A DNA stretch of 64,000 bases. Origin: a virus. Under the pieces are notes generated by a model. It was not told the DNA's origin, did no database searches, and worked only from the letters and a program-made list of their open reading frames with translations. The stretch lies in IMG/VR virus record IMGVR_UViG_3300028535_000001; one strand, given 5' to 3'. How positions within the stretch are numbered: the stretch's first letter is position 1; each line of letters begins with the position of its first letter. The translations under genes and the position numbers were made by a program. Positions 1-64,000 of this stretch are shown piece after piece.

Positions 1-1053
1 TATAATATCGTCTGTAGTATATAAATTACCGTCATTAGTAATTGTTTTTGTTCCTGGTATTCCTGAAATATTTGCTAAAATATAATAATCGTCTGTATCA
101 GTTGCTGTACCTTGTATTTCTTCATCTACTTGAAAAGTACCTATGATAGTATCTTTGTTTATAGTAACTTCAGAAACTTCACTAGCACCAATATGAAATT
201 TAGTAACATGTTCTATTATTGCTGTTGCTTTAGAAGTATTACCTGTAATTTTTCTTCCAACTAAAGATGAAGTATTACCTTGTGTAGCTATTACTCTTAA
301 AACTGTTTTAGTATCCCATTTACCGTCAGATACTTTCATCAAGTTTTCTCTAGGATAAAATGTTTCAGAGCTATCGTTAAATAATATTCTAAAAAATAAT
401 TCGTGACCTTTTTGTGTGCCTTTTAGTTTATATAACGATTTAATATTTTTTATTAAATTTCTTTTGTTTAATCCTGAAGCTAAATTTTCTGGTATAGTTT
501 GAAAGAACTCGTCCCTAAAACTATCTAAAAAATTTGAAATAACTTTATCAGGATCCCTAAAGTTTGTTAATTGTTGAATTGTATTAACTGGATTAGGTCT
601 ATATAAATTAACAACAGCTGACGCATTAGAAATTGTACCAACAACTATTTCACCAATTATAAATTTATCTTGTGATGATATGAATAATCTATTATTATCT
701 AAATCTTCCGTTAATACTGTAGCTGTTGCTTTAGAAGTTTGTCCTGTTATAGTTTCTTTAAATGTAAATTTACCATATGTACTATCTTCTAATATAATTT
801 TATCATCTAAATCTAATTGTGTATGTTCAGCACCAAGTGATCCACCATCTAATACTAAATTGTTAGCAACGCCTGTTTGATTTTCTAAAGTTATTCCGTC
901 TGTAGTTTGAATAGAAGTTACCTGTAATTCGGCAGCCTCCATAAATTGAAAATAAGTTTTTAAGAACTCTACAAATTTTGGGTGATCGTCAACTACGAAA
1001 TCCGGTAGTTGAGTCGGTATTAAGTTGGAAATTTTATTATCAAATTTCGCCAT
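1..1053 (-). CDS. Baseplate wedge protein gp7-like (N-terminal part, runs off window)
   Basis: ATG at 1053: MAKFDNKISNLIPTQLPDFVVDDHPKFVEFLKTYFQFME resembles the N-terminus of gp7 in marine T4-like phages; directly follows gp6. Confidence 0.75.
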   Translation of the reverse strand, partial: MAKFDNKISNLIPTQLPDFVVDDHPKFVEFLKTYFQFMEAAELQVTSIQTTDGITLENQTGVANNLVLDGGSLGAEHTQLDLDDKIILEDSTYGKFTFKETITGQTSKATATVLTEDLDNNRLFISSQDKFIIGEIVVGTISNASAVVNLYRPNPVNTIQQLTNFRDPDKVISNFLDSFRDEFFQTIPENLASGLNKRNLIKNIKSLYKLKGTQKGHELFFRILFNDSSETFYPRENLMKVSDGKWDTKTVLRVIATQGNTSSLVGRKITGNTSKATAIIEHVTKFHIGASEVSEVTINKDTIIGTFQVDEEIQGTATDTDDYYILANISGIPGTKTITNDGNLYTTDDII

Positions 1054-1059
1054 TGTTTA

Positions 1060-2901
1060 TTAATGACTTGTTGTAGTTGTATAGCCTACGCCAGCTTCAG
1101 ATGAACCACCTACAAAAGTATCTTCCTCTACAGTTATGTTTGAATTTGAAACATCTATCTCTACAACTTGGTTTCTAACTGGAACTATATCATTTGATTT
1201 TGGCGTAGCTGTTAATTCAATAACATTAGAAACAACACCTCTAATATTTAATATTGAAGCTACGTTTAATGAATTTAAAGTTACCTGACCTGTTTCATAA
1301 TTAATAGTACCTTGTGTTGAGTTAGCATATGTTTTAACACCACTTACTAGATAATATCTTCTAACATTACCTTTACTATCATCATCTAAAAACATTTCAT
1401 TATTACTACCTGAAACTTTAAATCCTGTTGATGTTAAAACTGATGGATGACTATCATGTGGATCCCATATTGAATTTCTAAAATATATATCATATTTTGT
1501 TGAAGACGATATAGTTGGTGTAAAATTTTTTCTCATTTTAATAGTTGTTATATTTGATAAAATACTTGTATCAACATCATCTATTAAACCTGTTAATTTA
1601 GAAAATCTGAATACACCATCAAATTTTTGTAAAGTAGAACTATTATAATTTGTAATAGCTGTAATTATTTCTGATTTTAATGTATCATCGGATTTACTAG
1701 TACCTTTTTTATCGTACTTAGCAGTAGTAGTTAATAAAATTGATGTTATTTCTGGATCAATAATTTCTGGTCTAACAGCCGCTACATTATAAGGTATTAA
1801 ATCTTTTACAATAGAAGCTTTTGTTGCCTCGGTTAAAGTTGAACCTGAAGCTGCTTTTATAGAAATTTTTACTACACCATAAACTGGTGTTTCATCATCT
1901 TCTCCACCCCATGCACTAACTGATAATGTATTAGGATAAATTGATCTTACTATTGTTTCGTAATCTGTTGCTGTGACAGCTCTATCTTGTGCTGTATATT
2001 GTAGAGGTGCATTAAATCTAATAGACTCTTTTTCTTCTTCGTCTGATCCGCCTTGAGCATTTGATTTAGTAGTTATAGTTACATTTGAAAATGCTCCAAT
2101 ACTGGAACCTAATTCAAATTTACTAGCGCCATTAGCTTCTTCTTGATTTGTAACAATATATTCTAAAATAACTATGTTACCATCTTCTAATTTATTTCCT
2201 ATAACACCATCACCAAAGTAAACTTCAAATTTACCTGTATCTGTTTCTTGTAAGAAGTAAATTTTAGATGTATTATTTAAATTTCTTAAACCTGTAGCTA
2301 ATGTGTAAGTATTTAATGTTGAATCTGATACAGAGTTTTGAATTGTTACTTTTAAAGTAGAAGTATCAGCGTCTATATTTCTTATCATAAATCTTTGATC
2401 TGAATCAGAGCTATCAACTGTATATTTGAAAGTAACTAAAGTACCTTCGTATAATTTAACATTTGAAAACTTATAAACACCGTTTAAAGGTGTGATTGTA
2501 ATATCTTCGTTAGTAAGAAAGTTATATCCTGTTCCATCTACTGTAGTTGTAAACGTTGTTCCTTTATTCATTAATATACTTGAGCCTGAAGCGTTGTTAA
2601 CTAAAATATCAATTTCAGCCATTGGCGCTCTAACAGATGATGGAGTATAACCGATTGCTTTTGCTAATGATACTATATTTTTTCTTATGTCAGCAGAATC
2701 TAAATAAGATTCATTTACAAACATATTGGCATTGAAACCAAGATAGTGTGTATTGTAAGCTAACGTATCTAAAAGAACGGCAAAGCCTGATCCTTCAAAA
2801 TTATAGTCTGAAAATTCTGGTTGATTTTGTAAAAATGTTTTTAAGTTTGCTTTGACGTTATCAAAATCAAAATCTGATACTACGAGTTTATTACTTGCCA
2901 T
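1060..2901 (-). CDS. 6: Baseplate wedge subunit gp6
   Basis: DFDFDNVKANLKTFL..FSDYNFEGSG..LLDTLAYNTHY and QDRAVTATDY motifs; synteny with gp25. Confidence 0.95.
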   Translation of the reverse strand: MASNKLVVSDFDFDNVKANLKTFLQNQPEFSDYNFEGSGFAVLLDTLAYNTHYLGFNANMFVNESYLDSADIRKNIVSLAKAIGYTPSSVRAPMAEIDILVNNASGSSILMNKGTTFTTTVDGTGYNFLTNEDITITPLNGVYKFSNVKLYEGTLVTFKYTVDSSDSDQRFMIRNIDADTSTLKVTIQNSVSDSTLNTYTLATGLRNLNNTSKIYFLQETDTGKFEVYFGDGVIGNKLEDGNIVILEYIVTNQEEANGASKFELGSSIGAFSNVTITTKSNAQGGSDEEEKESIRFNAPLQYTAQDRAVTATDYETIVRSIYPNTLSVSAWGGEDDETPVYGVVKISIKAASGSTLTEATKASIVKDLIPYNVAAVRPEIIDPEITSILLTTTAKYDKKGTSKSDDTLKSEIITAITNYNSSTLQKFDGVFRFSKLTGLIDDVDTSILSNITTIKMRKNFTPTISSSTKYDIYFRNSIWDPHDSHPSVLTSTGFKVSGSNNEMFLDDDSKGNVRRYYLVSGVKTYANSTQGTINYETGQVTLNSLNVASILNIRGVVSNVIELTATPKSNDIVPVRNQVVEIDVSNSNITVEEDTFVGGSSEAGVGYTTTTSH

Positions 2902-3326
2902 TATCTTAATCTTTCTAAAAATGTTTCTATTGTTACCGGCTCTGTTGTACCTATAACATAAAACATTATTGTTAAGTGATAACTATTTCTATCAAGGTCT
3001 GGTCTAGCTAAAATTTGTACTAATTTAATTCTAGGCTCAAAATTATCAAGAACTTCGTTAACCTTTCTTTGTAAATTAAGCGCTGTAAGAGGTGTCATTG
3101 GTTCAAATAACATACTTCTAACATCACTGCCAATTTCTGGATGAAAAGGTCTCTCAAAGTGAGAAGTTTGTATTAAATTTCTAACACTTCGTTTAACAGC
3201 CTCTACATCGGTCAATTTGTTTACATCATTAGTAACAGGATTACGACCAAAATTCAAATCCAAGTCTTTATAGATTCTATTTGCTCTTTTGCTATTGTTT
3301 GTATTGCTACTATCAAAGTTTGGCAT
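2901..3326 (-). CDS. 25: Baseplate wedge subunit gp25
   Basis: YKDLDLNF..AVKRSVRNL..ERPFHPEIGS..FEPRI motifs. Confidence 0.93.
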   Translation of the reverse strand: MPNFDSSNTNNSKRANRIYKDLDLNFGRNPVTNDVNKLTDVEAVKRSVRNLIQTSHFERPFHPEIGSDVRSMLFEPMTPLTALNLQRKVNEVLDNFEPRIKLVQILARPDLDRNSYHLTIMFYVIGTTEPVTIETFLERLR

Positions 3327-3331
3327 GCTTA

Positions 3332-3339
3332 TATTTATA
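3332..3339 (-). promoter_or_regulatory. T4-type late promoter TATAAATA
   Basis: Exact TATAAATA on the minus strand, 5 nt upstream of the gp25 ATG. Confidence 0.8.
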
Positions 3340-3352
3340 CGACAATTGGTAA

Positions 3353-3652
3353 TTAACCGCTAAAAACATTTGATGATCCTGCAGTCATAGCTCCTGCGTC
3401 TGTACTATCGCCAATTCTTGCTACTGCTAAGCTATGTACTCTAACAGTTGAAGAGCCAACGTTAACAACTTTAACATGATTCGGGCAAGGAGGTATTGGA
3501 GGCGCTGGGTGAGGTACAGTTGGATCGGTAACTCTAGCAATTAGAATACTATTTGCTCTACAAGTACCTTGTCCTGGTGTATCAAGTATAGTTGAACCTA
3601 CACAAGCATGTCCTGTACTTAAAGCGTCGCCTTTTCTACTAACTGCTGGCAT
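3353..3652 (-). CDS. PAAR spike-tip protein (gp5.4-like)
   Basis: PAVSRKGD, IARVTD and VARIGD repeats; ends GSSNVFSG; His/Cys metal ligands. Confidence 0.9.
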   Translation of the reverse strand: MPAVSRKGDALSTGHACVGSTILDTPGQGTCRANSILIARVTDPTVPHPAPPIPPCPNHVKVVNVGSSTVRVHSLAVARIGDSTDAGAMTAGSSNVFSG

Positions 3653-3861
3653 TATCTTCCTATTTTGTCTTTTCTACCTAATGGTAATATTTGCCATTTG
3701 GTCATTTCCAGACCTTTTTTACTTACCCATTCAACGTATACCATTTTTTGTTTAACTTGATTTTGAAAAGATTTAACTGCTTTCTTAAATGAAGTTGATT
3801 CTATTATTTTTTCGCCTTTTTCATCATCTATAAATTTAAATTCTCGCATTTTACTCATCAT
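3652..3861 (-). CDS. Hypothetical basic protein
   Basis: ORF translationally coupled to the PAAR gene. Confidence 0.6.
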   Translation of the reverse strand: MMSKMREFKFIDDEKGEKIIESTSFKKAVKSFQNQVKQKMVYVEWVSKKGLEMTKWQILPLGRKDKIGR

Positions 3862-4139
3862 TTTCCTCTATTTCTATATTTTCTTCAATTCTATTATATT
3901 GACAAACGACAATTTCGTAAATTCTGCCATTTTCGTCTATTTCCGTTCTTTTTAGAACATCTTCGTGAGATTTATTTCCACAATTCATACAATAAATCAT
4001 AATATTATTTAGGTTTAAAAATTACAGCGAATATGAGTATAAAGATCATTTCCGGATAAATTTTTTGCATATTTTTTTACTGATTCTGTATCAAAATCAA
4101 AAAATCTGCAATTTTCAACATTTTTTGAGCAAGAAACTA

Positions 4140-4154
4140 GAACAAAAAGCGAAC
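4140..4154. promoter_or_regulatory. Alphaproteobacterial LexA-type box GAAC-N7-GAAC
   Basis: GAACaaaaagcGAAC upstream of the 4211 promoter. Confidence 0.6.
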
Positions 4155-4210
4155 AGGCTAAAAAAAGCGCCATTTTACGTATATTTTTTGTATTTTTGAG
4201 CATTTTTTTG

Positions 4211-4239
4211 TTGACTTTTCTATATTTATCTGGTATAGT
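4211..4239 (+). promoter_or_regulatory. Sigma70-type early promoter
   Basis: TTGACT-17nt-TATAGT with extended TG. Confidence 0.8.
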
Positions 4240-4273
4240 GGACCAATAAATGAAAATAATAAAGGAAAACACT

Positions 4274-4459
4274 ATGAATACTTTTTTTAGTATTACAACT
4301 ATACTTTCTGCTATAATGGCAGTTGGTTTCATTGAAGATTGTGGTGGTCATTGTTTAGGAAACGATAACTGGCCAATGTTCTTTGTAATGTTTGGAATTA
4401 TGTTAATTTCAGGCATATTAACATTATACACTATGGAGGGAAATAATGACAATTGTTAA
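4274..4459 (+). CDS. Small two-TM membrane protein
   Basis: SD AAGGA then ATG at 4274; two hydrophobic helices around a CGGHC loop. Confidence 0.65.
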   Translation: MNTFFSITTILSAIMAVGFIEDCGGHCLGNDNWPMFFVMFGIMLISGILTLYTMEGNNDNC

Positions 4460-4829
4460 TTTAAAAGCAACTTCTTTAGATGAAGGAGTTAAAAATATGA
4501 TGAATGGTGCCAAGGCAGATTATGTTTCTTGGACTACCGACAAAAATGGTAACGTTTCTGACTACTCAAAAGAAGAAATCGCAAATTGGGATAATAAAAC
4601 AACAGTAAAAAAAGGTCAAAAGTACATTAAGATCGTACATGACAGAGGTGTTTTTGCATTTATCGTAATAAATGATTTTAAACACTTTAAAAAAGGCGAT
4701 ATATTAAAAGCGGCTGGTTATAATGCACCTGCTTTAAATTCTCCTAGAGGAAATGTACTAAATGGCAATTACCATATCAAATGGACTGGTCCTTTGTATA
4801 TGGATTCACAAAGAAGATTAAGAGGATAA
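4446..4829 (+). CDS. Hypothetical early phage protein
   Basis: GGAGG SD; GQKYIKI..GDILKAAGYNAPA motif typical of marine phage hypotheticals. Confidence 0.7.
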   Translation: MTIVNLKATSLDEGVKNMMNGAKADYVSWTTDKNGNVSDYSKEEIANWDNKTTVKKGQKYIKIVHDRGVFAFIVINDFKHFKKGDILKAAGYNAPALNSPRGNVLNGNYHIKWTGPLYMDSQRRLRG

Positions 4830-4830
4830 T

Positions 4831-5124
4831 ATGAATAGACGTGATAGAGTTTTTAGAAATATAGTAAACCCATTATTACTTAAACATATGTTAGACCCAT
4901 TTAAATATCAAGGGTCTTGTATAGCTGCTGGTATACCAATTAAGTATTTAAAATACTTTAAAGAAATTACTAGAGCTAAAAACGCCAAGAAAGTTAGATA
5001 TAGATATAGAGGTTGTTCAAAACCAAATTACAAAAGACCTCAATCTTTTTGTCATATTTTTGGTGCTGATACATTTAGTTTATATTATAGAAATCCAAAC
5101 AATAACTATTTTAGATATAATTAA
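4831..5124 (+). CDS. Hypothetical basic protein
   Basis: Third gene of the plus-strand cassette, AGGA SD. Confidence 0.6.
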   Translation: MNRRDRVFRNIVNPLLLKHMLDPFKYQGSCIAAGIPIKYLKYFKEITRAKNAKKVRYRYRGCSKPNYKRPQSFCHIFGADTFSLYYRNPNNNYFRYN

Positions 5125-5531
5125 CTATCTATAATACGTTTTCTTAAATCGGTGGTGGAGAACCTATGTTCTCTTTTATTGTAAACAATCTTTATGTGTT
5201 TCTTAACACATATCTCTTTACCAGTAAAATTCTTACCTTGATATTCTTCACCTATAATTCTAACTGATATATTATACATTTGGAATATATCTTCTAAATC
5301 TTTTTCTGTTTCGTATGGTATAACTTCATCTACATATTTTATAGCATTAAGTTGTATACTTCTCTCTACCAATGTTTGTATTGGTTTTTTCTTTTCTTTT
5401 GGTCTATCTATAGTTGGATCAGTTTGTAATCCAACAATCAAGTAATCGCATTCTTCTTTAGCGTCTTTTAACATCTGTACATGACCAGCATGTAACAAAT
5501 CAAAAGCACTACACGTAAATCCTACTTTCAT
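5121..5531 (-). CDS. tagD: Glycerol-3-phosphate cytidylyltransferase (TagD-like)
   Basis: FDLLHAGH (HxGH) motif and C-terminal FSTTDLR. Confidence 0.85.
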   Translation of the reverse strand: MKVGFTCSAFDLLHAGHVQMLKDAKEECDYLIVGLQTDPTIDRPKEKKKPIQTLVERSIQLNAIKYVDEVIPYETEKDLEDIFQMYNISVRIIGEEYQGKNFTGKEICVKKHIKIVYNKREHRFSTTDLRKRIIDS

Positions 5532-6490
5532 ATTTTATCCTTTTCTTGCACTCTTTGACTATTAAATCCGTACAACTTTATATAGTTTGCAAGCCATTCA
5601 TGTCCTTTTTTATTTGGGTGTGTATTAGCTTTACTAATAACATAATCATAATTAACTAAATCTTTTGGAGCTATTTTATATAATGTTCTTCCATCGTCCT
5701 CCACATTTAATAACTTCATATCTGTATCTTTGTCGTGTACTCTTTCCTCGGATACGGAGTTCTTCTGCCGTTCTTCATAAGTACTATTAGCAGGATTAAA
5801 GGTAGAATTAGGTATATTATTGGCTAATCTATTTTCCACTCCCCAATTTTTATGTATTTGTACATCACCAAGAACAAAACCACCACATTCGTCAATGATA
5901 GGCCAACCAATAAAGTTTTTCATTTTATGGAAGTATGGTGATGTTTTAATTACATCACAACAACTATTATATATCTTTCTAAATGGTATACCATTATCTT
6001 TATATTCTACTTCATATAGATGATCTATAAATAAAGAAATCATTTGAAAATGTCTATATGGTATTCTATTATTTTCCATTAATGTTTGAAAGGCATACAT
6101 GTATCTTAATGAATCTAATATCCAAAAATGTACATGACCGTATAAATTAGGTTTACTATCATCCCAATTTAAAGAAATTTTTTGCCAATTTGCTCTTTGA
6201 CTTTTTGACCAGGCTGCAATACATAAACCAATTTCTTTTGGATCATGTGACACCACGTAATCTTGTATTGTTGAGAATATTCCTTGTTGACCAAAACCAC
6301 ACTTTGCTAAACAAACTAATTCCATATCTAATTTTTTTGCTAGTAGTTGTGCCCAATTAGGAAAATTCTTTATAGTAATTATATCACCATCATACCTTTG
6401 CCCTGGTACAACACCTTTTGGTGAATTTATTAAATTAACATATTCAATATCTGACCAACTACAACCACCAATTACTAATTTCTTTTTCAT
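5528..6490 (-). CDS. SGNH/GDSL-like hydrolase-fold protein
   Basis: N-terminal GGCSWS and C-terminal THPNKKGH; paralog of 45977-46750. Confidence 0.5.
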   Translation of the reverse strand: MKKKLVIGGCSWSDIEYVNLINSPKGVVPGQRYDGDIITIKNFPNWAQLLAKKLDMELVCLAKCGFGQQGIFSTIQDYVVSHDPKEIGLCIAAWSKSQRANWQKISLNWDDSKPNLYGHVHFWILDSLRYMYAFQTLMENNRIPYRHFQMISLFIDHLYEVEYKDNGIPFRKIYNSCCDVIKTSPYFHKMKNFIGWPIIDECGGFVLGDVQIHKNWGVENRLANNIPNSTFNPANSTYEERQKNSVSEERVHDKDTDMKLLNVEDDGRTLYKIAPKDLVNYDYVISKANTHPNKKGHEWLANYIKLYGFNSQRVQEKDKI

Positions 6491-6501
6491 TTTACCTTTT
6501 A

Positions 6502-7935
6502 CTATCCAACTGATCCTTCCATACTAACTTCTAATAGTTTATGTGCCTCTACTGCAAATTCCATAGGTAGTTTTTGAAATACATCTTTGCAAAAACCTGA
6601 TATAAGCAAGTTTCTAGCGTCTTCATCTTTTAGTCCACGTTGTCTTACATAAAATAGTTGTTCTTCATCTAGTTTAGATGTAGTTGCTTCGTGATTACAA
6701 TGGCTTGTTGAATTTTTATTTTCAATATATGGTACTGTATGAGCAGAACAATGGCTACCTAGTATTAATGAATCGCATTGTGTAAAGTTTTTTGAACTAC
6801 TTGCATTTTTCAAAATCTTTACTAAACCTCTGTACGTATTTGATGAATGTCCTGCAGATATTCCTTTTGATATAATTATACTTTTAGTATTTTTACCCAT
6901 GTGAATCATTTTAGTACCTGTGTCAGCCTGTTGTTTTCCATTTGTTAATGCAACTGAATAAAATTCTCCTACTGAATTATCACCCATTAATAAACAAGAT
7001 GGATACTTCCAAGTTATAGCAGAACCAGTTTCAAATTGTGTCCAAGAGATTTTTGAATTACGTCCTTTGCACTTGCCACGTTTAGTAACAAAATTGTATA
7101 TACCGCCTTTACCTGTAATAGGATCTCCTGGGTACCAGTTTTGTATTGTTGAATATTTTATTTCTGCGTCATCTAGTGCTACAAGTTCTACGTTAGCAGC
7201 GTGTAGTTGATTCTCATCCCTCATTGGTGCTGTACAACCTTCAAGGTAACTTACATAACTGCCTTTGTCTGCTATAATTAAAGTTCTTTCAAACTGTCCT
7301 GTGTTAGCCGCATTGATTCTAAAATATGTACTTAACTCCATTGGACATCTTATTCCTGGTGGCACATATACAAATGAACCATCTGTAAATACAGCAGAAT
7401 TTAAAGCGGCAAATGAATGATCACTTATAGGTATAACTGATCCTAAATATTTTTTTACAAGATCAGGATGTTCTTGTACTGCGTCTGAAAATGAACAAAA
7501 TATAATTCCTTTTTTTGATAATTCTTCTTTAAATGTAGTAGCAACGGATACAGAATCAAATACAGCGTCAACGGCCACTCCTGCTAGTTTGGCTCTTTCA
7601 GTTAATGGTATTCCTAATCTTTCAAAATCTTTTTTAATTTCTGGATCAACATCATCATATGATTTAGGACCTACTTTTGGTGCTGAGTAGTATGATATTG
7701 CTTGATAGTCTATAGGCTTAATATTAAGATTTGCCCAATCGGGTTGTTTTAAAATTTTCCATCTACGGTATGCTTTTAATCTAAATTCAAGTAACCATTT
7801 AGGTTCTTTTTTAATTTTTGAAATTTGTTTTATTGTGTTTTCGTTAAGGCCTGGTGGTAATGTTACTGATTCAACGTTTGTTGTAAACCCAGCATCATAT
7901 TTTTTGTTAATTTTTTCTTGTAGTATGTTATCCAT
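6502..7935 (-). CDS. sufB: Fe-S cluster assembly scaffold SufB
   Basis: [65 protein letters not shown] motifs. Confidence 0.97.
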
Positions 7936-7937
7936 TT

Positions 7938-8402
7938 CTAATCCTTTATCATCTTACGAAATGGAATCATTGTTGAAGGATTAAAGTTATGTCGTTTATA
8001 AAATGTTTGTGCTTGTACATTTGTTTTATCTGTAAGTAAAGTAATTCGTTTACATCCTTTTTTAGTTCCATATTCTATAGCATAATCTAATAACTTTGAA
8101 CCAACACCTGAATCTCTATAATCAGGAGACACAATCATATCTTCAAGTATAGCAACTCGTTCACCTAATGCTGTTGATACTGTATATAAAAGTAAAACCA
8201 TTCCAATTATATCTTCATCTTTTTTTGCAACAAAAATATTACCAATATTGTTATTGTTGAGTATCATTTCTAAACCACGACTTTGTGTTTTATAATTAGG
8301 TTTAAACTCAACTTCTTTTTCAAATAGATAGTTAAGAAGAATACATAACTCTGGAATATCTTTAGTGGTTGCTATCTGTATCATTTTCAACTTTTTCATC
8401 AA
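7938..8402 (-). CDS. GNAT N-acetyltransferase
   Basis: [15 protein letters not shown] acetyl-CoA motif; [10 protein letters not shown]. Confidence 0.85.
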
Positions 8403-8514
8403 TATCTTTTTTCTTTTTCTTCCAAGGTTTAAGGTCTAACAAGACATAAAATATAACTCCACCACATAGACAGATAAACAAAAAACCTAATATTACTTTT
8501 AATATTGTTATCAT
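8362..8514 (-). CDS. Small single-TM protein (50 aa, not in ORF track)
   Basis: MITILKVILGFLFICLCGGVIFYVLLDLKPWKKRKK; ATGA overlap with upstream gene. Confidence 0.5.
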   Translation of the reverse strand: MITILKVILGFLFICLCGGVIFYVLLDLKPWKKKKKDIDEKVENDTDSNH

Positions 8515-8864
8515 TTTTTAAACATTTCATCTAATCTACTATAGAAACTTTCTTTACTAGAATAGCCTACTAATCTTGCAACTTCTTTTCTACCATTCCA
8601 TATAATAAAAGTTGGTGTTCCTCTAATACCTTTAATTCTATTTTCGTTCATTGCCATTATAAACCAAAAAGGTTCTTCATTATGTTCTATAATAGTAAGT
8701 GGTAATTCTTTATTTTTAGAACCATATGAATAGCTAAAGTCTTCGGCGACTTGTTTAATAAATGCTTGACAAATATGACAATGCTTGTTTGAATACATTA
8801 ACAAGTCTAATGCTTGTATTGTTGTAGCATAAAACATTGCTAAAAGAAATATTAATATTTTCAT
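8511..8864 (-). CDS. Exported thioredoxin-like protein (SoxS/SoxW-like)
   Basis: Signal peptide, CHIC CxxC, GTPTFII cis-Pro motif. Confidence 0.75.
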   Translation of the reverse strand: MKILIFLLAMFYATTIQALDLLMYSNKHCHICQAFIKQVAEDFSYSYGSKNKELPLTIIEHNEEPFWFIMAMNENRIKGIRGTPTFIIWNGRKEVARLVGYSSKESFYSRLDEMFKK

Positions 8865-9319
8865 TATTTTTTCTCCACATGTGTTGCTTCACCTTTTTCA
8901 GTATCTATCCATTCTACCACTTGTGTATATTTTTTTGACTTAGCACATGTAGTCCTACATGCATTTGGTCCTATATTATTTGATAAGTCTTCTGCAAATT
9001 GTTTCCATTGTTTTGATTTTAATATATCTTCTATTTTATTGTTATCATCTATAACACTTGCTTTCAACATATCTTGCATTAATGGGTCGTTCATTGTATT
9101 TGGATCGTCAATTCTACAACAAGGTAGTAATACACCTTGATTAGAAACTGCTAAAGCAATTGCGTCTTTAAAACATAAAGGGTCTAACTCAATATCTCCT
9201 TTTGCTCTTAATGGTGATTTAGCTCCTAAAGAGTTATTGATTCTTCTAATATCAGCAGACCTATTAATTCCTCCAATTCTTTTTTTAATCATCTCCGTTT
9301 TTCCTATCAAAACAACCAC
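8864..9319 (-). CDS. SPASM/twitch-like Fe-S domain protein
   Basis: C..GVLLPCC..CRTTC; probable true start at 9292 after GGAG. Confidence 0.65.
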   Translation of the reverse strand: MVVLIGKTEMIKKRIGGINRSADIRRINNSLGAKSPLRAKGDIELDPLCFKDAIALAVSNQGVLLPCCRIDDPNTMNDPLMQDMLKASVIDDNNKIEDILKSKQWKQFAEDLSNNIGPNACRTTCAKSKKYTQVVEWIDTEKGEATHVEKK

Positions 9320-10037
9320 CCCTTACACACTCCTCAATGGATTGATGTTCGCTATGGTCATTTAATGTACTTTTTGTTTTAGGCTTTAACCAATCATCAT
9401 CATCTGTCCATCTTGCACTATTAATTATTATAAAATTAACATCATTATCTTTGGCCATTTTCATTGCTTGCCCAATACTCCTTTCATTATAACTGAATAT
9501 AATATATTGCCATAATGGTTTTGTGGAAAGATACTTTTTACTTTCTAACATAATCTTAAATAGTTTTTCGCCATCTTGATTTTTTCTATATATTCTACTA
9601 TCTTCAGGCATGCCATCTATACCAAATATCCAATTTGCTTTAGGGTTTGCTTGAAAGGCATTGATATAATGTTGCATAGGTTTTAAAGATGAAGCTACAT
9701 GTACTTCAACTTTAGTACCACGTTCTTTTGTGATTTTTAATAATTCGTTTATTTTTGGGTGATGTATTGGGTCTGAATATTGACCACAAAAAGATATTCT
9801 TGTAAACCAATCCAATAATTTATTAAATTCAGGTATTGTTAAATCTCTGCCTGGTACTTTAAGGCCTTTGTATAAGTAACTTCTTTGACGACCACAACGT
9901 AAACATTCTAATGGACACCTATGAGATAGATCAATGTTTAAACGTTTATGTCTTCTATCAAAAAAGGAATTTTCCTTTATTTTGATACCGTGTTCTTTAA
10001 AACACATGTCTATCTTTTCTCTATTCGTTTCAATCAT
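9285..10037 (-). CDS. Radical SAM protein
   Basis: CPLECLRC (CxxxCxxC); FCGQYSDP; FGIDG. Confidence 0.88.
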   Translation of the reverse strand: MIETNREKIDMCFKEHGIKIKENSFFDRRHKRLNIDLSHRCPLECLRCGRQRSYLYKGLKVPGRDLTIPEFNKLLDWFTRISFCGQYSDPIHHPKINELLKITKERGTKVEVHVASSLKPMQHYINAFQANPKANWIFGIDGMPEDSRIYRKNQDGEKLFKIMLESKKYLSTKPLWQYIIFSYNERSIGQAMKMAKDNDVNFIIINSARWTDDDDWLKPKTKSTLNDHSEHQSIEECVRGGCFDRKNGDD

Positions 10038-10054
10038 AATATAAAACTATTTAG

Positions 10055-10378
10055 TTAAATACTAAAAGATGTTCCACAACCACATGATGATTTAGTATTA
10101 GGGTTTTTGAATTGGAAAGAACTACCAAAGATTTCTTCTTTGTAATCCAACTCCATACCTGCGACATATATTTCAAATAGATTATCTATTACTACTAGAT
10201 TGTCAACTATAATATCATCTTTAGTTGGTGTCTTTTCAAATTCGTTTGGTATAAATGACCATTCGTATTCGTGACCTGCACAGCCACCACCTTTTACTTC
10301 TAGTCTAACATAATCTACTTTATGTTTTTCTTTTAAAATATTTAAATGTGCTTTCGCACCTTCCGTTAATGTAATCAT
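10055..10378 (-). CDS. A-type Fe-S carrier (IscA/SufA/HesB family)
   Basis: GGGCAG and NPNTKSSCGCGTSF motifs. Confidence 0.95.
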   Translation of the reverse strand: MITLTEGAKAHLNILKEKHKVDYVRLEVKGGGCAGHEYEWSFIPNEFEKTPTKDDIIVDNLVVIDNLFEIYVAGMELDYKEEIFGSSFQFKNPNTKSSCGCGTSFSI

Positions 10379-10387
10379 AATTTTCCT

Positions 10388-10660
10388 TTAGATAGGCATA
10401 CCAGTTTGTTTACCTATTTTAGGCTCTTCACCTAATATACTTCTATCTTGTTCTGTAGTATTATTTAGGTAAGTTTCATATTGCTCTTTTGTTAAACAAT
10501 AACATTGACCTACACTAGTAGGATATTTTTTATTATACTCTTGACTTATCACCACTGATTGTTGATAACAGTTATCATATGTTTCAAATGGTACTTCGTT
10601 GTGTATCGTCTGACAAGCAGTCCCTATACACATCATAATAACAAGAAAAAATTCTCCCAT
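10388..10660 (-). CDS. Small Cys-containing exported hypothetical protein
   Basis: GGAGG SD, hydrophobic N-terminus, 5 Cys. Confidence 0.6.
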   Translation of the reverse strand: MGEFFLVIMMCIGTACQTIHNEVPFETYDNCYQQSVVISQEYNKKYPTSVGQCYCLTKEQYETYLNNTTEQDRSILGEEPKIGKQTGMPI

Positions 10661-10688
10661 TTTTCGTTCCTCCTAGAACTATCGGAAC

Positions 10689-10997
10689 TTAATTCCGATT
10701 TTTTTTACTTAACTCACCTTCATATTGCGCTAATAGCTTTTTACAGATACCGTACCAATAGATACCCGAGTCTCTTAGCATTTCATTGGAAGATCGTAGA
10801 CGTTCCAACTTGCGTTCTAAAACATCAAGACGGACCTTTGTTAATTTCTTCGTGCCATTATGTAAATGTTCAAGAGTCATAATTATATTATCAATGTCTG
10901 TACACGTATAATTCGGTACCTTCGGTGCCTTCTTCTTAAATGCCAACAAAGCATACTTAATATCGTGATATGTTACTTTGTTATTTTTATGCTCCAC
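10689..10997 (-). CDS. Hypothetical protein
   Basis: AAGGAG SD; coiled-coil-like. Confidence 0.65.
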   Translation of the reverse strand: MEHKNNKVTYHDIKYALLAFKKKAPKVPNYTCTDIDNIIMTLEHLHNGTKKLTKVRLDVLERKLERLRSSNEMLRDSGIYWYGICKKLLAQYEGELSKKNRN

Positions 10998-11086
10998 TAT
11001 ATCTCCTTACAATTTATTTTTTTATTAATAAATCACGTCAGAAATATTAGATATAGAATGAAATAGTTGGTAAATACCAACACTTA

Positions 11087-11094
11087 TATTTATA
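11087..11094 (-). promoter_or_regulatory. T4-type late promoter TATAAATA heading the Fe-S island
   Basis: Exact motif in the intergenic region upstream of 10997. Confidence 0.6.
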
Positions 11095-11276
11095 AAAGAT
11101 TAGTGTAAAAAGTGAAAATTGTTTTTGCGATTAGTAATCAATGACCGATCAGTGTCCGGCCTATAGGGCTTTGGAGCCTTCCTTGAAACTCAACACCGTT
11201 ATATATGTTTTGTAAGATTTATAGGCCTAGTGTCTAATAGAATAATAATAACAAGTTAATACTCCTAAATACTTGT

Positions 11277-11837
11277 ATGAAATGGATGACCAACGATAAA
11301 CCAAAGAGTTGTCCTGATAGTAATAATCATTTTAAATACCAGAAAGAATCTGATCCTTTATACTACCAGGAACATAACGCCTTTAATGACGAAGAAATAA
11401 AACGTATAATAGAATGTGAGAAAACCGATCCTTGGTTACTTGAAAGATTATACCACTATATGAATAAAGCTAATGATAAAGGTTGGCATTACAGTATAGA
11501 TGGTGAACAAATACAATTACATAATTATAAACCAGGTAATCAATACATGTGGCATAGAGACGGAATATGTGGCCACAATAGTGTAATAAAGAACCTTGCT
11601 GATCCATTACATAATCTTACAAGAAAAATATCAATGACTATATTACTTAATGAACCATCTGAATTTACAGGTGGTAAGTTTCAAATAAAGAAACATGATA
11701 TAGAAGACTTTACAATAGATATGAAAAAGGGAACTGTTATTGTATTCCCTGCTTGGTTAGGCCATAGGGTAACACCTATAGAGACCGGCGAAAGACATAG
11801 TTTGCCTGTGTTCTTTTATGGAAGACCCTTTATTTAA
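11277..11837 (+). CDS. 2OG-Fe(II) oxygenase (PKHD/prolyl-hydroxylase-like)
   Basis: WHRD..RKISMT..GHRVTPIETGERHSL: HxD..H..RxS. Confidence 0.9.
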   Translation: MKWMTNDKPKSCPDSNNHFKYQKESDPLYYQEHNAFNDEEIKRIIECEKTDPWLLERLYHYMNKANDKGWHYSIDGEQIQLHNYKPGNQYMWHRDGICGHNSVIKNLADPLHNLTRKISMTILLNEPSEFTGGKFQIKKHDIEDFTIDMKKGTVIVFPAWLGHRVTPIETGERHSLPVFFYGRPFI

Positions 11838-12089
11838 GACTTCAACCAAATAATAAAGAAACCTACAATGCTTGCAATCCAGGTCATCCATATATCTTCA
11901 TAGATAAAGATAGTGTCTAAAGAAGTAATAATAATAGGGATAGAAATACTGTTATAATGGCCAATATCCCACAAATATAATATATCTTATTTGCCAGGCT
12001 TTTCATTGTTCCACATAATCAGTAAAGCTAATACTAATAAAAAAGGAAGACTTATCAATAATAAATTTATAGTTAAATCCATTAACATA

Positions 12090-12118
12090 ATCATATACTA
12101 TTTATGTGATAAAGTCAA
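12090..12118 (-). promoter_or_regulatory. Sigma70-type promoter
   Basis: TTGACT-17nt-TATGAT preceding tiny hydrophobic ORFs. Confidence 0.65.
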
Positions 12119-12301
12119 TGCTCCAATACGTGACGTTCCGTAGATCAACTTACAGTTGAGGCCTGCTTATCCGGCCACCGGCAATCCTGGAGGAAAAAAA
12201 TAAGATAAAGGATAATGCTAATGATTGTTATTGCAAATATAGATTAAACCTGGTGGACCCAGGATCAATAGCGCTGGCATATATGAAAAATTTTATTGAG
12301 T

Positions 12302-13573
12302 TTAAGGATTAAGGTCTATCGTAGCCCCTCTATGTGTTACTGCGCCTGTTGTGTTAGATGTCTTTGTGCCGGCCACATCTTCTTGTTTATTACCTTCTAC
12401 TAATATTGTGTAATTGCCTCCCACTTTAACATTGTAATCGCCACCTGCATTTACATTAATTCGGCCATCTTTGGTTACCATATTAATATCACCTTGATCT
12501 ACTTGTATGTTTATGTTGGCGTTCTTGCCTACATGTATATCGTAATTGTTTTCTTCTTCGCCATCTTTGTTAATGAATATTTTGTGGCGGCCATTAATAG
12601 TAATATCGGAGTTTCCTTTTATATTAGTATTGTGAGTGCCGGCGATTAACTGATAATTATCGTTGGCCACTTTGGTCACCAGGTCTCCGTTGTTGGTCAT
12701 TTCATAAGAAGTACCAGAAGTGTGGCGTTCATGTATTCGGTAATAATTTGTTCTTACCTCTTCGCCGTCAATAATTTCTATTGTATATGAATCATCAAAC
12801 TCTTTTATATGGCCTGACTCGGATTCAAACACGTGGTTATATGGGTAAACGGCATTGTAAGTGTGAGGTGTTATTTCTTCTCCTTCTTCGGATAAAACAC
12901 CAAGGCCATCGTATTGTATTTTAGGTTCTGACCAAGAAGTACTATCAGAGGCCAGTATTTCCGATCCATCGGCCGCCGTGAGTAAATCAAAATCGGCCGT
13001 TGCAATAGAAACCCAACCTTCGCCAGGTTTATTTTTATCTAAACGATTTAAAACCCTGGCCGTTAAACTGCCGTGTTCTAATTCTGTATTATGGACTGCG
13101 AGTCTATTTGTATCAGTCTCGTTAATGTTGCGAGGATATACCGACTTGTGGTAATTGTCATCATCTTCGTTATCGGCTCCGTAATCCTCAATGGCCTTAT
13201 CTTCAATATCTTCCTCTGATCTCCTAATTGGGTCATTAAATCCTACGTCAGGATTGCCATAATATTTCGGTTTACCTGGCAAACTCCCACAAACGACAGG
13301 CTCCTGGTGGCCACTGTCACGGAAATATCCCCATACCCAACTGCCTTCAACTAAAAAACTCGGTGAAGTCCCAAGGCCAGAAATACCTGGACTCTGCGTA
13401 GACAACATCACTGTCGCCCACGGTAAATCGGCCGTTGTTAATAAACTTTTATTTTCTGTATGAAAACCTAAACACCTTACTCTAAGCCGGCCTGTTTTAA
13501 TTGGGTCGTGCCTGTCCTCTACGACACCACAAAACCATGTAAACTCTGTATTCTTTCCTATAAATTTGGCCAT
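12302..13573 (-). CDS. 5: Baseplate central spike gp5-like (OB-fold plus beta-helix, no lysozyme)
   Basis: WFCGVVEDRHDP..GRLRVRCLG OB-fold; YPYNHVFESESGHIKEFDD; C-terminal VxGN repeats ending IDLN. Confidence 0.88.
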   Translation of the reverse strand: MAKFIGKNTEFTWFCGVVEDRHDPIKTGRLRVRCLGFHTENKSLLTTADLPWATVMLSTQSPGISGLGTSPSFLVEGSWVWGYFRDSGHQEPVVCGSLPGKPKYYGNPDVGFNDPIRRSEEDIEDKAIEDYGADNEDDDNYHKSVYPRNINETDTNRLAVHNTELEHGSLTARVLNRLDKNKPGEGWVSIATADFDLLTAADGSEILASDSTSWSEPKIQYDGLGVLSEEGEEITPHTYNAVYPYNHVFESESGHIKEFDDSYTIEIIDGEEVRTNYYRIHERHTSGTSYEMTNNGDLVTKVANDNYQLIAGTHNTNIKGNSDITINGRHKIFINKDGEEENNYDIHVGKNANINIQVDQGDINMVTKDGRINVNAGGDYNVKVGGNYTILVEGNKQEDVAGTKTSNTTGAVTHRGATIDLNP

Positions 13574-13630
13574 TGTCTTAAATATTTTCCGATATATGTT
13601 TGTTTTTAATCTCTACACTATACGTCATTT

Positions 13631-13897
13631 TTACCTATTAACTTTATCCTTACGCAAATGGCCTTTATTCTTTACGTGGTCTCTATAGGCCTGCGTATTC
13701 TTATTTATTAGTGTGTTATAACCTTTCCCAATGGAATAGGCATGCGCTAGCATGACTTTAGCTATTGGCCTACCTCTGATTGCCAGTGAGTTGTGTATTC
13801 TCTGTGACCATGAAAGTGTTTTAACAAAGGCCGCCTTGAGAATAAGGTCTATGTGTCTATAAGGGTTGTTCTCTTTATTATACATTGTCATATTCAT
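13631..13897 (-). CDS. Hypothetical basic protein
   Basis: AAGGA SD; no recognisable motif. Confidence 0.4.
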   Translation of the reverse strand: MNMTMYNKENNPYRHIDLILKAAFVKTLSWSQRIHNSLAIRGRPIAKVMLAHAYSIGKGYNTLINKNTQAYRDHVKNKGHLRKDKVNR

Positions 13898-14025
13898 TGT
13901 TCCTTAATCTTGTCTTTAATATGTTATGGTCAAATCCTCTCGTCATGGCCTCTTATATGGCCTCCGTTAGTATATCTATCGTCAAAGCGAGCGGAGCGGT
14001 CGGAAATTTCGGAGATTCTCTAAGC

Positions 14026-15516
14026 CTATGAGAGTACACTTGGTGGACCTCCTTTATTTGCTTCAGTTATTATTGCGTCATCTAAATCATATTGTAATAC
14101 GTTGATGGCCTCGGCGTTTTCCCTACCTGTAAAGGTATCTATTTCCTCCTCTGGATATGGAACCCTTACGGCGTCCTTCATACACGTAATCGCCATTGTG
14201 TGATTATCTTTAGTAGTATCTATTTTATGTCGTATGTTCTTAACCAGGTAGCGTCCAGACATATAGGGATCGTTATCTAAAGGGTTATCAGCACCTGCCG
14301 GTTCGTATGACGGAATCTCTAATGCAACTACATCACCAGCGGACAATCCTGTGAATCCTCTTGCTGTGAGTGCTACCTGCATTGAGGCGAAAGCCAACTT
14401 TTGTGATAATCTTTTGGCCATTGTAGTACCTTTTGGAACACCTTCAAAATCATCATGTATTTTGGTTGTTGTAGATTTCATAAATGTACGAGTCTCTGCA
14501 TAATCACTAAATTGGTTACCATGATAGTTTATCACTGGCGCCATTGATTTAGTATCTGTTTTACCACCACTGCCATCATGCTCTGTATGGTGTGATTTTT
14601 CAAAGTCCAAATTGTAATCATAATCATGTATTGTATATGTTTTATCCATTAAATCGTGTGCAATAGTTCTACTTGCAAATACACCATTCCTTAAATTCTG
14701 TATTGTGTCATATTGGTTCATTATTTGAAAATTATCCACTATCTGCATTTCTTGTATGATATTGGTTACACCAGTACCACCTTTAACTGACCTTGGTTTC
14801 TTTTCAAATCGTGCAACAGCAGGTCTAGCCGCTCCATCTGTAATCGCCAACATATTTTCTAAACTTCTAAATCTATATCCTGTACTGTCTTCATAGAAAA
14901 AATAACCAGCATTATTATATCTACCTGATTCAGCTGAGTTTCCTAAACTTTGAATAAATTCAAATGGCCTTAATCCTGTTGGCACATACTTACGAGCACC
15001 TTTCGTTTCTTCTAATATTAATGTCTTATTGGATTCTATATCACGTCTGAATATATCCAGTACCATTTGATCTATAGTACCTGTCATAGATCGGTAGATT
15101 TTCTTTGTCTCGTTTGTTAATATTTCTTTAGAGGCAAAATTTAAAACATACATTTGTGTTCTTGGAGCAAGTTCTCGTCTGGCTGATATTTTATATATGT
15201 ACATAGGGTGGCCGGTCACCGATGTGAAATCAAAACCTTTTGCAATACCAGGTGTATTCAGTTTAAATTCTATTCGTTCAAACCCGGTAAGAGGTAAGTG
15301 ATTGGGAACATTTTGGTTATCTACCACTACTACATTACCTGATAGGCCTTTAGTAAATATATCCTCGTATATATTGATTTCTAGTACTTGTGATCTGATA
15401 CTAATTTTTTTTGGATTACTACCACCTTCAGCAGATATATAAGATATTAATTGTATATCTGATAAGGAAAATTGGCCAGCTTTTGTTAATGTGTCAGCGT
15501 TTATTTGATCGTACAT
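14026..15516 (-). CDS. Putative baseplate hub/tail protein (gp27-like)
   Basis: Between gp53 and gp5; INIYEDIF, YFFYED and SGRYLVKNIRH motifs typical of phage hub proteins. Confidence 0.55.
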   Translation of the reverse strand: MYDQINADTLTKAGQFSLSDIQLISYISAEGGSNPKKISIRSQVLEINIYEDIFTKGLSGNVVVVDNQNVPNHLPLTGFERIEFKLNTPGIAKGFDFTSVTGHPMYIYKISARRELAPRTQMYVLNFASKEILTNETKKIYRSMTGTIDQMVLDIFRRDIESNKTLILEETKGARKYVPTGLRPFEFIQSLGNSAESGRYNNAGYFFYEDSTGYRFRSLENMLAITDGAARPAVARFEKKPRSVKGGTGVTNIIQEMQIVDNFQIMNQYDTIQNLRNGVFASRTIAHDLMDKTYTIHDYDYNLDFEKSHHTEHDGSGGKTDTKSMAPVINYHGNQFSDYAETRTFMKSTTTKIHDDFEGVPKGTTMAKRLSQKLAFASMQVALTARGFTGLSAGDVVALEIPSYEPAGADNPLDNDPYMSGRYLVKNIRHKIDTTKDNHTMAITCMKDAVRVPYPEEEIDTFTGRENAEAINVLQYDLDDAIITEANKGGPPSVLS

Positions 15517-15518
15517 AA

Positions 15519-16043
15519 TTATTCATTTATCAATTTGTCAAATTCTTCTAATAATACAGGCAAGAAACCTGGGTTTAGTAATTTGATTTTTCTTCTTTGA
15601 TCTTGTATTCTTTGTTCATATTCTCTATTAGAAACTGATTGAGCACCAGACTCATTACTGTTTACCTCTATCATATGTGAATAATCGTTTGATTTGGTTG
15701 GACCACTTGATTGTACCTTTTCATAATGATGTATTGCGTCTGGATTGGAATACTTTGTGTCAACAAAGGATTCAAATGCTCTGAAATCTAAAGGCCAATC
15801 ATAAAAACCATCGTGACCAGCATTTGTCATTAATATAACCCAATGATATTGAGGATCACCAAAATGTTTCATTGCTGTATCTTCAGGTCTTTCACCATTT
15901 GGTACATCATACTCTTGGTATAAACTTGCCTCGTTAATTATCTTATCTCTGATTTTAACTCGTTTGAATATATCGGTAACCTGTTTGTATGTAATATTAT
16001 CGTTAGAATATTTGCCTTTTGGAAACTTTTCAAAATATGCCAT
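15519..16043 (-). CDS. 53: Baseplate wedge gp53
   Basis: MAYFEKFP..GERPEDTAMKHFGDPQYHWVIL..DWPL..RRKIKLL. Confidence 0.9.
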   Translation of the reverse strand: MAYFEKFPKGKYSNDNITYKQVTDIFKRVKIRDKIINEASLYQEYDVPNGERPEDTAMKHFGDPQYHWVILMTNAGHDGFYDWPLDFRAFESFVDTKYSNPDAIHHYEKVQSSGPTKSNDYSHMIEVNSNESGAQSVSNREYEQRIQDQRRKIKLLNPGFLPVLLEEFDKLINE

Positions 16044-16044
16044 A

Positions 16045-17214
16045 TTAGAATCCCTCCGCTACAGTATGTTTAGTCATAATTTCTGTTTCACCAAACTCTA
16101 AATCCATTTTAATAATAGTTGGCGGTGCGCCTTTTTCATCTGGTATTAATGATGATACAACACCTTCGGGTGCATAATCAATATTACATGATTTTAAAAC
16201 ACAGCGGCTAACTCTTGGTATATATGAGTTTTCACTTTCTCTGTACATATATGTTATTTGAAATTCAGATGGTGTTATGAAATATCCTCCTTGAAGACCA
16301 TTTGATTGTTCAGGTAACATATGAAATCTTAACAATTGTAAAATTTTGTGTACTTGGTCTTTCTCTGACTCATCTTTTGGTGCAAATATAAATGGAAAAT
16401 TAAATGATCTAAATGGCACAGATTGGAATATCATTTCTAAATTTTGGTTCTTTGCTTGACCTAATGCTTTGTCTAATGTTTGTCTAGCATTTTCAAAACC
16501 TGGTATTATACCAATAGCCCCAAATCCAGCTGACTTCATTACTTCACCAATCAGTTGACCGCCTTTTTTACCAGCTGTTTTTATTTTATCTATCCAACCA
16601 GTTTGATTCATAACAGAACCAATAGCTTGGCCTAAATCACCTGCTAAACCTGTTTGTGTATCTTCATAACCCACACTGTAATTAAATTTCATTGACTCTG
16701 CTGGCGTATATAATATAATACTATCTGAAATATAATTATGCGTATCACCTGTTTTGGATACTAGACCAGAAGATGTTGATCTTAATCTGCTGGATTGGGA
16801 TATGCCATTTCTTTTTATGTTTGCTATTCTAGTTCTACTGCCTTTGGGTTTATGGCGAGCTTCAAAACCAGATAGTGTTTTACCACCATCTAATTGTCCA
16901 TTCTGAAAAGTCTGTTGTTTAAATTTGGATGATTTGTGAGATACAATATCAAATATAATATAATGGCCGGCACCTAAATTAGATGTTTCATTTGGATAGT
17001 ATACTGTACCATATTGATATGGATTATTTATAGACTCCATATGTGATAATGGACCTGTTGTTCCTATCTCTAACGGCGATTTGTTTAATAGTTTGGCTGC
17101 CACTTTGGTTGTTTGACCAGATGAGGCAAAGGATAATTTACTAGCAATTGCGCCAGAAACCATGTTACCTATTTTACCTTTAACTATGTTTTTGATCTTG
17201 TTTGTCCAAGCCAT
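16045..17214 (-). CDS. 48: Baseplate tail-tube cap gp48
   Basis: NQNLEMIFQSVPFRSFNFPFIFAPKDESE..PSEF..CVLKSCNIDYAP; start set at 17214 after AGGA SD and late promoter. Confidence 0.82.
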   Translation of the reverse strand: MAWTNKIKNIVKGKIGNMVSGAIASKLSFASSGQTTKVAAKLLNKSPLEIGTTGPLSHMESINNPYQYGTVYYPNETSNLGAGHYIIFDIVSHKSSKFKQQTFQNGQLDGGKTLSGFEARHKPKGSRTRIANIKRNGISQSSRLRSTSSGLVSKTGDTHNYISDSIILYTPAESMKFNYSVGYEDTQTGLAGDLGQAIGSVMNQTGWIDKIKTAGKKGGQLIGEVMKSAGFGAIGIIPGFENARQTLDKALGQAKNQNLEMIFQSVPFRSFNFPFIFAPKDESEKDQVHKILQLLRFHMLPEQSNGLQGGYFITPSEFQITYMYRESENSYIPRVSRCVLKSCNIDYAPEGVVSSLIPDEKGAPPTIIKMDLEFGETEIMTKHTVAEGF

Positions 17215-17240
17215 ATTTACTTCCTTTATATATACTGGTA

Positions 17241-17248
17241 TATTTATA
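17241..17248 (-). promoter_or_regulatory. Late promoter TATAAATA for gp48
   Basis: Exact motif in the gp48/gp4 divergent spacer. Confidence 0.75.
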
Positions 17249-17254
17249 ACGGAT

Positions 17255-17683
17255 ATGAAGAAATCTTTTAAAGGATTATATAAACCAGAGAACCCCAAAA
17301 AATATGTTGGTGATGTAAAGAATATAATATACCGTTCTCTTTTAGAGAGACGTATGATGGTGTATTTAGATAATAGTCACAATATAGAACATTGGGCTAG
17401 TGAAGAATTGCCTATTAGATATTATAGTCCCATTGATAATAAATGGCATAGATACTTTCCAGATTTTGTAGCAAAGACAACTAAAGGTAATAGGGTAGTA
17501 ATTGAAGTTAAACCATCACGCCAATGTGTTCCACCTAAAAAACCAACTAGCAGAAAAACTAAATCTTATATGAGAGAGTCTCTTGAATATATCAGAAATA
17601 AGGCTAAATGGCAAGCCGCTACCAAATATTGTAAAACTCAAGGTGCTGAATTTAAAATTATTACTGAAAAGGATTTAACCTAA
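17255..17683 (+). CDS. 4: Head completion nuclease gp4
   Basis: KGLYKPENPKKYVGD..IIYRSLLER..WASEE..HRYFPDF..IEVKP; likely start 17255. Confidence 0.92.
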   Translation: MKKSFKGLYKPENPKKYVGDVKNIIYRSLLERRMMVYLDNSHNIEHWASEELPIRYYSPIDNKWHRYFPDFVAKTTKGNRVVIEVKPSRQCVPPKKPTSRKTKSYMRESLEYIRNKAKWQAATKYCKTQGAEFKIITEKDLT

Positions 17684-19152
17684 TCTGTCCAACGACTATC
17701 CGAAGTATCTATTATAGTTCCATCTTTTGAATCATCTACAACACTAATATTTGCATTTGAAGCTTGACTGTTATCAGTAACTACGTTATTAAAAATGCTT
17801 GTATCAATACCTTTTTTTGCTAAATAATCGTTATTAGCTAAATTCAAAGCCTCAAATTCTGCTACAGCGTCTTTTTGCGCTTTCTTGTCTTCATAAAATT
17901 TTTTATTGCTGTTATATGCCAAAGGAACAGTAACTTCCAGTCCTTTATCAGCCTTATCCATTTCATCTTTGATTGTAGGTATTTTTCCAGCTGTTGCTGT
18001 AGACATTAAATCCATTTCTAAATCTGCTATCTTTGCCGTTAGTTTTGCTATCTTTTCAGGATCTTGGTCATCGGACCAGAAACCACTACCTGGAGCTGAT
18101 TTAGATTTTTCATCTGCTAATTTATTTTGTAGTTTTTTAAGTTCATCTGATTTTGCTGCTTCACCTTCCTCATCTACTAAACCTAATTTTCTACCTAACC
18201 ATGAATATTTGAACCAATCCATCAATTTTTTGAAGAATTGCCCAATTGCTTTTATCTTTGTTGCAACAAAAACAATAGCAGCAATTACCAATGCAAATTT
18301 AGCAATCAATATTAATCTAGCAAGTGAGAAAAAACCACCTATTGCTTTTAAACCTTTCCAAAGACCTTTAAATGCTTTTAAGAATATACCACCAGTTAAG
18401 AAATTAACTAGTTCTACTGAACCCTTACCTGTATCTTTCATCATATTAAAAGCTTCACCTATAGCATGAAAAGGTTCCATGAAAGCCATTTTTAATTGAT
18501 CTAAAAACATAGGCAATCCTTTAGATTTTTGTCCTGTGTTGGCAGTGACGTTAAGTGTATCGCCTGAAGTATCTTTATCTTTTTTTAATTTATCTAGTTC
18601 TTTTGTATTAGCAACTATTCTATCTTTTGTTGTTTTCTTTTCTTTATTGGATAAACTATCCCCAACCTGTAATTTTTTTCTATCTCTATCTAATTCTGTT
18701 TCTATTTTTGTAATATTCTTTTCTTTTAATTTAAATATCTTTTCTTCTTGTCTTATTTGTGATCTAGTTAATACTTCAACCTCTTTGGTCTCTTTATTAA
18801 CACGTGCAACAATATTTTGTTCTCTTAATTTTGTTACAGTCTCCTCTGACTCTCTGGCCTTTGTTTCTCTTTGTATCAATAAATCTGCCAACTCTGTACT
18901 GTATTCTCTTAAATCTAGACCTAACTTTTCAACCAATTTTTCTAATTTCACAATCACTCTTGTAAAACTATGAACAGGACCTTTCTTCAAATCAACTGTT
19001 AACTCATTTATCATTTTAGGTATATTGGGTAGAATAGTCTTAGCTGAGGCTGCAATTGAGCTGTTAACCTTTGCCTTTATTATCTGACCTAAACTGTCAA
19101 TCGCTTGTTGTGTTTGGTCTGTACCTTGGTTTTCTACTATTGGTAATGCCAT
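17680..19152 (-). CDS. Putative tape-measure-like protein (gp29 position)
   Basis: Long coiled coil, central hydrophobic segment, Asn/Ser-rich tail; downstream of gp26/gp51. Confidence 0.5.
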   Translation of the reverse strand: MALPIVENQGTDQTQQAIDSLGQIIKAKVNSSIAASAKTILPNIPKMINELTVDLKKGPVHSFTRVIVKLEKLVEKLGLDLREYSTELADLLIQRETKARESEETVTKLREQNIVARVNKETKEVEVLTRSQIRQEEKIFKLKEKNITKIETELDRDRKKLQVGDSLSNKEKKTTKDRIVANTKELDKLKKDKDTSGDTLNVTANTGQKSKGLPMFLDQLKMAFMEPFHAIGEAFNMMKDTGKGSVELVNFLTGGIFLKAFKGLWKGLKAIGGFFSLARLILIAKFALVIAAIVFVATKIKAIGQFFKKLMDWFKYSWLGRKLGLVDEEGEAAKSDELKKLQNKLADEKSKSAPGSGFWSDDQDPEKIAKLTAKIADLEMDLMSTATAGKIPTIKDEMDKADKGLEVTVPLAYNSNKKFYEDKKAQKDAVAEFEALNLANNDYLAKKGIDTSIFNNVVTDNSQASNANISVVDDSKDGTIIDTSDSRWTD

Positions 19153-19157
19153 ATTAG

Positions 19158-19517
19158 TTATTTATCTTTACCCTTATCTGATCCTGCATATAATCCGAAC
19201 CAGGCAGCGCCAGCACCAACAACAACAGAAATTAATCCTGATTGTTCCATACTAGGTTGTCCTAATTCCATATACCATATTACACATTTGTATAATAATA
19301 TAATATACGTTGTTATGAATATTCTAGGGAATATTCTCCAACTATCTATTGCTCTTGCTAAGTGAATCCATTTTCCATATGGGTTTACGCCTATGTCTCT
19401 GATTGAGGTATCCACATCAAGATCAACCCTAATTTTTTGTTTAGGTTCTTTTACTGCTACAGGTTCTAACTTTTTTTCTATTTTAATTTCTTTAATTTCT
19501 TTAATTTCTTCTGACAT
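19158..19517 (-). CDS. Two-TM membrane protein (holin-like)
   Basis: SWRIFPRIFIT..SGLISVVVGAGAAWFGLY. Confidence 0.5.
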   Translation of the reverse strand: MSEEIKEIKEIKIEKKLEPVAVKEPKQKIRVDLDVDTSIRDIGVNPYGKWIHLARAIDSWRIFPRIFITTYIILLYKCVIWYMELGQPSMEQSGLISVVVGAGAAWFGLYAGSDKGKDK

Positions 19518-19518
19518 A

Positions 19519-19725
19519 TTATTCCTCCCTTATAATATATTTAATTGGATAATCTGATTTAACAACTATCTTTTTTTCAGTTTCTACATTCCAAAAAGCA
19601 ATATGGTTTGGTTTAATCTCAACAAACTTTTTAACTTGTAAAGTTTCTGACTTGCCTTCAAACCAATAAGTTAATTGTGCAGGATGTCCTACAATCCAAT
19701 ACCATATGTTTTTTAGTATGCTCAT
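19519..19725 (-). CDS. Hypothetical protein
   Basis: ORF coupled to the gp51 stop, GGAG SD. Confidence 0.55.
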   Translation of the reverse strand: MSILKNIWYWIVGHPAQLTYWFEGKSETLQVKKFVEIKPNHIAFWNVETEKKIVVKSDYPIKYIIREE

Positions 19726-19850
19726 TATTTCTCCCTTTTTCTTTTTTCATTTTCTTCTTTAATATAATTAATTAACATCGTAACGTAAATATCACGTTCC
19801 CATGGTATCATATGTTCAATCTCGGTAATGCTATACTTATGATGTTGCAT
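19725..19850 (-). CDS. 51: Baseplate hub assembly protein gp51 (probably reached by -1 frameshift from gp26)
   Basis: MQHHKYSITEIEHMIPWERDIYVTMLINYIKEENEK; frame stays open upstream to the slippery site at 19907-19913. Confidence 0.8.
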   Translation of the reverse strand: MQHHKYSITEIEHMIPWERDIYVTMLINYIKEENEKRKREK

Positions 19851-19879
19851 TAACGAAAAGTTTACTTCAAAAAACGCCT

Positions 19880-20614
19880 CTAGGCTACTATGGGTGAGGC
19901 CAATCCGAAAAAATCGTTGAGTCCTTCAAAGGTCACTTTACTTTTAACACCTGTCTTTGGATTTGTGACTTCTTGCGTATGTCTCAATCTAGGCATAGTA
20001 TCAAAAAATTTTCTAATTTTATCAAAAGTACCTTGTGGCATTTTCTCAAAAAATTCTTTTAATTCTTCTTTAGTAGTATCTACTCCAGGGTACACTTTAT
20101 CTCCTTCAAAAACTTCGTGTACACAACCTAACATTAAATCAAATACAGTATCGTAATCAGCGTCCTTTAACGTTTTGCTGTTTATCATTGCCATCGTAGG
20201 ATATTTGAGAACAACACCCAATTGCCTAGTGTCATCAAATACTACTTTGTTTGTATGTCCATCATCTACTTGGACCTCAATCTTTGATATGTCAATTTCA
20301 ATATCTGTATAAGTTTTCTTATCGTCTGGACATATAACTTGAAATTTTGATATTTCACCAACTGACTTTGCTCTTATTTGTAAGAACATATACTCAATGT
20401 CAAATGTAGGCAAATTTAAAATATCTATTTTGTTAAATGTACAAGCACCTAAAACTTGTTTGGTTGCTTCTTGTATTTGTTTTTCTTCACCAGACTCTAG
20501 AGCAATCAACATCATTTTTTCTTCTTTTACAAGAAAAGGTCTAAATTTAACTTTTGTTTCTTGCGAAGGTAATGTCAACTCATAAGTTGGTGTTTCTATT
20601 ATCGGTAATGCCAT
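19880..20614 (-). CDS. 26: Baseplate hub assembly chaperone gp26
   Basis: MALPIIETPTYELTLPS..KFRPFLVKEEK..FDIEYMFLQIRAKSVGE..EGLNDFF. Confidence 0.92.
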   Translation of the reverse strand: MALPIIETPTYELTLPSQETKVKFRPFLVKEEKMMLIALESGEEKQIQEATKQVLGACTFNKIDILNLPTFDIEYMFLQIRAKSVGEISKFQVICPDDKKTYTDIEIDISKIEVQVDDGHTNKVVFDDTRQLGVVLKYPTMAMINSKTLKDADYDTVFDLMLGCVHEVFEGDKVYPGVDTTKEELKEFFEKMPQGTFDKIRKFFDTMPRLRHTQEVTNPKTGVKSKVTFEGLNDFFGLASPIVA

Positions 20615-20632
20615 AATATTATCTCCTTGTTA

Positions 20633-21613
20633 TTATATATTTATTGGTGGTAGTTTGAACGGTGGGAACACTCTACCGCCAGTAATTCTACCTAGTGGTG
20701 CTCTACGTCTCAAATTGTTCAATACGTCTCTACCTGCTCGTCTCAATTCTGGTGGAAGTTTACCTAATAAACCTCCAAATAAACCGGACTGTTCTTTTAC
20801 ACTTGGTTTTCCAAATTTAGGTTGACCAAGTTCTATGTTGCCTTGTTTGTCTAAAAAGAAATTAATCCAATACATAAATTTAAATGTAACTGTAAATGTT
20901 TGTACTGTATTTGAATCATGTGAATAATCTACTTTACTAATACTTGTTGGTAAACAATCAAACAATTGTACACCATATGTTATTTCGTCTCTCTCTTGTC
21001 TAGACGCAAATGATCCTAACTGATATATTCTCATATCTGACACGTAATTTTTATAGTAATTCATATTGAAAGATTTAGTACTGAAAGCGGCACTTTGCCA
21101 CATTTCAAAATATGATCTTTCTCTCATAAATTTATCTGCATAAAACGTTGCTGTAATCTCTGCTGATTTAAAATCAATTGCAACGTGTCTAGTTGGTGTA
21201 TTACCATGTCTAACTTCTTTGGTAACTATTTCTCTATCAGGCATTTCAATAGCACTACAAAATGCTTGAACACGTCTACCGTTTGCTATATGTACTGCAT
21301 TCATATCTTGAGCTGTAAAAAATGAATCATACGTTTCATCTGCCATAGATGAAGATACGGAACCTGCTGAACCATCTGGTCCACCACCTAAAGATTTAGG
21401 TAACATAAACTCAACATAAAATCTTGCCTTACGAGCAAAACCTTCTGCCTCATTTACCATAGCCTGCACTCTACCCATTGTAGATTCAGGATTACCACCC
21501 ATATTTCGTTTTAATCTTTTATCACCTGCCACATTGTCAAGTGATCTATCTCTCGGTATACCAATTCTAATATCGTATCCGCCTATTCTTTTTCCGCCTC
21601 TTAATATCGCCAT
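20633..21613 (-). CDS. Tail-tube-fold protein (gp54-like tube initiator)
   Basis: FCSAIEMPDR..ITATFY..YFEMWQ..LFDCLPTSIS..FTVTF, gp19/gp54-like pattern. Confidence 0.6.
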   Translation of the reverse strand: MAILRGGKRIGGYDIRIGIPRDRSLDNVAGDKRLKRNMGGNPESTMGRVQAMVNEAEGFARKARFYVEFMLPKSLGGGPDGSAGSVSSSMADETYDSFFTAQDMNAVHIANGRRVQAFCSAIEMPDREIVTKEVRHGNTPTRHVAIDFKSAEITATFYADKFMRERSYFEMWQSAAFSTKSFNMNYYKNYVSDMRIYQLGSFASRQERDEITYGVQLFDCLPTSISKVDYSHDSNTVQTFTVTFKFMYWINFFLDKQGNIELGQPKFGKPSVKEQSGLFGGLLGKLPPELRRAGRDVLNNLRRRAPLGRITGGRVFPPFKLPPINI

Positions 21614-22146
21614 TAATATGGTCTCCCTTTTTTAAATTGTGCGATTGGTAAATATACTGCTAAAGCAGCCTCATTATAATCAACTCTTAAATATTGACTT
21701 CTAGTGTGTGCCCACAAATACTTTTTAATAGCATTCTTTGTAAGTGGTAACTTTTTAATTCTGTTATAACTGACATCAAATCTATTTTTAGCACTTATCT
21801 CTCCTGCTCCATGTATAGCATATCTTTGTAATTGTGTTAACAAAGTAAATCTTTGGTTTGGTGGTAAATAGTGAAAATTAATACCAGCAAATCCATTCTT
21901 TATTGGCTCTAGTGGTAACACTAAAGGAAAAATATCATAATATGGTAATGTCTGTTTATATTTAGGATCGTAAACAAATAAATTAAGCCTACCAACACTA
22001 GGTCTACCTATCAATTTACCTTGAGCCATTAATCTTCTTGCTGATATTCTATCGTAAATAGAACCTACAGCTTTCCTATACCATGAGGATGACTTTTGAC
22101 CACCATCTGCTTTATCAACCAGATTGTCTAAAATGCTTAATGCCAT
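21613..22146 (-). CDS. 2: DNA end protector gp2
   Basis: YDPKYKQTLPYYDIFPLV..GINFHYLPP..AIKKYL..LPIAQF. Confidence 0.9.
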   Translation of the reverse strand: MALSILDNLVDKADGGQKSSSWYRKAVGSIYDRISARRLMAQGKLIGRPSVGRLNLFVYDPKYKQTLPYYDIFPLVLPLEPIKNGFAGINFHYLPPNQRFTLLTQLQRYAIHGAGEISAKNRFDVSYNRIKKLPLTKNAIKKYLWAHTRSQYLRVDYNEAALAVYLPIAQFKKGRPY

Positions 22147-22154
22147 TATGGGTA

Positions 22155-22162
22155 TATTTATA
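22155..22162 (-). promoter_or_regulatory. Late promoter TATAAATA for the gp2 operon
   Basis: Exact motif just downstream of the gp32 terminator. Confidence 0.8.
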
Positions 22163-22163
22163 C

Positions 22164-22196
22164 AAAAAAAAGGGCTATTATTGCTAATAGCCCTTT
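22164..22196 (-). terminator. Rho-independent terminator after gp32
   Basis: AAAGGGCTATTA-GCAA-TAATAGCCCTTT followed by a T-run. Confidence 0.85.
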
Positions 22197-22226
22197 AAAG
22201 TATGTCTAACGGAGGGAATAGTTAGT

Positions 22227-23129
22227 TTACTGATCGTCCTCGGCTAATTTACTAAAGTAAGATAACGTATCGTCATCATCACTAGCCGCTGGAGCAGTAG
22301 GTATTTCACTCATACTTTTCACACTACCAGCTGATTTAACGGTTGGCGGGAGCTCATCGTTATCTGCTGTTTTAGTGCTTCTTGTACCTGAAATTACCCT
22401 ATTCAGTTTCTCTTTGAGTTCATCATAGGACTTAAAATTGTCAGGTGCTAAGAATGGTTTTAGAGGATATTGTGTAGACCAGATTGCTTTAATCTTGTCA
22501 TCACCGTCAGCTGTTGCCGACACTGCCTCAAATTCAGATTTGTCATAGTTCCAATAACCATCAACTTTTCTGATTTTTAGTTTAAAGTTTGCACCTTTCC
22601 AAAAATCAAATGGGTTAATTGGTTTCTCATCTTCAAATGCTGGTTGCATTGCTTCTGTTATCTTATCAAAAATCTTTTTACCAAATTTAAATAAGAACAC
22701 TTTACCTTCATTCTCTGGATGTTTTGGATCAGATACGCATAGAATATTTGAGAAATAAGAAAGTTTTCTTTTTCTTTTTCTAGCAATATCTTTATCACTA
22801 TCAACACCAGTATTCCACAATCTTGTGTTTTCTTCGGACACAGGATCCTTTTGGCTTAATGTTGTTAATGAGTTTTCAATATACCAGCCGCCTCTATCTT
22901 GGAAGGCATGTGACCAAACTCTCTGCCAAGGTAAATCTTCTCCTTGTATAGCAGGTAAAAATCTGATTACTGCATAACCATTACCAGTTTTATCTAGTTC
23001 AGGTTTCCAAAATCTGTCGTCTTGGTATTTGTTTTTGTTTGATTGATCCTCGGAATTGAGGTTCTTTTCAAGTGCTTTAGTAAGTTTGTCAAAGCCACTT
23101 GATGATGATTTTAATGCTTCAAAATCCAT
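22227..23129 (-). CDS. 32: Single-stranded DNA-binding protein gp32
   Basis: DDRFWKPELDKTGNGYAVIRFLPA..GWYIENSLTTL..PFDFWKGANFKLKIR; acidic tail. Confidence 0.96.
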   Translation of the reverse strand: MDFEALKSSSSGFDKLTKALEKNLNSEDQSNKNKYQDDRFWKPELDKTGNGYAVIRFLPAIQGEDLPWQRVWSHAFQDRGGWYIENSLTTLSQKDPVSEENTRLWNTGVDSDKDIARKRKRKLSYFSNILCVSDPKHPENEGKVFLFKFGKKIFDKITEAMQPAFEDEKPINPFDFWKGANFKLKIRKVDGYWNYDKSEFEAVSATADGDDKIKAIWSTQYPLKPFLAPDNFKSYDELKEKLNRVISGTRSTKTADNDELPPTVKSAGSVKSMSEIPTAPAASDDDDTLSYFSKLAEDDQ

Positions 23130-23198
23130 ATTATTTTCTCCTTTGTATATATTTTCGTATTGTTATATTTGTGTTCCCTATATTATCGGGATCATTAT

Positions 23199-23206
23199 TA
23201 TTTATA
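23199..23206 (-). promoter_or_regulatory. Late promoter TATAAATA upstream of gp32
   Basis: Exact motif in intergenic region. Confidence 0.65.
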
Positions 23207-23212
23207 AGTCTT

Positions 23213-23440
23213 TTAAAGGTATTTACCAGTTTTTTTATCTCTCTTATGTGCTCTACCAGGTTTTAGTAATCTATTCTCACCCTTTGGCCACCTCATTTCA
23301 ATTTTCAATAAACTTCCATCGGCTTTCAAAATTTGTATATCGTGTCCATTAGGTTCACTATTATCCCAATATCTAACATAATTGTTAATCTTAATAGTTT
23401 TAGTTGGCGTCTTTTTACTCATACCATTTATAATACTCAT
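23213..23440 (-). CDS. Hypothetical protein
   Basis: ORF immediately behind its own promoter. Confidence 0.55.
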   Translation of the reverse strand: MSIINGMSKKTPTKTIKINNYVRYWDNSEPNGHDIQILKADGSLLKIEMRWPKGENRLLKPGRAHKRDKKTGKYL

Positions 23441-23449
23441 ATTAGGTGT

Positions 23450-23478
23450 AATATAACATATCCTAGTTATATTGTCAA
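23450..23478 (-). promoter_or_regulatory. Sigma70-type promoter
   Basis: TTGACA-17nt-TATATT. Confidence 0.7.
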
Positions 23479-23485
23479 TGCTCCT

Positions 23486-24379
23486 TTAGCCTGTTAATGT
23501 TTCCATAGTAGGATAGTCAATATAGAATACGTTTTTAAGACCTTCCCACTCTTTTATTGCTCTATCAATGGCGTCATGTCCAACATCAGCCTTTGGATTG
23601 ACTTTATAAAACGTCACTCCTGGGTTGTTAATCATTAATGATTTCCATTGAGTAATCCAATTGTCTGTTGGTACTTGTTGTTGTTCTTTTAAACCATAGT
23701 ATTTGGTATCTTTGTATATATTGTTTATCAAATCATCATTACTAGCCAGATCATGGCCAATTAAAAACAGTTCTAAACTAATTTTATGTTCATTATCATC
23801 GGCGTCATTATATAAGTCTGTTGCCTTTGGTTGTTTTTCTTTTAGTATTGCAATTGCACCAGCAGTAGGACCAGCAGCAAAACCCCAATCTCTTGGTTTC
23901 ATTATATCGTCAATAGATTGTTCTTTACTATTCATGGTACACCAACTGACATCAACAGCAGTATGATTTACATTTTTACTTTCTTGTTTCTTATTCTGTT
24001 TTAAAATTTTAACTGCACCTGATATATTAGAACCATGCATTACAAACTCTTGGCAATCACCTCTCTCATTTGAGTTAATCAATTTTTGTTCCTTAACAAT
24101 GGCCATTTCTTCGGCAGTTATTGAGGCGCCTGCATTTATAACAGACTCATATATTGGTGCTGGTAATCTTGTCCAACCTCTTAAATATGTTTCATTGTTT
24201 TGGCAATAACCACTATTGTATATTTCATGGCAAATACCTGAATCAACTGCAACTAAAACATCTGGTGTAAAATCTCTATATAAGGCATTACAACCATATG
24301 TCCTACCTTTTTCTTTTAAATTAGTTAAATTATAATTTTTTCGGCTTTCACCATTACCTATAATAAATGCACTAGACAT
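23486..24379 (-). CDS. Conserved hypothetical protein (MptE/DUF115-like nucleotide-binding fold)
   Basis: AFIIGNGESR..YGCNALYRDFTPDVLVAVD..FLIGHD. Confidence 0.5.
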   Translation of the reverse strand: MSSAFIIGNGESRKNYNLTNLKEKGRTYGCNALYRDFTPDVLVAVDSGICHEIYNSGYCQNNETYLRGWTRLPAPIYESVINAGASITAEEMAIVKEQKLINSNERGDCQEFVMHGSNISGAVKILKQNKKQESKNVNHTAVDVSWCTMNSKEQSIDDIMKPRDWGFAAGPTAGAIAILKEKQPKATDLYNDADDNEHKISLELFLIGHDLASNDDLINNIYKDTKYYGLKEQQQVPTDNWITQWKSLMINNPGVTFYKVNPKADVGHDAIDRAIKEWEGLKNVFYIDYPTMETLTG

Positions 24380-24743
24380 AAACTTTTAAAATTCCTATTA
24401 ATAATACCATCGCTAAACAACTATTTAAAACCATCAATGCACGGTCATGCCATAGAATACCTACCCATAACCAACCCAATGTACCTATTAAACTTACATA
24501 TAAATCAACATTATGATAAGCAGTACCAGCGGCTCTAAAACAAACTGCCGATAATATTAAAATACAACTAAGCCATTTTATATACCATGAAAAATCATGT
24601 AAAGGTGTTACCTTACTTAATACTTTTTCTATTTGTTTTTGTTTAATTTCTTTTTTTTCAATTGTTAAATGTTTCTTTTTCTTTTTAACAATATCTTTCA
24701 TATCTTTCCATATTCCATCATTTGTCATCTTTTTTATCTTCAT
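24372..24743 (-). CDS. Three-TM membrane protein
   Basis: SWYIKW..GWLWVGILWHDRALMVLN. Confidence 0.65.
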   Translation of the reverse strand: MKIKKMTNDGIWKDMKDIVKKKKKHLTIEKKEIKQKQIEKVLSKVTPLHDFSWYIKWLSCILILSAVCFRAAGTAYHNVDLYVSLIGTLGWLWVGILWHDRALMVLNSCLAMVLLIGILKVYV

Positions 24744-24827
24744 TAATCACATACCACACTAGTGTTAGGATTATTATCATTACTACTATACCTGTTAACA
24801 ATAGTCCAAAACCATCAGCCGCTGTCA

Positions 24828-25985
24828 TTAAATTCCTTTCTTCATTACGTTATAAACTATTTTTTTCCAATTATAATGTTGGTCATCTGTATTAACAACA
24901 ATTACTTGACCTGTTTCCATGTTCATAACTATTTGTTGACCACCAGCACCGTCCATTGCAAATATAATACTATCTTTCATACCCTTAAATGTCATATGAA
25001 ACTGACCACCGTATTCGTATGTGGCCTGGTGAGAGCCTTTATTATAATCTCTTTTAAATCTACTATTTTTGGTAACTCTATTATCGTATATAGTTCTTAA
25101 ATAATCACCAATACAAGTATCAGAATTAAAATCTTTAATTATAGTATTAGCTATTCTTAAATAATCTTCACTCTTAGCATAAAAAGAATATCTACTTACG
25201 CCTTTATCTACGTCTTGTTTTGACCAAGAAACTTTGACAAAGTGTACATCATCTTTTACACCAACATGATCTGTAAATATTTCTTTTAATAATTTCTCAT
25301 AATTATCATAACCAACTTTGTGAATTACATAGTTGATAGCAACATGTGTTGACATTGCACTATAATTGTAAGGAGAGTTTTCCTCTTTCTTTTTTGTGCC
25401 TTTAAACCACAACATGCTCTCTGCAACAGTTCTTCTATTGATTTGTTTAGTTTTATTGTCTTTAAAAAAACCATCATTTCTAAATTTCTTTTCACCAATA
25501 TAGTCTTCGTCACCTGAAGTCATATTTAAAACTTGCATTAAGTTATTATCTACATATAAAGTATTGTTAATAACAACCCAATCATTTAATTGTTTATTCA
25601 AATCAATACCATATTTACAAACAGCATGACCTGTCACATATGAAATTAAACTTTTACCCATTGAATTAGATTGAAAAAGACCCTTATTTTCTTTAACATC
25701 GTTAGTCCAATTATTTTTATTTACTTTAATCTTACCATCTTCAAAAACAATATAAGATATTAAACCAGTTTTATCGTTGTTTTCTAATTGTTTATCAACA
25801 TAAGTTGTTAATTTATTTTCAACTAACTCTGTTTCTAATTTTTGATAATCATTTGAACCAGGAGCCGAAAAAGATATACCTTTAAAGTTATGTTCTTGTT
25901 GTTTGTGGTCAGCATTAGCAATATTGTTAAGACCCAACCATAGTAATACGTTGATTGTGATTATTGTTATTAGTAGTTTTTTCAT
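24828..25985 (-). CDS. Exported serine hydrolase (beta-lactamase/PBP-like family)
   Basis: Signal peptide; SMGK (SxxK), YNYS, YGGQF, GAGGQ motifs. Confidence 0.8.
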   Translation of the reverse strand: MKKLLITIITINVLLWLGLNNIANADHKQQEHNFKGISFSAPGSNDYQKLETELVENKLTTYVDKQLENNDKTGLISYIVFEDGKIKVNKNNWTNDVKENKGLFQSNSMGKSLISYVTGHAVCKYGIDLNKQLNDWVVINNTLYVDNNLMQVLNMTSGDEDYIGEKKFRNDGFFKDNKTKQINRRTVAESMLWFKGTKKKEENSPYNYSAMSTHVAINYVIHKVGYDNYEKLLKEIFTDHVGVKDDVHFVKVSWSKQDVDKGVSRYSFYAKSEDYLRIANTIIKDFNSDTCIGDYLRTIYDNRVTKNSRFKRDYNKGSHQATYEYGGQFHMTFKGMKDSIIFAMDGAGGQQIVMNMETGQVIVVNTDDQHYNWKKIVYNVMKKGI

Positions 25986-26012
25986 AGTGTTTTATCCTTT
26001 GTTTATTGTATT

Positions 26013-26041
26013 ATAATAACATATTCCTACTGAAAAAGCAA
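26013..26041 (-). promoter_or_regulatory. Sigma70-type promoter
   Basis: TTGCTT-17nt-TATTAT. Confidence 0.65.
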
Positions 26042-26054
26042 GCTTTTTCTGCTA

Positions 26055-26069
26055 GAACATTTAGCGAAC
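26055..26069. promoter_or_regulatory. LexA-type box GAAC-N7-GAAC
   Basis: GAACatttagcGAAC, 13 nt upstream of the -35. Confidence 0.6.
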
Positions 26070-26669
26070 AAACACGTCCTTTAATGTTAATTTACACTCT
26101 GTTTGGTTGAATTTAACGAATTTATTGAATTTTTTAAGTCTTTTTGAGAGTATAGGCCAAATAAATTTCTCTGAAATCTGTTTGTCCCAACGTTTGGCAA
26201 ATCCTAGAAAATGGTCTAAAATTACCGTTGTTTGGAAAGTTATATTTTTCTTAATAAGAAGTTGTAACAACCTTGGATGCTGTCCATTATTGCAACTAAA
26301 ACCAGAATCAAAAGAAAGAGACCTAGTAGAAAAGTCATCAGCAATCCGTAAGCAATCGTTTCTAAAATGGTAACTAATACCATCGGTATATTTTTTATAG
26401 TTGAGATAAACTTGTTTGCCATCTTTACTTAATAAATTACCAACCCATTGCCTGTCATCGTCTAAAAAATTAGCAACGAAGAAGTCTGTTATTTCATATT
26501 TATCATAGTGCTTACTTAACTTATGGAAGAAGTATCTATCATTACGTTTGGTAAATGTCTCTAATTTACAATTGACCTTACCACCATAATTAAAATAATC
26601 ATAATTATCTGTTGTAAAATGTAATTTTATTGCCAGATAAGTTTTAAATACCTCAAATCCATCATGCAT
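26061..26669 (-). CDS. 59: Helicase loader gp59
   Basis: GFEVFKTYLAIKLHFTTDNYDYFNYGGK..KRNDRYFF. Confidence 0.9.
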   Translation of the reverse strand: MHDGFEVFKTYLAIKLHFTTDNYDYFNYGGKVNCKLETFTKRNDRYFFHKLSKHYDKYEITDFFVANFLDDDRQWVGNLLSKDGKQVYLNYKKYTDGISYHFRNDCLRIADDFSTRSLSFDSGFSCNNGQHPRLLQLLIKKNITFQTTVILDHFLGFAKRWDKQISEKFIWPILSKRLKKFNKFVKFNQTECKLTLKDVFVR

Positions 26670-26688
26670 ATATTTTTCTCAATTTTTA

Positions 26689-26931
26689 TGCCTGTTTCTG
26701 TTGCAAGGTACAGGCAAACCCCGGCTACCTAAGCAGCCATACGATAACTTTCGTTGTCGTTTATAGTTTTAACAGTACGTTGTTAGCGATTTAACTCCAA
26801 ATAGTTTTAGTAGCAGTCGAATCTAACTCACCCCCTTAAAGCACACACGTATGTGTTTTGAATTGGTGGAGGTGGTGGGTACTGCCCCCACGTCCTCACT
26901 AGTTATTGTCTATTCTTCAACGTCAAATTCC
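26689..26931 (-). ncRNA. ssrA: Circularly permuted (two-piece) tmRNA
   Basis: Acceptor piece ends GTGGG-GGCAGTA-CCCAC-CACCTCC-A-CCA at 26864; 28-nt spacer; coding piece starts GGGGGTG at 26835 (G3-U70 pair); tag DNESYRMAA-stop at 26758-26729. Confidence 0.92.
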
Positions 26932-26933
26932 TT

Positions 26934-27164
26934 TTATACCGGTAGCGACCCTTGTTTTGGTATGTTTAATAGTTTTAAATTAATGGCCTCTACTTTTAAT
27001 TTTTCTTTTATCTGTTTATTGATAAATGAGTTTACTCTACCTGGATCCAAATCTTTTAATTCACATAAATGTATAATTGCGTCCATGTAGGAAATCTTTT
27101 GTTTTCTAACTGTATTCTCAATCTCTTGTGAGAAAGTCTTTGAGTTCATCTTTATAAGTTCCAT
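26934..27164 (-). CDS. 33: Late transcription coactivator gp33
   Basis: FSQEIE..SYMDAIIHLCE..KEKLKVEAINLKLL. Confidence 0.9.
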   Translation of the reverse strand: MELIKMNSKTFSQEIENTVRKQKISYMDAIIHLCELKDLDPGRVNSFINKQIKEKLKVEAINLKLLNIPKQGSLPV

Positions 27165-27166
27165 AA

Positions 27167-27505
27167 TTATTCCCCTAAAGTAGTTCTATCAAATGTATGA
27201 TACATGATACAGGTTGATTGTCCATTTGGAATATCTACTGTTGCTACTATCTGATTTTCTTTTGAATAATGAGTTACCATCATAACAGGTTGTCCACTTG
27301 GTACGGCACCTGCTCTGCCTAGACTAGCATTCTCTAATTGAAATCCTCTACGTAATATAAAAGCGTGTACGTAATCTGGCTTACCACAAATAACTGGCAT
27401 GGTACTAGGTGCTAGATTAGGGTTACCTTCGTAACTCTCTGGCACTTTTACCTCTGATAGGACTATTGTACTGAAAAGTACAAATAGGAGGATTAGGTAT
27501 TTCAT
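27167..27505 (-). CDS. Exported hypothetical protein
   Basis: Signal peptide, PVICG..TCI Cys pair. Confidence 0.6.
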   Translation of the reverse strand: MKYLILLFVLFSTIVLSEVKVPESYEGNPNLAPSTMPVICGKPDYVHAFILRRGFQLENASLGRAGAVPSGQPVMMVTHYSKENQIVATVDIPNGQSTCIMYHTFDRTTLGE

Positions 27506-28188
27506 TACATCTTTTTTTTATTAAGTTCTTCATAATATTTATAAAATCCTTGTATTGCTTTACCTAATTTTTCTTCATATGGTGCTTTTTCTTTTACAAA
27601 AGGTACCATTGAGCCATCTTCACCAGCAATTAATATTACTAGTTGATCTATTTTTTTCTTAAATAATTCTTCATACATTATTGCATAAGCACATGTTTGT
27701 AAGAAATAGTTCTCTATCCAAGATTCTTGTCTTTCTTTGTTTGCTGTCTTGAAGTCTATTACAGAAAGTTTACCATTATATTCTGCAATACAATCCACTT
27801 GACCAGCAACGGTCAACTTATGACTGTACATTATTGTTTCTAAACAATGTATGTTATTGATCTGATCTACGTATGGTTTGATTAGTCTGAACATACCTAA
27901 AGGTAACACACTTCTCTCACTTGGTGTTTCGCCTTTGATATACTGTTCAATTAATGTATGTGTAGATTTGCCTCGTCTGGCTGCTCGTCTCATTTCCCAA
28001 TTAGCAACATCTTCACCAATACTATCTCGCCATTTTTGTAGTTCTTTTTTCTTTTGAATACCAAGTACTGTAGTAATTGACGGATAGTTTTTACCATCTA
28101 TTTCGTAAAATCTGAATCCATCTATTTTTTTACCTTTAGTCTTTGGTAAAACGTCTTCATTTAGTTTTATAAATTTAAATTTGCTCAT
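27505..28188 (-). CDS. PD-(D/E)XK exonuclease (RecB/Cas4-like)
   Basis: YPSITTVL..RGKSTH..AGQVDCIAEY..VIDFKT..YFLQ..AY. Confidence 0.85.
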   Translation of the reverse strand: MSKFKFIKLNEDVLPKTKGKKIDGFRFYEIDGKNYPSITTVLGIQKKKELQKWRDSIGEDVANWEMRRAARRGKSTHTLIEQYIKGETPSERSVLPLGMFRLIKPYVDQINNIHCLETIMYSHKLTVAGQVDCIAEYNGKLSVIDFKTANKERQESWIENYFLQTCAYAIMYEELFKKKIDQLVILIAGEDGSMVPFVKEKAPYEEKLGKAIQGFYKYYEELNKKKM

Positions 28189-28197
28189 AATGTACCC

Positions 28198-28226
28198 ACT
28201 TTAACATAACCAATGTAAATTGTCAA
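28198..28226 (-). promoter_or_regulatory. Sigma70-type promoter
   Basis: TTGACA-17nt-TAAAGT. Confidence 0.7.
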
Positions 28227-28888
28227 GCCTTAAACACTTCGGAAATTGCCCATTCTCTTTCTTTACACCAGAAACAGGTATTACCACAACCAGTTTCAGG
28301 TCCTATACATGAAGTTGTCATGTCTAATAGATCAACAATACCTTGGTCTTTGAATTCCTGGACAATAAATCTCTTATCAATCTCTATGAAAGGAGTAGTA
28401 TGATTTATATCTGCTACTCTTTGATTTTTAGAGAAGTCTTTACCACCTTTAATACGGAATAACTCACCACCAAATGTTTTCTGAACATCTTCAGGTGGTC
28501 CTAATGATGTACCATGATATGTATGGTCAATTATACCACTTGCTTCTAATTGTTTAACAAGTGGTCTAATGTAATCTTGTTTAGCACCATTTTTACCACC
28601 ATCTGTATCAAATATTGTAGATAGAGGCCACTTGATTGATACCCTTGGACATCGCTTTCTAATATATGGGATTATTTCTGGTAGACCATTTGAGTCACCT
28701 GGTGCCCACATATCATAACCATTAAATGGTTGTATCTTTATATTTAAACCTTTTTCTCTAATAGTATTAGCTAAAAGATAACATAACAAAGTACTATCAG
28801 CACCACCTGACATGGCGACACCGATAGTTTCTTCATTTAAATGTTCAAGGTTTAACTCAATTAATCCAAATTTGTTATCATATTTCAT
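28223..28888 (-). CDS. PP-loop ATPase, QueC-like
   Basis: SGGADS PP-loop and C-terminal SC..CGNTCFWCKER zinc site. Confidence 0.7.
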   Translation of the reverse strand: MKYDNKFGLIELNLEHLNEETIGVAMSGGADSTLLCYLLANTIREKGLNIKIQPFNGYDMWAPGDSNGLPEIIPYIRKRCPRVSIKWPLSTIFDTDGGKNGAKQDYIRPLVKQLEASGIIDHTYHGTSLGPPEDVQKTFGGELFRIKGGKDFSKNQRVADINHTTPFIEIDKRFIVQEFKDQGIVDLLDMTTSCIGPETGCGNTCFWCKEREWAISEVFKA

Positions 28889-28966
28889 ATTTTAAATTGA
28901 CCTATACAATTGGTAATGGTCGTTAATTAATGCCGAGGATTCTCTTAATTTGTCTCGGTCCTGCTT

Positions 28967-29434
28967 TCAGCTAGGCTTATATTCTTCATAACAAGTTTTA
29001 CCTGTACCACTTCTGTAAGCACGTAAAATTTGTTTTCTATTATCTTCACTCTTATAAGAACAATGTATCCACCCACTGTTAGGTTCTTCTAATTTGTGGT
29101 ATTCCAAAATCATTTGGTCAAACTCCAAGTTGTCTGTTATCCACTTACATAATTCAGCGTTAGATAATCCAAAAATTTCAAAATCGGCCGCTTCCCCTTT
29201 GGCATGCTGGGAATTTTGTGATGATCCTATTGCCACACACAATTCCGGACTACGGTACCCACTTGATACTGTAACCACTTTGCTATAATGATCTCTAACT
29301 TTTTGTAATACATTCTCACATAACATTTTTAACTTATTAATCTGATCTTCGTTAGGGTTATTATTAATACCCTTACGTTCAGCTGTTTGTGAAGCTGTCA
29401 ATTCTTTTAAACTAAAGTTACTACTTAATTTCAT
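28967..29434 (-). CDS. Peptidase M15A (putative endolysin)
   Basis: SSGYRSPEL..SQHAKGEAADF..GWIHCS. Confidence 0.88.
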   Translation of the reverse strand: MKLSSNFSLKELTASQTAERKGINNNPNEDQINKLKMLCENVLQKVRDHYSKVVTVSSGYRSPELCVAIGSSQNSQHAKGEAADFEIFGLSNAELCKWITDNLEFDQMILEYHKLEEPNSGWIHCSYKSEDNRKQILRAYRSGTGKTCYEEYKPS

Positions 29435-29437
29435 TAA

Positions 29438-29842
29438 TTATCCTCTTGTTATTTTTAATATCTTCTCAATCTGTGCCTTGATAATTGGACCTCTGTTAGG
29501 CCAATGTATGTAAGGTTCAGTTGTTTTACTTAAATTATATAAAAAAGGCAATACTATTTTCTCTATATCTTTGAATTTAATTTTAACTGATTCATCTGAT
29601 ATTTCTTTTGTAATAGTATCCTTCTCTGCCACGATTTGCATAATTTCGTTCATCATAGATTTTATAGATGAAACATCGTCTTTAACTTTTGAAATTTCTA
29701 ACGTTGATGATTCAATAGCCTTATTAGTTTCTGTAGTATCTACAACAGGTACGTCCTGTGTAGGCATTGATGAAACTGGAGTCACTCCCCAATTATCCGT
29801 TAGGTCAAAGCCTCTCATATAATCTGGTATATCTTTTGCCAT
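29438..29842 (-). CDS. Conserved hypothetical protein
   Basis: Coiled coil plus PFLYNL..YIHWPNR. Confidence 0.65.
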   Translation of the reverse strand: MAKDIPDYMRGFDLTDNWGVTPVSSMPTQDVPVVDTTETNKAIESSTLEISKVKDDVSSIKSMMNEIMQIVAEKDTITKEISDESVKIKFKDIEKIVLPFLYNLSKTTEPYIHWPNRGPIIKAQIEKILKITRG

Positions 29843-29843
29843 A

Positions 29844-30161
29844 TTATTTTGCTCCTTTTTTACTTTGTCTTGCTAGGTGTTTTTTGATTACTTTCTTTGT
29901 TGCTATATCTTTCGCCGATCTTTTTCCATATCTATTTGCTAATTCACTTCCTGGGTGGGCTTCTGCTATACGTGATAGATTATCTTTCCAACCACTATCG
30001 TTCTTCATATTAACACCTAAAACACCACCAACTATATTTATGGGTTGTGGTACTTGTGTTATATGCTTATTTTTCTTCATATAAATCTCCATTTCTGCAA
30101 TGGACATCATTTCTGTAAATTCTTTTTTATTTCTTTTATTTCTAAACGTGTAAATTGGCAT
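29844..30161 (-). CDS. FmdB-like small protein (no Cys)
   Basis: MPIYTF start; GWKDNLSRIAEAHPGS. Confidence 0.55.
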   Translation of the reverse strand: MPIYTFRNKRNKKEFTEMMSIAEMEIYMKKNKHITQVPQPINIVGGVLGVNMKNDSGWKDNLSRIAEAHPGSELANRYGKRSAKDIATKKVIKKHLARQSKKGAK

Positions 30162-30555
30162 TAGCAATCCTTATAATTCTGTTTATTAATTCACCTAATC
30201 CATTTTGTCTTTGCATAGTAAGTAATTCTCTTATGCCTAATGGAACAAAACTATCTACTGTAAGATTGGCAACTTCTTCTACTGGTTGTCCATTAACTAT
30301 TTCAGTTACCACTTTGGCAGTACCTCTAGTTATGTGTGCCTCACCATCTATTTGATACATCATACTATTATCTTCTCTCTTTCCACCAATAATCCATAAT
30401 TTACTAGCACAACCATGTATTCTATTTTCTTCTGTCTTAACAACTTCTGGTAATGCCTCTACGTCTTTTGCTCTATCTACCAAATATTGTATTCTGTCAA
30501 TTCCTGTTAATGTCTTTAGATTATCACCAGCTTCTTTAATTCTTTCAGTTATCAT
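30142..30555 (-). CDS. sufE: SufE-family sulfur-transfer protein
   Basis: ENRIHGCASKLW, DGEAHITRG, LTMQRQNGL. Confidence 0.88.
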   Translation of the reverse strand: MITERIKEAGDNLKTLTGIDRIQYLVDRAKDVEALPEVVKTEENRIHGCASKLWIIGGKREDNSMMYQIDGEAHITRGTAKVVTEIVNGQPVEEVANLTVDSFVPLGIRELLTMQRQNGLGELINRIIRIANANLHV

Positions 30556-30754
30556 TATTCTTTAAATCTTCACACTTGCTACTGTCACCTAAACAATCAA
30601 AAAATTTCTCCATTGCAGTCAGTTCAGGTTCCTCTTTATAAAAATCTGGACATCCATCGTCTGTACAATAGTGTTTATTTTTTGTACTACAACCACTTAA
30701 TAACACAACTGTAATTGTTAATAACATTAAGAATAAAGTTATATTTCTAAGCAT
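30545..30754 (-). CDS. Small lipoprotein
   Basis: Lipobox LSGC, four further Cys. Confidence 0.6.
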   Translation of the reverse strand: MLRNITLFLMLLTITVVLLSGCSTKNKHYCTDDGCPDFYKEEPELTAMEKFFDCLGDSSKCEDLKNNDN

Positions 30755-30902
30755 AAAATCCTTTAATAACTAATGACATACCAAATTATTCCTTCATCTT
30801 TTAAAAATTGTTCTATTTCTGGCCATTGACTTGCTGGAAAATCATGTACCAACGTATTCTCTCCTACATCTTTGTAAATCACTAACCTCATATATCATGC
30901 TA

Positions 30903-31118
30903 CTAATCTGCCCAAAAATTTAAATATATCAACCAAGGTACTAATATTGGATATACCACGTGTTCTACTATTTCATATAATATTGCTAATGTTAACAGTA
31001 TTGCCCAAAACTTTGAGTTCTTTGCTTTTTCTGAAAGTTTGCTAAATATTTTAGAGTGCCATATTCCTATTTTTTTTATTATTGCTTCCATGTTATAATG
31101 CCTTTCCAAAAGTGCCAA
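30903..31118 (-). CDS. Small membrane protein
   Basis: Hydrophobic C-terminal half. Confidence 0.55.
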   Translation of the reverse strand: MALLERHYNMEAIIKKIGIWHSKIFSKLSEKAKNSKFWAILLTLAILYEIVEHVVYPILVPWLIYLNFWAD

Positions 31119-31317
31119 TTGGCACTACATCAGAATGTAAAGCGCCTGTCTTTCTATTATCGTAATACTTTTTAAATCCCATATCTTCAAAGTAAAATGC
31201 TATATCTTCAGCTGGTACTTGGTCTGATACTATACAATCATATAGACTTTCATATGAATGTGGATGTGGCCAAGAGTCACATACAACCTTATTTATTTTT
31301 TTGTTTTTTCTTTTCAT
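31093..31317 (-). CDS. Hypothetical protein
   Basis: YESLYDCIVSDQVP motif. Confidence 0.55.
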   Translation of the reverse strand: MKRKNKKINKVVCDSWPHPHSYESLYDCIVSDQVPAEDIAFYFEDMGFKKYYDNRKTGALHSDVVPIGTFGKAL

Positions 31318-31519
31318 TTAGTATCCTTCCATAATTAGGCCAACCAAATTTATCCGGCGACTCATCTGTATATCTCCAACGAATAACTCCTGTATCAGGA
31401 TTTCTTTCGTATATTTTTTCTTTTGTTTCTTTTTTTACCACTTGAAGTAGCTCCTTTATGTCTTTAACCTTTTTGTAAATTAACTGCCGAAGGTCCTTTT
31501 TGACCTTCTTCAACTTCAA
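31289..31519 (-). CDS. Hypothetical protein
   Basis: [15 protein letters not shown]; true start uncertain. Confidence 0.45.
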
Positions 31520-31667
31520 AAGTTATTGCGTCACCTTCATTTAGTTCTAAACCTGCGTCTTTAACTGCTGAAGTATGTACAAAAACATCTTTTTCATTGT
31601 CTTCTCTTGCTATGAAACCGTAACCTTTTGTAGGGTTAAACCATTTCACTTTTCCTTTTATACTCAT
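31464..31667 (-). CDS. cspA: Cold-shock protein
   Basis: [26 protein letters not shown]1/RNP2. Confidence 0.95.
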
Positions 31668-31688
31668 CTTATTTTTTTCTCCTTTCCT

Positions 31689-31964
31689 TTAATCTTTTCC
31701 CTCAATACTAGTCCCTTTGAAAGGATCATTTTCTGTATCTCTTTTATCTTCATTAAATTTATCTTGTATTTTTGAATCAACATAAGGAGTCTCAATCTCA
31801 ATCTCTGCTACATCTTCGTATGTTACCTTAATGTCTGATAGTCCTTCTCTTAAAATCTTTTCTTCCTCTATTGTATAAGGCCTCTTTTGTTTTATATCCA
31901 TAACACAATAATTGCTAATAATATAAGAGCATATCTTGGTACGTGAAATTCTCCAAGTAACCAT
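31689..31964 (-). CDS. Hypothetical protein
   Basis: ORF; start probably at the internal MDIKQ. Confidence 0.45.
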   Translation of the reverse strand: MVTWRISRTKICSYIISNYCVMDIKQKRPYTIEEEKILREGLSDIKVTYEDVAEIEIETPYVDSKIQDKFNEDKRDTENDPFKGTSIEGKD

Positions 31965-31989
31965 TTTTTAGCGTCTTTTAAATAATCCA

Positions 31990-32172
31990 TCATTTCCTTT
32001 CCTTTTTATTGTTTGTATAGTCTTTACTTTTAAAACTTTTACCAGTATTTAAAACTGATCCTTTTCTACCAAATATTTCATTATAATTATCCTTATATTT
32101 TTTGGTAGTTATTCTACTTCTACCATCCCATTTAAATGTAGTAGATTTTGTTAATCTACCTTTACCTGGCAT
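31990..32172 (-). CDS. Hypothetical basic protein
   Basis: WDGRSR..YKDNYNEIFG motif. Confidence 0.55.
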   Translation of the reverse strand: MPGKGRLTKSTTFKWDGRSRITTKKYKDNYNEIFGRKGSVLNTGKSFKSKDYTNNKKERK

Positions 32173-32355
32173 TTACTTTTTCTCTATTTTTTTACAAGTT
32201 TCTGTATCAGCTGGGTGTTCTTTTTCAGTAAACCATATGTAAGAATAAACTATATGGTTATCTTTTTCCATACATTTCTTACCAAATGATATTTCTTTTC
32301 CAGAACAGGCTGTAATTACAAAAAGTAATAATAAAAACGTCATTATTTTACCCAT
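32173..32355 (-). CDS. Small lipoprotein
   Basis: Lipobox ITAC. Confidence 0.6.
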   Translation of the reverse strand: MGKIMTFLLLLFVITACSGKEISFGKKCMEKDNHIVYSYIWFTEKEHPADTETCKKIEKK

Positions 32356-32531
32356 AGTATTTTAACTCCTTCTCTTTCATTTTTAATTTTATCAATAATT
32401 TCTTTAAACATCGTATCTATTTCCATTACAGTATCCCATAAAGTACTCATATCAGCATACTGTTTTGATAACATAAACAACATCAATATTATACAAATAG
32501 AGTTTAATAATACTGCAATTTTAATAATCAT
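32343..32531 (-). CDS. Small single-TM protein
   Basis: N-terminal TM plus coiled coil, overlaps the lipoprotein gene. Confidence 0.55.
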   Translation of the reverse strand: MIIKIAVLLNSICIILMLFMLSKQYADMSTLWDTVMEIDTMFKEIIDKIKNEREGVKILWVK

Positions 32532-32719
32532 TAATGTAAATTTTTATTATACAAATCTTCTCTATTATATTTTTTACACAACTTAACAAATACACCATGC
32601 CAAAAGGTCTTAGCCCAATCTTCGGTAGAGTTTTTACAAGCTCTAACAGCATTGTTTATAAGTCTTTCAACCTTGTATTTTCCTTCAGTTATTCTTTCTA
32701 TATCTATCGGTGCCATCAT
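32531..32719 (-). CDS. Hypothetical protein
   Basis: Starts immediately after promoter 32723-32751. Confidence 0.55.
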   Translation of the reverse strand: MMAPIDIERITEGKYKVERLINNAVRACKNSTEDWAKTFWHGVFVKLCKKYNREDLYNKNLH

Positions 32720-32722
32720 TAT

Positions 32723-32751
32723 ACTATACCTCATTTACTTATCTTTGTCAA
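32723..32751 (-). promoter_or_regulatory. Sigma70-type promoter
   Basis: TTGACA-17nt-TATAGT. Confidence 0.75.
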
Positions 32752-33037
32752 GCCTCGGGTGAGGTGTTACTTTTATTTCTTTACAAACCGCCTCTATTCC
32801 TTCATCTAATATTCTGCTTACTTTACAATCGTAACCAGTTATCTTTGATAAAGCAACATCGTTGGTTGTAGGCATATCATTAGCCGCTAAAGCCACGTCT
32901 ACACCTGTTTTTGTAAATGTTATTGTCTTATACGTTTCATATGTACCTGCACTTGTACCAATCCACGCTGGTAGGGTTCCACACCCATTCAATGCCACGA
33001 GCAATAATATTACACTAATTAGTTTTATTCTTATCAT
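32735..33037 (-). CDS. Lipoprotein
   Basis: Lipobox LNGC; ALSKITGYDC. Confidence 0.65.
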   Translation of the reverse strand: MIRIKLISVILLLVALNGCGTLPAWIGTSAGTYETYKTITFTKTGVDVALAANDMPTTNDVALSKITGYDCKVSRILDEGIEAVCKEIKVTPHPRLDKDK

Positions 33038-33944
33038 CTAAATTCACTATTTGGTTTAACTTTAACCTAATCTCATCTGGACTCATATCATAGTCTTTTA
33101 CCACATTTTTATAACGTTTTAAATACTTATTATTTCTTATCAATCTGGCTATTTTTCTTTCTAAATTTTCTTTCTTTACAGATAGTGTTAGTTGTTTTTT
33201 CATTGATCTTTGTTTCAATGATATATTAGCCGCTATCAATAGTAATACTGCTAATGGATCAAATACAAATATTAATACTACTATAACCCACCTAACAGCC
33301 TCATCAAAATGGTCTTTTGCCTGTTCTCCATATATTAATTCAGCAATATATTTAATAGGTCCTACTTCGGCCTCTATCTTATCTTGTTCTAATGCTAAAA
33401 CTGATTTTTCAGTTATTAAAATTGCAATCTCATCACTTGCACTATAGATTGCCTCATTTAAAAGGTCTCTTTCTTCTTTTTGTGCCTTTCTTTCTTTAAG
33501 TCCACGAGTCACATATTCTTTGTCTATATAGACTTCTAATGCCTTATCTAATAATTCTAATTGTTTTTCTGCTCGTACTACGATTAAATTTTGTTGATTA
33601 ATTCGTTTATCTAATAATTCTATCTTAATATTATTACCAGATATTGGTTTAACTTGATCTAGGTGTGCCTTTGATAGGAAACCAAAGATACCCATAGAGG
33701 TTATGAATACTAATACTATAATTGCTATAAACAGATATGTTTTTAAAATTCTAGGTATATCTGAGCGCCAATTATGATATAGCCAAGTAGCGGCCACTAA
33801 TTTACCAACTTCTAAAGCACTACCCATTGCAATAATAGGTACAACAGCACCTGCGAATAGAGTTGCCAATCCTACAATAGAATAACCAGCGGCTATTACA
33901 GATATAGAAATAGCAGTTATAAATGTTAATAAAATTAAGAACAT
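33015..33944 (-). CDS. Conserved multi-TM coiled-coil membrane protein
   Basis: ALEVGKLV, ITSMGIFGFLSKAH, EVGPIKYIAE, FVFDPLAV motifs. Confidence 0.75.
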   Translation of the reverse strand: MFLILLTFITAISISVIAAGYSIVGLATLFAGAVVPIIAMGSALEVGKLVAATWLYHNWRSDIPRILKTYLFIAIIVLVFITSMGIFGFLSKAHLDQVKPISGNNIKIELLDKRINQQNLIVVRAEKQLELLDKALEVYIDKEYVTRGLKERKAQKEERDLLNEAIYSASDEIAILITEKSVLALEQDKIEAEVGPIKYIAELIYGEQAKDHFDEAVRWVIVVLIFVFDPLAVLLLIAANISLKQRSMKKQLTLSVKKENLERKIARLIRNNKYLKRYKNVVKDYDMSPDEIRLKLNQIVNLDDKNKTN

Positions 33945-33945
33945 A

Positions 33946-34551
33946 TTAGTCTCTATAGTCTTTTCTTATCTTTTTAATAATACTTTTAACTTTCCAAAAG
34001 TAATCTTTATCAGTAGCATATGCTTCAAGCGTATCTACCAAATCTAAACTATCTGCACCTGTGGCCAATAGTTCTCTATATTTTTCATATAAAGTATGAT
34101 TATTTAGAGTTTTAATATAGTGAGCAACACTATCACACTCGTGTTGGTATACCTTAACTCCCCATTTTTTAGGATTGTTTGTAGGCAACATGTGTGGTTC
34201 TTTTAGATCATAGGTTCTCATACCAAATAGGTTTTTACCTACTCTAGCAAACCTACTATTTCCCCAACCCGACTCTAGAGCCGCTTGAGCTAATAATAAA
34301 TCTAAATCCACTTCTACAAGTGTCTTGTCGTAAAAGTAAACAAAATCTACACATTGATTCACATTTTTTAAAAATTGTTCATTGTTTGTATATTCAAAAT
34401 TAGGTTGTATTGGCACATCAGCCATTGCTTGTTTCTTATAAAAGTGTAAAGTAAATACACAAGCTATAACTATTACTACAAACATTAAAGTTCTTCCTAT
34501 TGTTTTTATTGTTTTCATAATTTCCTCGCTATGTAATCGTATCCGACCCAT
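33946..34551 (-). CDS. Glucosaminidase-domain protein (GH73/Bax-like)
   Basis: AQAALESGWGNSRFA..NLFG..YATDKDY; N-terminal TM. Confidence 0.85.
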   Translation of the reverse strand: MGRIRLHSEEIMKTIKTIGRTLMFVVIVIACVFTLHFYKKQAMADVPIQPNFEYTNNEQFLKNVNQCVDFVYFYDKTLVEVDLDLLLAQAALESGWGNSRFARVGKNLFGMRTYDLKEPHMLPTNNPKKWGVKVYQHECDSVAHYIKTLNNHTLYEKYRELLATGADSLDLVDTLEAYATDKDYFWKVKSIIKKIRKDYRD

Positions 34552-34826
34552 TCTAATCCTTCTTCATCTGTAAATGATTCTAATTTAGATTGATATAAAG
34601 ATAATCCTTCTTTCATTTTTGCAACTTTAGCAAATATAACAGCTGCCTGTTTATCTGTAAAATTATCATACACGTCTTTAGCCCAATTACCAGTGTAATA
34701 AGTTTTTGTTGTACCTGGTAGATTTGATGGTTTCTTCAATTGTTCTAATTGTATCAACGCCTCACCTACTCTGCCTTTCAGGTAAGGGTCAAGTTCTTTC
34801 ACTTTCCTTCTCGTCATTTCACTCAT
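34515..34826 (-). CDS. Hypothetical protein
   Basis: Coupled ORF. Confidence 0.6.
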   Translation of the reverse strand: MSEMTRRKVKELDPYLKGRVGEALIQLEQLKKPSNLPGTTKTYYTGNWAKDVYDNFTDKQAAVIFAKVAKMKEGLSLYQSKLESFTDEEGLEWVGYDYIARKL

Positions 34827-35257
34827 TATAAATCTAATCCTATTCTATTTAATTTTGTTCGGTAACTATAAAACAAGGAGTTATGGTTACCAGTATCGCC
34901 TTCATTGACCATCTGATATAAATGTACCATTTCGTGTGCCAAAGTACATGCAAATTCTTTTTTATTAGTGTAGTAAGGTCTCATATGGAGTTGGTATTCT
35001 CTAGTTCCACGTCTATCCCAATCATAAGTTAATACTTGACCATATATTTTTTCTTTTCTTTGGTGATCTCTGATCTGTTTAATCATTATCTTGTTAAACG
35101 GAGATAACTTGTTGTTAAAAATTAGTTCATTTAGCATAATAAAATACTTCTTAATATCTTTATAAGTTGTTTTATATTTTCTGGATTTATTTTTAAGGTC
35201 TATCTGAATGATCCTTTTAGTTTTGGTGATTCTTGACTTTACTGATTTTCTTAACAT
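34826..35257 (-). CDS. SprT-like zinc metalloprotease
   Basis: TLAHEMVHLYQ..H (HExxH). Confidence 0.8.
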   Translation of the reverse strand: MLRKSVKSRITKTKRIIQIDLKNKSRKYKTTYKDIKKYFIMLNELIFNNKLSPFNKIMIKQIRDHQRKEKIYGQVLTYDWDRRGTREYQLHMRPYYTNKKEFACTLAHEMVHLYQMVNEGDTGNHNSLFYSYRTKLNRIGLDL

Positions 35258-35287
35258 ACTTACTTTTTCCTCTGTTTAAGTTAATCA

Positions 35288-35620
35288 TTATATACAATCT
35301 TTATCAAGTGCTTTAGTATCTTCCAATAATTTACACTTATACTCGTGGTCAGCCTTTAATCTTAATTCTGTCATTACAGAATCTAAAATGTATGGCAAAT
35401 GTTTCTGTATAACTGAAATCATTTCCAAAGCATAAAGGTGTCCAAGTCTTTCTAGTTCACTTTCTAGGATAGCCTTGTTGTCAATGTCACTGTTTTTAAT
35501 AGTTTCTGATATAACATGTCCAATAACTGCGTTAGTGTAGTCATCTGCCTTTGCTATACTTGATAAACCGAACCATAATGTGCTACAGATTATCAATATT
35601 GTCGCTAAAAACTTTTTCAT
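35288..35620 (-). CDS. Exported hypothetical protein
   Basis: MKKFLATILII signal peptide after AGGT SD. Confidence 0.6.
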   Translation of the reverse strand: MKKFLATILIICSTLWFGLSSIAKADDYTNAVIGHVISETIKNSDIDNKAILESELERLGHLYALEMISVIQKHLPYILDSVMTELRLKADHEYKCKLLEDTKALDKDCI

Positions 35621-35650
35621 AATATAATATACCTTTCTTTTTATATATTT

Positions 35651-35679
35651 ATTATATACCAAACCACTAGAATAGTCAA
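35651..35679 (-). promoter_or_regulatory. Sigma70-type promoter
   Basis: TTGACT-17nt-TATAAT. Confidence 0.8.
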
Positions 35680-35715
35680 GCGAAAAATATATTTAAAAAG
35701 CGTGTAAAATAAGGG

Positions 35716-35750
35716 TTTTTTAAGGGTACGGTATGTCGCACCCTTAAAAA
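35716..35750 (-). terminator. Hairpin, probable terminator
   Basis: TTTTTAAGGGT..ACCCTTAAAAA inverted repeat after the 35759 gene. Confidence 0.55.
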
Positions 35751-35758
35751 GTGAGGTT

Positions 35759-36286
35759 TTAAGTCAATAATTCGTTAAGAATCGACTTGTTTGTCTGTTG
35801 CATAAATTCATCTGACCAGTTAAAAGCCTCTTTGACCATCTGAGCCGTTAATCCTTTATACATGTTGTTGATTTTTTTGTCTTTGATACCAATCATAACC
35901 TCAGCGTCCTTTTCGTGTAAAGATTCTAATAAACCAAGGAACATCTTTTCTTTATGTAATCTGGTAATTTCTGGATCAGCACCTTTAACAAAGTGCCATA
36001 GTTTCTTACTTGCGAATAATAGACTTGTATGTTCTGTTCCTGCTGGAGCTTCATTTGCTATGTAAGGAGGTCTTCCTTCTGGTAAATCAAACTCTATTTT
36101 AGGATCAAATGCAGCCTTAAGCAGGCCTCTCATTGCTTGGTTGTTGTGTTGTTTTAAGATTGCTATCTTTTTTGGTTTATCTTTAGCATTGTTAATTTCC
36201 GTAAAAATCTCGTGGACAGTAGGTTCTCCTGAGCCTGCTGTTCTGGAAGCCGCCGCTAATGATGGATTTATTTTTGCTATTGCCAT
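35759..36286 (-). CDS. Conserved T4-like protein adjacent to RNase H
   Basis: LPEGRPPY..EKMFLGLLESLHEKDAE..KDK..YKGLT. Confidence 0.7.
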   Translation of the reverse strand: MAIAKINPSLAAASRTAGSGEPTVHEIFTEINNAKDKPKKIAILKQHNNQAMRGLLKAAFDPKIEFDLPEGRPPYIANEAPAGTEHTSLLFASKKLWHFVKGADPEITRLHKEKMFLGLLESLHEKDAEVMIGIKDKKINNMYKGLTAQMVKEAFNWSDEFMQQTNKSILNELLT

Positions 36287-36307
36287 AATTTATTCTCCAT
36301 ATATATG

Positions 36308-37159
36308 TTAGAAGTCATTTACTTGTTCAATCAATGTCTTCAATTTGTTTTTCATAAAGTAATTTAACAGGAGCGACCTGTCTTTAGCTTTATAATTCTT
36401 GTAAGTATTTATAATACTTTTTTCTATGTGTTCTGGTATTTGAGACAAGTCAATTAGTCTCTTATTCCGTTGGTAGTTCTTCTTAATTGATGGTTCTATG
36501 TCTAATGATGTTTCTATATCAGTAAACTCAGCCAATCTTTTCTTATTAATAGGTCTCTGCCTAACTCCCTTATCTAAAAATATATCATCGGCACTCAATA
36601 CGTTTGGTACACCGTCTGATCTATCACCCTTAATAATCTGTTCATGTAAGAATTGTATAGGGTCTTCGTTTTCACCAATAAAACCTTTTAATATTGGACT
36701 GAATTGGTAAACGTCTCCATAATGGTGTAGTTGGATAAAATCTTTGTCACCAGATACTATCAAATACTTATCTTCTTCTCTCAATTTTATAAGACTAGCA
36801 ATAATATCATCTGCCTCTGCTTTGGCAACATGCATAACAATATATGGAAAGTTTTCTATTAGTTCATTCTTAATGGTCAACATTATATCAAATATATTGT
36901 CCCAATCTGTATCTGAATCTACTCTACCTTTTCGTCTACCATGTTTATAAAGTGTAAATATTTCTCTACGCCAAGGATTGGGAGCGTCTGAACATAATAT
37001 CATTTTACCATACTCGTCTCTAAATTTTATATTAAAACCTCTCAATGAATTTAAAACCATCTGTCTCACCATATCTAAATTAGGTTTAACTTCTGGCTTA
37101 CCTCTAGTCTGAACCATTAAGTTAGATATTAATACTTGATTTAAATCCACTAGTATCAT
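36308..37159 (-). CDS. rnh: T4-type RNase H (5'-3' exonuclease)
   Basis: MILVDLNQ..YKHGR..EADDII..SGDKDFIQL..KGDRSDGVPN. Confidence 0.93.
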   Translation of the reverse strand: MILVDLNQVLISNLMVQTRGKPEVKPNLDMVRQMVLNSLRGFNIKFRDEYGKMILCSDAPNPWRREIFTLYKHGRRKGRVDSDTDWDNIFDIMLTIKNELIENFPYIVMHVAKAEADDIIASLIKLREEDKYLIVSGDKDFIQLHHYGDVYQFSPILKGFIGENEDPIQFLHEQIIKGDRSDGVPNVLSADDIFLDKGVRQRPINKKRLAEFTDIETSLDIEPSIKKNYQRNKRLIDLSQIPEHIEKSIINTYKNYKAKDRSLLLNYFMKNKLKTLIEQVNDF

Positions 37160-37368
37160 TATAGATATTCACTCCAATGTTTTTCTTTAACTAATTTACC
37201 TTTTAATTTTGCTCTTAATCTTCCCTTTAATATTTTTATTCTATACTTTATACCATCAATGGTTGTATGCATCCAACCACAATCGTGTGGTTCAATTTGT
37301 TTCTTAAACCATTTGTTTGTATCTTCTAATGTTTCTATTTGTTTTTGTAATTGTACTTTAGTTGACAT
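37159..37368 (-). CDS. Hypothetical protein
   Basis: GGAG SD; PHDCGWMHTTI. Confidence 0.6.
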   Translation of the reverse strand: MSTKVQLQKQIETLEDTNKWFKKQIEPHDCGWMHTTIDGIKYRIKILKGRLRAKLKGKLVKEKHWSEYL

Positions 37369-37386
37369 AAATCTCCGTTTAAGTTG

Positions 37387-37412
37387 AATGGTGGCGATTT
37401 CTCGCCACCATT
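37387..37412. terminator. Perfect 11-bp hairpin (GAAA loop on minus strand)
   Basis: AATGGTGGCGA-TTTC-TCGCCACCATT. Confidence 0.55.
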
Positions 37413-37430
37413 TTATATACTATATGTATA

Positions 37431-37727
37431 TTAGTTTTTGTAAGCGAAAGGCGTACCATACATTTCTTGTATACCAGCAGCTATAATAGCTTTTGTTGGT
37501 GTACCTACTCTGTAAGAAGTACCTTTTGCTCCTTTGTTGATATAGATCATATTACCTTGTGATCTTAATTTATCAACCATCGCTCTTGGCGATTGAAGGT
37601 CAAATCTGTTTCTCAAAATTTTCCAAGATACAGACTCACCTCTATTCAAAAGATTTAATACCTTTTGAGTTTTGCTCATAGTAGGTCTTCCGACTCTACC
37701 AAAAGCTTTCTTTATAGATTTAAACAT
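37431..37727 (-). CDS. Winged-helix-like DNA-binding protein
   Basis: SKTQKVLNLL..FDLQSPRAMVDKLRSQG..YRVGTP; strong AAGGAG SD. Confidence 0.55.
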   Translation of the reverse strand: MFKSIKKAFGRVGRPTMSKTQKVLNLLNRGESVSWKILRNRFDLQSPRAMVDKLRSQGNMIYINKGAKGTSYRVGTPTKAIIAAGIQEMYGTPFAYKN

Positions 37728-37795
37728 TGTTTAAGTCTCCTTTTTTATTATTCACTATTTTACAACCTGCAAAGGCGATTCCAGTTGGAATTCCG

Positions 37796-38293
37796 TTAAT
37801 CTTTATCATCATCTGTTTCTTCTGTAAAAAATTGGTTGGCACCATTTGATAGGTCGTCAACTTCTTCTTTTACCTCTTTACTAAATGGTCTAGTTGGTGT
37901 ACGTTTAGCTTCTATTACCCTACTATAATCTATTTTAGCTGATCTATGACCATTCTTTAATTGTTTTATATCTACTAATTTGTCTGTTAAGGAGTGAGAC
38001 GTATGTTTCATTCCAAAATCTCTGTAGATTAAACCTCTTAATGTGTCTACCACCATAGCCAAGTCTTTTGTAAATGTTAACTTATCTGTTTTTATGGCCA
38101 TATCTAGAAAACTGTTTATTAATTTCATAACTATATCATCTACAGCAGATTCAATATATTGTTTTGTTTGCTGTTTCTTTAATTGATCGTTAAGTTTGTT
38201 TTGAATTTTTTGACTTTGTTGATCTTTACCTACACGCCTTACAATTTTATTTGTAGGAAATTGAATAATGTTTTTAATATCGTCATCGCTCAT
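37796..38293 (-). CDS. Hypothetical protein
   Basis: NIIQFP N-terminal motif. Confidence 0.65.
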   Translation of the reverse strand: MSDDDIKNIIQFPTNKIVRRVGKDQQSQKIQNKLNDQLKKQQTKQYIESAVDDIVMKLINSFLDMAIKTDKLTFTKDLAMVVDTLRGLIYRDFGMKHTSHSLTDKLVDIKQLKNGHRSAKIDYSRVIEAKRTPTRPFSKEVKEEVDDLSNGANQFFTEETDDDKD

Positions 38294-38601
38294 ATTTTAT
38301 AAAACGTATATTTAACTGTTAATTCTTCCCACACTTTTATAGGTCGTTCAGTATATAAAAAATACTTATTATAGTCTTCAACATCTTCACGCCCTAATAC
38401 ACCTCTCACCTTTATACAATTTGGTTTATCACTATGATTGATAAAACCACCTAACGGTGTTCTTATAAGTTCATCTTTAACAACTATATGTGATAATCCT
38501 AAATTAGTATCTTTCTCAATAAATTTTGTTGTAAATATTCCTTGACCCTCTATAGAAGATTTTTGAATTATTAATCCGTCTGGTAATGGTTCATACGTCA
38601 T
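38290..38601 (-). CDS. SET-domain protein
   Basis: SSIEGQGIF..FINHSDKPN..EELTVKY. Confidence 0.85.
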   Translation of the reverse strand: MTYEPLPDGLIIQKSSIEGQGIFTTKFIEKDTNLGLSHIVVKDELIRTPLGGFINHSDKPNCIKVRGVLGREDVEDYNKYFLYTERPIKVWEELTVKYTFYKI

Positions 38602-38861
38602 TATAGTACATCACCTTTGAAATTTATCTTACCTTCTTCTACAAAATACTCTAACAGTTGGTTATAACCACCAACTAATTGCTCGTCTATCTTCACCTGT
38701 GGCATTGATTTTACTTTTTTACCAATGTCCTTTAACATAGCGTCAACAGACGAAAAATCTTCCATCTTTTTTTCTGTGTATTCAAGGCCAAGCTTAGTTA
38801 AAAGTTCTTTGGCCTTGGTACAAAAGTGACAATTGTTTTTACTGTATATTACTATTTTCAT
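38601..38861 (-). CDS. Glutaredoxin (NrdC-like)
   Basis: CHFC, SMPQV, GGY. Confidence 0.9.
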   Translation of the reverse strand: MKIVIYSKNNCHFCTKAKELLTKLGLEYTEKKMEDFSSVDAMLKDIGKKVKSMPQVKIDEQLVGGYNQLLEYFVEEGKINFKGDVL

Positions 38862-39459
38862 TGGATTCTTTCATTAAGTTTTCGTAAGCTACGTCTGCTT
38901 TCATCTTAACGTTATAAGAATCTACAGCTTCTGAAATAGTGAAATTATACATTTTATTGTATTCACCCATTGGCAATCTTAAGCCAATCCAAGCTCTGTA
39001 ATATCCATTTTTAGTCATTGTGACATCTTTAGCAAAGATTTCATAACCTCTAACTGGTGTTTCTTTAATTAAGTTTACTATTGTAGACTCAACCTCTGAT
39101 ACAGTTGTCTTGTTATTATTCTTTCCTAGTTCAGTTATGAATTGTTTGCTAGACTTATTCATTTCGCCTTTGATAATGTCGGCTAACTCTGCTTTTGCTA
39201 TCATCATACCTTTTTCTATTGCTAGATTTAAGTCTGGCGATACAGCAGTACCAACTCCAAAGATACACATTTTATCTTTTTCTTTACCAAATCTTGGCGT
39301 GGCACATGCTTTTGATTCAGAAAAATCGGCCATGTACCATTTTGGTACTTGATTTAACACTTTGCCTTTTTCTGATTTTATTTGATAATTAGAAGAACAA
39401 TTGGAAATCAATAGTCCTAATAATACAACTCCTACGAGTTTTATCGTTTTTTTCATCAT
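38839..39459 (-). CDS. Lipoprotein (LPP20-like)
   Basis: Lipobox ISNC; VPKWY; AKAELA. Confidence 0.7.
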   Translation of the reverse strand: MMKKTIKLVGVVLLGLLISNCSSNYQIKSEKGKVLNQVPKWYMADFSESKACATPRFGKEKDKMCIFGVGTAVSPDLNLAIEKGMMIAKAELADIIKGEMNKSSKQFITELGKNNNKTTVSEVESTIVNLIKETPVRGYEIFAKDVTMTKNGYYRAWIGLRLPMGEYNKMYNFTISEAVDSYNVKMKADVAYENLMKESNENSNIQ

Positions 39460-39485
39460 ATATTTTAATTTACCTCACTCTTAAT

Positions 39486-39514
39486 AGAATACACCATTTC
39501 GCCTAATTTGTCAA
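39486..39514 (-). promoter_or_regulatory. Sigma70-type promoter
   Basis: TTGACA-17nt-TATTCT. Confidence 0.7.
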
Positions 39515-39601
39515 GTCCCATTTGTACATAGTCCAAAAACTCACCAGCTGAAATTCCAGTGATTACTACGAATAAGAGAGATAAAATGATTAAGTTTTTA
39601 A

Positions 39602-40123
39602 TCATTGTTTTACCTTCCATTCACCGTCCTTATTTAAACATGTTTTTCCGAACGACTTAAAAACATGATTTTTTCTACTATACCAACGGCAATACTCTGG
39701 TGTTGCAACGTCTCTATAGTAAAACTGAGCAAACAGTTCCCAATAACTAGGACCGTCTACTTTCTTCCTACCATCAGCACATTCAAGGGTTTCTTCTTTT
39801 ATTATATTATTGCCTTGTTGCTTGATAATAATTTTTACATAACAATATTGATCGGCGGCATTTTTTGGTTCAATTGTCGTGATCTTATCGTAATAAACCT
39901 TACCTTTTTCTTTTTCAACTTGTTCAATCTTCTCTAATACTTCAATAGTTTTTTCTACTGTAGATGATACTTCTGTAGATGATATTACTTTTACCTCTGA
40001 TATTGGTAAAACATTGCCTGTTAAATCAGCTGTCACTCCTTCAACATCTGATTTTGCAACATCGGTTAACATCAATATAGAAAAGGCCATAATCGTGGCC
40101 ATTAAAAATTCTTTTTTATTCAT
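39602..40123 (-). CDS. Exported hypothetical protein
   Basis: MNKKEFL signal peptide after AGGAG; 4 Cys. Confidence 0.6.
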   Translation of the reverse strand: MNKKEFLMATIMAFSILMLTDVAKSDVEGVTADLTGNVLPISEVKVISSTEVSSTVEKTIEVLEKIEQVEKEKGKVYYDKITTIEPKNAADQYCYVKIIIKQQGNNIIKEETLECADGRKKVDGPSYWELFAQFYYRDVATPEYCRWYSRKNHVFKSFGKTCLNKDGEWKVKQ

Positions 40124-40346
40124 TTCTCTCCTTGTACATAAAATAACCACCCATAACTATACCTGCAAGGATTATAGTTCTTAATTCTATAGGTGCTGAC
40201 CAAAATATTTCAAATATTTCTATCAATTTCTATTCCAATCTAATTTTTGTACTAACGGAATCATTATATTTGGATCCGGAAATACTTTTTTGTTTATTTT
40301 GTTAACTGATATAGTTAACCAAACTAACATTGCTATTATTACACAC

Positions 40347-40529
40347 TTAGCTAATATGTCTACTTGTTTCGTCATTTGCTCCTAACTTTGTTAATGTATC
40401 ATTAATTTCATAAAGTTCGTCATTTAAAGTATTTGTTTCACCTGAAAATTCCATTTCGTCCTTTATTTCATCTTTTCTTTTTTTAAGATTTTGTACTGTT
40501 GTATTATTCGCCATAATTTCCTTTATCAC
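40347..40529 (-). CDS. Hypothetical protein
   Basis: Short coiled-coil ORF. Confidence 0.5.
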   Translation of the reverse strand: MIKEIMANNTTVQNLKKRKDEIKDEMEFSGETNTLNDELYEINDTLTKLGANDETSRHIS

Positions 40530-40731
40530 TTGCTACAAGTTTACATTGTGATTGTATATCTACTATCATATTGTCAACTTCAGCGTCACGCTCTGGTGAC
40601 TTTGTTTTATTATATTTTGTTTCATATAATCTATCACTAATGACTTTTATACCATTAATCTTTTTGCATAGTTCACTTACTTTATGTATCATTGTTTTAA
40701 CTCCACCCAACGTCCATCTGGTAATTGACAA
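40504..40731 (-). CDS. Hypothetical protein
   Basis: ORF; true start likely MIHK. Confidence 0.5.
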   Translation of the reverse strand: MSITRWTLGGVKTMIHKVSELCKKINGIKVISDRLYETKYNKTKSPERDAEVDNMIVDIQSQCKLVASDKGNYGE

Positions 40732-41168
40732 GCAGTACCAAATATAACTTCTCTATTAACACCGCCTATACCAATTAATGGCCATCTATTTGTTATATCC
40801 ACTGTAGCGTCATATTCTTTACACTTAAACGGTCCTTCCATATAAGATCGTGTAATTTTAATTATGCCTGAATTTCCTGTTTTACTATTATACCAATTAG
40901 TATATGAAGAACCATTAATACCATTGTTTAAATGATCTACGAATACAGCATTGTGTACATCGTAGTCTGAATTATACATAATTTCTGCACCGGCAAATGC
41001 ACCAACTAAAGTACAACCAGCGACAACATAGGGATCACTTACTCCCATTTCAAGACATGCACCAGTGGTTGTTGTAGCACCTAAAACTGCTCCTACTTGT
41101 GATCTATTTGTAGAAGCACAATTTGTAAGTGCTAAACCGATTAATAATATTAGTATATTTCTAATCAT
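40689..41168 (-). CDS. Rickettsia 17-kDa surface antigen-like glycine-zipper lipoprotein
   Basis: Lipobox LTNC, Gly zipper, WYNSKTGNSG, CKEY, GTACQLPDGRW. Confidence 0.8.
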   Translation of the reverse strand: MIRNILILLIGLALTNCASTNRSQVGAVLGATTTTGACLEMGVSDPYVVAGCTLVGAFAGAEIMYNSDYDVHNAVFVDHLNNGINGSSYTNWYNSKTGNSGIIKITRSYMEGPFKCKEYDATVDITNRWPLIGIGGVNREVIFGTACQLPDGRWVELKQ

Positions 41169-41458
41169 TACTGTTTTATATTAAACAATCCTTTTATTTG
41201 GTCTATTGTTTTAGCTAATTGAATTTTACCCTTAGCCCAATTTTCTTTTTGGAACTTTTTAGTTTTTTCAATTTCCATAGACAAGTGATTACCAATCTTC
41301 ATTGGAACCTCTGAAACTGACTTACCAAATTCTTTTAGTGTCACTTTAGTGTTCTCATCACTTTTTGCCATAGTTGCTGTCATTAAACCAATTATGGTCA
41401 TTAACATCATCATTGTTCTCATCTTTCCTCTTTCTTTGGTTATTATATTTGTTCTCAT
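41168..41458 (-). CDS. Exported hypothetical protein
   Basis: Signal-peptide-like segment. Confidence 0.55.
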   Translation of the reverse strand: MRTNIITKERGKMRTMMMLMTIIGLMTATMAKSDENTKVTLKEFGKSVSEVPMKIGNHLSMEIEKTKKFQKENWAKGKIQLAKTIDQIKGLFNIKQ

Positions 41459-41593
41459 ATAATTAGTTAAACACTTTTATTAAAATTATGGTTTGCATAA
41501 TTAACAACACAATTGGAAGTATAGTTCTAATTAATTCCATTATGTGATTATACTCATCTAATTTTCTTTCTAATTTATTTCTTTTCTTTTTCA

Positions 41594-41980
41594 TTAATAC
41601 CAATCCCTTTGAATTTTTTCTGTTTTCTTCGTAGTTGTCAATCCTGATTTAGATTCTCCAAGGTCTGTAGCTTCATGTTCTCTTTTTTCTTGTCCCATTT
41701 TTTCTGCATAAGTCATTCCAAATACTGTCTTATAAAAATGGTCTCTAGGATTTGTTGATCTATAAGCTATCTCTAAATTATCAAAGTTAATATTAACATG
41801 TTCATAATAATGTGGTTTGTCTATTTTTAGTTCTTTATGATCTACACAAAATTTAATTCTATTTGTGAAATAATCGTTTTCTTTGGCGTCTTGGTCTTTT
41901 AATTTGGACAAAGCAATGTCTTTTTTCTTTGCCTCTGCAAATTCTTTGTATAAATTATCTTTATCGTATCTAAAACTCAT
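41594..41980 (-). CDS. Hypothetical early protein
   Basis: First gene after promoter 42014-42042. Confidence 0.6.
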   Translation of the reverse strand: MSFRYDKDNLYKEFAEAKKKDIALSKLKDQDAKENDYFTNRIKFCVDHKELKIDKPHYYEHVNINFDNLEIAYRSTNPRDHFYKTVFGMTYAEKMGQEKREHEATDLGESKSGLTTTKKTEKIQRDWY

Positions 41981-42013
41981 AGTAATCCTTCCGTTATATT
42001 GTTTATTCTCATT

Positions 42014-42042
42014 AGGCTATCAGGAACCCTTGTAAATGGCAA
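42014..42042 (-). promoter_or_regulatory. Sigma70-type promoter
   Basis: TTGCCA-17nt-TAGCCT with extended TG. Confidence 0.55.
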
Positions 42043-42130
42043 CCCTACAAGAAACACTGTATTTACTTGTTTTTTCACTCCTGGAAAGCGCCAGGACACG
42101 CCAGGAACGCTTTTTCTCGCTGTCTGCATA

Positions 42131-42355
42131 CTAGAGTACCCCCTCTCCAAAAGGTAATACTAGCTGTTTCGCAACTTGTGGTTGCACTTTATCTAGTCTA
42201 TTTCCAAGATTTTTAAGTCTTGCCGGTAACACTTTAGTTATATTACAATAGGTACAACATACATCTTTTCCAAGTGGTGTTGGATTATGGTAATCCATAC
42301 CATTATCAATTTCTATTTCGCATATACAACACTTCATTTGTTTTTTCGCTTTCAT
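42131..42355 (-). CDS. Small zinc-finger protein
   Basis: CCIC..HNPTP..CCTYC. Confidence 0.65.
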   Translation of the reverse strand: MKAKKQMKCCICEIEIDNGMDYHNPTPLGKDVCCTYCNITKVLPARLKNLGNRLDKVQPQVAKQLVLPFGEGVL

Positions 42356-42367
42356 ATTTTACTCCTA

Positions 42368-42559
42368 TTAAAAATCAGTTAGTTCGCCATCAACATTTTG
42401 TCTAATATATTCTTCAACTGCCTCAATGTCTTTTTGATATTCGCCTATCTTCTCATCAATCAGCTTATGTGTTGGTTTAAATACTATATTCTCTGGTAGA
42501 CTCTTCTTAATCTCTTTTAGGTCTGCAAGTGGTCTATCTAAATCGTGACTTGTTGCCAT
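42368..42559 (-). CDS. Hypothetical protein
   Basis: AAGGAG SD before MATSHD. Confidence 0.55.
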   Translation of the reverse strand: MATSHDLDRPLADLKEIKKSLPENIVFKPTHKLIDEKIGEYQKDIEAVEEYIRQNVDGELTDF

Positions 42560-42560
42560 A

Positions 42561-42932
42561 TTATTCTCCTTCTTGTGGTTCATATGAAACAGTATTAATC
42601 TGAGTCTCCGGATAGCGGCCGGATAATTCACGCTTATGGCGAGACTCGCCGTCCTCAAATGGTGTTGTTGCGTCTTCACTACTCATTAATAATATTACAT
42701 AATGTATAGCTTTTAATAAATCTTTTCTATTTCTACCATTTTTCTTACCAAATCTAGCAAGATATTTAATTGCATTGGCTTGGCAAAAATCTTTATCAAT
42801 ACCTACTGATCTTAACAAATCTTGTACCTGAAAACCTTCGTCACCTGTAGCGTTAGATACATAATGTTGACCATATGTTGATTTAATGTAATCTGTTATT
42901 TCTTTTATAATTTTATCTTCGTTATATTTCAT
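42561..42932 (-). CDS. DUF3310-like phage protein
   Basis: YIKSTYGQHY..FCQANAIKYLARFGKK..DLLKAIHY. Confidence 0.75.
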   Translation of the reverse strand: MKYNEDKIIKEITDYIKSTYGQHYVSNATGDEGFQVQDLLRSVGIDKDFCQANAIKYLARFGKKNGRNRKDLLKAIHYVILLMSSEDATTPFEDGESRHKRELSGRYPETQINTVSYEPQEGE

Positions 42933-42943
42933 ATCCTCTTTCT

Positions 42944-43204
42944 TTACCATTGCCAAATATTCGCTGTCAATATTAAAATTAACATCGCTGGCACAACTAT
43001 TGTCATTGGCCAAAACTCTAAAAATTGTAGCCAAAGTGGTGGTTGTTTATTTTGTTTTTTTATATCTCTTTTAATTTCCATAATTAGATTATGAAGTGGT
43101 TCGCCTTTTTGAAAATTAGGAAAATCCAAATCACTCAATAGTTTCACTTGATTATATGCCTCTAATACAGTTGTCTTTTTTAGTTCAACGTTTACAGTTT
43201 TCAC
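42944..43204 (-). CDS. C-terminally anchored membrane protein
   Basis: Hydrophobic C-terminus. Confidence 0.55.
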   Translation of the reverse strand: MKTVNVELKKTTVLEAYNQVKLLSDLDFPNFQKGEPLHNLIMEIKRDIKKQNKQPPLWLQFLEFWPMTIVVPAMLILILTANIWQW

Positions 43205-43716
43205 TATTTACCTAACTGACTTTCTGCTTCTAAATTATTTGAAACATCAACATCAGATTCTTCTTTAGTTCCATAAACAACTTTTTCTAAATCGCCTAAT
43301 GGATCCATTTCTTTTTCTTTTTCAACAACTTCGCCCTTGTCATTAATGACATCGGTTTCTAAAGCATATGTGTCTAGTTCAACATCGCCATTTTCTTTGG
43401 CATTTTCTAAACCATCATAATCGTCATAAACTACTTTAGCAACATATTCAGTATCACCTGATTCTGTATAGTTGGCGTCTACCATATGTGTTTCAACACC
43501 GCCTTTTTCTTCTGCTAAGTCTTTACCTATGTTTGAATAGTTAATACCTGCGTCTGAAAGCAATGTATCTGCCTCATCTTGGTTTTTCGCTAATACATCT
43601 TGCTCTATGCATAATGTATAGTAAGTTTTTTTTCTGTATAGGTTTTTACCTATATCGTCTTGACCAATATATTGGTCTGTTATATCATGTTTACTCATTA
43701 TTGTACCTTTCTCCAC
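43204..43716 (-). CDS. Acidic hypothetical early protein
   Basis: D/E-rich ORF. Confidence 0.6.
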   Translation of the reverse strand: MEKGTIMSKHDITDQYIGQDDIGKNLYRKKTYYTLCIEQDVLAKNQDEADTLLSDAGINYSNIGKDLAEEKGGVETHMVDANYTESGDTEYVAKVVYDDYDGLENAKENGDVELDTYALETDVINDKGEVVEKEKEMDPLGDLEKVVYGTKEESDVDVSNNLEAESQLGK

Positions 43717-44210
43717 GCATATTTTGTATTTTTGATCTTACTTTTAGTAAGTTTAGGATTATAATCCTTTCTTAATGATTGTCTGGCATATGCTTGACCA
43801 TAATCATTAAATAAATCTTTATTACCTCTAGCTGTTTCACCAAATACATCTTCATATGTTTGGTAATATTTCTTTTGACTAATCAACTGTACTTTAGTTG
43901 TTTTAGCAAAATTAGAAGCTGTTTCTTTATAATTCCAATCTAAAAATTTAACAATCTTTAATTTCATATTATCATTAAAGTATTTCTTAAACTTATTAGG
44001 TACATTTCTATATACAGTTTCATATGCATAGAAATAATCACCTTCTTGTTCTGAATCCATATATTCTCTTAAATAACATACGTTAAAAGTTGTACCGTTA
44101 ACAACATCACTTAAAGATTTCCCTTCAACAAATATAGCTGGATCGCTATTAACAAATTTATCTGGTTTAGTATTCAATTTTAGTACCTCCGTTTTTAGTG
44201 TAATCTGCAA
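43698..44210 (-). CDS. Hypothetical early protein
   Basis: ORF in early cassette; start uncertain. Confidence 0.55.
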   Translation of the reverse strand: MQITLKTEVLKLNTKPDKFVNSDPAIFVEGKSLSDVVNGTTFNVCYLREYMDSEQEGDYFYAYETVYRNVPNKFKKYFNDNMKLKIVKFLDWNYKETASNFAKTTKVQLISQKKYYQTYEDVFGETARGNKDLFNDYGQAYARQSLRKDYNPKLTKSKIKNTKYAWRKVQ

Positions 44211-44442
44211 TTACTTTTCCTGAAATTGCGTCAACATAACAAAATATGTTAGTGTCATTTTTAAAATCATCTATAACTTCATCAATATTGTATTCATCAA
44301 TACCGATTAAATTGATATTTCCTGCATTTAATATTAAATTTTTTGCAACTGTTGAATTGTAAACACCAGCTTTGAATTTTGCAAGTATTTTATCTACATT
44401 GCTTTCTGCTGTGTCTGTAGCCCATTGTTTTACTTTACTCAT
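44167..44442 (-). CDS. Hypothetical early protein
   Basis: MSKVKQWA; AAAGGATACACTAATG leader. Confidence 0.65.
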   Translation of the reverse strand: MSKVKQWATDTAESNVDKILAKFKAGVYNSTVAKNLILNAGNINLIGIDEYNIDEVIDDFKNDTNIFCYVDAISGKVIADYTKNGGTKIEY

Positions 44443-44469
44443 TAGTGTATCCTTTGTTATTATTGGTTA

Positions 44470-44498
44470 ATCCTATCATACTATTTGACGTTTGGCAA
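44470..44498 (-). promoter_or_regulatory. Sigma70-type promoter
   Basis: TTGCCA-17nt-TAGGAT with extended TG. Confidence 0.65.
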
Positions 44499-44626
44499 CT
44501 AGTTTTTTTAAGTGGGCTTTCGTTCCTTTCGTTGTTTTTACTCTGAAAACCACATAAAGGGAAAACTAAAACATTTCTAGAAAGCCCAAAGTTTCCGGTC
44601 GCCTTTATTGTGAAATTCATACTACT

Positions 44627-44654
44627 ATCCTATCAGTCCTGGCGAGAAAGTCAA
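44627..44654 (-). promoter_or_regulatory. Sigma70-type promoter
   Basis: TTGACT-16nt-TAGGAT with extended TG and A-tract UP element. Confidence 0.65.
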
Positions 44655-44694
44655 GCACTTTTTTTACTTTTTTTACTAGTATTTACTTGTGTTT

Positions 44695-44709
44695 GTTCTG
44701 GTTTTGTTC
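44695..44709. promoter_or_regulatory. LexA-type box GTTC-N7-GTTC
   Basis: GTTCtggttttGTTC upstream of the tandem early promoters. Confidence 0.6.
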
Positions 44710-45377
44710 TATTTCCAGTTGTCTTCAACCCATTTCTGCTTTGATTCGTGTGGGTTAGGTTTACCATGAAAGACAGCCACTTTTGTGTTTGACTTTCTTT
44801 CAAATGTCCACTCTGATTGGTGTATTCTTGGTTTCTCTCTATCGTACCACTTGTATGAGAAAGTCCAATCGTCTGGCATAATCTTTAGATGTGGTGATTC
44901 ATGCATAATTAAGCTAATCACCTGTTGATCGCCTTGGTTTCTACTCATACTGGTTTCATCGTTCTTAAATGATTTCCATATATGTTCAGCTGTGATATTA
45001 TTGAATTTCATTATACTTGAATTGAAAGATTTACTATTAGGATTAAAATCGTTTATGATACCAAAGGTGTCTTCTTTACCAAACAATGCCATATCGTCTA
45101 TGTTATCTAATATCACTACATCTAAATCAAAGTATAAACAAGTACCTTGTAGGTCGGCCTCATGGCTAAAGAGAGTTAATTTATTCCACCAACCATCATA
45201 TTGGTTAAATGGTAATTTTCTTGTCTCTATATCGTCAATTATTTTTAGTGAAGGGTGGTTCGTATAACAAATAAACTTAAATGGCATAGAAAGGTTCCTT
45301 TTTACCATACTGTATAGTTTATTTACATAGTCTATACTATACTTGTTTCCCCAATATACACATACTATATTAACCAT
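44709..45377 (-). CDS. Glycosyltransferase (GT-A fold)
   Basis: CVYWGNKY..GWWNKL..YFDLDVV (DxD)..NSSIM..GDQ..FHGKPNPHE. Confidence 0.8.
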   Translation of the reverse strand: MVNIVCVYWGNKYSIDYVNKLYSMVKRNLSMPFKFICYTNHPSLKIIDDIETRKLPFNQYDGWWNKLTLFSHEADLQGTCLYFDLDVVILDNIDDMALFGKEDTFGIINDFNPNSKSFNSSIMKFNNITAEHIWKSFKNDETSMSRNQGDQQVISLIMHESPHLKIMPDDWTFSYKWYDREKPRIHQSEWTFERKSNTKVAVFHGKPNPHESKQKWVEDNWK

Positions 45378-45987
45378 CTAACAAGTATCTCACACATATT
45401 GGAAAATGGTCTTTCATATGTTTTGATATATGATGTGTTATCACTCTTGTTTCCACTTGAGCATTTTCTTTATTTCTTAAATTACATACCCTAGCAAATG
45501 CATATAAACTACCTGACCATATCCACTCGGTCATCATACATTGAGGTAATATCATACGTGCCATTTCAGGTGCTATATCGTCTGCTAACATATCATTATA
45601 CATTTCTTCAGCGTCATTTATTATTTTAGTTATGTCATAAGGTACTTCTTCATCACTTGAACCTTGTTTAATATTCTTATCAGGACGTTTTCTCCACATA
45701 AATGGAATATAAAAATGTGGTTTATCATCTACATATCTTCTACTGACTTCGTTCCAAGCCAAACCAACTTGATGTTTAACTAATTGTCTTGCAACAAATA
45801 TTGGTGCCTTAATTCTAAATGACATTGTAGCGTGAGCAAATGGTGACCAATGATTGTGTTCTGCCAAATACTTGATTAACTTCTCATCTTTTTCATCAAG
45901 TATATCTTTTGTTTTTGCAAAAGAAACTCTAGCAGCATTCACTACTGATAGGTCACTACCCATTTTATCTATAAGTTCAACGTTCAT
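45370..45987 (-). CDS. thyX: FAD-dependent thymidylate synthase
   Basis: VVNAARVSF, HWSPF, RQLVKHQ..NEVSRRY, PEMARMILP. Confidence 0.95.
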   Translation of the reverse strand: MNVELIDKMGSDLSVVNAARVSFAKTKDILDEKDEKLIKYLAEHNHWSPFAHATMSFRIKAPIFVARQLVKHQVGLAWNEVSRRYVDDKPHFYIPFMWRKRPDKNIKQGSSDEEVPYDITKIINDAEEMYNDMLADDIAPEMARMILPQCMMTEWIWSGSLYAFARVCNLRNKENAQVETRVITHHISKHMKDHFPICVRYLLDG

Positions 45988-46750
45988 CTTTAAATTTTTT
46001 ATATCTCTTTAAAAACTCCTCTGCTAATTTCTCTTGACCTATTTTGTTAGGGTGTTTATCTAAATCAGATATTTTATGTTTAATATCTAAACAATAACGC
46101 AATGTCCATGATTTTTCTTGGTCATAATACTTGTTAGTAATTACATCACCAGGCCAACCTAGAAAGTTCTTATTCATTCTATTATAATAACCTGTTGATT
46201 GTATTAAAGCTTTAAAGTAATCTGCTTTTGCATTTAAAATTTTACTTCTAAAAGAAAAAAAATTATTTTTTTTTGGATACACCTTGTGATATTGCTCGTG
46301 AAATTTTTTGTTTATGTGTGATCTCCATAAGGAGATCATTTGAAATTGTACATACGGTACATTAAGATGTCTACATAAATTTTGATATGCAAATTGTAAT
46401 CTTATAGATTTTAAAACATGATAATCAAGATCACCTTTTATGTCAAACCAATCATTTCTCCATACCTGTTTCTTGTGAATGGTTTCTGACCAATCACGTC
46501 TATGACCTTGTGACCAGGCAGCCACTACTAAACCTACTCTTGTACTAAAATTAGTTAAGTAATCTGATATACTACTATAAATTTTTTCATTACCTGCACC
46601 TGAAGCTGACAAGTTAACTAAATCCATATTCAATTCCTTAGCAACTAGTTCTGGCCATTTAGGCCAATTACATTCCAATTCAGGATGAAAAGTAGAAATT
46701 AAATCATTAGCTGACCAACTACAACCACTTACTAACATTATATTTTTCAT
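45977..46750 (-). CDS. SGNH/GDSL-like protein
   Basis: SGCSWS, NLSASGAGN, DKHPNKIG. Confidence 0.5.
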   Translation of the reverse strand: MKNIMLVSGCSWSANDLISTFHPELECNWPKWPELVAKELNMDLVNLSASGAGNEKIYSSISDYLTNFSTRVGLVVAAWSQGHRRDWSETIHKKQVWRNDWFDIKGDLDYHVLKSIRLQFAYQNLCRHLNVPYVQFQMISLWRSHINKKFHEQYHKVYPKKNNFFSFRSKILNAKADYFKALIQSTGYYNRMNKNFLGWPGDVITNKYYDQEKSWTLRYCLDIKHKISDLDKHPNKIGQEKLAEEFLKRYKKFKDER

Positions 46751-47577
46751 ATTGTAAATACCTTATTTGGTTGTTTAGATAAAACTTTATAGGCAGTTCC
46801 ATTTTTCATTTCTTCTATTGTAAATTGGTTGTTTGCCAATAATTTCATCCACTCATTTACATTATCTTTTGTAGGTTTTAATGGATCATTTATAAATTGA
46901 ATAAATCTTGTAGATACTGGCCATGCAACGTTTCTACCATCACACACAACAGGCACACCTTCTAATATTGAGTCAATAGCTGATAAACTCATATTGGTAA
47001 TTAAACAATGGCAATCATCTAAATCTTCTTTTATATCTTTACCCCACCATTCATTGTTTGGTCTAGGTTTATATCTAATTCTTATATCTCTATTTGTTAA
47101 TTTTTTTATTTGTGAAATTGCTCTATCTACCCAATCTCCTTGAGTCAGATTATTATGTTTATAAGTTACCGTTTCAGAGGAAGGACATATTAGTATATGA
47201 TCTCCTTCACCACCTTTCCAATTTTCAAATTTAGATGGTAGACCTTTTTTTGCTAATTCTTTTAATCTAACATCACCACCTTTTTTTGATCCTTCTAATG
47301 TGTGTATCTTACCTTTTACAATTCTAAAGTAAGTTTTATCGTAATCGTGTATTTTAGGGATAGGGTATCTTGTAATTGGTTGAGTTAAATAACCAACATC
47401 AACATAGTACCATTCTTGTCCATGTTTTTCTAGTTGTTCAATCTTTGATACGTTATCACCACCTAAACCCCAAAAAAAATGTTGGTCTAAACTTGTTTTT
47501 GGCCAGCCCTTTTCCAAGGCAGGCCAAATTTCGTGGGATAAACAATCAATTTTATCCATTCTATGTGTAAAAATCAT
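46747..47577 (-). CDS. Capsule-biosynthesis/GT-B-like protein
   Basis: YYVDVGY, IRYKPR, SLSAIDSILEGVPV, LANNQFTIEEM. Confidence 0.55.
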   Translation of the reverse strand: MIFTHRMDKIDCLSHEIWPALEKGWPKTSLDQHFFWGLGGDNVSKIEQLEKHGQEWYYVDVGYLTQPITRYPIPKIHDYDKTYFRIVKGKIHTLEGSKKGGDVRLKELAKKGLPSKFENWKGGEGDHILICPSSETVTYKHNNLTQGDWVDRAISQIKKLTNRDIRIRYKPRPNNEWWGKDIKEDLDDCHCLITNMSLSAIDSILEGVPVVCDGRNVAWPVSTRFIQFINDPLKPTKDNVNEWMKLLANNQFTIEEMKNGTAYKVLSKQPNKVFTI

Positions 47578-48482
47578 AATAACCTTTTGTGTACCTCGCC
47601 ACTATTTATCTCACTCATTTTCCATTGTGTATAGGCCATGTCATATAACCATTGTGTTCTATCTTTCTCTGGCATTACTGTTTCCTCTAACACATCTATA
47701 TTATGAAAAGACACTGGCCAAGCATGTGATGTTTTTGATAATGTGATAGTAGGTATACCAGCACAAACTGTTTCTACTAATGCATTACTTGAATATGATA
47801 TTGCAACTCTAGCATGATCTAGGTCTTTATATAAGTCTTTACTACTAGATTTATTAAAATCATCACCAACATGTTTACTAAAAATTATATTGTTTCTTAC
47901 TTTTAAATTTAATAAAGATCGTAAGTTATATCTTAAAGGAAATCTAGGGTGTAATCTAACCATAATGTCTTCAGCAGTATATTTTGAAATTTTTATTATA
48001 ATATCTTTTACCCAATTATCATAGTCACTATTTCTACTTACTAGATCATTTAAACTGGTGTCTACAGGATTTTGTAATAGTAATAAAATATAATCACCAT
48101 TTTTCTTCCATGGTTTTATCTCAATGTTTTGTTCTTTCTGTATCTTCAACCATCTACCTGGTTTACAGTTTTTATTATTAAAATTACCTTTATTGTAAGT
48201 ATAACAATCTCTACCTACTCTATAATAATAATCTGGTTTATCTATATTTAAATTCTGTCTAAAGGTTGCTTGTTCTACAACTAATATAGGTTTCTTTTGG
48301 TCTAAAATATATCTGTACATATCAGAGTTTATTATCTTCATTCTACCTAATATATTTGATTGAATATATGCGTCTGCTTTATGTTTATCTCTATCTTTAT
48401 ATTCTATAAGTTTAAAATCTTCATGTGTAGGGAAAACAAAACCAGCCTTGGTGTTAAATGCACCTTTGATACCTATAATCAT
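47574..48482 (-). CDS. Capsule-biosynthesis/GT-B-like protein
   Basis: LLLQNPVD, VRLHP, SSNALVETVCAGIP, YTQWKMSEI. Confidence 0.55.
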   Translation of the reverse strand: MIIGIKGAFNTKAGFVFPTHEDFKLIEYKDRDKHKADAYIQSNILGRMKIINSDMYRYILDQKKPILVVEQATFRQNLNIDKPDYYYRVGRDCYTYNKGNFNNKNCKPGRWLKIQKEQNIEIKPWKKNGDYILLLLQNPVDTSLNDLVSRNSDYDNWVKDIIIKISKYTAEDIMVRLHPRFPLRYNLRSLLNLKVRNNIIFSKHVGDDFNKSSSKDLYKDLDHARVAISYSSNALVETVCAGIPTITLSKTSHAWPVSFHNIDVLEETVMPEKDRTQWLYDMAYTQWKMSEINSGEVHKRLL

Positions 48483-49168
48483 AATCTAACCTTTGTTGTT
48501 ATATCATATAAATGAAACCATTCATCTGCATAATCTTGATTCTCATAATCTTTATACCAAGGACCACCTAATGTCCAATGGACATTTTTTGCGTCTGGAT
48601 TATAATTATATTCATTTACTAACCAGTTCCACTCTAAAGGTATATCACCTATCATATGTTCTCTTTCTAACCATTTAAATTGGTGTAAGTCTAAACCACT
48701 TGCCTTGTTAACATATTCAGGTGTTAGTGCTGTACATTGTGAATTGTGAAATAACATTACACTAGACCAGTTCTTTTTAGGAAACGTTAGATTTTTTGCA
48801 GCTCTAAATTTTACATCTTGTTTAGGTATATAATCATGTTTACAACACATAACAGAATATTTGTATGTAGCATGACCATATAAATCGTAAATATCTGATC
48901 TAAACATCATATCACAATCCATATAAACTGACCAGCCCTTATATTTTGATAGATAAGGTACTAAAAATCTGCTAAATGCAAAGTCTGTTGATTGATTGGA
49001 TTCTTTTGCTCTTTTAAATTCTCGTAAATTATTTAAACTTAATGGAGTTATACTTACAGGTCCACTAGCATGTGATCTAATACTTTCAGATAGTATGTGG
49101 TATGCTACTGGCTCACCATAATCATATCCTATAAAAACATTACAAGGAGTTGGTACAATATTAATCAT
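48479..49168 (-). CDS. Glycosyltransferase (GT8-like)
   Basis: VFIGYD, STDFAFSRFLVPYL, YMDCDM, KNWSSVMLF, HWTLGGPW. Confidence 0.85.
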   Translation of the reverse strand: MINIVPTPCNVFIGYDYGEPVAYHILSESIRSHASGPVSITPLSLNNLREFKRAKESNQSTDFAFSRFLVPYLSKYKGWSVYMDCDMMFRSDIYDLYGHATYKYSVMCCKHDYIPKQDVKFRAAKNLTFPKKNWSSVMLFHNSQCTALTPEYVNKASGLDLHQFKWLEREHMIGDIPLEWNWLVNEYNYNPDAKNVHWTLGGPWYKDYENQDYADEWFHLYDITTKVRL

Positions 49169-49842
49169 AATCTAGATTCTTTACTTTTACCTTTTATCTT
49201 TCTTATTCCTTTAGTATGGTCATATACTTTACCTAAAATTGATCTAGCTTGAACATGACCTACTCTTCCGTCGCCAATATCGTGGTTAATTACACCGTAT
49301 TTGTCCTCAAATCTCTTTCTAACTACATCAAATATCCATGAATCATGTTGTTGTTCTTCTTTAAAAAGTAAATCTTTATCATACATCTTTCTCATATCTG
49401 AAGCAAACTGTTTTATAAAACCATGTTTCATATTAAAATATATAAAACCACACTCACTATAAGTTGGTCTGTTAAGATAAGTTAACATACACTCGTCTCT
49501 ATGTAAATGTTTTTTAATCCAATTTACATCAATCTTTTTATAGAACACACTATCGGCGTCTATATACATAATGCTATCGTAATCTTTACTTTCTAAAATT
49601 GATTGTGTATATGCATATACTTTATAAGAAAATCTTACTGCGTCTTTAAGAAAACTTACAGGCATACTTACTTTGTTTCTGTCTACAAATTTTTTAAGTT
49701 CTGGTATTTTATCATACATATCAATATCTTCATTGTATATTTCTAATTCAAATGGCCACTTATACGTTTTTTTGAATCTTCGGGCATATTGTTTGTAGAG
49801 ATAATTGTTCCATGTACTAACGACTTTTATTTTCATGGCCAA
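49165..49842 (-). CDS. Putative nucleotide-sugar transferase
   Basis: DAVRFSYKV, YIDADS, SECGF, HDSWIFD, DHTKG. Confidence 0.65.
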   Translation of the reverse strand: MAMKIKVVSTWNNYLYKQYARRFKKTYKWPFELEIYNEDIDMYDKIPELKKFVDRNKVSMPVSFLKDAVRFSYKVYAYTQSILESKDYDSIMYIDADSVFYKKIDVNWIKKHLHRDECMLTYLNRPTYSECGFIYFNMKHGFIKQFASDMRKMYDKDLLFKEEQQHDSWIFDVVRKRFEDKYGVINHDIGDGRVGHVQARSILGKVYDHTKGIRKIKGKSKESRL

Positions 49843-50374
49843 CCTTTTGTATATAATAACTATCTACAATATCAGATAAAGGGTTACCACACTTTTCAGT
49901 GTCTAATATTTGTTTTAAATCTATTTTGGTTTCTTTTAGAAAGGATTCATACATCATATCTTTGTCTGCGTTTCCCTTTCCTGTTGCGCCTTTCTTAACA
50001 ACGCTCGGTACAACTGTATCGTAACTATAACCTTTGTCTTGTAATCTAAATTTGAGGATTCCACAATTTTCAGCAATTTGAAAAAGACCTTGACCTTTAG
50101 AGCCAAACGAGTAGCCTTCAATATAAATTTCTGTAGGAGTATGTATGGGAGTGAGTATATCAAATACAAAATCTGATATATTTTTGAATCTTTCAATAGG
50201 ATCAGTCCATGCTTTATGTTCATAACCAATTATATTCTCACTTTGTTGACCTTGCCATTTCTTTTTGGTGGTCAGATAATAAAAATTTAATTTACCATCA
50301 TTTATACAAACAGCTGGACTCGTTAAAGAGTAATCAATTCCAACTTTCGTGTTCTGCGTCTTCTGGTATATCAT
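49817..50374 (-). CDS. RuvC-like nuclease
   Basis: VGIDYS, IEGYSF, VKKGATGKGNADK, SDIVDSY. Confidence 0.8.
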   Translation of the reverse strand: MIYQKTQNTKVGIDYSLTSPAVCINDGKLNFYYLTTKKKWQGQQSENIIGYEHKAWTDPIERFKNISDFVFDILTPIHTPTEIYIEGYSFGSKGQGLFQIAENCGILKFRLQDKGYSYDTVVPSVVKKGATGKGNADKDMMYESFLKETKIDLKQILDTEKCGNPLSDIVDSYYIQKVGHENKSR

Positions 50375-50501
50375 TGTCTTCCTGTTCAACCTCATATCCA
50401 CAGAAAGGACAAGTAAGAGCTTCTAAATCGTTTTTCTCCTCATCCCATTCTACGGTATATTTAGTCTGACAATTAGAACAATGTTTTGTAACTCTTTCCA
50501 T
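50334..50501 (-). CDS. Small zinc-ribbon protein (55 aa, not in ORF track)
   Basis: MERVTKHCSNC..TCPFCG; coupled to the nrdB stop. Confidence 0.7.
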   Translation of the reverse strand: MERVTKHCSNCQTKYTVEWDEEKNDLEALTCPFCGYEVEQEDNDIPEDAEHESWN

Positions 50502-51604
50502 TACAGCTTAAATTTTTTAAATTGATTTTTGGTAACGTCTTGTTTTATTCCACCAACTACATAAGATTCTATTTCAGTTTCTTGTGGTGCATTTTGATTT
50601 GATCTACTGTTTAACCAATGTTCAACCCACGGTAGTGAGTTTTGTTTTTGTTCGTAAGAAGGAGTTAAACCTATAGCTTTCATACGTCTATTAGCCATGT
50701 ATTCTATAAATTGGTGTAATAACTTTTCTGATAAACCAATCATAGACCCTTTACTGAATAGGTATGTTGCCCAACGTTTCTCATCATGTACTGCGTCATC
50801 GTACATTTTATAAACTTCTTTATCACAATCTTTGATTACTTTTAACATTTCTTTATCGTTTTCGTAATCTGTCCAATTGTTAATAATTTTTTGTGACATT
50901 GCTAAGTGTTGACTTTCATCCCTTGCAATAAAGGATATAATTTTAGCAGAGCCTTCTAATTTTTTAAGTTCACCAAATGCAAAACTGCAAGCAAATGATA
51001 CATAAAATCTTAAACCCTCTAGTATGTTTACCGAAATCATAGCCAGATATAATCTTTTCTTTAATTCATACATATCAACTTTATCTGGATTCAAATGCCA
51101 TCTATGACCCATATCAATTAATTCATCATAGGTTTTAGTGACATTAGCTGCTCGTTCTTCTATTTTCTTGTCTTCTATTATCGTATCAAATACTTCACTT
51201 GGATTTGAATATAAATTTTTAATGATGTATGTATAAGATCGTGAGTGTATTGTTTCCATGAAATCCCAAGTAATTATACAACTTTCTAATTCTGGTATTG
51301 ATACTAAAGGTAAAAATGCTAGACAAGGTCCTCTACCTTGTACACTATCTAACATAGTTTGATACTTTAAATTAGATGTAAATATAAACTTTTGTCCTTC
51401 AGATAAATCCAAGTAATCATTTCTATCTTTCTGTAAAGATATTTCTTCAGGTCTCCAAAAATAACCAAGTTGTTGTTGGCATAACTTGTCAAATATAGGA
51501 TATTTCATATTATCATATCTTTGTACAGACAAATCGGGTCCAAAAAACATTAACTGTTTTGTTGTATCTATTCCTTTTGTTTTATTAAAAACTGTTTTAC
51601 TCAT
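50501..51604 (-). CDS. nrdB: Ribonucleotide reductase class Ia beta subunit
   Basis: FWRPEE, ETIHSRSY, EGLRFYVSF, RDESQH, APQETEIESY. Confidence 0.97.
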   Translation of the reverse strand: MSKTVFNKTKGIDTTKQLMFFGPDLSVQRYDNMKYPIFDKLCQQQLGYFWRPEEISLQKDRNDYLDLSEGQKFIFTSNLKYQTMLDSVQGRGPCLAFLPLVSIPELESCIITWDFMETIHSRSYTYIIKNLYSNPSEVFDTIIEDKKIEERAANVTKTYDELIDMGHRWHLNPDKVDMYELKKRLYLAMISVNILEGLRFYVSFACSFAFGELKKLEGSAKIISFIARDESQHLAMSQKIINNWTDYENDKEMLKVIKDCDKEVYKMYDDAVHDEKRWATYLFSKGSMIGLSEKLLHQFIEYMANRRMKAIGLTPSYEQKQNSLPWVEHWLNSRSNQNAPQETEIESYVVGGIKQDVTKNQFKKFKL

Positions 51605-51621
51605 AAAATTTATTTATTATA

Positions 51622-53931
51622 TTAAATATTGCAACTATCACAATCTTCCTCTTTGGTTTCCTCTTTAGGTTCTTCAGGTGTGATAGGTGTATCGTAATCT
51701 ATAGAGTGTTTAGGTTCTTCTATATCTCTTTTACTATCGTATGTGTTTTGGTAGTATGATGTTTTCCAACCATACTTATATGTATTTAATAAATCTTCTA
51801 CCATTACTGAAACAGGTACTTGATTATCTTCAAAATGATCTGGATTATAAGACCAGTTACCTGATATAGCTTGGTCAAAGTACTTTTGCATTACTGCGAC
51901 AACGTTTATATATCCTTCGTTACTAGGCATATCCCATAATAACGTATAAAAATTCTTTAATTTATTATATTCAGGTACTATTTGTTTTAATGTACCTTTT
52001 TTAGACTTCTTAATTGATAAGTGGTCTCTAGGTGGTTCAATGCCGTTTGTAGCATTTGAAACCACACTAGAAGACTCGGAAGGCATTTGGGCTGATAGAG
52101 TACTATGTCGCAGCCCAAATTCTTTAATATCTGCTCGTAATTTGTCCCATTTCATTGATAGTTTACGATTTACAATTTCATCAACTTCTTTTTTGTAAGT
52201 ATCTATTGGTAATATTCCATCTGCGTATTTTGTTCTATGAAATAATTCACACTTACCTTTTTCTTTTGCAAGTTCATTACTTGTTTGTAATAAGTAAAAT
52301 TGAAAAGCCTCTGTTAATTTATCTACTTCTCTCCAAGCACCTTTGTCTTCATATTTGTGTCCAGTTTTTGCTAGATAATGTGCAAGGCCAATATAACCAA
52401 CACCTAATGATCGTCTTTGTTTGGTAGATATTTCAGCGGCCTTTACTGGATATTTTTGATGATCTATCATTTCTTCTAATGCTCTTACTGTAAGATCGCA
52501 TAGTTCTTCCAGTTCAATTGGATCGTTGATCTTACCTACATTGATTGCTGATAGAATACATAGTGCAATCTCTCCTGGACCATCTATATGTTGGATAGGA
52601 GTGGTTGGGAGTGTGATCTCTTGGCATAGGTTACTCATAGTCACTATATCTTTAAATGATGAGTGAGTATTGCAATGGTCTATATTCATTATATAAATTC
52701 TGCCTGTTTCTGCTCTTTCTTTTAATATGTCAAAGAATAATTTTTGTGCTGATATTTTTCTTTTATGTACACTTGTTTTTCTTTCTGCTTTTAAATACAT
52801 ATCATCAAATTCTGGTGTTCCCCATACATCATAAAGTTCTGGTACTTCGTGTGGTGAGAATAGTGTTATTTCTTCTTCATTAATAAATCTTTCATAAAAT
52901 AATTTTGATAACTGTATAGAATAATCTAATTTTCTAACTCTGTTATCTTCCGTACCTTTATTATTTTTTAAAACTATAATATCTTCTATTTCTTGGTGCC
53001 AAATAGGGAAGTGAACAGTTGCCGAACCTCCACGTACTCCGTTTTGAGTACAACACTTAACCGTTGCTTCAAATTTTTTAAGGAAAGGAATAACTCCTGT
53101 ATGTTGGACTTCTCCCCCTCGGATTCTTGCATTAATTCCTCGTACTCTACCTGCGTTGATACCGATACCGGCTCTTTGAGCAACGTAATTTCCAATAGCC
53201 ATGTCACTACTGAATATGCTAGGTAAAGTATCGTCAACGTCAACAAGTACACAACTAGCATACTGCTTAATAGGAGTACGAACACCAGCCATAACAGGAG
53301 TTGGAATATTAATTTTAAAATTGGATATAGCGTCATAATATTTCTTAACATAGGTCATTCTCCTTTGTTTTGAATAATTTTGAAAAAGTGTAGCAGATAT
53401 TAACATATACATAAATTGAGGAGTTTCAAAAACTTCTCCACTTGATCTATCTTGTACTAGATACTTGTCAATGACTTGTCTTAAGCCTGCATATGTAAAG
53501 GTATTATCTTTGTCATGTGTAATCCAATTCTGCATTCTACTAAAATCTTTTTTATCATATTTTTTTAAAATTTCTGGATCGTATACACCTTTTTCAATAC
53601 ACTTCTCTACATGATCGTAGATGTGTGGATGATCCCATAATCTACCAATAACTTGTTTTCTTAAACTGAACAATAATAGTCTAGCAGCCACGTATTGGTA
53701 GTTGGGATTTTCTAGGGAGATTAAATCTGAAGCTGACTTGATTAAAATTTGTTGTATATCATTTGTGGTAATACCATCATAAAATTGGAGGCCACTATTC
53801 ATTTCAACTTGTGAGGCTGATACACCTTTTATATCTTCACAAGCATACTCAACCATTTCATGTATCTTATCAATATTAAGAGGTTCACTTCCTCTTCCAT
53901 TTCTTTTTTCAACGTTTATTTTATCAATCAT
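51622..53931 (-). CDS. nrdA: Ribonucleotide reductase class Ia alpha subunit
   Basis: ATP cone, PTPVMAG, ASCVL, SNLCQEI, KTSYY, C-terminal CDSC. Confidence 0.97.
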   Translation of the reverse strand: MIDKINVEKRNGRGSEPLNIDKIHEMVEYACEDIKGVSASQVEMNSGLQFYDGITTNDIQQILIKSASDLISLENPNYQYVAARLLLFSLRKQVIGRLWDHPHIYDHVEKCIEKGVYDPEILKKYDKKDFSRMQNWITHDKDNTFTYAGLRQVIDKYLVQDRSSGEVFETPQFMYMLISATLFQNYSKQRRMTYVKKYYDAISNFKINIPTPVMAGVRTPIKQYASCVLVDVDDTLPSIFSSDMAIGNYVAQRAGIGINAGRVRGINARIRGGEVQHTGVIPFLKKFEATVKCCTQNGVRGGSATVHFPIWHQEIEDIIVLKNNKGTEDNRVRKLDYSIQLSKLFYERFINEEEITLFSPHEVPELYDVWGTPEFDDMYLKAERKTSVHKRKISAQKLFFDILKERAETGRIYIMNIDHCNTHSSFKDIVTMSNLCQEITLPTTPIQHIDGPGEIALCILSAINVGKINDPIELEELCDLTVRALEEMIDHQKYPVKAAEISTKQRRSLGVGYIGLAHYLAKTGHKYEDKGAWREVDKLTEAFQFYLLQTSNELAKEKGKCELFHRTKYADGILPIDTYKKEVDEIVNRKLSMKWDKLRADIKEFGLRHSTLSAQMPSESSSVVSNATNGIEPPRDHLSIKKSKKGTLKQIVPEYNKLKNFYTLLWDMPSNEGYINVVAVMQKYFDQAISGNWSYNPDHFEDNQVPVSVMVEDLLNTYKYGWKTSYYQNTYDSKRDIEEPKHSIDYDTPITPEEPKEETKEEDCDSCNI

Positions 53932-54929
53932 TTTATTTTTTTCCAATGGTTTAATTTAGTGAGAGCACTTAATTGTGAGTAAGTATTCGTCTTTATAATA
54001 TCTGTAATTTTATTAATTGTAAAGCCACCAAGAATCATATCATTAATATCTTTAAATTGTAAATCTTCTGGCCATATAACAATGTTGAAATCAGAATCAA
54101 TCATCTTATACATGCGATTTATAATTTCTTTATTTCTTGGTTCGTTGTCAAATATATAGGTTATCCTATTGTTCGGTACTTTGTTATTTAAAGACAAATC
54201 GGCACCAGCAGCTGCGATACAATTGCCAATGAACAATGAATCAAACGGACCTTCAACTATATATACATGATCTTGAAAATTTAAACGTTCTAATCCAAAA
54301 ACTTTTTGTTTGTTTTCGTTTAGCTTAATTGTTAAGTATTTAGGAATATCACGTCCTAAACTACGACCTTGAAAAGCAAATAACTCACCAGTTGTATCGT
54401 AAAAAGGAATAATGATCCTATTGTGATCCTTTTGAGTTTTATATGTATTTGGTTTAACTTTATTAACAAGCTGTTGAAATTTTTCTACATAATATAACTT
54501 ATCAAAAAATTCTTCAGGTATTTTTCTATCTATTAAATATTTTTTTGCAACATGTTCATCATCTAAATCTTTAATTACTTTACAATCGTTTAATATATTA
54601 ATTTTAAATACAGGTTTTTCAAATTTCCAATTTGGTTCAGGTGTAGATGGTGCTGACCCTTTATATCTTTCTAATAGATATTCTTTGTGTAGTTTAGGGT
54701 CTATAAATTTTAAGAAGTTAGTAAAGTTTTGTCCTTGGCCACAATTATGGCATTTAAAGAACATATCATTTTTTACTCTATAAAAATATGCTCTTGCTTT
54801 ACTTTTAGATTTTTTAGAATCACCACAATGAGGACAACGAAAGTTAAACAGATAGTCTGTTTTCTGTTTAAACTGTTGCAACCTTCCCGATAGTTGATTG
54901 ATAAATTTTAGATCAATATAAGATGACAT
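53928..54929 (-). CDS. 61: DNA primase gp61
   Basis: NFRCPHCGDS..FKCHNC zinc site; VEGPFDSLF and FDNEPRN TOPRIM. Confidence 0.95.
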   Translation of the reverse strand: MSSYIDLKFINQLSGRLQQFKQKTDYLFNFRCPHCGDSKKSKSKARAYFYRVKNDMFFKCHNCGQGQNFTNFLKFIDPKLHKEYLLERYKGSAPSTPEPNWKFEKPVFKINILNDCKVIKDLDDEHVAKKYLIDRKIPEEFFDKLYYVEKFQQLVNKVKPNTYKTQKDHNRIIIPFYDTTGELFAFQGRSLGRDIPKYLTIKLNENKQKVFGLERLNFQDHVYIVEGPFDSLFIGNCIAAAGADLSLNNKVPNNRITYIFDNEPRNKEIINRMYKMIDSDFNIVIWPEDLQFKDINDMILGGFTINKITDIIKTNTYSQLSALTKLNHWKKIK

Positions 54930-54939
54930 AGTAAAGAAT

Positions 54940-54968
54940 ACTATACACCATTACTATGAAATTGTCAA
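54940..54968 (-). promoter_or_regulatory. Sigma70-type promoter for primase-nrdAB
   Basis: TTGACA-17nt-TATAGT. Confidence 0.78.
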
Positions 54969-54970
54969 GC

Positions 54971-55414
54971 TTAATTGAAAAATGAAAGCAAAGGGAAAAA
55001 ACCTTTTTTGGATAACATTAAAACCGTTATAGACTCTACGGCAATAAAGGCACCTATAATAATCCACTTGTACTTTTCTAACATACTAATTCTACCTCTA
55101 AATTCGGTTTTTATCTCAATCAGTTCATTTTTTATACGTTTTTCAGATTCTTCTATTTTATCAGAAAGTTCTTTTTCTATACTTATCGTCTCACTGGCTC
55201 TTATCTTTAGTTTAGAAAATATCACATCATCTATCTTTTCCTGGTGTTCAATCTTCTCCTCGTGTACAGCCAGCATAGATTTAATAGAAGATGATACCTC
55301 TGTCAACTTATCAATAGCTACATCTAATCTATGTTGTATATTATTAATCTGTTGTACATCTTTAGTTAATTCTGCTAATTGTACGTGTATTTCTGTGTGG
55401 TTATTTTCTGCCAT
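54971..55414 (-). CDS. Coiled-coil protein with C-terminal TM
   Basis: RLDVAIDKLTEVS..MLAVHEEKI..LEKYKWIIIGA; late promoter at 55436. Confidence 0.7.
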   Translation of the reverse strand: MAENNHTEIHVQLAELTKDVQQINNIQHRLDVAIDKLTEVSSSIKSMLAVHEEKIEHQEKIDDVIFSKLKIRASETISIEKELSDKIEESEKRIKNELIEIKTEFRGRISMLEKYKWIIIGAFIAVESITVLMLSKKGFFPLLSFFN

Positions 55415-55435
55415 AGTGTTTTATTTGTTTATCAA

Positions 55436-55443
55436 TATTTATA
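55436..55443 (-). promoter_or_regulatory. Late promoter TATAAATA
   Basis: Exact motif. Confidence 0.65.
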
Positions 55444-55561
55444 ATAGTTTCAGTTTCACATGCTTTTAAATACGTTAATTTTTGTGAGCAGGTCCACAAT
55501 ACGCACCAACATAAAAAAAACTTTATGAAGGTCCAAAATATCTTTCTTATCAGACAGCCTC

Positions 55562-57196
55562 CTAAATTGTGTAGATAGATACCATATTAGATTTGCCTTT
55601 AACTTTAACCATATCTAATTTCTTCCAATCGTATTTTGATCTTAGCATTCTGTATGTATCATAACCTACAATTAATGTTGCGTCATAATTTTTACTTACA
55701 CCTTCTAATCTACTTGCAAGATTAACGGCGTCACCTAAAACAGAATAATCAAAACGTTGATCTGATCCCATATTACCAACTACAGCAGGACCTGAATTTA
55801 TTCCTATGCCGATGTTTATCTTAATATCTGGACCAAAACTATCACTGTCATTTAATTCTTTTAATTTGTTCATCATTTCACATGCCGAGTTAACTGCAAG
55901 TGATCTATGATTATGTTGTTGTATTGGAGCATTCCAAAATGCCATAATACAATCGCCCATGTACTTATCAATAGTACCACCATTTTTCATTATAATGTTT
56001 GTCATGGGTGTTAAAAATTTATTTATAACTTTTGTAAGACCTTGTGGATCAGATTGAAATTTTTCTGAAATAGGAGTAAATCCTCTTATGTCACAAAATA
56101 AAAAAGTCATATCTCTTGTATCACCACCTAATTTTAAAAGTTCAGGATTTTTCTGCAACTTCTTAACCATATCTGGTGCTAGGTAATGTTCAAATTGTTT
56201 TTTGATTTGTAATTTTAATCTATTCTCTCTTGCAAAGTTATTGTATATCAAGTGTGCCCATACTATACTTCCTATTACTGCGATTGATGACCAATCTGTA
56301 AGTATCATATGTTTTTGCCATAGATAACCACTTGTAAGTGCTAAATCAAAATAAAAACCGACTAAAATTGCGGCTGACCAAAATAAGTCAACTCTAGGTA
56401 AAACTATTAAAAAGAAACCTAATGTTAATAATAAAGCAATCCATTCTGCCATAGGTGCCCAATCAGGTCTTTTTATATACTCACCTGATAATAAAGTTTC
56501 TGTTGACAAGGCCGCTATTTCGTGTGTGTTCTTTAAACCATTAGGTGTAAGTACAAAAGTGGAACCATCAAATGTAGCACCTATGAATACTATCTTACCT
56601 TTCATAGATGACCAATCTTTATCTGTATAATCTATTCTAGGTATTCTATGTCTGAAATCAATCCATATACTATCTTGGTCAGGTATTGGAAACTTGATTA
56701 TGGATAAAATCTTTTCCGGCACGGAATTATCCAAGGATAAAATTCGTATAACAGAGTCAACGCCCACTTTCACTTCCACGTTAGCGATAGCGAGAGATTT
56801 CCTTTCAATACTCTTTAAGTTCTTAGCTGTACTTGTTTCAGTTAGAATAACTGGATACTTTGAGATCATCTTCAAAAACATTTCATCACCACCTAGCCTA
56901 TCTTTGTGAACAAATACTACGTTCAAAAATACTAGAGCTGCACCATTTTTATATGCATTGATGATAGTACGACCTAATATGTCTCTCTTCCAAGGCCATT
57001 GACCTTGTTTCTTTAATGCTTCATTTGATATATCTAACAACACAAGACTTTTAGACTCATAGTTATCGCCAAGTGTTTGATATAGATCAAAGGTCTTTAG
57101 TTGGAGGGTTTGTAAAGGTACTGGATTATATAATTTTAATCCTAATAGTATTAATACACTTACTATTACTGCCCAAATGGAAGTAAATTTAGTCAT
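55562..57196 (-). CDS. CHASE2-domain class III adenylate cyclase
   Basis: N-terminal TM, GQWPWKR CHASE2 motif, 3 TM, FCDIRGFT, DKYMGDCIMAFW, DYSVLGDAVNLASRLE. Confidence 0.93.
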   Translation of the reverse strand: MTKFTSIWAVIVSVLILLGLKLYNPVPLQTLQLKTFDLYQTLGDNYESKSLVLLDISNEALKKQGQWPWKRDILGRTIINAYKNGAALVFLNVVFVHKDRLGGDEMFLKMISKYPVILTETSTAKNLKSIERKSLAIANVEVKVGVDSVIRILSLDNSVPEKILSIIKFPIPDQDSIWIDFRHRIPRIDYTDKDWSSMKGKIVFIGATFDGSTFVLTPNGLKNTHEIAALSTETLLSGEYIKRPDWAPMAEWIALLLTLGFFLIVLPRVDLFWSAAILVGFYFDLALTSGYLWQKHMILTDWSSIAVIGSIVWAHLIYNNFARENRLKLQIKKQFEHYLAPDMVKKLQKNPELLKLGGDTRDMTFLFCDIRGFTPISEKFQSDPQGLTKVINKFLTPMTNIIMKNGGTIDKYMGDCIMAFWNAPIQQHNHRSLAVNSACEMMNKLKELNDSDSFGPDIKINIGIGINSGPAVVGNMGSDQRFDYSVLGDAVNLASRLEGVSKNYDATLIVGYDTYRMLRSKYDWKKLDMVKVKGKSNMVSIYTI

Positions 57197-57203
57197 ATCA
57201 TAT

Positions 57204-59354
57204 TTAGTCCGTTTGAATGATTGTGATATTGTTTTGAGTAGAGCTGCTACCTACATCAAGGTGTTGTGCTTCAGTATCTTGTAAAATCTGTATGTCTGCC
57301 TCTTTACTAGTTTCAGTTTTTACATAAGCTCTATGATTGTCGTTGTATCTATTTAATATTGTGTAATCACCAGACGTTGAGGCAGTTGCGTTAAAGTCGT
57401 TATCTAACGTTGATACTCTTCCTGTAGAAGTAATACTTGTTGACACACCACCACTTGTTGTAGTTAAGGTTTGAGTTACATCTCCAGTACTATAATTTAA
57501 AACTTCACCACTAGCAGTTACTTGCGTTTCTGAACCACTATTATCAACCCACTCCGTACCACAACTTGATTGAGCATTGTCCCAATAGTATCCATAATTT
57601 AAACAATCTTCTTTATCATAACTTGCTAATAACAATTCTAATTCTGCGTCTATGTCATAGTTATCTTCAAAATCATACTCATCTTCCCAATTAGACTCAT
57701 CATCTTCATTATTGTAATCGTAACCTGTATACCACCAATCATACACGGCGTCCCAATATATGTCCCAATCTGCCCACTCCCAATCAGTTATGTAAGTCTT
57801 CTTTAAGTCTTTCATCTTCCAAGGTTTAGGTTGGTTATCACACATCTTATAGTTTGGCCACGATCCACACCAACCATATAATTTACCCCATATCTCTTTT
57901 GATTCTTTAGTCCAACTATCGTTAGTTACTTTTAAAGTCCAATCATCTTTGTACCAGTCATTTAAATAATCAACATAATCTTGGTTACACCAATAGTCTT
58001 CGTAACCATTGTACTCACAATAGTTTTGTACAGTTAATGTTGGAGGTCCACCTTGGTTTTTGTATTCTGCATTGTTATAGTAGTCATCATCTAAAGCAAA
58101 ATCTTCCCAAGTATATCCTTCAACTGTAGTTGCTTCTGTTTCATCTTTTGTATCTTCAACAACATCTTGTTCATCTACATCAACATTCCAAGAAGTTAAA
58201 CCATAGTCTTCTAATAGATCATTATACTTGTCCGAATATTCGTCCCAATCTACAGCGTCCCAATCAATAGTATCCCAATCAATAGTATCCCAGGTACAAT
58301 CTGAACAACCAATAGCGTCAAAGTATGCTTGATCCATTTCTGCATACATTTTCTTTGCGTCATCCCAATCCATAGTTTGCTCACCTTCGGCATCCCAAAC
58401 TGAAATCTGGTTGTCTTCATCTATATAACCCCAATCTTTTAAATCATCTTCCCAAGAATCATAATAAGATGTATCAACTTCTTCTACTTCAACTAAAGTA
58501 TTTTCTTCTGCTGATTTTGTTTCAATCATTGTATCTGCTTCACTAGAAGATAAATCTGTACCAACAATTGTATTACTATCTTCTACTATACTTGCTTCTT
58601 CATTAATTAAAGCCTCTTCCATTTCTTGTGCTTCTTGTTCGTCTTTAGACATTTCAGATTTTGAATCTATATCACCAAAATGTTTTGCTGTATCTTCTTT
58701 AATTTCATCTTCAAATTCATCTAACTCAATAATGTCTGACTTATTAGTCTCTATCTTTGGAGGAGTTGGTGTTAAGTCGTTTGATACAACTGTCACTGAA
58801 TTGTAAGCGTTAGTTATTGTTTGAGAACCTGCGTCATTGGAGACCGTTACCGACCCTACTGCACCATCACTATCTGGTAGTAAGGTAATTGTAACCTCAC
58901 CACTAGTGTCAACTGTTCCTGAAAAGGCAGTACCTTGTACTGTAATTGAGGCAAATCCAGCATTGATGTTAACTTCACCACCTAAATTAGATACCTGTCC
59001 TGATTCATATGTAAATGTACCAACGTTAACTGATATGTTCATTGCCAATTCAATTGGTACAACCGATGTATCAAAAGCAAACTCATCAATTATTAATTCT
59101 GTATTTGGTCCCATTGTAAATTTAGTATTATCAAGGTAATGAATAATCATACCACCATCTTCACCAGTTTGGAGGAAATCGTTCATCTGCAACTCATAAC
59201 CCATTGCTGTATTTTGAGTTTCTCCTTCTCTTTCGTTCCAAGTAGTACCCATTTGGCCTATGACTTCGCCAACTTTAGGACTTGTTATTTGTGATGATGA
59301 AATACTAGTACAGAAAAGTACCAGAAAGGTAATAAAAAATAAAATTCTTTTCAT
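57204..59354 (-). CDS. Exported FecR-domain protein with long acidic W/D/Y-rich region
   Basis: Signal peptide; DFLQTG..DNTKFTMGPNTELIIDEF..ASITVQGTAF FecR pattern; ends NNITIIQTD. Confidence 0.8.
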   Translation of the reverse strand: MKRILFFITFLVLFCTSISSSQITSPKVGEVIGQMGTTWNEREGETQNTAMGYELQMNDFLQTGEDGGMIIHYLDNTKFTMGPNTELIIDEFAFDTSVVPIELAMNISVNVGTFTYESGQVSNLGGEVNINAGFASITVQGTAFSGTVDTSGEVTITLLPDSDGAVGSVTVSNDAGSQTITNAYNSVTVVSNDLTPTPPKIETNKSDIIELDEFEDEIKEDTAKHFGDIDSKSEMSKDEQEAQEMEEALINEEASIVEDSNTIVGTDLSSSEADTMIETKSAEENTLVEVEEVDTSYYDSWEDDLKDWGYIDEDNQISVWDAEGEQTMDWDDAKKMYAEMDQAYFDAIGCSDCTWDTIDWDTIDWDAVDWDEYSDKYNDLLEDYGLTSWNVDVDEQDVVEDTKDETEATTVEGYTWEDFALDDDYYNNAEYKNQGGPPTLTVQNYCEYNGYEDYWCNQDYVDYLNDWYKDDWTLKVTNDSWTKESKEIWGKLYGWCGSWPNYKMCDNQPKPWKMKDLKKTYITDWEWADWDIYWDAVYDWWYTGYDYNNEDDESNWEDEYDFEDNYDIDAELELLLASYDKEDCLNYGYYWDNAQSSCGTEWVDNSGSETQVTASGEVLNYSTGDVTQTLTTTSGGVSTSITSTGRVSTLDNDFNATASTSGDYTILNRYNDNHRAYVKTETSKEADIQILQDTEAQHLDVGSSSTQNNITIIQTD
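58243..58292. repeat. 15-bp tandem repeat x3 encoding WD[TA][IV]D
   Basis: tcccaatcaatagta twice plus a degenerate tcccaatctacagcg. Confidence 0.8.
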
Positions 59355-59356
59355 TT

Positions 59357-60448
59357 TTAACATCCATTGGAAACCGTAGCCGTAACATCAGCTGATTGTG
59401 TGTTTCTATTAAATGAATAGGTACAAGAATCTGAACCGTTTTGTGCAAAGTTTAATGTGTAATCGTAAATTGAATCACCTGATATGGTAACTTGACCTGT
59501 GTTACCACCACCTGTTTGGTCAAAATTTATTACCGAACCATCTGTATAAAGATAAATCTTGGCAGTATTATTTCCACCTGCCATATGTAATCTTATTGTA
59601 TTACTATCTCCAGATATGTATGTTCTTAAATAGTTACCGTCACCTAATATCAACATTGTATCTCCATATGGATCAGTATCGGCACTAGTATAACTAGAGT
59701 GAATATCTAAAATATTTGAACTACCTATAATATCGTGGAGTTGATAGTTACCTGTACCGTATGATGAAGTATGTAATCTATTGGAATTCCCAATAATATA
59801 AATGTCTGCTGTAGCGCCTTCACTACCTGAACTATCTGCAAATTGTCCATGTGATGTTGTTTGTGGACCAATAGCCTTGTTAGAGTTTGTATTAAATCCT
59901 ACTGAATCAGTTGTACCATAAAATTGTACATCATTTGAATCACCTGACATAAGAACATATAAGAAGTGATTATCACCTTTATTTCTTACCCAAAAAGTAT
60001 TTGAGTCACCTGTAATATCTAAATCAACATTGAAATTTGCTGTATCATTTGCCCAAGTATCATAATCTACTACGTTTAAGTTACCTGTAATATCGTGGTC
60101 TAAATAATGTCCAGTAGCATCCGTATCATCACTATCTATTCTTAATTTATTACCATCACCAGTTGCTGTATAATCTAAAGTCATATTCTCACCTTTAAAA
60201 CTCACGTGATTTGAATAATCTGTTACGTTATTATTACCTATTTGTTTAATAATGATTGTGATGTTCTCTCCATCTACTTTAAATGGATAAGATGTAGAAT
60301 ACCCTACTGTATTACCAGTACCATCTTGTTTGATAAAAATTGATCCGTCGCTATCTTGGTTGTCTTGTTGAATCCAAACGGAATTGCCTGCGAAACTGTT
60401 AGTTAGTGTCGCTAGAAGAATCACTATTGACATCATTATTTTTCTCAT
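59357..60448 (-). CDS. Secreted curlin-like beta-solenoid repeat protein
   Basis: Signal peptide; many IxQxGxxN / IxGDSN repeats at about 23-aa spacing; C-terminal Cys pair. Confidence 0.72.
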   Translation of the reverse strand: MRKIMMSIVILLATLTNSFAGNSVWIQQDNQDSDGSIFIKQDGTGNTVGYSTSYPFKVDGENITIIIKQIGNNNVTDYSNHVSFKGENMTLDYTATGDGNKLRIDSDDTDATGHYLDHDITGNLNVVDYDTWANDTANFNVDLDITGDSNTFWVRNKGDNHFLYVLMSGDSNDVQFYGTTDSVGFNTNSNKAIGPQTTSHGQFADSSGSEGATADIYIIGNSNRLHTSSYGTGNYQLHDIIGSSNILDIHSSYTSADTDPYGDTMLILGDGNYLRTYISGDSNTIRLHMAGGNNTAKIYLYTDGSVINFDQTGGGNTGQVTISGDSIYDYTLNFAQNGSDSCTYSFNRNTQSADVTATVSNGC

Positions 60449-61385
60449 CTGTATTCTCCTCTTGTTCTAATTTTTTTAATTCTTCTTTTTGTTTAAGATA
60501 ATCTTCATAGGTTTTCTCTTTTTTCTTCTCACCTATATCCACATGTACACCTATTTCAACATCATTTGTATGATCTATATAATCTTTAATCTCTGGTATT
60601 GTTACTTCTTCTATTTTATATGCCCATAAATCTTTTATAATACCTTTGTGTATTAAATCTACTACACCTTTTTCAATTGCTTTTCTTATTGCAAAGGTCA
60701 CTGGTTCGTTTCTAGCATAACCAGCTTCAATCTCTACTAACATTGTATCTGTATCAAAATATTTAAATACATCTGATCCAAAAGCTGTAGAAACTATAGT
60801 CTTTTCAATAGTAGTTACTATAACTACCTCACCTGTTTGTACATTAACCAATCTTAATATAACTGTAACAATATCTTGTCTGTATTGTTTATTAGCTTGA
60901 ATACCTAATACTCTTGCACCTAATCCACCAGATTTAATATCACTATCATAACCTACTATACCACCTGTGATATATGCACCTGCGAATAACAATGGTGGTA
61001 ATGGTTCTGCACCTTCTCCATTAATTTGTTGTCTTGTAGACCTAATTAGTTTTCTTTCTTGTAATAGACTTGGTAAACTTGTTCTCTCTACAACTCTAAA
61101 CCATTTGCCATCACCTGCGTCTTGTAAAGCTTTAATTAATAACTGATATGATCCTTGAGTAACCGCTGTACTCATTGAGGCAAAGTTACCACCTGGTTTC
61201 TTTTGACCAGTCATATCAACAAAGTCATAGACAGCAATTATAATAGGGTCACCACTAGGTGCCTTAATTTCTGTTAAATCTTTATAAGCAACCTTTTGTG
61301 TTCTTATATCAAAATTTACTTTGTTTGAACCAGCACAACCAACTAACAAAAATGTTAGTAATATTACTGATAATATTCTTATCAT
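60399..61385 (-). CDS. csgG: Curli secretion channel lipoprotein CsgG
   Basis: Lipobox LVGC; AVYDFVDMTGQKKP, STAVTQG, WFRVVER..LLQERKLIR, GGIVGYD, NEPV. Confidence 0.92.
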   Translation of the reverse strand: MIRILSVILLTFLLVGCAGSNKVNFDIRTQKVAYKDLTEIKAPSGDPIIIAVYDFVDMTGQKKPGGNFASMSTAVTQGSYQLLIKALQDAGDGKWFRVVERTSLPSLLQERKLIRSTRQQINGEGAEPLPPLLFAGAYITGGIVGYDSDIKSGGLGARVLGIQANKQYRQDIVTVILRLVNVQTGEVVIVTTIEKTIVSTAFGSDVFKYFDTDTMLVEIEAGYARNEPVTFAIRKAIEKGVVDLIHKGIIKDLWAYKIEEVTIPEIKDYIDHTNDVEIGVHVDIGEKKKEKTYEDYLKQKEELKKLEQEENTDEKNNDVNSDSSSDTN

Positions 61386-61849
61386 TACGAATTGTCTTCC
61401 TTCGGCATAGTAAATGTTGTTACAGTGCCATCTGATTCAGTTACAGTTACGCTTACAGTATCATTTGTTCCTGTAGTTGTTGTTGCCCAAGTTACCACTT
61501 CACCACCAACTGGTGATGTAAATGTACCAGAGTCTTGTTGTAGACCATCTGTACCAAAAACGTTATCTGTAAGTTGTTTTGCTAATGCTGTATAAAATCT
61601 TGCTTCAACATTTGCTTTGAATTTTGCAACAGCAGTTGCCTTTGCGTCAGCTATTAGTTTATCAGCTGCCGCTTTGTTAGCTGCTTTGATTGCGTCTTTT
61701 CTAGTCTTCTCTATGTTCTCTATCGTTAGATAGTGTGATGATTTTCCCACTCCACTAAATGATGGACTGTGAAATTTAAAACCTAATTCACTTGCATAGG
61801 TACTAGAACAGAACAATAATGTTATTAAAATGATTGATAATTTTTTCAT
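61385..61849 (-). CDS. csgF: Curli assembly protein CsgF
   Basis: Signal peptide then ASELGFKFHSPSFSG, similar to the CsgF N-terminal channel-binding motif; next to csgG. Confidence 0.8.
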   Translation of the reverse strand: MKKLSIILITLLFCSSTYASELGFKFHSPSFSGVGKSSHYLTIENIEKTRKDAIKAANKAAADKLIADAKATAVAKFKANVEARFYTALAKQLTDNVFGTDGLQQDSGTFTSPVGGEVVTWATTTTGTNDTVSVTVTESDGTVTTFTMPKEDNS

Positions 61850-61870
61850 ATTCCCTCTATTTTACACCAA

Positions 61871-61878
61871 TATTTATA
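61871..61878 (-). promoter_or_regulatory. Late promoter TATAAATA for the csgF-cyclase operon
   Basis: Exact motif 21 nt upstream of the csgF ATG. Confidence 0.75.
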
Positions 61879-61934
61879 ATAACAGTGTGTTAAATTATCA
61901 AATTTCTTTGTGGGAATCGTATAGGAAATGATGG

Positions 61935-62096
61935 TTATTTACTTGTCAACTTATTAATCAGTTCAAAGGCTACTTTTATCTTCTCTTCCAGTACCTTAAT
62001 TCTATAATGTGCTTGTGCTAATGTAACTATTAAAAGTATAAACGCCAAGAATATTGGCCATAACTTTGTTAGCAATATTATTGCTTCTGAATCCAT
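61935..62096 (-). CDS. Small single-TM coiled-coil protein (53 aa, not in ORF track)
   Basis: MDSEAIILLTKLWPIFLAFILLIVTLAQAHYRIKVLEEKIKVAFELINK. Confidence 0.55.
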   Translation of the reverse strand: MDSEAIILLTKLWPIFLAFILLIVTLAQAHYRIKVLEEKIKVAFELINKLTSK

Positions 62097-62228
62097 AATT
62101 ATTTAATTAACTTGGAGGTCCTCCCAAAAGGGCAAGTAGAATCATTAGAATAATTAATATTCCTGTAAAATAGTAATTCATCCTGGCGTTCTCCATAGTT
62201 TTTTATCCTCATATTATTATACATCTAT

Positions 62229-62516
62229 TTATATATCTTCTCTGACAATATGCTTTCTTAATGCCCTTACTAGTTCTTCGGTCTTATCTACAACAGCATT
62301 TAAACCTTTATCTTGTATTCTCATTTTTATCATTGCTCTAACTAGTTCTTCAATTTTATCTATGATAGCAATTAAAGATTTGTCTGTGATATAATGGTTT
62401 TTTTCTCTTAACTTATCATATTCTTTTAATGGAATTGTGACAGTTCTTTGAGAAGTTATCTCATCTTCAAAACTTGCGTCTAAACTTCTTTGTTGTTCGT
62501 CTGTTATATGTGCCAT
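62229..62516 (-). CDS. Hypothetical protein with internal duplication
   Basis: ITDKSLIAIIDKIEELVRAM / IQDKGLNAVVDKTEELVRAL repeat. Confidence 0.6.
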   Translation of the reverse strand: MAHITDEQQRSLDASFEDEITSQRTVTIPLKEYDKLREKNHYITDKSLIAIIDKIEELVRAMIKMRIQDKGLNAVVDKTEELVRALRKHIVREDI

Positions 62517-62519
62517 AAT

Positions 62520-62942
62520 TTACCTCACTCTTTTTCTATTATTTATATGTGCCTTCTCAACTAATTTTTTATTTTGACCATAATATGTTACAGCATGTCC
62601 TACTTTACACATTAATTTATTAACAGATTTACCATCAAGCCATACATCACCAAGTATTCTTCCAAACTTACCTGTTTCGGAATCTCTGTATGTTTTGATT
62701 GAAATCTTTGTTGCTTTTTTGATTTGTTCTTGTAAGAATTTTTTAGATTTTAGTCCGTATTTCTTCTCAACTAAATCTCTTGTTCTAGATTCTGGTGTAT
62801 CTATACCAAACAATCTAACTCTTTGTGCAAATAGAATATTAAAACCCATATCCAGTATTACATCTATTGTATCACCGTCTACGATTTTTGTTACTCTTTT
62901 AACTCTGTAATTGTAATCAGTTTTATCACCTAATTTAGCCAT
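62520..62942 (-). CDS. Thermonuclease (SNase-like)
   Basis: KIVDGDTIDV, RVRLFGIDTPESR, GKFGRILG; start after AAGGT SD. Confidence 0.9.
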   Translation of the reverse strand: MAKLGDKTDYNYRVKRVTKIVDGDTIDVILDMGFNILFAQRVRLFGIDTPESRTRDLVEKKYGLKSKKFLQEQIKKATKISIKTYRDSETGKFGRILGDVWLDGKSVNKLMCKVGHAVTYYGQNKKLVEKAHINNRKRVR

Positions 62943-63089
62943 AATATACCTTTCAATTTTATTTATGCCTTTGGTCCCAATTATAAGGGTTGACCTCATC
63001 AGCAAACTTATTAATTTTATAAATCAAATATATGATAAAAATAATGTAACCTAAAATGTATAACATTATTCATATTTTCCTTTTATTTT

Positions 63090-63527
63090 TTATTCCTCTT
63101 TTTTATGTTTTCCTAATATCTCTACTATTTCCCAAGTACCATCATTATAATGATGTACTCTTGCGTCAACTAAATCACACATAAATGCTAATGATTCACC
63201 ATCTATTTTATAAGTTATACCATTTATTTCTACACTATCTGTTTCTTCTGATTTGTTTCTCCACTTTTTCTCTACTTCTCTTTTAGTCTTTAAGCAATCG
63301 GACATTGAGTTAGCACCTTTATGGTCTATCAATGAGCCATCTGCAAATACACAAACAGCAAATACTACTTCTGGTTTTTGTGCGTCTCCTTCTACTGGAC
63401 AAACTTGGTGTCCATCATCTCCACAACCGGTACAATCTGCTTTAGCAGTACTGAAACCAATTGATAATAAAAAAACAACTACTATTGCTGTTGCCCATTT
63501 CTCCCAAACGTTATGAAATAATTTCAT
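63090..63527 (-). CDS. Exported Cys-rich hypothetical protein
   Basis: Signal peptide, 6 Cys, GGAG SD. Confidence 0.6.
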   Translation of the reverse strand: MKLFHNVWEKWATAIVVVFLLSIGFSTAKADCTGCGDDGHQVCPVEGDAQKPEVVFAVCVFADGSLIDHKGANSMSDCLKTKREVEKKWRNKSEETDSVEINGITYKIDGESLAFMCDLVDARVHHYNDGTWEIVEILGKHKKEE

Positions 63528-63537
63528 GTTTTTCTCC

Positions 63538-64000
63538 CTATCTTATTGGCGGTACATACATAACGCCACCGTTTTTCCAAAGATTATTTAATCCTCGTTC
63601 TAATTTAAGTGGTGTATTAGGTCCTACATTTCTATCAAATGATTCTCCGTAATTACCAACTTGTTTTATAATATTATAACCAAATTTCATACCAAGTCCT
63701 AACATTGGACCGATATAACCTTCAACACCTAATATTCTTTTAATTTCTTTTGACTTAGCAGTTAACATCATATCCACATTATACATTGTGATACCTGCTT
63801 CTTCAGCATTAACCATAATGAAGTGTGTCCATCTAACTACATCTTCCCACTCTTGGTCACCTTGTCTTACAAGTGGACCTAATGGTTCTTTTGATATAAT
63901 TTCAGGTAACACCATCCATTTACTAGGGTCGTCTGCACCTGCTCTAGCACTTGCTAAACCAGAGGCGTCTGTTGTGAATACATCACAATCACCACCAAAT
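63538..64000 (-). CDS. General L-amino-acid ABC transporter substrate-binding protein (AapJ/BztA-like), C-terminal part
   Basis: CDVFTTDASGLAS..LPEIISKEPLGPLVRQGD..VGNYGESFDRNVG..RGLNNLW..PPIR; start lies beyond the window. Confidence 0.9.
   Translation of the reverse strand, partial: FGGDCDVFTTDASGLASARAGADDPSKWMVLPEIISKEPLGPLVRQGDQEWEDVVRWTHFIMVNAEEAGITMYNVDMMLTAKSKEIKRILGVEGYIGPMLGLGMKFGYNIIKQVGNYGESFDRNVGPNTPLKLERGLNNLWKNGGVMYVPPIR

Follow-up and report, generated by a model that had tools for sequence, protein, structure and literature searches.

Temperate phages and mobile elements with LexA-controlled switches include GIL01 (PMC4551915, PMC6182141) as well as CTX-phi and coliphage 186 (PMC9437464); in these three, host LexA sites stand at the element's own promoters, the operators overlap those promoters and govern the switch between lysogeny and lysis, and DNA damage alters expression. 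Sites for host master regulators are also carried by phages that are not temperate, namely the Spo0A boxes of phi29 and the CtrA boxes of alphaproteobacterial phages, discussed under the term "lytic deferment" (PMC9437464). In the Alphaproteobacteria the LexA motif is GTTC-N7-GTTC (PMC8565304), and the LexA of Rhodobacter sphaeroides is described (PMC101838, cited in PMC8565304) as an optimiser as well as a repressor of recA transcription.

Here we analysed a window of 64,000 nt of viral DNA (IMG/VR record IMGVR_UViG_3300028535_000001) in which direct repeats of this type accompany promoters of a T4-like phage. Like GIL01, CTX-phi and coliphage 186, the phage carries apparent host LexA sites at promoters of its own, through which DNA damage would alter expression; unlike them, it is T4-like and its sites lie upstream of early promoters of accessory genes. 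It would share with the phi29 Spo0A and the CtrA boxes the reading of host state via a host transcription factor without a classical lysogeny switch, the CtrA case also being alphaproteobacterial, and would differ in that LexA is the putative regulator and DNA damage the putative signal, with no sign of a suspension of the lytic cycle. A pseudolysogeny or dormancy switch, put forward in an earlier sequence-only reading of the window, finds no support here. T4-type phages also reportedly carry mobile regulatory cassettes called PeSLs (promoter-early stem-loops), described by Arbiol and colleagues in 2010, and we know of no PeSL that includes a host repressor site. In a partial likeness to PeSLs, early promoter modules border variable accessory cassettes in this phage (the downstream cassettes are variable at sites 2 and 3), and a stem-loop follows the box at position 13971 of Pelagibacter phage Mosig and at 87259 and 133406 of HTVC008M, with none at the three sites of the window.

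The window derives from a pelagimyophage, matching IMG/VR contig UViG_3300021087_000654, and Mosig is ~70% identical to it. The host is an alphaproteobacterium, SAR11, an assignment supported by the presence in the phage of a two-piece alphaproteobacterial tmRNA gene (26687..26983, minus strand; RF01849, 93.5 bits). This tmRNA gene was missed by ARAGORN. No lysogeny genes were seen in this T4-like phage, which encodes its own NrdA. A phage-encoded LexA-like circuit of the GIL01 gp6 type was considered and rejected: neither PF00717 (S24) nor PF01726 (LexA DNA-binding domain) gave a match at E <= 0.1 in the window's contig (only ~46% complete), Mosig, HTVC008M or Melnitz.

The 17-mer AGAACA-N6-GAACA (AGAACANNNNNNGAACA) matches the window three times, at 4139-4155 (plus strand), 26054-26070 (plus) and 44694-44710 (minus), compared with 0.07 matches expected from shuffled sequences, none of 100 shuffles reaching three. 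The pattern search and the shuffles bear out the sequence-only reading, which had reported three copies, the third inverted, and had considered chance unlikely for three identically flanked copies; the coordinates it gave (4140-4154, 26055-26069 and 44695-44709) are those of the 15-nt GAAC-N7-GAAC core and not of the 17-mer. The bare core is present in five copies (1.25 expected), of which the two extra ones, at 5759-5773 (minus) and 53013-53027 (plus), lie within coding sequence and are without the flanks. The other three are perfect copies of the direct repeat GAAC-N7-GAAC (equivalent to GTTC-N7-GTTC), with the same AGAACA...GAACA flanks, and in core, spacing and flanks they are identical to the alphaproteobacterial SOS box (PMC8565304).

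The repeat was then sought in the host. Whether SAR11 encodes LexA, a question raised when the boxes were first noticed, is answered by 38 of 41 Pelagibacteraceae genomes, in which a lexA gene scores above the family cut-off. In 31 of 31 loci from this family, lexA has a perfect GAAC-N7-GAAC ahead of it, at 37-43 nt from the lexA match. In three of three host genomes TAAGAACAAAACAAGAACATG abuts the start codon of umuD-umuC; further boxes are found in the intergenic region between the ribonucleotide reductase (RNR) and PMM genes and at an MGMT-domain (ogt-like) gene, and recA is preceded by a GTAC variant, GAACAAAATGTGTACA. Just 12 perfect boxes occur in one 1.38-Mb host genome, and those in non-coding DNA or at gene starts sit at DNA-damage genes (three host genomes in detail, one scanned whole). 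The flanks of the host boxes equal those of the phage, with A or TA before and A after. Since the repeat marks lexA, umuDC, RNR and the ogt-like gene, with the GTAC variant at recA, we infer that SAR11 LexA reads GAAC-N7-GAAC, usually as (T)A-GAAC...GAAC-A, which sustains the identification of the phage motif as an alphaproteobacterial LexA operator. In SAR11 the behaviour of these genes is that of an SOS regulon (PMC2864753, PMC12753301), and lexA, umuDC, recA, RNR and the ogt-like gene together offer a first comparative-genomic sketch of that regulon. A position weight matrix drawn from few independent host sites, and overfitted in the spacer, scored the boxes of the window at 14.1, 11.5 and below 11, against 17.5-28 for real host operators.

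Box 1 (AGAACAAAAAGCGAACA; 4139..4155, plus) is not intergenic; it falls among the codons, CSLFVL, that specify the signal peptide in a small opposite-strand lipoprotein gene (4015..4203, minus; 62 aa, lipobox LVSC), an orthologue of Mosig_00111. Its core ends 56 nt upstream of the -35 of a sigma-70-type early promoter, TTGACT-17-TATAGT (4211..4239, plus; 10/12, with TG), called by the promoter tool and conserved in Mosig, which is predicted to drive a cassette of three small ORFs (4274..5124, plus; 61, 127 and 97 aa, the second with a weak DUF7717 match). Among 25 unique IMG/VR homologues only one is without the box; of the other 24, 18 have GTTC-N7-GTTC and 6 the GTAC variant. Synonymous sites are constrained here: the Leu codon is CTN in 24 of 24 unique genes of the CSLFVL type, compared with only 30% of Leu codons that are CTN, and synonymous choices always keep GTTC. 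Mosig retains the box via different residues, and HTVC008M retains it despite loss of the lipoprotein gene. Judged from these codons, box 1 is kept by selection at the DNA level.

Box 2 (AGAACATTTAGCGAACA; 26054..26070, plus) overlaps the final codons and TAA stop of the gp59 helicase-loader gene (26061..26669, minus; T4_Gp59_N and T4_Gp59_C; phrog_269, 8e-62). It is inverted relative to a putative weaker minus-strand promoter, TTGCTT-17-TATTAT preceded by TG (26013..26041), whose -35 lies 13 nt downstream of it and which would serve a beta-lactamase-like (serine hydrolase) gene of 385 aa (24828..25985, minus; PF00144, E = 7.6e-5, below the Pfam cut-off). This promoter was read by eye, the promoter tool making no call at site 2; the TTGCTT form of the -35 is seen again at early promoters of relatives. 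The box is kept in seven close IMG/VR relatives although the flanks diverge, and was seen only in such close relatives, being absent from Mosig and from distant gp59 loci. The serine-hydrolase-like gene is itself a cassette, missing at the corresponding position in Mosig.

Box 3 (AGAACAAAACCAGAACA; 44694..44710, minus) overlaps the TAG stop of a glycosyltransferase gene (44709..45377, minus; phrog_1962, 1.6e-24) and is separated by 40 nt from the -35 of the early promoter downstream of it, TTGACT-16-TAGGAT (44627..44654, minus; 9/12, with TG and an A-rich upstream tract), which was called by the promoter tool and is conserved in relatives. Downstream is a cluster of eight small early ORFs (42131..44620, minus), one with a DUF3310 match and the others without a family. 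Among glycosyltransferase-linked IMG/VR loci, 16 of 19 conserve the box, down to 57% amino acid identity, so that it forms an island of conservation where flanks diverge; in locus L034 it has moved 29 nt from the glycosyltransferase stop. The measured distances of 56, 13 and 40 nt at sites 1, 2 and 3 agree with the range of 13-56 nt that the sequence-only reading had given, and its near-consensus promoters stand at sites 1 and 3 and fall at site 2, where none was called. Taken together, the tie of host LexA-type boxes to early promoters stands at the level of sequence, and the interpretation given in the sequence-only reading is partly supported.

The sequence-only reading had also suggested scanning relatives for the motif, and there the boxes proved to be conserved, with a non-coding excess specific to N7. 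In the non-coding and gene-edge DNA of the window, Mosig and HTVC008M, eight boxes occur at N7 versus four summed over eleven other spacings, and N7 is the only spacing enriched in the non-coding DNA of SAR11 myophages. Counted over the whole genomes of Mosig and HTVC008M, the bare core is no more frequent than a reversed-pattern control; in these two genomes the signal is one of position, spacing and conservation, and not of total core counts. One recurrent phage version, GAACAAAACAAGAAC, is the host umuDC operator letter for letter, and Mosig, HTVC008M and many low-GC IMG/VR contigs contain this exact 15-mer again; roughly half of the copies are non-coding, with a modal distance of 41-43 nt to a TTGACT promoter. 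Most early promoters are without a box. Melnitz, a phage of OM43, has seven core matches, all inside genes (0 of 7 non-coding) and none with the extended flanks, a pattern that host-specific adaptation would be expected to leave, in a comparison where the OM43 side is the phage genome alone and Melnitz is without orthologous lipoprotein, peptidase and glycosyltransferase loci. Conservation at orthologous positions goes beyond neutral expectation, and on this comparative evidence neither coding nor shared ancestry is enough to account for the retention of the phage boxes in relatives.

We consider it reasonably probable that the three boxes are host LexA binding sites kept by selection in T4-like SAR11 phages, and the phage very probably reads or exploits the damage state of its host, as judged from comparative genomics. 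Chance, aided by composition and coding bias in an A+T-rich genome, is a far-fetched explanation. In its favour, the motif was chosen post hoc, GAAC is frequent on the A-rich sense strand, the two extra cores clearly belong to coding sequence and total cores in relatives are near the reversed-pattern control; yet the excess over shuffled sequence, the spacing-specific non-coding enrichment, the persistence of boxes where flanks diverge, the constrained synonymous codons and a box that outlived its gene all speak against it. It is very unlikely that the box is a junction sequence bordering mobile PeSL-like promoter cassettes and aiding their recombinational shuffling, its likeness to an SOS box being incidental. 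Boxes 2 and 3 do mark the very points where conserved genes give way to variable cassettes, and in Mosig and HTVC008M a stem-loop (GCTGTGCGA...TCGCAC) and then an early promoter come after the box, PeSL-like; box 1, however, lies within a conserved gene with no variable border, no stem-loop accompanies the window's boxes, 15-17 nt is short for homologous exchange, and the N7 specificity, the host match and the absence from Melnitz would be left unexplained.

Another possibility, which we regard as unlikely, is that the 11-bp-spaced GAAC repeat has a different reader, whether an early protein of the phage or a winged-helix response regulator of the host, or that it is part of a larger upstream promoter module. 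Such 11-bp direct-repeat periodicity is typical of OmpR/PhoB-type regulators, the upstream position fits an activator, and many IMG/VR modules have a second conserved element, AAAACCCTAGTAAAATCAAC, in the interval from box to promoter. The host boxes found (three genomes, one scanned whole) are nevertheless at DNA-damage genes including the autoregulated lexA, an identical 15-mer is common to phage and host, no LexA-like phage protein was found in the window's contig, Mosig, HTVC008M or Melnitz, and no candidate for such a reader emerged. The boxes might instead be decoys that multiply with the replicating phage genome and titrate away the few LexA molecules present in a tiny SAR11 cell, so that host recA, umuDC and ribonucleotide reductase are derepressed to the benefit of the phage, whose own promoters would not be regulated. 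The host has only a handful of operators, one of them beside RNR, each phage genome brings 3-4 boxes that replication multiplies, these are not in occluding positions, and host nrd and SOS genes rose in expression in the course of a pelagiphage infection (PMC12753301). A decoy could sit anywhere, yet the distance from box to early promoter is characteristic of each class (modal 41-43 nt), and six of seven box classes keep one orientation relative to the promoter; moreover, NrdA is already phage-encoded. Because position and orientation relative to promoters are conserved, LexA titration, possible in principle, is not favoured, and we hold it to be quite improbable.

If host LexA does bind the boxes, it is unlikely to act by classical operator occlusion, against which the geometry argues. 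In the host it is the -10 or the start site that the operators overlap; across the window and relatives the core of the phage box ends 10-81 nt upstream of the early-promoter -35, one box being within a coding region, and the boxes are centred roughly -55 to -100 from start sites. No promoter was found overlapping any of the window's three boxes and no common helical phase between boxes and promoters, in keeping with the earlier caveat that two of the boxes are rather far upstream for simple steric repression. Intact LexA dimers might occupy the boxes after injection and modulate a subset of early transcription units, comprising accessory cassettes in the window and a peptidase gene in Mosig and HTVC008M; self-cleavage of LexA, triggered by UV damage to the host or by RecA activation through infection itself, would then alter expression of these units. 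Their position upstream of promoters makes one of three upstream modes likely: interference with the A-rich UP-element/alpha-CTD region, where the box is 10-14 nt from the -35; a roadblock or insulator that stops transcription reading through from the gene ending in the box; or promoter "optimising" as for R. sphaeroides LexA. In this last case an alphaproteobacterial LexA has both positive and negative effects from GAAC direct repeats, which sets a precedent for upstream sites with a role beyond occlusion; the gene concerned belongs to a host and has two boxes close to its promoter, whereas these are phage boxes.

To our knowledge, marine T4-like phages are without MotA/AsiA and without recognisable middle promoters. 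SAR11 myophages have no known middle-mode control (PMC9004378). A rather unlikely extension of the LexA reading is that the boxes serve as an early-to-middle timer of marine T4-like phages: intact LexA, sitting on one unit's stop codon and before the next promoter, would insulate or damp selected units right after injection, infection-provoked RecA activation would lead to LexA cleavage and release them, and in a host already damaged by UV the switch would be pre-set, which would tie infection programmes in surface waters to sunlight.

No bacterium in the sea is more abundant than SAR11, and its myophages are likewise numerous. Our literature search found no paper linking pelagiphages with LexA boxes within the searchable literature. 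If the LexA reading is correct, DNA-damage signalling driven by sunlight or by infection would feed directly into gene expression of a virulent T4-like phage, and a lytic phage would join the temperate elements for which co-option of LexA has so far been described. The boxes may also serve as a sequence marker for host assignment, being present in SAR11 phages and absent from the non-coding DNA of their OM43 relative.

The window contains exactly three copies of the 17-mer AGAACA-N6-GAACA (boxes 1, 2 and 3), against 0.07 expected from dinucleotide-preserving shuffles, of which 0/100 reached three; the three copies claimed by the sequence-only reading were thus recovered at the positions it gave. 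The bare 15-nt core, GAAC-N7-GAAC (GTTC-N7-GTTC on the other strand), is present in five copies vs. 1.25 expected, with the two additional cores (5759-5773 and 53013-53027, the latter in phage NrdA) lying without the flanks within long ORFs. Box 1 (4139-4155, plus strand) falls within the signal-peptide codons C-S-L-F-V-L of a minus-strand gene (4015-4203) for a 62-aa lipoprotein, an orthologue of Mosig_00111, and lies 56 nt upstream of a TTGACT-17-TATAGT promoter (4211-4239, plus strand) driving three small plus-strand ORFs. Box 2 (26054-26070, plus strand) overlaps the last codons and TAA stop of the minus-strand gp59 gene (26061-26669) and sits, in inverted orientation, 13 nt upstream of a putative weaker promoter, TTGCTT-17-TATTAT. 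Box 3 (44694-44710, minus strand) shares bases with the TAG stop codon of a glycosyltransferase gene, and 40 nt downstream of it a TTGACT-16-TAGGAT promoter heads eight small early ORFs. These distances agree with the 13-56 nt to the -35 proposed earlier; of the near-consensus promoters proposed at all three boxes, those at sites 1 and 3 were called by the promoter tool, whereas the weaker one at site 2 was read by eye and received no call.

The window is a T4-like pelagimyophage. Its best nucleotide matches are the Pelagibacter phages Mosig EXVC030M (~70%) and HTVC008M, with Melnitz, a phage of OM43, more distant; its gp25 is identical to that of IMG/VR contig UViG_3300021087_000654 (CheckV completeness 46%), which very probably represents the window's own sequence. 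ARAGORN reported no tRNA or tmRNA in the window, whereas Rfam detected an alphaproteobacterial two-piece (permuted) tmRNA at 26687-26983 on the minus strand (RF01849, 93.5 bits); this tmRNA gene lies immediately upstream of gp59 and overlaps the 3' end of the late-transcription coactivator ORF (26934-27164) by ~50 nt. Following the TTGCTT promoter is a 385-aa beta-lactamase-like gene (24828-25985, minus strand). Its product has a hydrophobic N-terminal segment and matches the beta-lactamase/transpeptidase fold below threshold; relative to Mosig, which lacks it there, this gene is an insertion separating gp59 from the conserved gene that follows.

Pelagibacter genomes were reached via a SAR11 16S probe, and lexA scored above the family cut-off in 3/3 Pelagibacteraceae genomes at first and then in 38/41, which bears out the presence of lexA in the host that the sequence-only reading had proposed confirming. 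A perfect GAAC-N7-GAAC, typically aaaaGAACTTTTATAGAACAtt, was found 37-43 nt before the lexA match at all 31 loci examined, often adjoined by phased GTAC or GTTC half-sites. In the SAR11 lexA control region (loci L167-L169 and L208-L235) the half-sites follow 11-bp steps, GAAC-N7-GAAC-N7-GTAC, and then an inverted GAAC on the opposite strand, a run that suggests binding of more than one LexA dimer. Elsewhere, TAAGAACAAAACAAGAAC adjoins the ATG of umuD (S24 peptidase), just past a TATAAA -10 and with umuC (IMS family) next, and AGAACAAAATGTGTACA precedes recA in three genomes. In the Pelagibacteraceae genome HIMB4, GAACATTTATAGAACA occupies the divergent region between the ribonucleotide reductase and phosphomannomutase genes (37879-37893, L173), and an MGMT-domain (ogt-like) gene has a perfect box at its start (661419-661433, L176); ribonucleotide reductase and alkylation repair may therefore belong to the SAR11 SOS regulon. 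The whole HIMB4 genome (1.38 Mb) holds only 12 perfect boxes vs. 30 for the reversed pattern. Taken together with the published alphaproteobacterial LexA motif, GTTC-N7-GTTC (PMC8565304), these host-gene boxes identify the predicted SAR11 LexA box; the three window boxes carry precisely the flanks that are usual for it, (T)A before and A after. The SOS set of SAR11 is functional, as lexA, recA and umuDC are co-induced (PMC2864753, PMC12753301).

The motif recurs outside the window. The 15-mer GAACAAAACAAGAAC, which is the same sequence as the host umuDC operator, is present in Mosig, in HTVC008M, at several lipoprotein and glycosyltransferase loci and in more than 100 IMG/VR contigs; of the 70 unique contexts in low-GC contigs, 34 (about half) are non-coding, many of them straight after a stop codon, and the spacing to a TTGACT promoter peaks clearly at 41-43 nt. 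Mosig (13971) and HTVC008M (87259) both carry a box upstream of an orthologous peptidase gene. Across the non-coding and gene-edge DNA from the window, Mosig and HTVC008M, there are eight copies of GAAC-Nx-GAAC with x = 7 (one lying in a small annotated Mosig gene), against four for the eleven remaining values of x between 2 and 13 combined. All seven N7 matches in Melnitz, which has a non-alphaproteobacterial host and a recent ancestor in common with SAR11 phages (PMC9004378), lie inside genes; the lipoprotein, peptidase and glycosyltransferase genes are missing from Melnitz, which leaves it no orthologous sites for comparison. As a reciprocal control, CTGT-N8-ACAG, an E. coli-type pattern that may not be that of OM43, showed no non-coding enrichment in Melnitz.

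Conservation at orthologous sites, which the sequence-only reading had suggested examining in relatives, was evident for both boxes 1 and 3. At box 3, TAGAACAnnAC(C/A)AGAAC is kept in 16 of the 19 IMG/VR loci with an orthologous glycosyltransferase (56-93% identity), the DNA between box and promoter diverging while the box stays; locus L034 retains it despite a 29-nt insertion between stop codon and box, and it is missing from Mosig and loci L040-L042. At box 1, a perfect GTTC-N7-GTTC is present in 18 of 25 unique lipoprotein-gene homologues, Mosig included, and the recA-type variant GTTC-N7-GTAC in a further six. Among the 24 genes whose peptide is CSLFVL or closely similar to it, the Leu codon that supplies the last C is CTN in every case, with all four third bases occurring, when Leu codons in this genome are only 30% CTN and 57% TTA; Cys is always TGT and Ser always TCN in the same genes. 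Mosig encodes another peptide (FVLLSF) yet a perfect box, in another register. HTVC008M has lost the lipoprotein gene, of which a 19-codon relic remains in a region annotated as intergenic (29994-30133, L320), and its GTTC-N7-GTTC box survives 17 nt ahead of the next start codon. A host-type LexA motif is under purifying selection beside a subset of early promoters, the majority of which have no box. In most pelagimyophages the gene cluster upstream of gp25 (baseplate wedge) is headed by this small lipoprotein, which has the lipobox LVSC and the motif CSKNVENC; GATAAATA precedes its gene in the window, and TATAAATA takes that place in some relatives. The idea that a T4-type late promoter uses box 1 as a downstream operator was dropped, since many relatives lack the late-promoter element.

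Measured from box end to -35, distances were 10 nt at HTVC008M 134997, 13-14 nt for the box 2 class, 40-43 nt for the box 3 class and Mosig 117858, 38-47 nt for the box 1 class in relatives (56 nt in the window, 62 nt in Mosig) and 80-81 nt for the peptidase class. The distance is constant to a few bases inside each class and the 41-43 mode dominates overall, with no common helical phase between classes at either 10.5 or 11 bp. In every class but box 2 the GAAC-to-GAAC orientation points at the downstream early promoter, in agreement with host boxes, which face the regulated gene. Host operators cover the -10 or start site, whereas the phage boxes lie upstream of the -35, and neither inspection by eye nor the promoter tool found an overlapping promoter that would make them classical operators. 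Overlap with stop codons (TAG-AAC or TAA-GAAC) is attributable to the motif's own TA flank and a tightly packed genome. A weight matrix from host operators placed the Mosig and HTVC008M boxes in the host range and the window boxes low, and was discarded either way, as it drew on ~4 independent sites with an overfitted spacer.

On these sequence comparisons, we consider it reasonably probable that the three boxes are bound by host LexA and have a regulatory role. No S24 peptidase or LexA DNA-binding domain is encoded by the phages searched (the window's contig, 46% complete, and Mosig, HTVC008M and Melnitz), and a host protein is therefore the likely reader. Host LexA would bind the phage boxes, and its cleavage would alter the output of the units linked to them. 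Of the SOS link envisaged by the sequence-only reading, the host-type LexA motif at early promoters stands; simple occlusion is disfavored by the upstream positions, which favor modulation instead. LexA on the closest boxes could interfere with the A-rich UP region, and on a box that covers the upstream gene's stop codon it could keep transcription of that gene from reading through. Alternatively it could stimulate the promoter, as LexA reportedly does at the R. sphaeroides recA promoter (PMC101838, cited in PMC8565304); at these predicted sites the effect may be either repression or activation. That the boxes instead titrate LexA is a weaker alternative, since their position and orientation are conserved.

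LexA sites are well known on temperate phages and mobile elements such as GIL01 (PMC4551915, PMC6182141), CTX-phi and coliphage 186 (PMC9437464), and sites for other host regulators occur on non-temperate phages, namely Spo0A on phi29 and CtrA on alphaproteobacterial phages (PMC9437464). Unlike GIL01, CTX-phi and 186, the pelagimyophage is a virulent T4-like phage, and predicted LexA boxes upstream of the early promoters of such a phage represent a new form of this arrangement; in the literature searched, no paper was found that connects pelagiphages with LexA boxes, and LexA and SOS both go unmentioned in the Melnitz paper.

Additional elements accompany the boxes. The commonest box-promoter module (L323, L358, L418, L428 and others; L038) has a second conserved element, AAAACCC(T)AGTAAAATCAAC, between box and -35, a poor match to half an IHF site. 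A conserved stem-loop that resembles the one in PeSL and has no T-run, GCTGTGCGA-(4-6 nt)-TCGCAC(C)AGC, directly follows the box in Mosig (13940-13970, minus strand) and HTVC008M (87274-87300 and 133421-133447, plus strand), and stands in place of the box at L040-L042 and at the orthologue of site 3 in Mosig. Three low-GC viral contigs from IMG/VR (L354, L371, L376) combine a umuD-type box with further GTTC-N7-GTTC repeats within 40 nt, and such clustered boxes may belong to different, perhaps temperate, SAR11 phages. In Melnitz (MZ577097, L200-L207; e.g., 32277, 66590, 73149 and 136591), the same fixed, palindromic spacer recurs in at least 11 early promoters, in the form TTGAC(A/T)TTTGTT-N5-AACATGTATA(A/C)T, and resembles a built-in operator.

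Follow-up and report, generated by a model that had tools for sequence, protein, structure and literature searches.

A dense array of the tetranucleotide GGCC occupies the region of the tail gene gp5 in a pelagimyophage, a T4-like phage of SAR11, represented here by a 64-kb stretch of DNA (hereafter the window). The array is real and specific for GGCC, it is written by synonymous codons at near saturation, and its position is conserved among relatives in which the individual sites turn over and their density is retained. By analogy with T4, we tentatively read it as a cis-acting replication-origin or recombination element equivalent to the oriE that lies inside T4 gene 5, an identification to which we give somewhat less than an even chance.

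The array (11158-14110) lies in a block with the gene order gp4 | gp48-like - gp53 - hub - gp5, in which plus-strand gp4 meets minus-strand baseplate genes. Gene gp5 (12302-13573, minus strand) encodes a baseplate hub/tail-spike protein of 423 aa without a lysozyme domain, which matches Pfam Gp5_OB (2.8e-19) and, more weakly and under the Pfam cut-offs, Gp5_trimer_C and Gp5_C. At the array centre is a small basic ORF of 88 aa (13631-13897, minus strand), with the highest GC3 of the window (0.42), a fast-evolving counterpart at the same position in all relatives, no Pfam or PHROG family match, and a low-confidence model of a two-helix hairpin (pLDDT 60). The intergenic spacer that follows (13898-14025) carries two GGCC sites (13947 and 13959) and, right after the stop codon of the hub gene, the motif TTTCCGACCGC (13996-14006, minus strand), semi-conserved in the alignment of relatives; this motif has one exact copy in the window and near matches at chance level, and the spacer yielded no Rfam match and no stable fold. 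The hub/tail protein gene itself, at the gp27 position (14026-15516, minus strand), encodes 496 aa that match the phrog_350 tail protein (1.4e-77) and, weakly, a baseplate hub, and its GC3 climbs to 0.40 over the last 50 codons. The region downstream of gp5 (11838-12301) contains three GGCC sites, which likewise turn over among close relatives, together with small hydrophobic ORFs and a hairpin resembling a terminator (12249-12263, minus strand). Beyond these lie a plus-strand 2OG-Fe(II) oxygenase gene (11277-11837; Pfam PF13640, 2.7e-12), which by alignment is an insertion missing in the close relatives L002, L004, L005 and L006, and a divergent intergenic region at the outer array edge (10998-11276), with GGCC at 11158 and 11224 and the late-promoter word TATAAATA near 11090 on the minus strand. 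Since the array crosses the hairpin, a convergent gene border and the inserted opposite-strand gene, it is not bound to a single transcript.

By exact count the window holds 93 GGCC, of which 30 fall within 11158-14107, where local composition predicts 3.5 (z = 14.2), and 6 within the first 11 kb. These figures agree with the manual count of the initial annotation, which had put about 30 sites in 11150-14110, 16 of them within gp5, against about 6 in the first 11 kb and about 3 expected for the cluster. Twenty-five of the 30 form a dense core of 1.95 kb (12160-14110), and the decay in density that had been noticed over 14.4-17 kb is borne out by an upstream tail (14111-16968) with 8 further sites at 14416-16965, or ~2.8 per kb against ~0.95 per kb in the remaining window; core and tails together span ~5.8 kb (11158-16965). 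The 30 sites are divided among gp5 (16), the 88-aa ORF (4), the hub gene (1), the oxygenase gene (2) and DNA outside the named genes (7, including the site at 11959, which falls in small unconfirmed ORFs). GGCC is the sole outlier tetramer in the array: CCGG occurs 7 times, GCGC 3 times and CGCG never, and minor enrichments of TGGC, GCCT, GCCA and CGGC are mostly GGCC overlaps. Array sites are never preceded by G or followed by C, and a logo of 213 sites confines the information to GGCC and its two flanking bases, giving the consensus H-GGCC-D, beyond which no longer repeat family was found. Spacing is irregular, from 12 to 347 bp, and helical periodicity is absent. Density within the core is similar in coding and non-coding DNA, one site falling on average every 80 bp in gp5, every 67 bp in the small ORF and every 64 bp in the 128-bp spacer (this last value from 2 sites only). 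This disfavours a simple mutational process, which should overfill unconstrained DNA.

Within gp5, GGCC occupies 16 of the 22 positions at which synonymous codons permit it, and 16 of 17 when those that would create GGGCC are excluded; elsewhere in the window 47 of 828 such opportunities (5.7%) are used. The hub gene uses 6 of 34 and the oxygenase gene 2 of 7, and gp53 and the next gene stand at background level. The enrichment, which according to the initial annotation might vanish once local GC and codon usage were taken into account, survives both codon controls: resampling gp5 codons from window usage gave 0.6 +/- 0.8 GGCC and permuting the gene's own synonymous codons gave 4.7 +/- 1.7, against the 16 observed. 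The array sites employ the rare codons GGC and GCC, both of which are enriched only where they form GGCC. The earlier proposal of a DNA-level signal beyond the protein sequence is thereby upheld, the sites ignoring gene borders, strand and reading frame, using rare codons and persisting in relatives at shifting positions.

The homologous region of relatives, where absence of the cluster would have counted against it, carries the array as well. It is found at the same place in 16 IMG/VR relatives from different metagenomes, whose gp5 is 44-96% identical to that of the window, and is common to the Mosig-like clade of pelagimyophages, Pelagibacter phage Mosig itself having a gp5 47% identical to that of the window. 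Relatives with a whole or nearly whole gp5 carry 8-17 GGCC each, and two contigs that hold only the first third of the gene carry 5-6 each. Measured from the gp5 start, their sites lie between -500 and +1300, and the array is centred on the 5' half of the gene together with the DNA immediately upstream. At saturated synonymous divergence 4-6 of 16 site positions are shared and density is kept; as sites turn over while density persists, the array must be maintained by selection or strong bias and is not passively inherited. Gene gp5 is a recombination mosaic: its middle (~12625-13055) is hypervariable between close relatives, and relatives 92-100% identical in the flanking proteins can be only 73% identical in gp5, the reverse pattern occurring too.

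In the complete 141-kb genome of Mosig, the 2-kb stretch richest in GGCC is the one at gp5, with 9 sites where the median stretch has 1, and outside the array 109 GGCC are observed against ~102-110 expected. HTVC008M, which also infects HTCC1062, has 22 GGCC against 112 expected, a 5-fold deficit, and none in gp5. Since HTVC008M purges GGCC on the same host strain as Mosig, a host factor alone does not impose the array. HTVC008M is one of several marine myophage lineages with strong GGCC avoidance; another is L079, which has none against 31 expected.

From these observations we infer that the array is read as double-stranded DNA, that its reader is encoded by the phage, and that it functions in replication or recombination. 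A GGCC-specific factor, probably a phage product, would bind, cut or mark the array, whose likeliest role would be to designate a zone where replication initiates and recombination takes place. The mosaic structure of gp5 is in keeping with this role. A role in replication gains from the RefSeq annotation of T4, in which the rep_origin oriE is placed at 79355, inside gene 5 (77959-79686), with an oriE primer RNA antisense to gene 5 and with repEA and repEB inside the same gene. According to a T4 review, oriE is situated at a transcription strand switch, and its 12-nt 'iterons' have no shown role. These iterons are taken to be the oriE repeats GTTGAAGGTAAT, which have a 24-nt period and coincide with the coding repeats of the gp5 beta-helix; because they encode the beta-helix and the review shows no role for them, the T4 parallel is positional only. 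No conserved antisense promoter was found: antisense sigma-70-like matches occur, among other places, at 11991-12019 and 12630-12657, but their number barely exceeds the shuffled expectation (28 against 19.4), and L002 and L003 do not conserve the best of them, at 11991-12019. The antisense ORFs inside gp5, of 35-58 aa, are shared only with nucleotide-similar relatives and differ in L005, with no conservation seen beyond nucleotide identity. No feature at gp5 emerges from the cumulative GC and AT skews, which track the direction of transcription, and no gene for an initiator-like or sequence-specific DNA-binding protein was recognised near the array. Against an origin it must also be said that 4 bp make a very short recognition word for an initiator that binds DNA. 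T4-like phages, moreover, rely mainly on recombination for their replication and show little conservation of origins.

Among the alternatives, the array might be a cluster of modification targets, either N4- or C5-methylated GGCC or GpsGCC phosphorothioation, gating origin firing, packaging cleavage or gp5 timing in the manner of the Dam sites at oriC and P1 pac; we judge this unlikely. Four-base palindromes are typical methylase words, GGCC is among the motifs methylated only in viral MAGs in a marine long-read study (PMC9516812), the Dnd phosphorothioation consensus core in Streptomyces lividans is GGCC (PMC6435447), and a dndABCDE island is listed for Pelagibacter ubique HTCC1002 (PMC2663466). 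The searches for a corresponding enzyme tell against it. No DNA methylase was found among the ORFs of at least 80 aa in the 64-kb window, outside which >89 kb of the phage genome lies, and no N4/N6 methylase was matched there by tblastn. The complete Mosig genome lacks PF00145, PF01555 and PF02086 (C5, N4/N6 and Dam-type methylases) as well as a Vsr gene, and C5 methylases are absent from Mosig and the related contigs searched. PF01507 (the DndC family) is absent from Mosig and four related contigs, in which DndE gave no match either, in a search that also matched 0 of 14 control genomes above cut-off and so carries little weight; the HaeIII endonuclease family had no match in Mosig but likewise matched 0 of 14 control genomes, which makes that result uninformative. 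The SAR11 methylome describes GANTC/GAWTC methylation and does not mention GGCC (PMC8919816). Of the interpretation offered in the initial annotation, the DNA-level signal stands, the methyltransferase reader and the restriction decoy find no support, and a mark for replication or packaging is the part that may still hold.

Of similarly low probability is the view that the array has no function of its own and arises incidentally where a local recombination hotspot acts together with context-biased mismatch repair or gene conversion. The mosaic gp5 with its hypervariable middle would suit such a process, as would the fall in site density with distance on both sides, which resembles conversion tracts. 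Moreover, gp5 GC3 is raised in every pelagimyophage lineage examined, array-less ones included (0.35-0.48 against 0.19-0.25), and in the window GC3 peaks where the array lies, over gp5, the small ORF and the end of the hub gene, a peak still seen when GGCC is masked (0.31 against 0.21). However, we know of no repair bias that makes GGCC specifically, Mosig has no Vsr-type enzyme, and the one-step neighbours GGTC, GACC, GGCT and AGCC are not depleted. The non-coding DNA of the core is not clearly denser in sites than gp5, the 94% saturation in gp5 would demand a very strong bias, and the L008 lineage retains a high GC3 (0.39) yet has lost GGCC (1 of 14 feasible sites).

L008 has instead TACGCA, all 7 copies of which fall within 0.8 kb at the gp5 start, and further lineages that lack GGCC have other GC-rich words at gp5: L018 and L019 have AGGGT, and L026 and L027 have GCCGA. 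It is conceivable, though we think it improbable, that the gp5 locus carries a lineage-specific 'word code' (GGCC in the clade of Mosig and the window; TACGCA, AGGGT or GCCGA in others) with a fast-evolving phage-encoded reader. Such a code would be a replicon-identity or competition element whose specificity shifts between co-infecting phage lineages, and such arrays, with their decayed sites, would have left the raised gp5 GC3 of all lineages as a footprint.

Still less probable is a pac-like region at which terminase starts headful packaging. The array is single in the genome, being the top 2-kb window in the 141 kb of Mosig, the motif at 13996-14006 is single-copy, and P1 pac offers a precedent for clustered short palindromes. 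To our knowledge, however, T4-type terminases package circularly permuted genomes and have no unique pac site; the array, at 2-3 kb, is far longer than any known pac site and distant from the terminase genes, and by a rough reckoning the ends of IMG/VR contigs are not enriched at gp5 beyond what sampling predicts. The P1 pac comparison drawn in the initial annotation thus fits poorly, P1 pac measuring ~160 bp and the array having no cognate methylase that we could find and no place in a terminase gene.

Action on RNA or translation, with GGCC in hub-gene mRNA serving as a cleavage or slow-decoding signal that lowers the hub proteins present at three copies per virion, we consider very unlikely. 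The densest part of the array, the small ORF and gp5, is probably one late transcript, the sites use rare codons, and the GGAG-specific RegB of T4 is a precedent for a phage RNase that reads four bases. Yet GGC and GCC are enriched only within GGCC, the sites run past the terminator-like hairpin into intergenic DNA and the opposite-strand gene, the hub gene takes up few of its opportunities while probably belonging to the same late transcript, and structured RNA was not found. That the array serves as a decoy or sink to absorb a GGCC-specific restriction enzyme of the host is disfavoured as extremely improbable: the avoidance of GGCC in HTVC008M, L079 and other marine myophages suggests that such restriction is present in some hosts, but neither Mosig nor the phage of the window avoids the word outside the array (63 observed in the window against 37-46 expected under a composition or first-order model), cleavable sites clustered in an essential gene would kill the phage rather than protect it, and restriction-modification systems are not reported for SAR11 (PMC9516812).

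Marine T4-like phages are among the most abundant ocean viruses, and almost no mapping exists of their replication origins or of other DNA signals that act in cis. Here a signal that prevails over codon usage in a structural gene essential to the phage has been kept across divergence of gp5 to less than 50% identity, at the location of T4 oriE. The weaker array of Mosig, which is grown on a cultured SAR11 strain, makes the question directly testable, and the identity of the reader could define how replication or recombination is started in these phages or reveal a new sequence-specific DNA-handling protein. That Mosig keeps GGCC and HTVC008M purges it on one host strain is also relevant to the influence of restriction pressure on pelagiphage genomes.

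Several known systems resemble the array in part. The Dnd consensus GpsGCC shares its four-base palindrome with the array, and dndABCDE occurs in a SAR11 strain; Dnd marks, however, are scattered over genomes and not known in local arrays, and Mosig has no DndC or DndE match. The Dam GATC clusters at E. coli oriC and P1 pac span 160-250 bp and have a known methylase and known readers, SeqA and the pacase. Like them, the array concentrates a short palindrome far above expectation at one cis-acting locus, but it has ten times their length and is situated in a structural gene, neither the window nor Mosig yielded a cognate methylase, and the 1.95-kb core of the array is not a compact cluster of 160-250 bp around a defined cleavage or unwinding site. 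The origin of phage lambda lies inside gene O, and satellite phage P4 has ori/crr octamers whose orientation is irrelevant; both share with the array multiple copies of a recognition word within a coding region. Iterons measure 8-22 bp, and the initiator that binds them is encoded close by, whereas the array has no consensus past H-GGCC-D and no evident initiator gene. T4 oriE differs in its 12-nt words with a 24-nt period, where the array has a 4-bp palindrome placed synonymously and irregularly over 2-3 kb. Both occupy the same place in a syntenic block (gp4 | gp53 - hub - gp5) beside a strand switch, and both are DNA elements laid over the coding sequence of gene 5 as arrays of short repeated words within the gene.

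The 64-kb window contains 93 GGCC tetramers, with a dense accumulation at gp5, the baseplate hub or tail-spike gene on the minus strand (12302-13573). The initial annotation had counted by hand about 30 sites in 11150-14110 and about 6 in the first 11 kb, and had put the expectation for the cluster at about 3; exact counting returned 30 (spanning 11158-14107) and 6, and local base composition predicts 3.5 (z = 14). A further 8 sites lie upstream, at 14416-16965. Among all 256 tetramers GGCC is the sole strong outlier in the array region: most of the weaker hits overlap GGCC itself, and other all-G/C words are not enriched there (CCGG 7, GCGC 3, CGCG 0). The 16 sites attributed to gp5 were confirmed by count, and the others include 4 in an 88-aa ORF (13631-13897, minus strand), 1 in the hub gene and 2 in a plus-strand oxygenase gene. 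The spread into non-coding DNA also held, 7 sites lying outside these four genes (1 of them in small unconfirmed ORFs). The 2OG-Fe(II) oxygenase gene is itself a 568-bp insertion (11263-11831) relative to the related contigs L002, L004, L005 and L006; L003 has the gene.

Codon resampling of gp5 from window usage yielded 0.6 +/- 0.8 sites and permutation of the gene's own synonymous codons 4.7 +/- 1.7, against the 16 observed, in agreement with the earlier proposal that the protein sequence does not explain the sites and excluding codon usage as well. Synonymous codons write GGCC at 16 of the 22 dipeptide positions of gp5 where they could do so, as compared with 47 of 828 outside the region. 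Of the six gp5 positions left without GGCC, four could carry it only as GGGCC and one is incompatible with an adjacent used site; these five are unusable, and 16 of 17 usable positions therefore carry GGCC. The gp5 sites use two reading frames (GGC-Cnn and nnG-GCC), and GGC and GCC codons show no enrichment where they do not form part of a GGCC.

The product of gp5 matches the Gp5_OB family, with weaker matches to Gp5 C-terminal families below Pfam cut-offs; in the database it comes closest to the baseplate protein of Pelagibacter phage Mosig EXVC030M, at 47% identity, with that of HTVC008M next (34.5%). The gene order runs gp4 (plus strand), then a tail-tube cap-like gene, gp53, a 496-aa hub protein, the 88-aa ORF and gp5, which is the baseplate order of Mosig and, apart from extra genes, that of T4. 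Curli-type genes are also present. Judging from the gp5 relatives, the gene order and the curli-type genes, the source of the window is an uncultured T4-like pelagimyophage. Elsewhere in the window, TCCCAA/TTGGGA forms a local cluster of 12 in 1.5 kb (57001-58500), probably reflecting a protein repeat.

Scanning IMG/VR with gp5 recovered 80 loci (numbered L), in which the enrichment recurs: where gp5 is at least about 44% identical, whole or nearly whole copies hold 8-17 GGCC, with L008, L080 and L081 as exceptions, and two contigs with only the first third of the gene hold 5-6. The array-positive loci, from many different metagenomes, all repeat one profile, which relative to the gp5 start runs from -500 to +1300. 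At identities of 39% or less, loci mostly hold 0-2 sites, often below expectation, and L019, L026, L027 and L029 have 5-7. Of the feasible gp5 positions, array-bearing relatives use 50-89% and L008 7%; Mosig, with a weaker array, uses 6 of 14 (43%). In the complete 141-kb Mosig genome, the gp5 window is the richest 2 kb for GGCC (9 sites against a median of 1). Where synonymous divergence between lineages is saturated, just 4-6 of 16 GGCC positions coincide, and turnover between close relatives extends to non-coding DNA. The shared profile together with this turnover indicates that density at the gp5 locus is kept rather than particular sites. We consider it likely that the cluster is a maintained DNA-level array; a literature search found no published description of it.

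No extended motif was found around GGCC past H-GGCC-D, nor any helical periodicity or longer repeats. GGGCC and GGCCC are together absent from the window (0 against about 12 expected) and both are missing from Mosig, and they do occur in L007, L008 and L011. The flank rule, no G before and no C after a site, was accordingly rejected as a property of a "reader", a hypothetical factor recognising the array; it looks like a separate word avoidance outside the array signal. The window also strongly avoids restriction-type words (observed/expected: TCGA 2/179, CGCG 0/39, GATGC 5/57, AGATCT 0/20, GATATC 0/20, TCATGA 0/20, TGATCA 1/20), and the words avoided vary by lineage (GATC in Mosig, CCGG in L007 and L008, GGCC in HTVC008M). 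Such avoidance is odd, because SAR11 is described as free of restriction-modification systems, none having been reported (PMC9516812).

The gp5 locus is also distinguished by its third codon positions. In window 12302-13897 and the homologous genes of L001, L008, L019, L027, L033 and L097, GC3 of gp5 lies 0.15-0.25 above that of the genes around it; it is raised in each pelagimyophage lineage examined, with or without a GGCC array (gp5 versus other genes: window 0.35 and 0.21, L008 0.39 and 0.19, HTVC008M 0.39 and 0.24, L027 0.48 and 0.22). It is not raised in the more distant marine myophage lineages examined, nor in T4. In the window the peak extends over gp5, the 88-aa ORF, whose value of 0.42 is the top one among 82 genes, and the final 50 codons of the hub gene; masking GGCC does not remove it. 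In addition, gp5 is a recombination mosaic: relatedness among close relatives flips between gp5 and neighbouring genes, and its middle (12625-13055) is hypervariable, being unalignable with L005 and L006 between flanks that are 85-93% identical. Against this background the sites could be the by-product of a purely mutational process or of conversion, which we regard as unlikely. Coding and non-coding core densities are similar while gp5 is saturated, and L008 kept its high GC3 though GGCC was lost; these two observations favour selection for target density over such a by-product.

A signal gated by DNA modification is likewise improbable in our estimation. The GGCC methyltransferase envisaged by the initial annotation was not borne out, as no DNA methylase was detected among window ORFs of at least 80 aa, and tblastn of the window with the N4/N6 methylase of a related contig gave no match. 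C5, N4/N6 and Dam-type methylases are all missing from the complete Mosig genome, and no C5 methylase was found in HTVC008M. A SAR11 methylome paper describes GANTC/GAWTC methylation and leaves GGCC unmentioned (PMC8919816). On the other side, GGCC is one of the methylated motifs that a long-read study of marine samples saw only in viral MAGs (PMC9516812). It is also the core of Dnd phosphorothioation in Streptomyces (PMC6435447), and dndABCDE is listed for Pelagibacter HTCC1002 (PMC2663466). Neither Vsr nor the DndC family was matched in the complete Mosig genome, nor, in a weak search, was DndE; we treat a Dnd connection as a lead only.

HTCC1062 was the isolation host of both HTVC008M and Mosig, yet GGCC is five-fold under-represented in the former (22 against 112 expected, 0 in gp5) and stands at 120 against 102 expected in the latter. 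This same-host contrast speaks against a host factor as the source of the array and in favour of a putative clade-specific phage reader. Twenty-three window genes match Mosig but not HTVC008M, and none could be tied to GGCC. They include an eight-gene block (44709-50395), common to Mosig and missing in HTVC008M, with a glycosyltransferase-like gene (phrog_1962), ThyX, a RuvC-like resolvase at 49817-50395 and five unknown genes; the block may be a module for DNA metabolism or DNA modification. Three of the unknown genes, at 45977-48482 (257-302 aa), were taken as paralogues because each has 2-3 GGCC forced by the protein sequence, probably through Trp-Pro. Two other candidate readers were rejected. 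The gene at 17162-17683, with a TnsA-like nuclease match, encodes gp4, a conserved head-completion protein, and the fast-evolving 88-aa ORF at the array centre has no family match and only a low-confidence two-helix model.

An apparent clustering of contig ends at gp5 would be expected from sampling alone, on a rough reckoning over the IMG/VR loci, and we hold it doubtful that the array marks a packaging start. Control at the RNA level seems more doubtful still; an RNA element in the spacer was rejected, there being no Rfam match and no better fold than in shuffles. Directly after the hub gene stop lies a semi-conserved motif, TTTCCGACCGC (13996-14006, minus strand), with one exact copy in the window; relatives carry the variant forms GTCCGGCG and TTCCGCCGC. 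That the sites form a restriction decoy is very improbable. The HaeIII endonuclease family gave no match, an uninformative outcome given that it did not hit any control genome either.

Other GC-rich words may pile up at gp5 in lineages without the array. All 7 copies of TACGCA in L008 lie within 0.8 kb (9600-10420), in both orientations and partly via rare CGT and ACG codons; AGGGT has 10 of 10 L019 copies in the gp5 region (60-890), with part of the positions shared by L018; and GCCGA, in L026 and L027, has 9 of 9 copies at gp5 (L027:9958-11130). Within these clusters the words take either orientation and several frames, and they are rare on the rest of the contig. A null of Markov shuffles scored against outside frequencies was discarded, as it regenerates avoided words (TCGA, CGCG), so that under it not even the GGCC array stood out. 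Under the local Markov-1 null with simulation adopted in its place, p is about 0.025-0.1 and some unrelated control loci score equally; the clusters are a lead, not a finding.

Ranked with the best guess first, the candidate functions are an origin or recombination zone, a modification-gated signal, a packaging start, RNA-level control and a restriction decoy. Our tentative preference is that the array would serve as an origin or recombination zone. GC skew, whose mapping the initial annotation had proposed, and AT skew are monotonic and transcription-driven, with no signal at gp5; no conserved antisense promoter was found at gp5, and no antisense ORF in it is clearly conserved. In T4, RefSeq places the rep_origin oriE at 79355, within gene 5, with a primer RNA complementary to the mRNA of gene 5 and with repEA and repEB antisense within the gene; a T4 review locates oriE at a transcription strand switch and describes 12-nt "iterons" without an established role. 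Near the T4 gene 53 and gene 5 start (L096:2768-3445 = T4 77267-77944) there are four TACGTA palindromes in 0.7 kb, about 0.5 being expected per 1.5 kb; an ACGTA cluster scored there was rejected, its score being inflated by counting these palindromes twice. We take the T4 GTTGAAGGTAAT repeat family, which has a 24-nt period (L096:4903-5070 = T4 79402-79569) and lies 50-200 bp away from the origin as annotated, to be the oriE iterons. These repeats coincide with the octapeptide coding repeats of the gp5 beta-helix, and the parallel between the GGCC array and T4 oriE is therefore positional rather than mechanistic, a suggestive analogy of place.

Follow-up and report, generated by a model that had tools for sequence, protein, structure and literature searches.

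A conserved TTTTTTC heptamer and probable -1 frameshift join gp26 to a gp51-like extension in a marine T4-like phage

The gp26 gene of a marine T4-like phage, carried on a 64,000-nucleotide stretch of viral DNA (IMG/VR record IMGVR_UViG_3300028535_000001, here termed 'the window'), is probably a tail assembly chaperone gene that is decoded in two ways, the second of them by a -1 ribosomal slip on the heptamer TTTTTTC; judged from the sequence, this reading is assigned a probability of about 0.82. The signal, its phase, the conservation of its synonymous sites, a switch of constraint from one reading frame to another and the homology between T4 gp51 and the predicted fusion were all observed directly. 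The gene is very probably a well-supported, unannotated example of a frameshift strategy that is already known.

In the window, gp26 occupies positions 19880..20614 of the minus strand and encodes a T4-type baseplate-hub or tail assembly chaperone of 244 amino acids (the 'short form'). The Pfam family PF12322 (T4_baseplate) matches residues 8-236 of this protein over profile positions 1-218 of 219 (E 3e-65, 220 bits against a cut-off of 24.5), and phrog_150 also matches it (E 2e-70). Read directly on the minus strand, the 3' end of the gene is ..GAT TTT TTC GGA TTG GCC TCA CCC ATA GTA GCC TAG, so that the short form ends in the peptide VTFEGLNDFFGLASPIVA at a frame-0 stop codon (TAG, 19882-19880). 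A first-pass annotation of the same DNA had proposed a slippery heptamer near this end and an open -1 frame beyond it, and both can be read in the sequence: the heptamer T_TTT_TTC lies at 19907..19913 (minus strand), with the zero-frame codons (GA)T TTT TTC, and position 19913 is a third codon position, which places the heptamer in the phase X_XXY_YYZ. The -1 frame continues from there for 60 codons, to a stop codon at 19727-19725; this extension (19725..19907, minus strand) has a translation that begins RIGLTHSSLEAFFEVNFSLMQHHK... The predicted long form therefore consists of gp26 residues 1-236 followed by 60 residues from the -1 frame, 296 amino acids in total, with the predicted junction peptide ..VTFEGLNDFFR.

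The extension encodes a 'gp51-like' module. Its residues 3-59 are matched by phrog_634, 'baseplate hub assembly catalyst' (E 5.8e-27), and it also matches positions 237-276 of phrog_150, which form the C-terminal part of the gp26 family (E 1.7e-5). A long form of the gp51 type, with a gp26-like body and then a helical module of ~50-60 residues at its C-terminus, is obtained only when reading passes into the -1 frame at the heptamer. No separate gp51 gene was found within the 64-kb window, nor does the complete genome of Mosig, which is the nearest isolate, contain one. Gene callers place their 'gp51' on an ATG-started ORF of 41 amino acids (19725..19850, minus strand), which, on its sequence, is the distal part of the extension and no gene of its own. 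The resemblance to gp51 was said in the first-pass annotation to begin ahead of that ATG, and it does: the 19 codons that precede it, with residues ahead of Met 20 that include IGLTHSSLEAFFEVNFSL.., fall within the phrog_634 match. Across 59 gp26 and gp51 sequences scanned against Pfam at E values up to 10, PF12322 was the sole family shared, and none of the Phage_TAC families was among the 25 most frequent hits; a search of NCBIfam with gp26, the extension and seven ORFs nearby gave no match.

The same junction was compared in 167 related loci that reach it, representing 144 distinct gp26 sequences and drawn from isolates and metagenomes of many projects. An in-phase heptamer is present in all 167 (TTTTTTC in 159, TTTTTTA in seven and TTTTTTT in one), which bears out, for these loci, the expectation that the heptamer and its -1 phase would be conserved at the 3' end of gp26. 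These junctions include the window's own clade, cyanophages, Vibrio nt-1, Sinorhizobium phiN3, Pseudomonas Astolliot, Cronobacter LPCS28, Stenotrophomonas YB07, Aeromonas 65.2, Nitratidesulfovibrio SRB7757 and S-CRM01, and in each homologue examined the phase from gp26 to the gp51-like ORF is -1. What the variant sites retain is the slippery pattern and not the amino acid, as in T_TTT_TTA (where frame 0 changes from Phe to Leu, in the seven loci) and T_TTT_TTT. Scans of IMG/VR that used the single nt-1 and YB07 gp26 proteins recovered only near-identical genomes.

Constraint on this site can also be followed codon by codon. Among 95 conserved codon columns in the 144 distinct genes, synonymous variation is essentially nil in the three slip-site codons alone, where GAT is used in 97 of 97 cases, TTT in 144 of 144 and TTC in 136 of 137; other Phe columns are mixed, with 53-97% TTT. 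Third codon positions are the most variable, those of frame 0 on the 5' side of the heptamer and those of the -1 frame directly on its 3' side, and the switch between the two occurs exactly at the heptamer. The frame-0 stop codon lies 0, 1, 2 or 8 codons past the heptamer, depending on the clade, and the -1 peptide FFR[IL]xL.. is conserved despite these differing positions. Two observations that could have spoken against the proposal, a phase that varies between homologues and a heptamer left unconserved at synonymous sites, were both looked for, and neither occurred.

The proteins to which these two products correspond are known from T4, where gp26 has 208 and gp51 has 249 amino acids and PF12322 matches both; in gp51 it covers residues 1-201 (E 3.9e-52), and phrog_150 covers residues 3-248. 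By its sequence, T4 gp51 is a full-length paralogue of gp26 in which the same C-terminal extension follows without a change of frame, and it equals the long form: its alignment with the fused products runs over the whole length, spanning the junction D[FV]F[RK][IL].. and the ..MIPxER.. motif, and MAFFT places the window extension exactly after the 'DVF' of T4-type gp51. The sequence comparison supports a correspondence of the long form to T4 gp51 and of the short form to T4 gp26. Both phages would possess a short and a long member of the same PF12322 family with a common body; T4 uses two divergently transcribed genes and has no slippery site, whereas the window phage has one gene and a heptamer. 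The copy number of PF12322 genes in complete genomes is one in the four frameshift-type phages checked (Mosig, P-HM1, nt-1 and YB07) and two in T4. The divergent transcription of T4 genes 26 and 51 means that no 26/51 frameshift takes place in T4 itself. A relic slip site in T4 gene 26 was considered and rejected, as Phe-Phe in T4-type gp26 genes is encoded by the non-slippery TTC TTT.

Both T4 proteins have been described before. They were listed as hub assembly chaperones by Leiman et al. in 2010, with gp51 as an assembly factor that is absent from the virion (PMC3004832), and Vladimirov, Gautam and Davidson (Virology 2022;566:9-15, PMID 34826709) assigned to them the role of tail assembly chaperones in T4-like phages, as the title of that paper and a paraphrase of it indicate (cited in PMC10885494). 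The view in the first-pass annotation that a chaperone role departs from the textbook account of gp26 and gp51 was thus overtaken by an identification already in print, as far as that title and paraphrase convey it. Sullivan et al. (2010) reported that the gp51 proteins of cyanophages and marine vibriophage are without the first ~200 residues and resemble the C-terminus of T4 gp51 (PMC3037559). The small 'gp51 baseplate hub assembly catalyst' ORFs in cyanophage and vibriophage records are the same DNA segment as the window extension; those annotations make it a gene of its own, started at any available ATG (codon 3 to 44), whereas the evidence here makes it the -1 tail of gp26. None of the approximately 20 T4-like records examined annotates the gene as frameshifted: they either start a truncated 'gp51' from an arbitrary ATG or show none. 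For the window, a correct annotation would give a product of 296 amino acids.

Frameshifting of this kind has a known counterpart in the G and GT products of phage lambda. The 2016 review by Atkins et al. (PMC5009743) summarises the work of Levin (1993) and of Xu, Hendrix and Duda (2004, 2013, 2014) on the -1 frameshift of tail chaperone genes, and says that the G-T frameshift is conserved in long-tailed phages 'except T4'. The suggestion that gp26 and gp26-51 are the T4-like equivalents of G and GT is supported for the window and its relatives; for T4 itself, with its divergent genes and its full-length gp51 paralogue, it does not hold. As in lambda, a short and a long product would have an N-terminal body in common, the shift site is in the last codons of the short ORF, the gene appears to have a tail-tube-family gene before it and a probable tape measure after it, and the product would be needed for assembly and absent from virions (by homology with T4 gp51). 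Unlike lambda-type chaperones, the protein has no detectable similarity to the Pfam chaperone families, is about twice as long and has extra domains past residue 90; its slippery sequence is U_UUU_UUC, not G_GGA_AAG, and two small ORFs intervene between the gene and its tape measure candidate.

Structural models were generated for the window gp26 (AF2, mean pLDDT 84) and for a natural in-frame long form, a T4-type gp51 from an IMG/VR locus. When residues 1-90 of the gp26 model were compared with 48,161 PDB representatives, the three best matches, all at middling Z scores, were 3fgx (Z 7.6, rmsd 4.2, 85 aligned residues), 2ob9, the HK97 tail assembly chaperone (Z 7.4, rmsd 3.8, 84 aligned), and 3klu, YqbN (Z 6.8, rmsd 4.0, 85 aligned), followed by the next entry at Z 4.8. 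These are the three solved tail assembly chaperones (PMC9603447), whose fold the modelled N-terminal domain may share. The chaperone matches were not reproduced with the T4-type gp51 model, for which other domains filled the match lists and VIA-align returned only generic helix-hairpins (residues 205-249) and C1QBP-like matches (residues 103-174). Foldseek found no significant match in the PDB for either model, with a probability of only 0.25 for 2ob9 against the gp26 model.

The ORFs around gp26, from 17680 to 21613, all lie on the minus strand. The upstream neighbour (20633..21613, 326 amino acids) is a tail-tube-family protein of the gp54/gp48-like tube initiator type, matched by phrog_45 (tail tube, E 1.3e-31) and weakly by PF06841 (Phage_T4_gp19); in Mosig, the orthologue bears the annotation 'baseplate tail tube initiator'. 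Downstream, a 68-amino-acid ORF (19519..19725) begins with an ATG that overlaps the stop codon of the long form (TAATG), its Shine-Dalgarno motif AGGGAG sits within the last codons of the extension, and profile searches of Pfam, PHROGs and NCBIfam returned no family match for it. It is followed by an ORF of 119 amino acids with a hydrophobic C-terminal part (19158..19517), which matches phrog_10198, of unknown function (E 4.5e-21), and then by an ORF of 490 amino acids in the position of T4 gp29 (17680..19152). The latter is a probable tape measure, linked with those of T4 only through its place in the gene order and a lead from a language model: a gp48-like gene (16045-17298, phrog_230) directly follows it, as T4 gene 48 follows gene 29, and the closest Atlas clusters that have a name bear PF25671, T4_Tape_measure (0.93, with 157-158 features in common), which is no more than a lead. 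A BLASTP comparison of this ORF with T4 gp29 was not significant (E 0.4). The first-pass annotation had placed a tape-measure-like gene just downstream; a candidate is indeed there, but it does not adjoin the pair, as the ORFs of 68 and 119 amino acids intervene.

A candidate stimulatory stem-loop (19876..19900, minus strand) was also noted from the outset. It is present 6 nt past the heptamer, with a 5-bp stem and a 15-nt loop, in which GCCTC (19900-19896) pairs with GAGGC (19880-19876) and the 3' arm overlaps the gp26 stop codon. Special stability was not borne out: folded alone, the element reaches -7.4 kcal/mol (z = +0.27 against dinucleotide shuffles), which is no more stable than the shuffled sequences. 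A -1 frameshift stimulated in the manner of dnaX has a stable stem-loop 5-9 nt past its heptamer; the spacing here falls in that range, but the stem is of 5 bp and its z score is that just given. Compared with other windows of the same gene, the 45 nt past the heptamer rank within the most stable 7% here and at the median of 103 loci. The 3' arm falls at different codons among clades, and a clear stem was not found in the distant relatives Astolliot, LPCS28 and Aeromonas 65.2.

In the mechanism proposed for this gene, the majority of ribosomes would stay in frame 0 and end at the TAG at 19882-19880, yielding the 244-amino-acid short form. A minority would pause on U_UUU_UUC with tRNA-Phe in both the P and A sites, slip back in tandem by one base and read 60 further codons in the -1 frame, yielding the 296-amino-acid long form. 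By analogy with lambda gpG and gpGT, the common body would allow both forms to bind the tape measure or the hub, and the rarer long form would recruit another tail component through its helical C-terminal module. The ribosomal nature of the shift, its efficiency and these binding partners are what we infer from the observations above.

The same long form could arise earlier, if RNA polymerase added one U on the T run in some transcripts. An inserted U and a -1 ribosomal slip yield an identical protein that sequence alone cannot tell apart, and the site is a homopolymeric run, of six T in 166 of the 167 loci and seven in phiN3. Productive slippage by bacterial RNA polymerase usually requires ~8-9 or more identical bases, and the run is never longer than seven. 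The element that is conserved is, moreover, a phased X_XXY_YYZ, in which Z is C, A or T and never G (167 loci), and the sequence just 3' of it is more structured than is usual in this gene, as would suit a signal to the ribosome; an origin in transcription is thus unlikely. Since homopolymer runs are error-prone, and since T4 gp51 shows that a long gene in one frame is viable, a sequencing error or a recent frameshift mutation might also be supposed to have split a single gene of 296 amino acids. For this the same run length and phase would have had to arise independently in all 167 loci, in isolates and metagenomes alike and across many projects, and the short form, which T4 keeps alongside the long one, would be left with no other gene; such an artefact or decay is very improbable indeed.

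A further possibility is that nothing is recoded, and that the gp51-like ORF is translated as a separate small protein, either from the ATG at 19850 (41 amino acids) or by reinitiation past the gp26 stop. Genome records do annotate small 'baseplate hub assembly catalyst' ORFs; in nt-1, YB07 and S-CRM01 an additional ATG overlaps the gp26 stop, and in Vibrio K474 and Aeromonas TSW001 the heptamer is absent and a small ORF has its own start. Because of these overlapping and separate starts, the gp51-like module can probably work as a separate protein. In the window, however, the first 19 codons of the -1 ORF contain no ATG, GTG or TTG, and no Shine-Dalgarno-like motif precedes the ATG at 19850 (as the first-pass annotation had remarked), unlike neighbouring starts, which carry AAGGAG, AGGGAG and GGGAGG. 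Those 19 codons are conserved as protein, within the family match, and the first ATG drifts among relatives from codon 3 to codon 44, falling at codon 32-34 in just 30 of 109 junctions. Independent initiation also leaves unexplained the invariant synonymous sites of the heptamer and the loss of the slip site in phages with a separate full-length gp51. A separately initiated protein is unlikely as the sole account of the extension in the window, and the -1 ribosomal slip on TTTTTTC is preferred.

A literature search, in which the 2022 paper of Vladimirov and colleagues was represented by its title and a paraphrase, found no paper that states a -1 site in gp26. The novelty of the finding is limited, in that the principle is known and the pairing of gp26 with gp51 is published, to the extent that title and paraphrase convey it. 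A broader interpretation, put forward here tentatively and with more doubt than confidence, is that the -1 slip is the ancestral and by far the commonest route to a long chaperone in T4-like phages, across cyanophages, pelagiphage relatives and vibrio, rhizobial, Stenotrophomonas and Pseudomonas phages, and that the two-gene state of T4 and the split-ORF state of K474 and TSW001 are derived. Were this true, and were the heptamer absent from the 2022 paper, it would be the first demonstration that the exception made for T4 fails for the T4 superfamily as a whole.

The finding links the long-puzzling 'catalytic' hub assembly factor of T4, gp51, to the logic of short and long tail chaperones in long-tailed phages. 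The family represents a natural experiment, in which the ratio of short to long form is set in three ways: by a slip, by two genes or by a split ORF. The slip site, with or without the stem or the adjacent stop codon, could also serve as a model of recoding in cyanobacteria and SAR11-type bacteria, hosts in which recoding has hardly been studied.

The gp26 gene of the window (20614..19880 on the minus strand, which carries all genes of this region) encodes a protein of 244 amino acids with a full-length match to PF12322 (T4_baseplate; E 3e-65) and a match to phrog_150 (‘baseplate hub’), and its last codons, read directly, are GAT TTT TTC GGA TTG GCC TCA CCC ATA GTA GCC TAG. The slippery heptamer T_TTT_TTC claimed near this end by the first-pass annotation was located by direct sequence reading at 19913-19907 (minus strand), and because 19913 falls on the last base of a codon, it constitutes a canonical X_XXY_YYZ site. 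The -1 frame was confirmed to be open for 60 codons, from 19907 to a TAA at 19727-19725 on the same strand. A -1 ribosomal slip on the heptamer, to which a probability of about 0.82 is assigned, would yield forms of 244 and 296 amino acids. Residues 3-59 of the resulting extension match phrog_634 (‘baseplate hub assembly catalyst’, gp51; E 5.8e-27), so that, as surmised earlier, the gp51-like segment begins ahead of the first ATG (19850), which lies 19 codons into the -1 ORF and has no other type of start codon before it there. No Shine-Dalgarno motif precedes that ATG, again as first described, whereas the motifs of three neighbouring genes read AAGGAG, AGGGAG and GGGAGG. A second match of the extension (E 1.7e-5) is to the C-terminal part of phrog_150, the gp26 family profile (positions 237-276), and this implies that some members of that family hold the module in frame.

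Alignment of gp26 3′ ends, using a junction set that comprised the window, IMG/VR relatives of its gp26 and of cyanophage P-HM1 gp26, and named phages, found heptamer and phase conserved in all 167 loci that reach the junction (TTTTTTC in 159, TTTTTTA in 7 and TTTTTTT in 1). Eight loci are without the heptamer; the four checked (L030, L058, L104 and L121) all end at a contig end inside gp26. In the seven TTTTTTA loci the frame-0 Phe becomes Leu and the classical slippery pattern is retained. The frame-0 stop falls 0, 1, 2 or 8 codons past the heptamer according to clade, and the -1 peptide FFR[IL]xL.. is conserved. Synonymous sites behave likewise: when 144 distinct gp26 genes were aligned by codon, the three slip-site codons are the only ones among 95 columns with a conserved residue that are essentially without synonymous variation (GAT 97/97, TTT 144/144, TTC 136/137). 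Where the first of the three columns holds another residue, its codon likewise has T as last base, and the TTT share at other conserved Phe columns is 53-97%. Upstream of the heptamer, variability is highest at frame-0 third positions (1.61 versus 1.08 and 0.84 bits), and in the first 24 nt downstream it is highest at third positions of the -1 frame (1.26 versus 0.65 and 0.34). The same arrangement extends far beyond the window’s clade, to Vibrio phage nt-1, Sinorhizobium phiN3, Pseudomonas Astolliot, Cronobacter LPCS28, Stenotrophomonas YB07, Aeromonas 65.2, Nitratidesulfovibrio SRB7757 and freshwater cyanophage S-CRM01; the short ‘gp51’ arrangement was found in 544 records, mainly cyanophages and vibriophages.

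The hairpin reported 6 nt downstream of the heptamer does exist, as a GCCUC/GAGGC stem with a 15-nt loop, but folded alone (-7.4 kcal/mol) it is no better than shuffled sequences (z = +0.27). Set against the remaining 45-nt windows of gp26, however, the 45 nt past the heptamer rank among the most stable, at percentile 0.07 here and at a median of 0.07 over 103 distinct loci (mean -9.9 versus -4.8 kcal/mol). The G+C-rich 5′ arm (GCCTC or GCCCTC) is paired to a 3′ arm that falls at different codons by clade, a pattern that hints at selection on the RNA; no stem was found in three distant relatives, and the stem is a possible stimulator of the slip. At 19869-19900 (minus strand) the stem, followed by G and six T’s, looks faintly terminator-like, but close relatives do not keep the T run and a terminator scan found none here. 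On the other side of the heptamer, GAAGGA at 19925-19930 (minus strand) represents a purine-rich GGA/GGG about 10-14 nt upstream, with AAGGGAG as its equivalent in Mosig. By analogy with dnaX this could be an internal Shine-Dalgarno-like stimulator, inseparable from protein constraint, as its source is a Gly codon under conservation (GGA or GGG in 106/144 genes).

Transcriptional slippage would give the same two products and is considered unlikely; that the module is made only as a separately initiated small protein is thought marginally less likely again, and an artefact very improbable. The small-protein explanation draws on Vibrio phage K474 (..CTT TTT GCG TAA) and Aeromonas phage TSW001 (..CTT TTC ACT GTT TAA), which lack the heptamer and in which a small gp51-like ORF that has an ATG of its own comes next after gp26 (L192:1250-1510 and L191:1280-1545, respectively). 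In K474 that ATG overlaps the gp26 stop (TAATGATG), and in TSW001 the ORF comes after a G+C-rich hairpin. Such an ORF is a putative third way of supplying the C-terminal module, beside the slip and the two genes of T4. In nt-1, YB07 and S-CRM01, heptamer and stop-overlapping ATG are both present. The module probably also works as a separate small protein, and it is mainly for this reason that the odds of frameshifting are kept at no more than about 0.8-0.85. Against initiation as the sole route stand the unfavourable ATG of the window and the fact that, among 109 distinct junctions, the first ATG of the -1 ORF wanders from codon 3 to codon 44 (solely at codon 32-34 in 30); independent initiation cannot be the general expression route of the conserved -1 sequence.

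Taken literally, the frameshift model does not apply to T4, since genes 26 and 51 are there adjacent and transcribed divergently. In T4 gp51 (249 aa) the match to PF12322 covers residues 1-201 (E 3.9e-52), that to phrog_150 residues 3-248 and that to phrog_634 residues 147-246, and the protein aligns end to end, across the junction, with conceptual fusions from ten one-gene phages; when MAFFT was given the extensions as loose fragments, their first residue was set exactly after the ‘DVF’ of T4-type gp51. Together with the T4 gp26 C-terminus (..GLKEFFELL), this end-to-end correspondence indicates that short and long forms come from two paralogous genes in T4, in contrast to the one gene and heptamer of the window’s phage. 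No slippery site was found at the junction position in eleven two-gene loci (ten T4-type from IMG/VR, plus Acinetobacter phage Berthold), eight of which retain Phe-Phe, encoded TTC TTT, and complete genomes hold one PF12322 gene in Mosig, P-HM1, nt-1 and YB07 and two in T4; this coding and this copy number are two natural controls. Full-length gp51 was found by tblastn in about 1,375 records, mainly phages of enterobacteria, Acinetobacter and Aeromonas. T4-type gp26 proteins (L176-L188, L189; L091:3803-3840 in T4) end in ..EFFELL, ..EFFKIMS or ..EFIRIL, resembling the extension start FFR-I-x-L in frame, which suggests that T4 gene 26 arose when a copy of an in-frame long form was truncated. 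T4 gp26 also weakly matches phrog_1140 (‘baseplate hub distal subunit’, gp28; E 9.4e-4), and gp28 (T4 gene at L091:6349-6882) may belong to this chaperone group as a distant third member.

An AF2 model of the window’s gp26, built from a 59-sequence alignment (mean pLDDT 84.3), returned nothing significant in a Foldseek search of the PDB. When 48,161 representative chains were searched exhaustively with VIA-align, the top three matches all fell on model residues 1-90: 3fgx (Z 7.6, rmsd 4.2, 85 aligned), the HK97 tail assembly chaperone 2ob9 (Z 7.4, rmsd 3.8, 84 aligned) and YqbN, 3klu (Z 6.8, rmsd 4.0, 85 aligned), the next best having Z 4.8. These three are exactly the solved tail assembly chaperones (PMC9603447); their coherence is striking, the Z values middling. 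The T4-type gp51 model (pLDDT 95.2) has its extension as helices at residues 196 to 248, and its searches listed no chaperones, being dominated by the helical hairpin and middle domain. The fold evidence from gp26 is supportive, the gp51 model did not replicate it, and no Pfam tail-assembly-chaperone family was matched by sequence. A BFVD search with the gp26 model finds this fold, at high probability, outside the classical T4-likes as well, in the large phages Bacillus SP-15 and BCD7, Ralstonia phiRSL1, Campylobacter CP220, Tenacibaculum PTm1 and Achromobacter Motura.

The gene order is gp2-like end protector, tube-family protein (phrog_45), gp26/extension, ORFs of 68, 119 and 490 aa, and gp48-like tube cap (phrog_230). 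A tape-measure-like gene had been placed just downstream of the pair; the 490-aa ORF is a candidate, but the 68-aa and 119-aa ORFs intervene. Its position relative to the gp48-like gene is that of T4 gene 29 (tape measure) to gene 48, and among Atlas clusters with a name, those closest to it bear PF25671 T4_Tape_measure (0.93), which is no more than a lead; BLASTP against T4 gp29 was not significant. Within 19519-19727 (minus strand), the ATG of the 68-aa ORF overlaps the long-form stop (TAATG), and its AGGGAG Shine-Dalgarno sits within the last codons of the extension, so that ribosomes ending the long form could couple directly into it.

G-T frameshifting has been described as conserved among long-tailed phages ‘except T4’ (Atkins et al. 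2016, PMC5009743), gp26 and gp51 as hub assembly chaperones, gp51 being essential and absent from the particle (Leiman et al. 2010, PMC3004832), and cyanophage and vibriophage gp51 as without the first ~200 residues (Sullivan et al. 2010, PMC3037559). The PRFect paper (PMC10885494), where it cites Vladimirov, Gautam and Davidson (Virology 2022;566:9-15), credits that work with the observation that, in place of frameshifting, some T4-like phages encode a short and a long chaperone in separate genes, and GenBank MN709128 names gp26, gp51 and gp28 each ‘tape measure protein assembly chaperone’. The probable slip in the window’s gp26 is unannotated; the kind of system is already known. Homology to T4 gp26/gp51 and the modelled fold lead us to infer that the two gp26 forms would together chaperone assembly of the tape measure or the hub.
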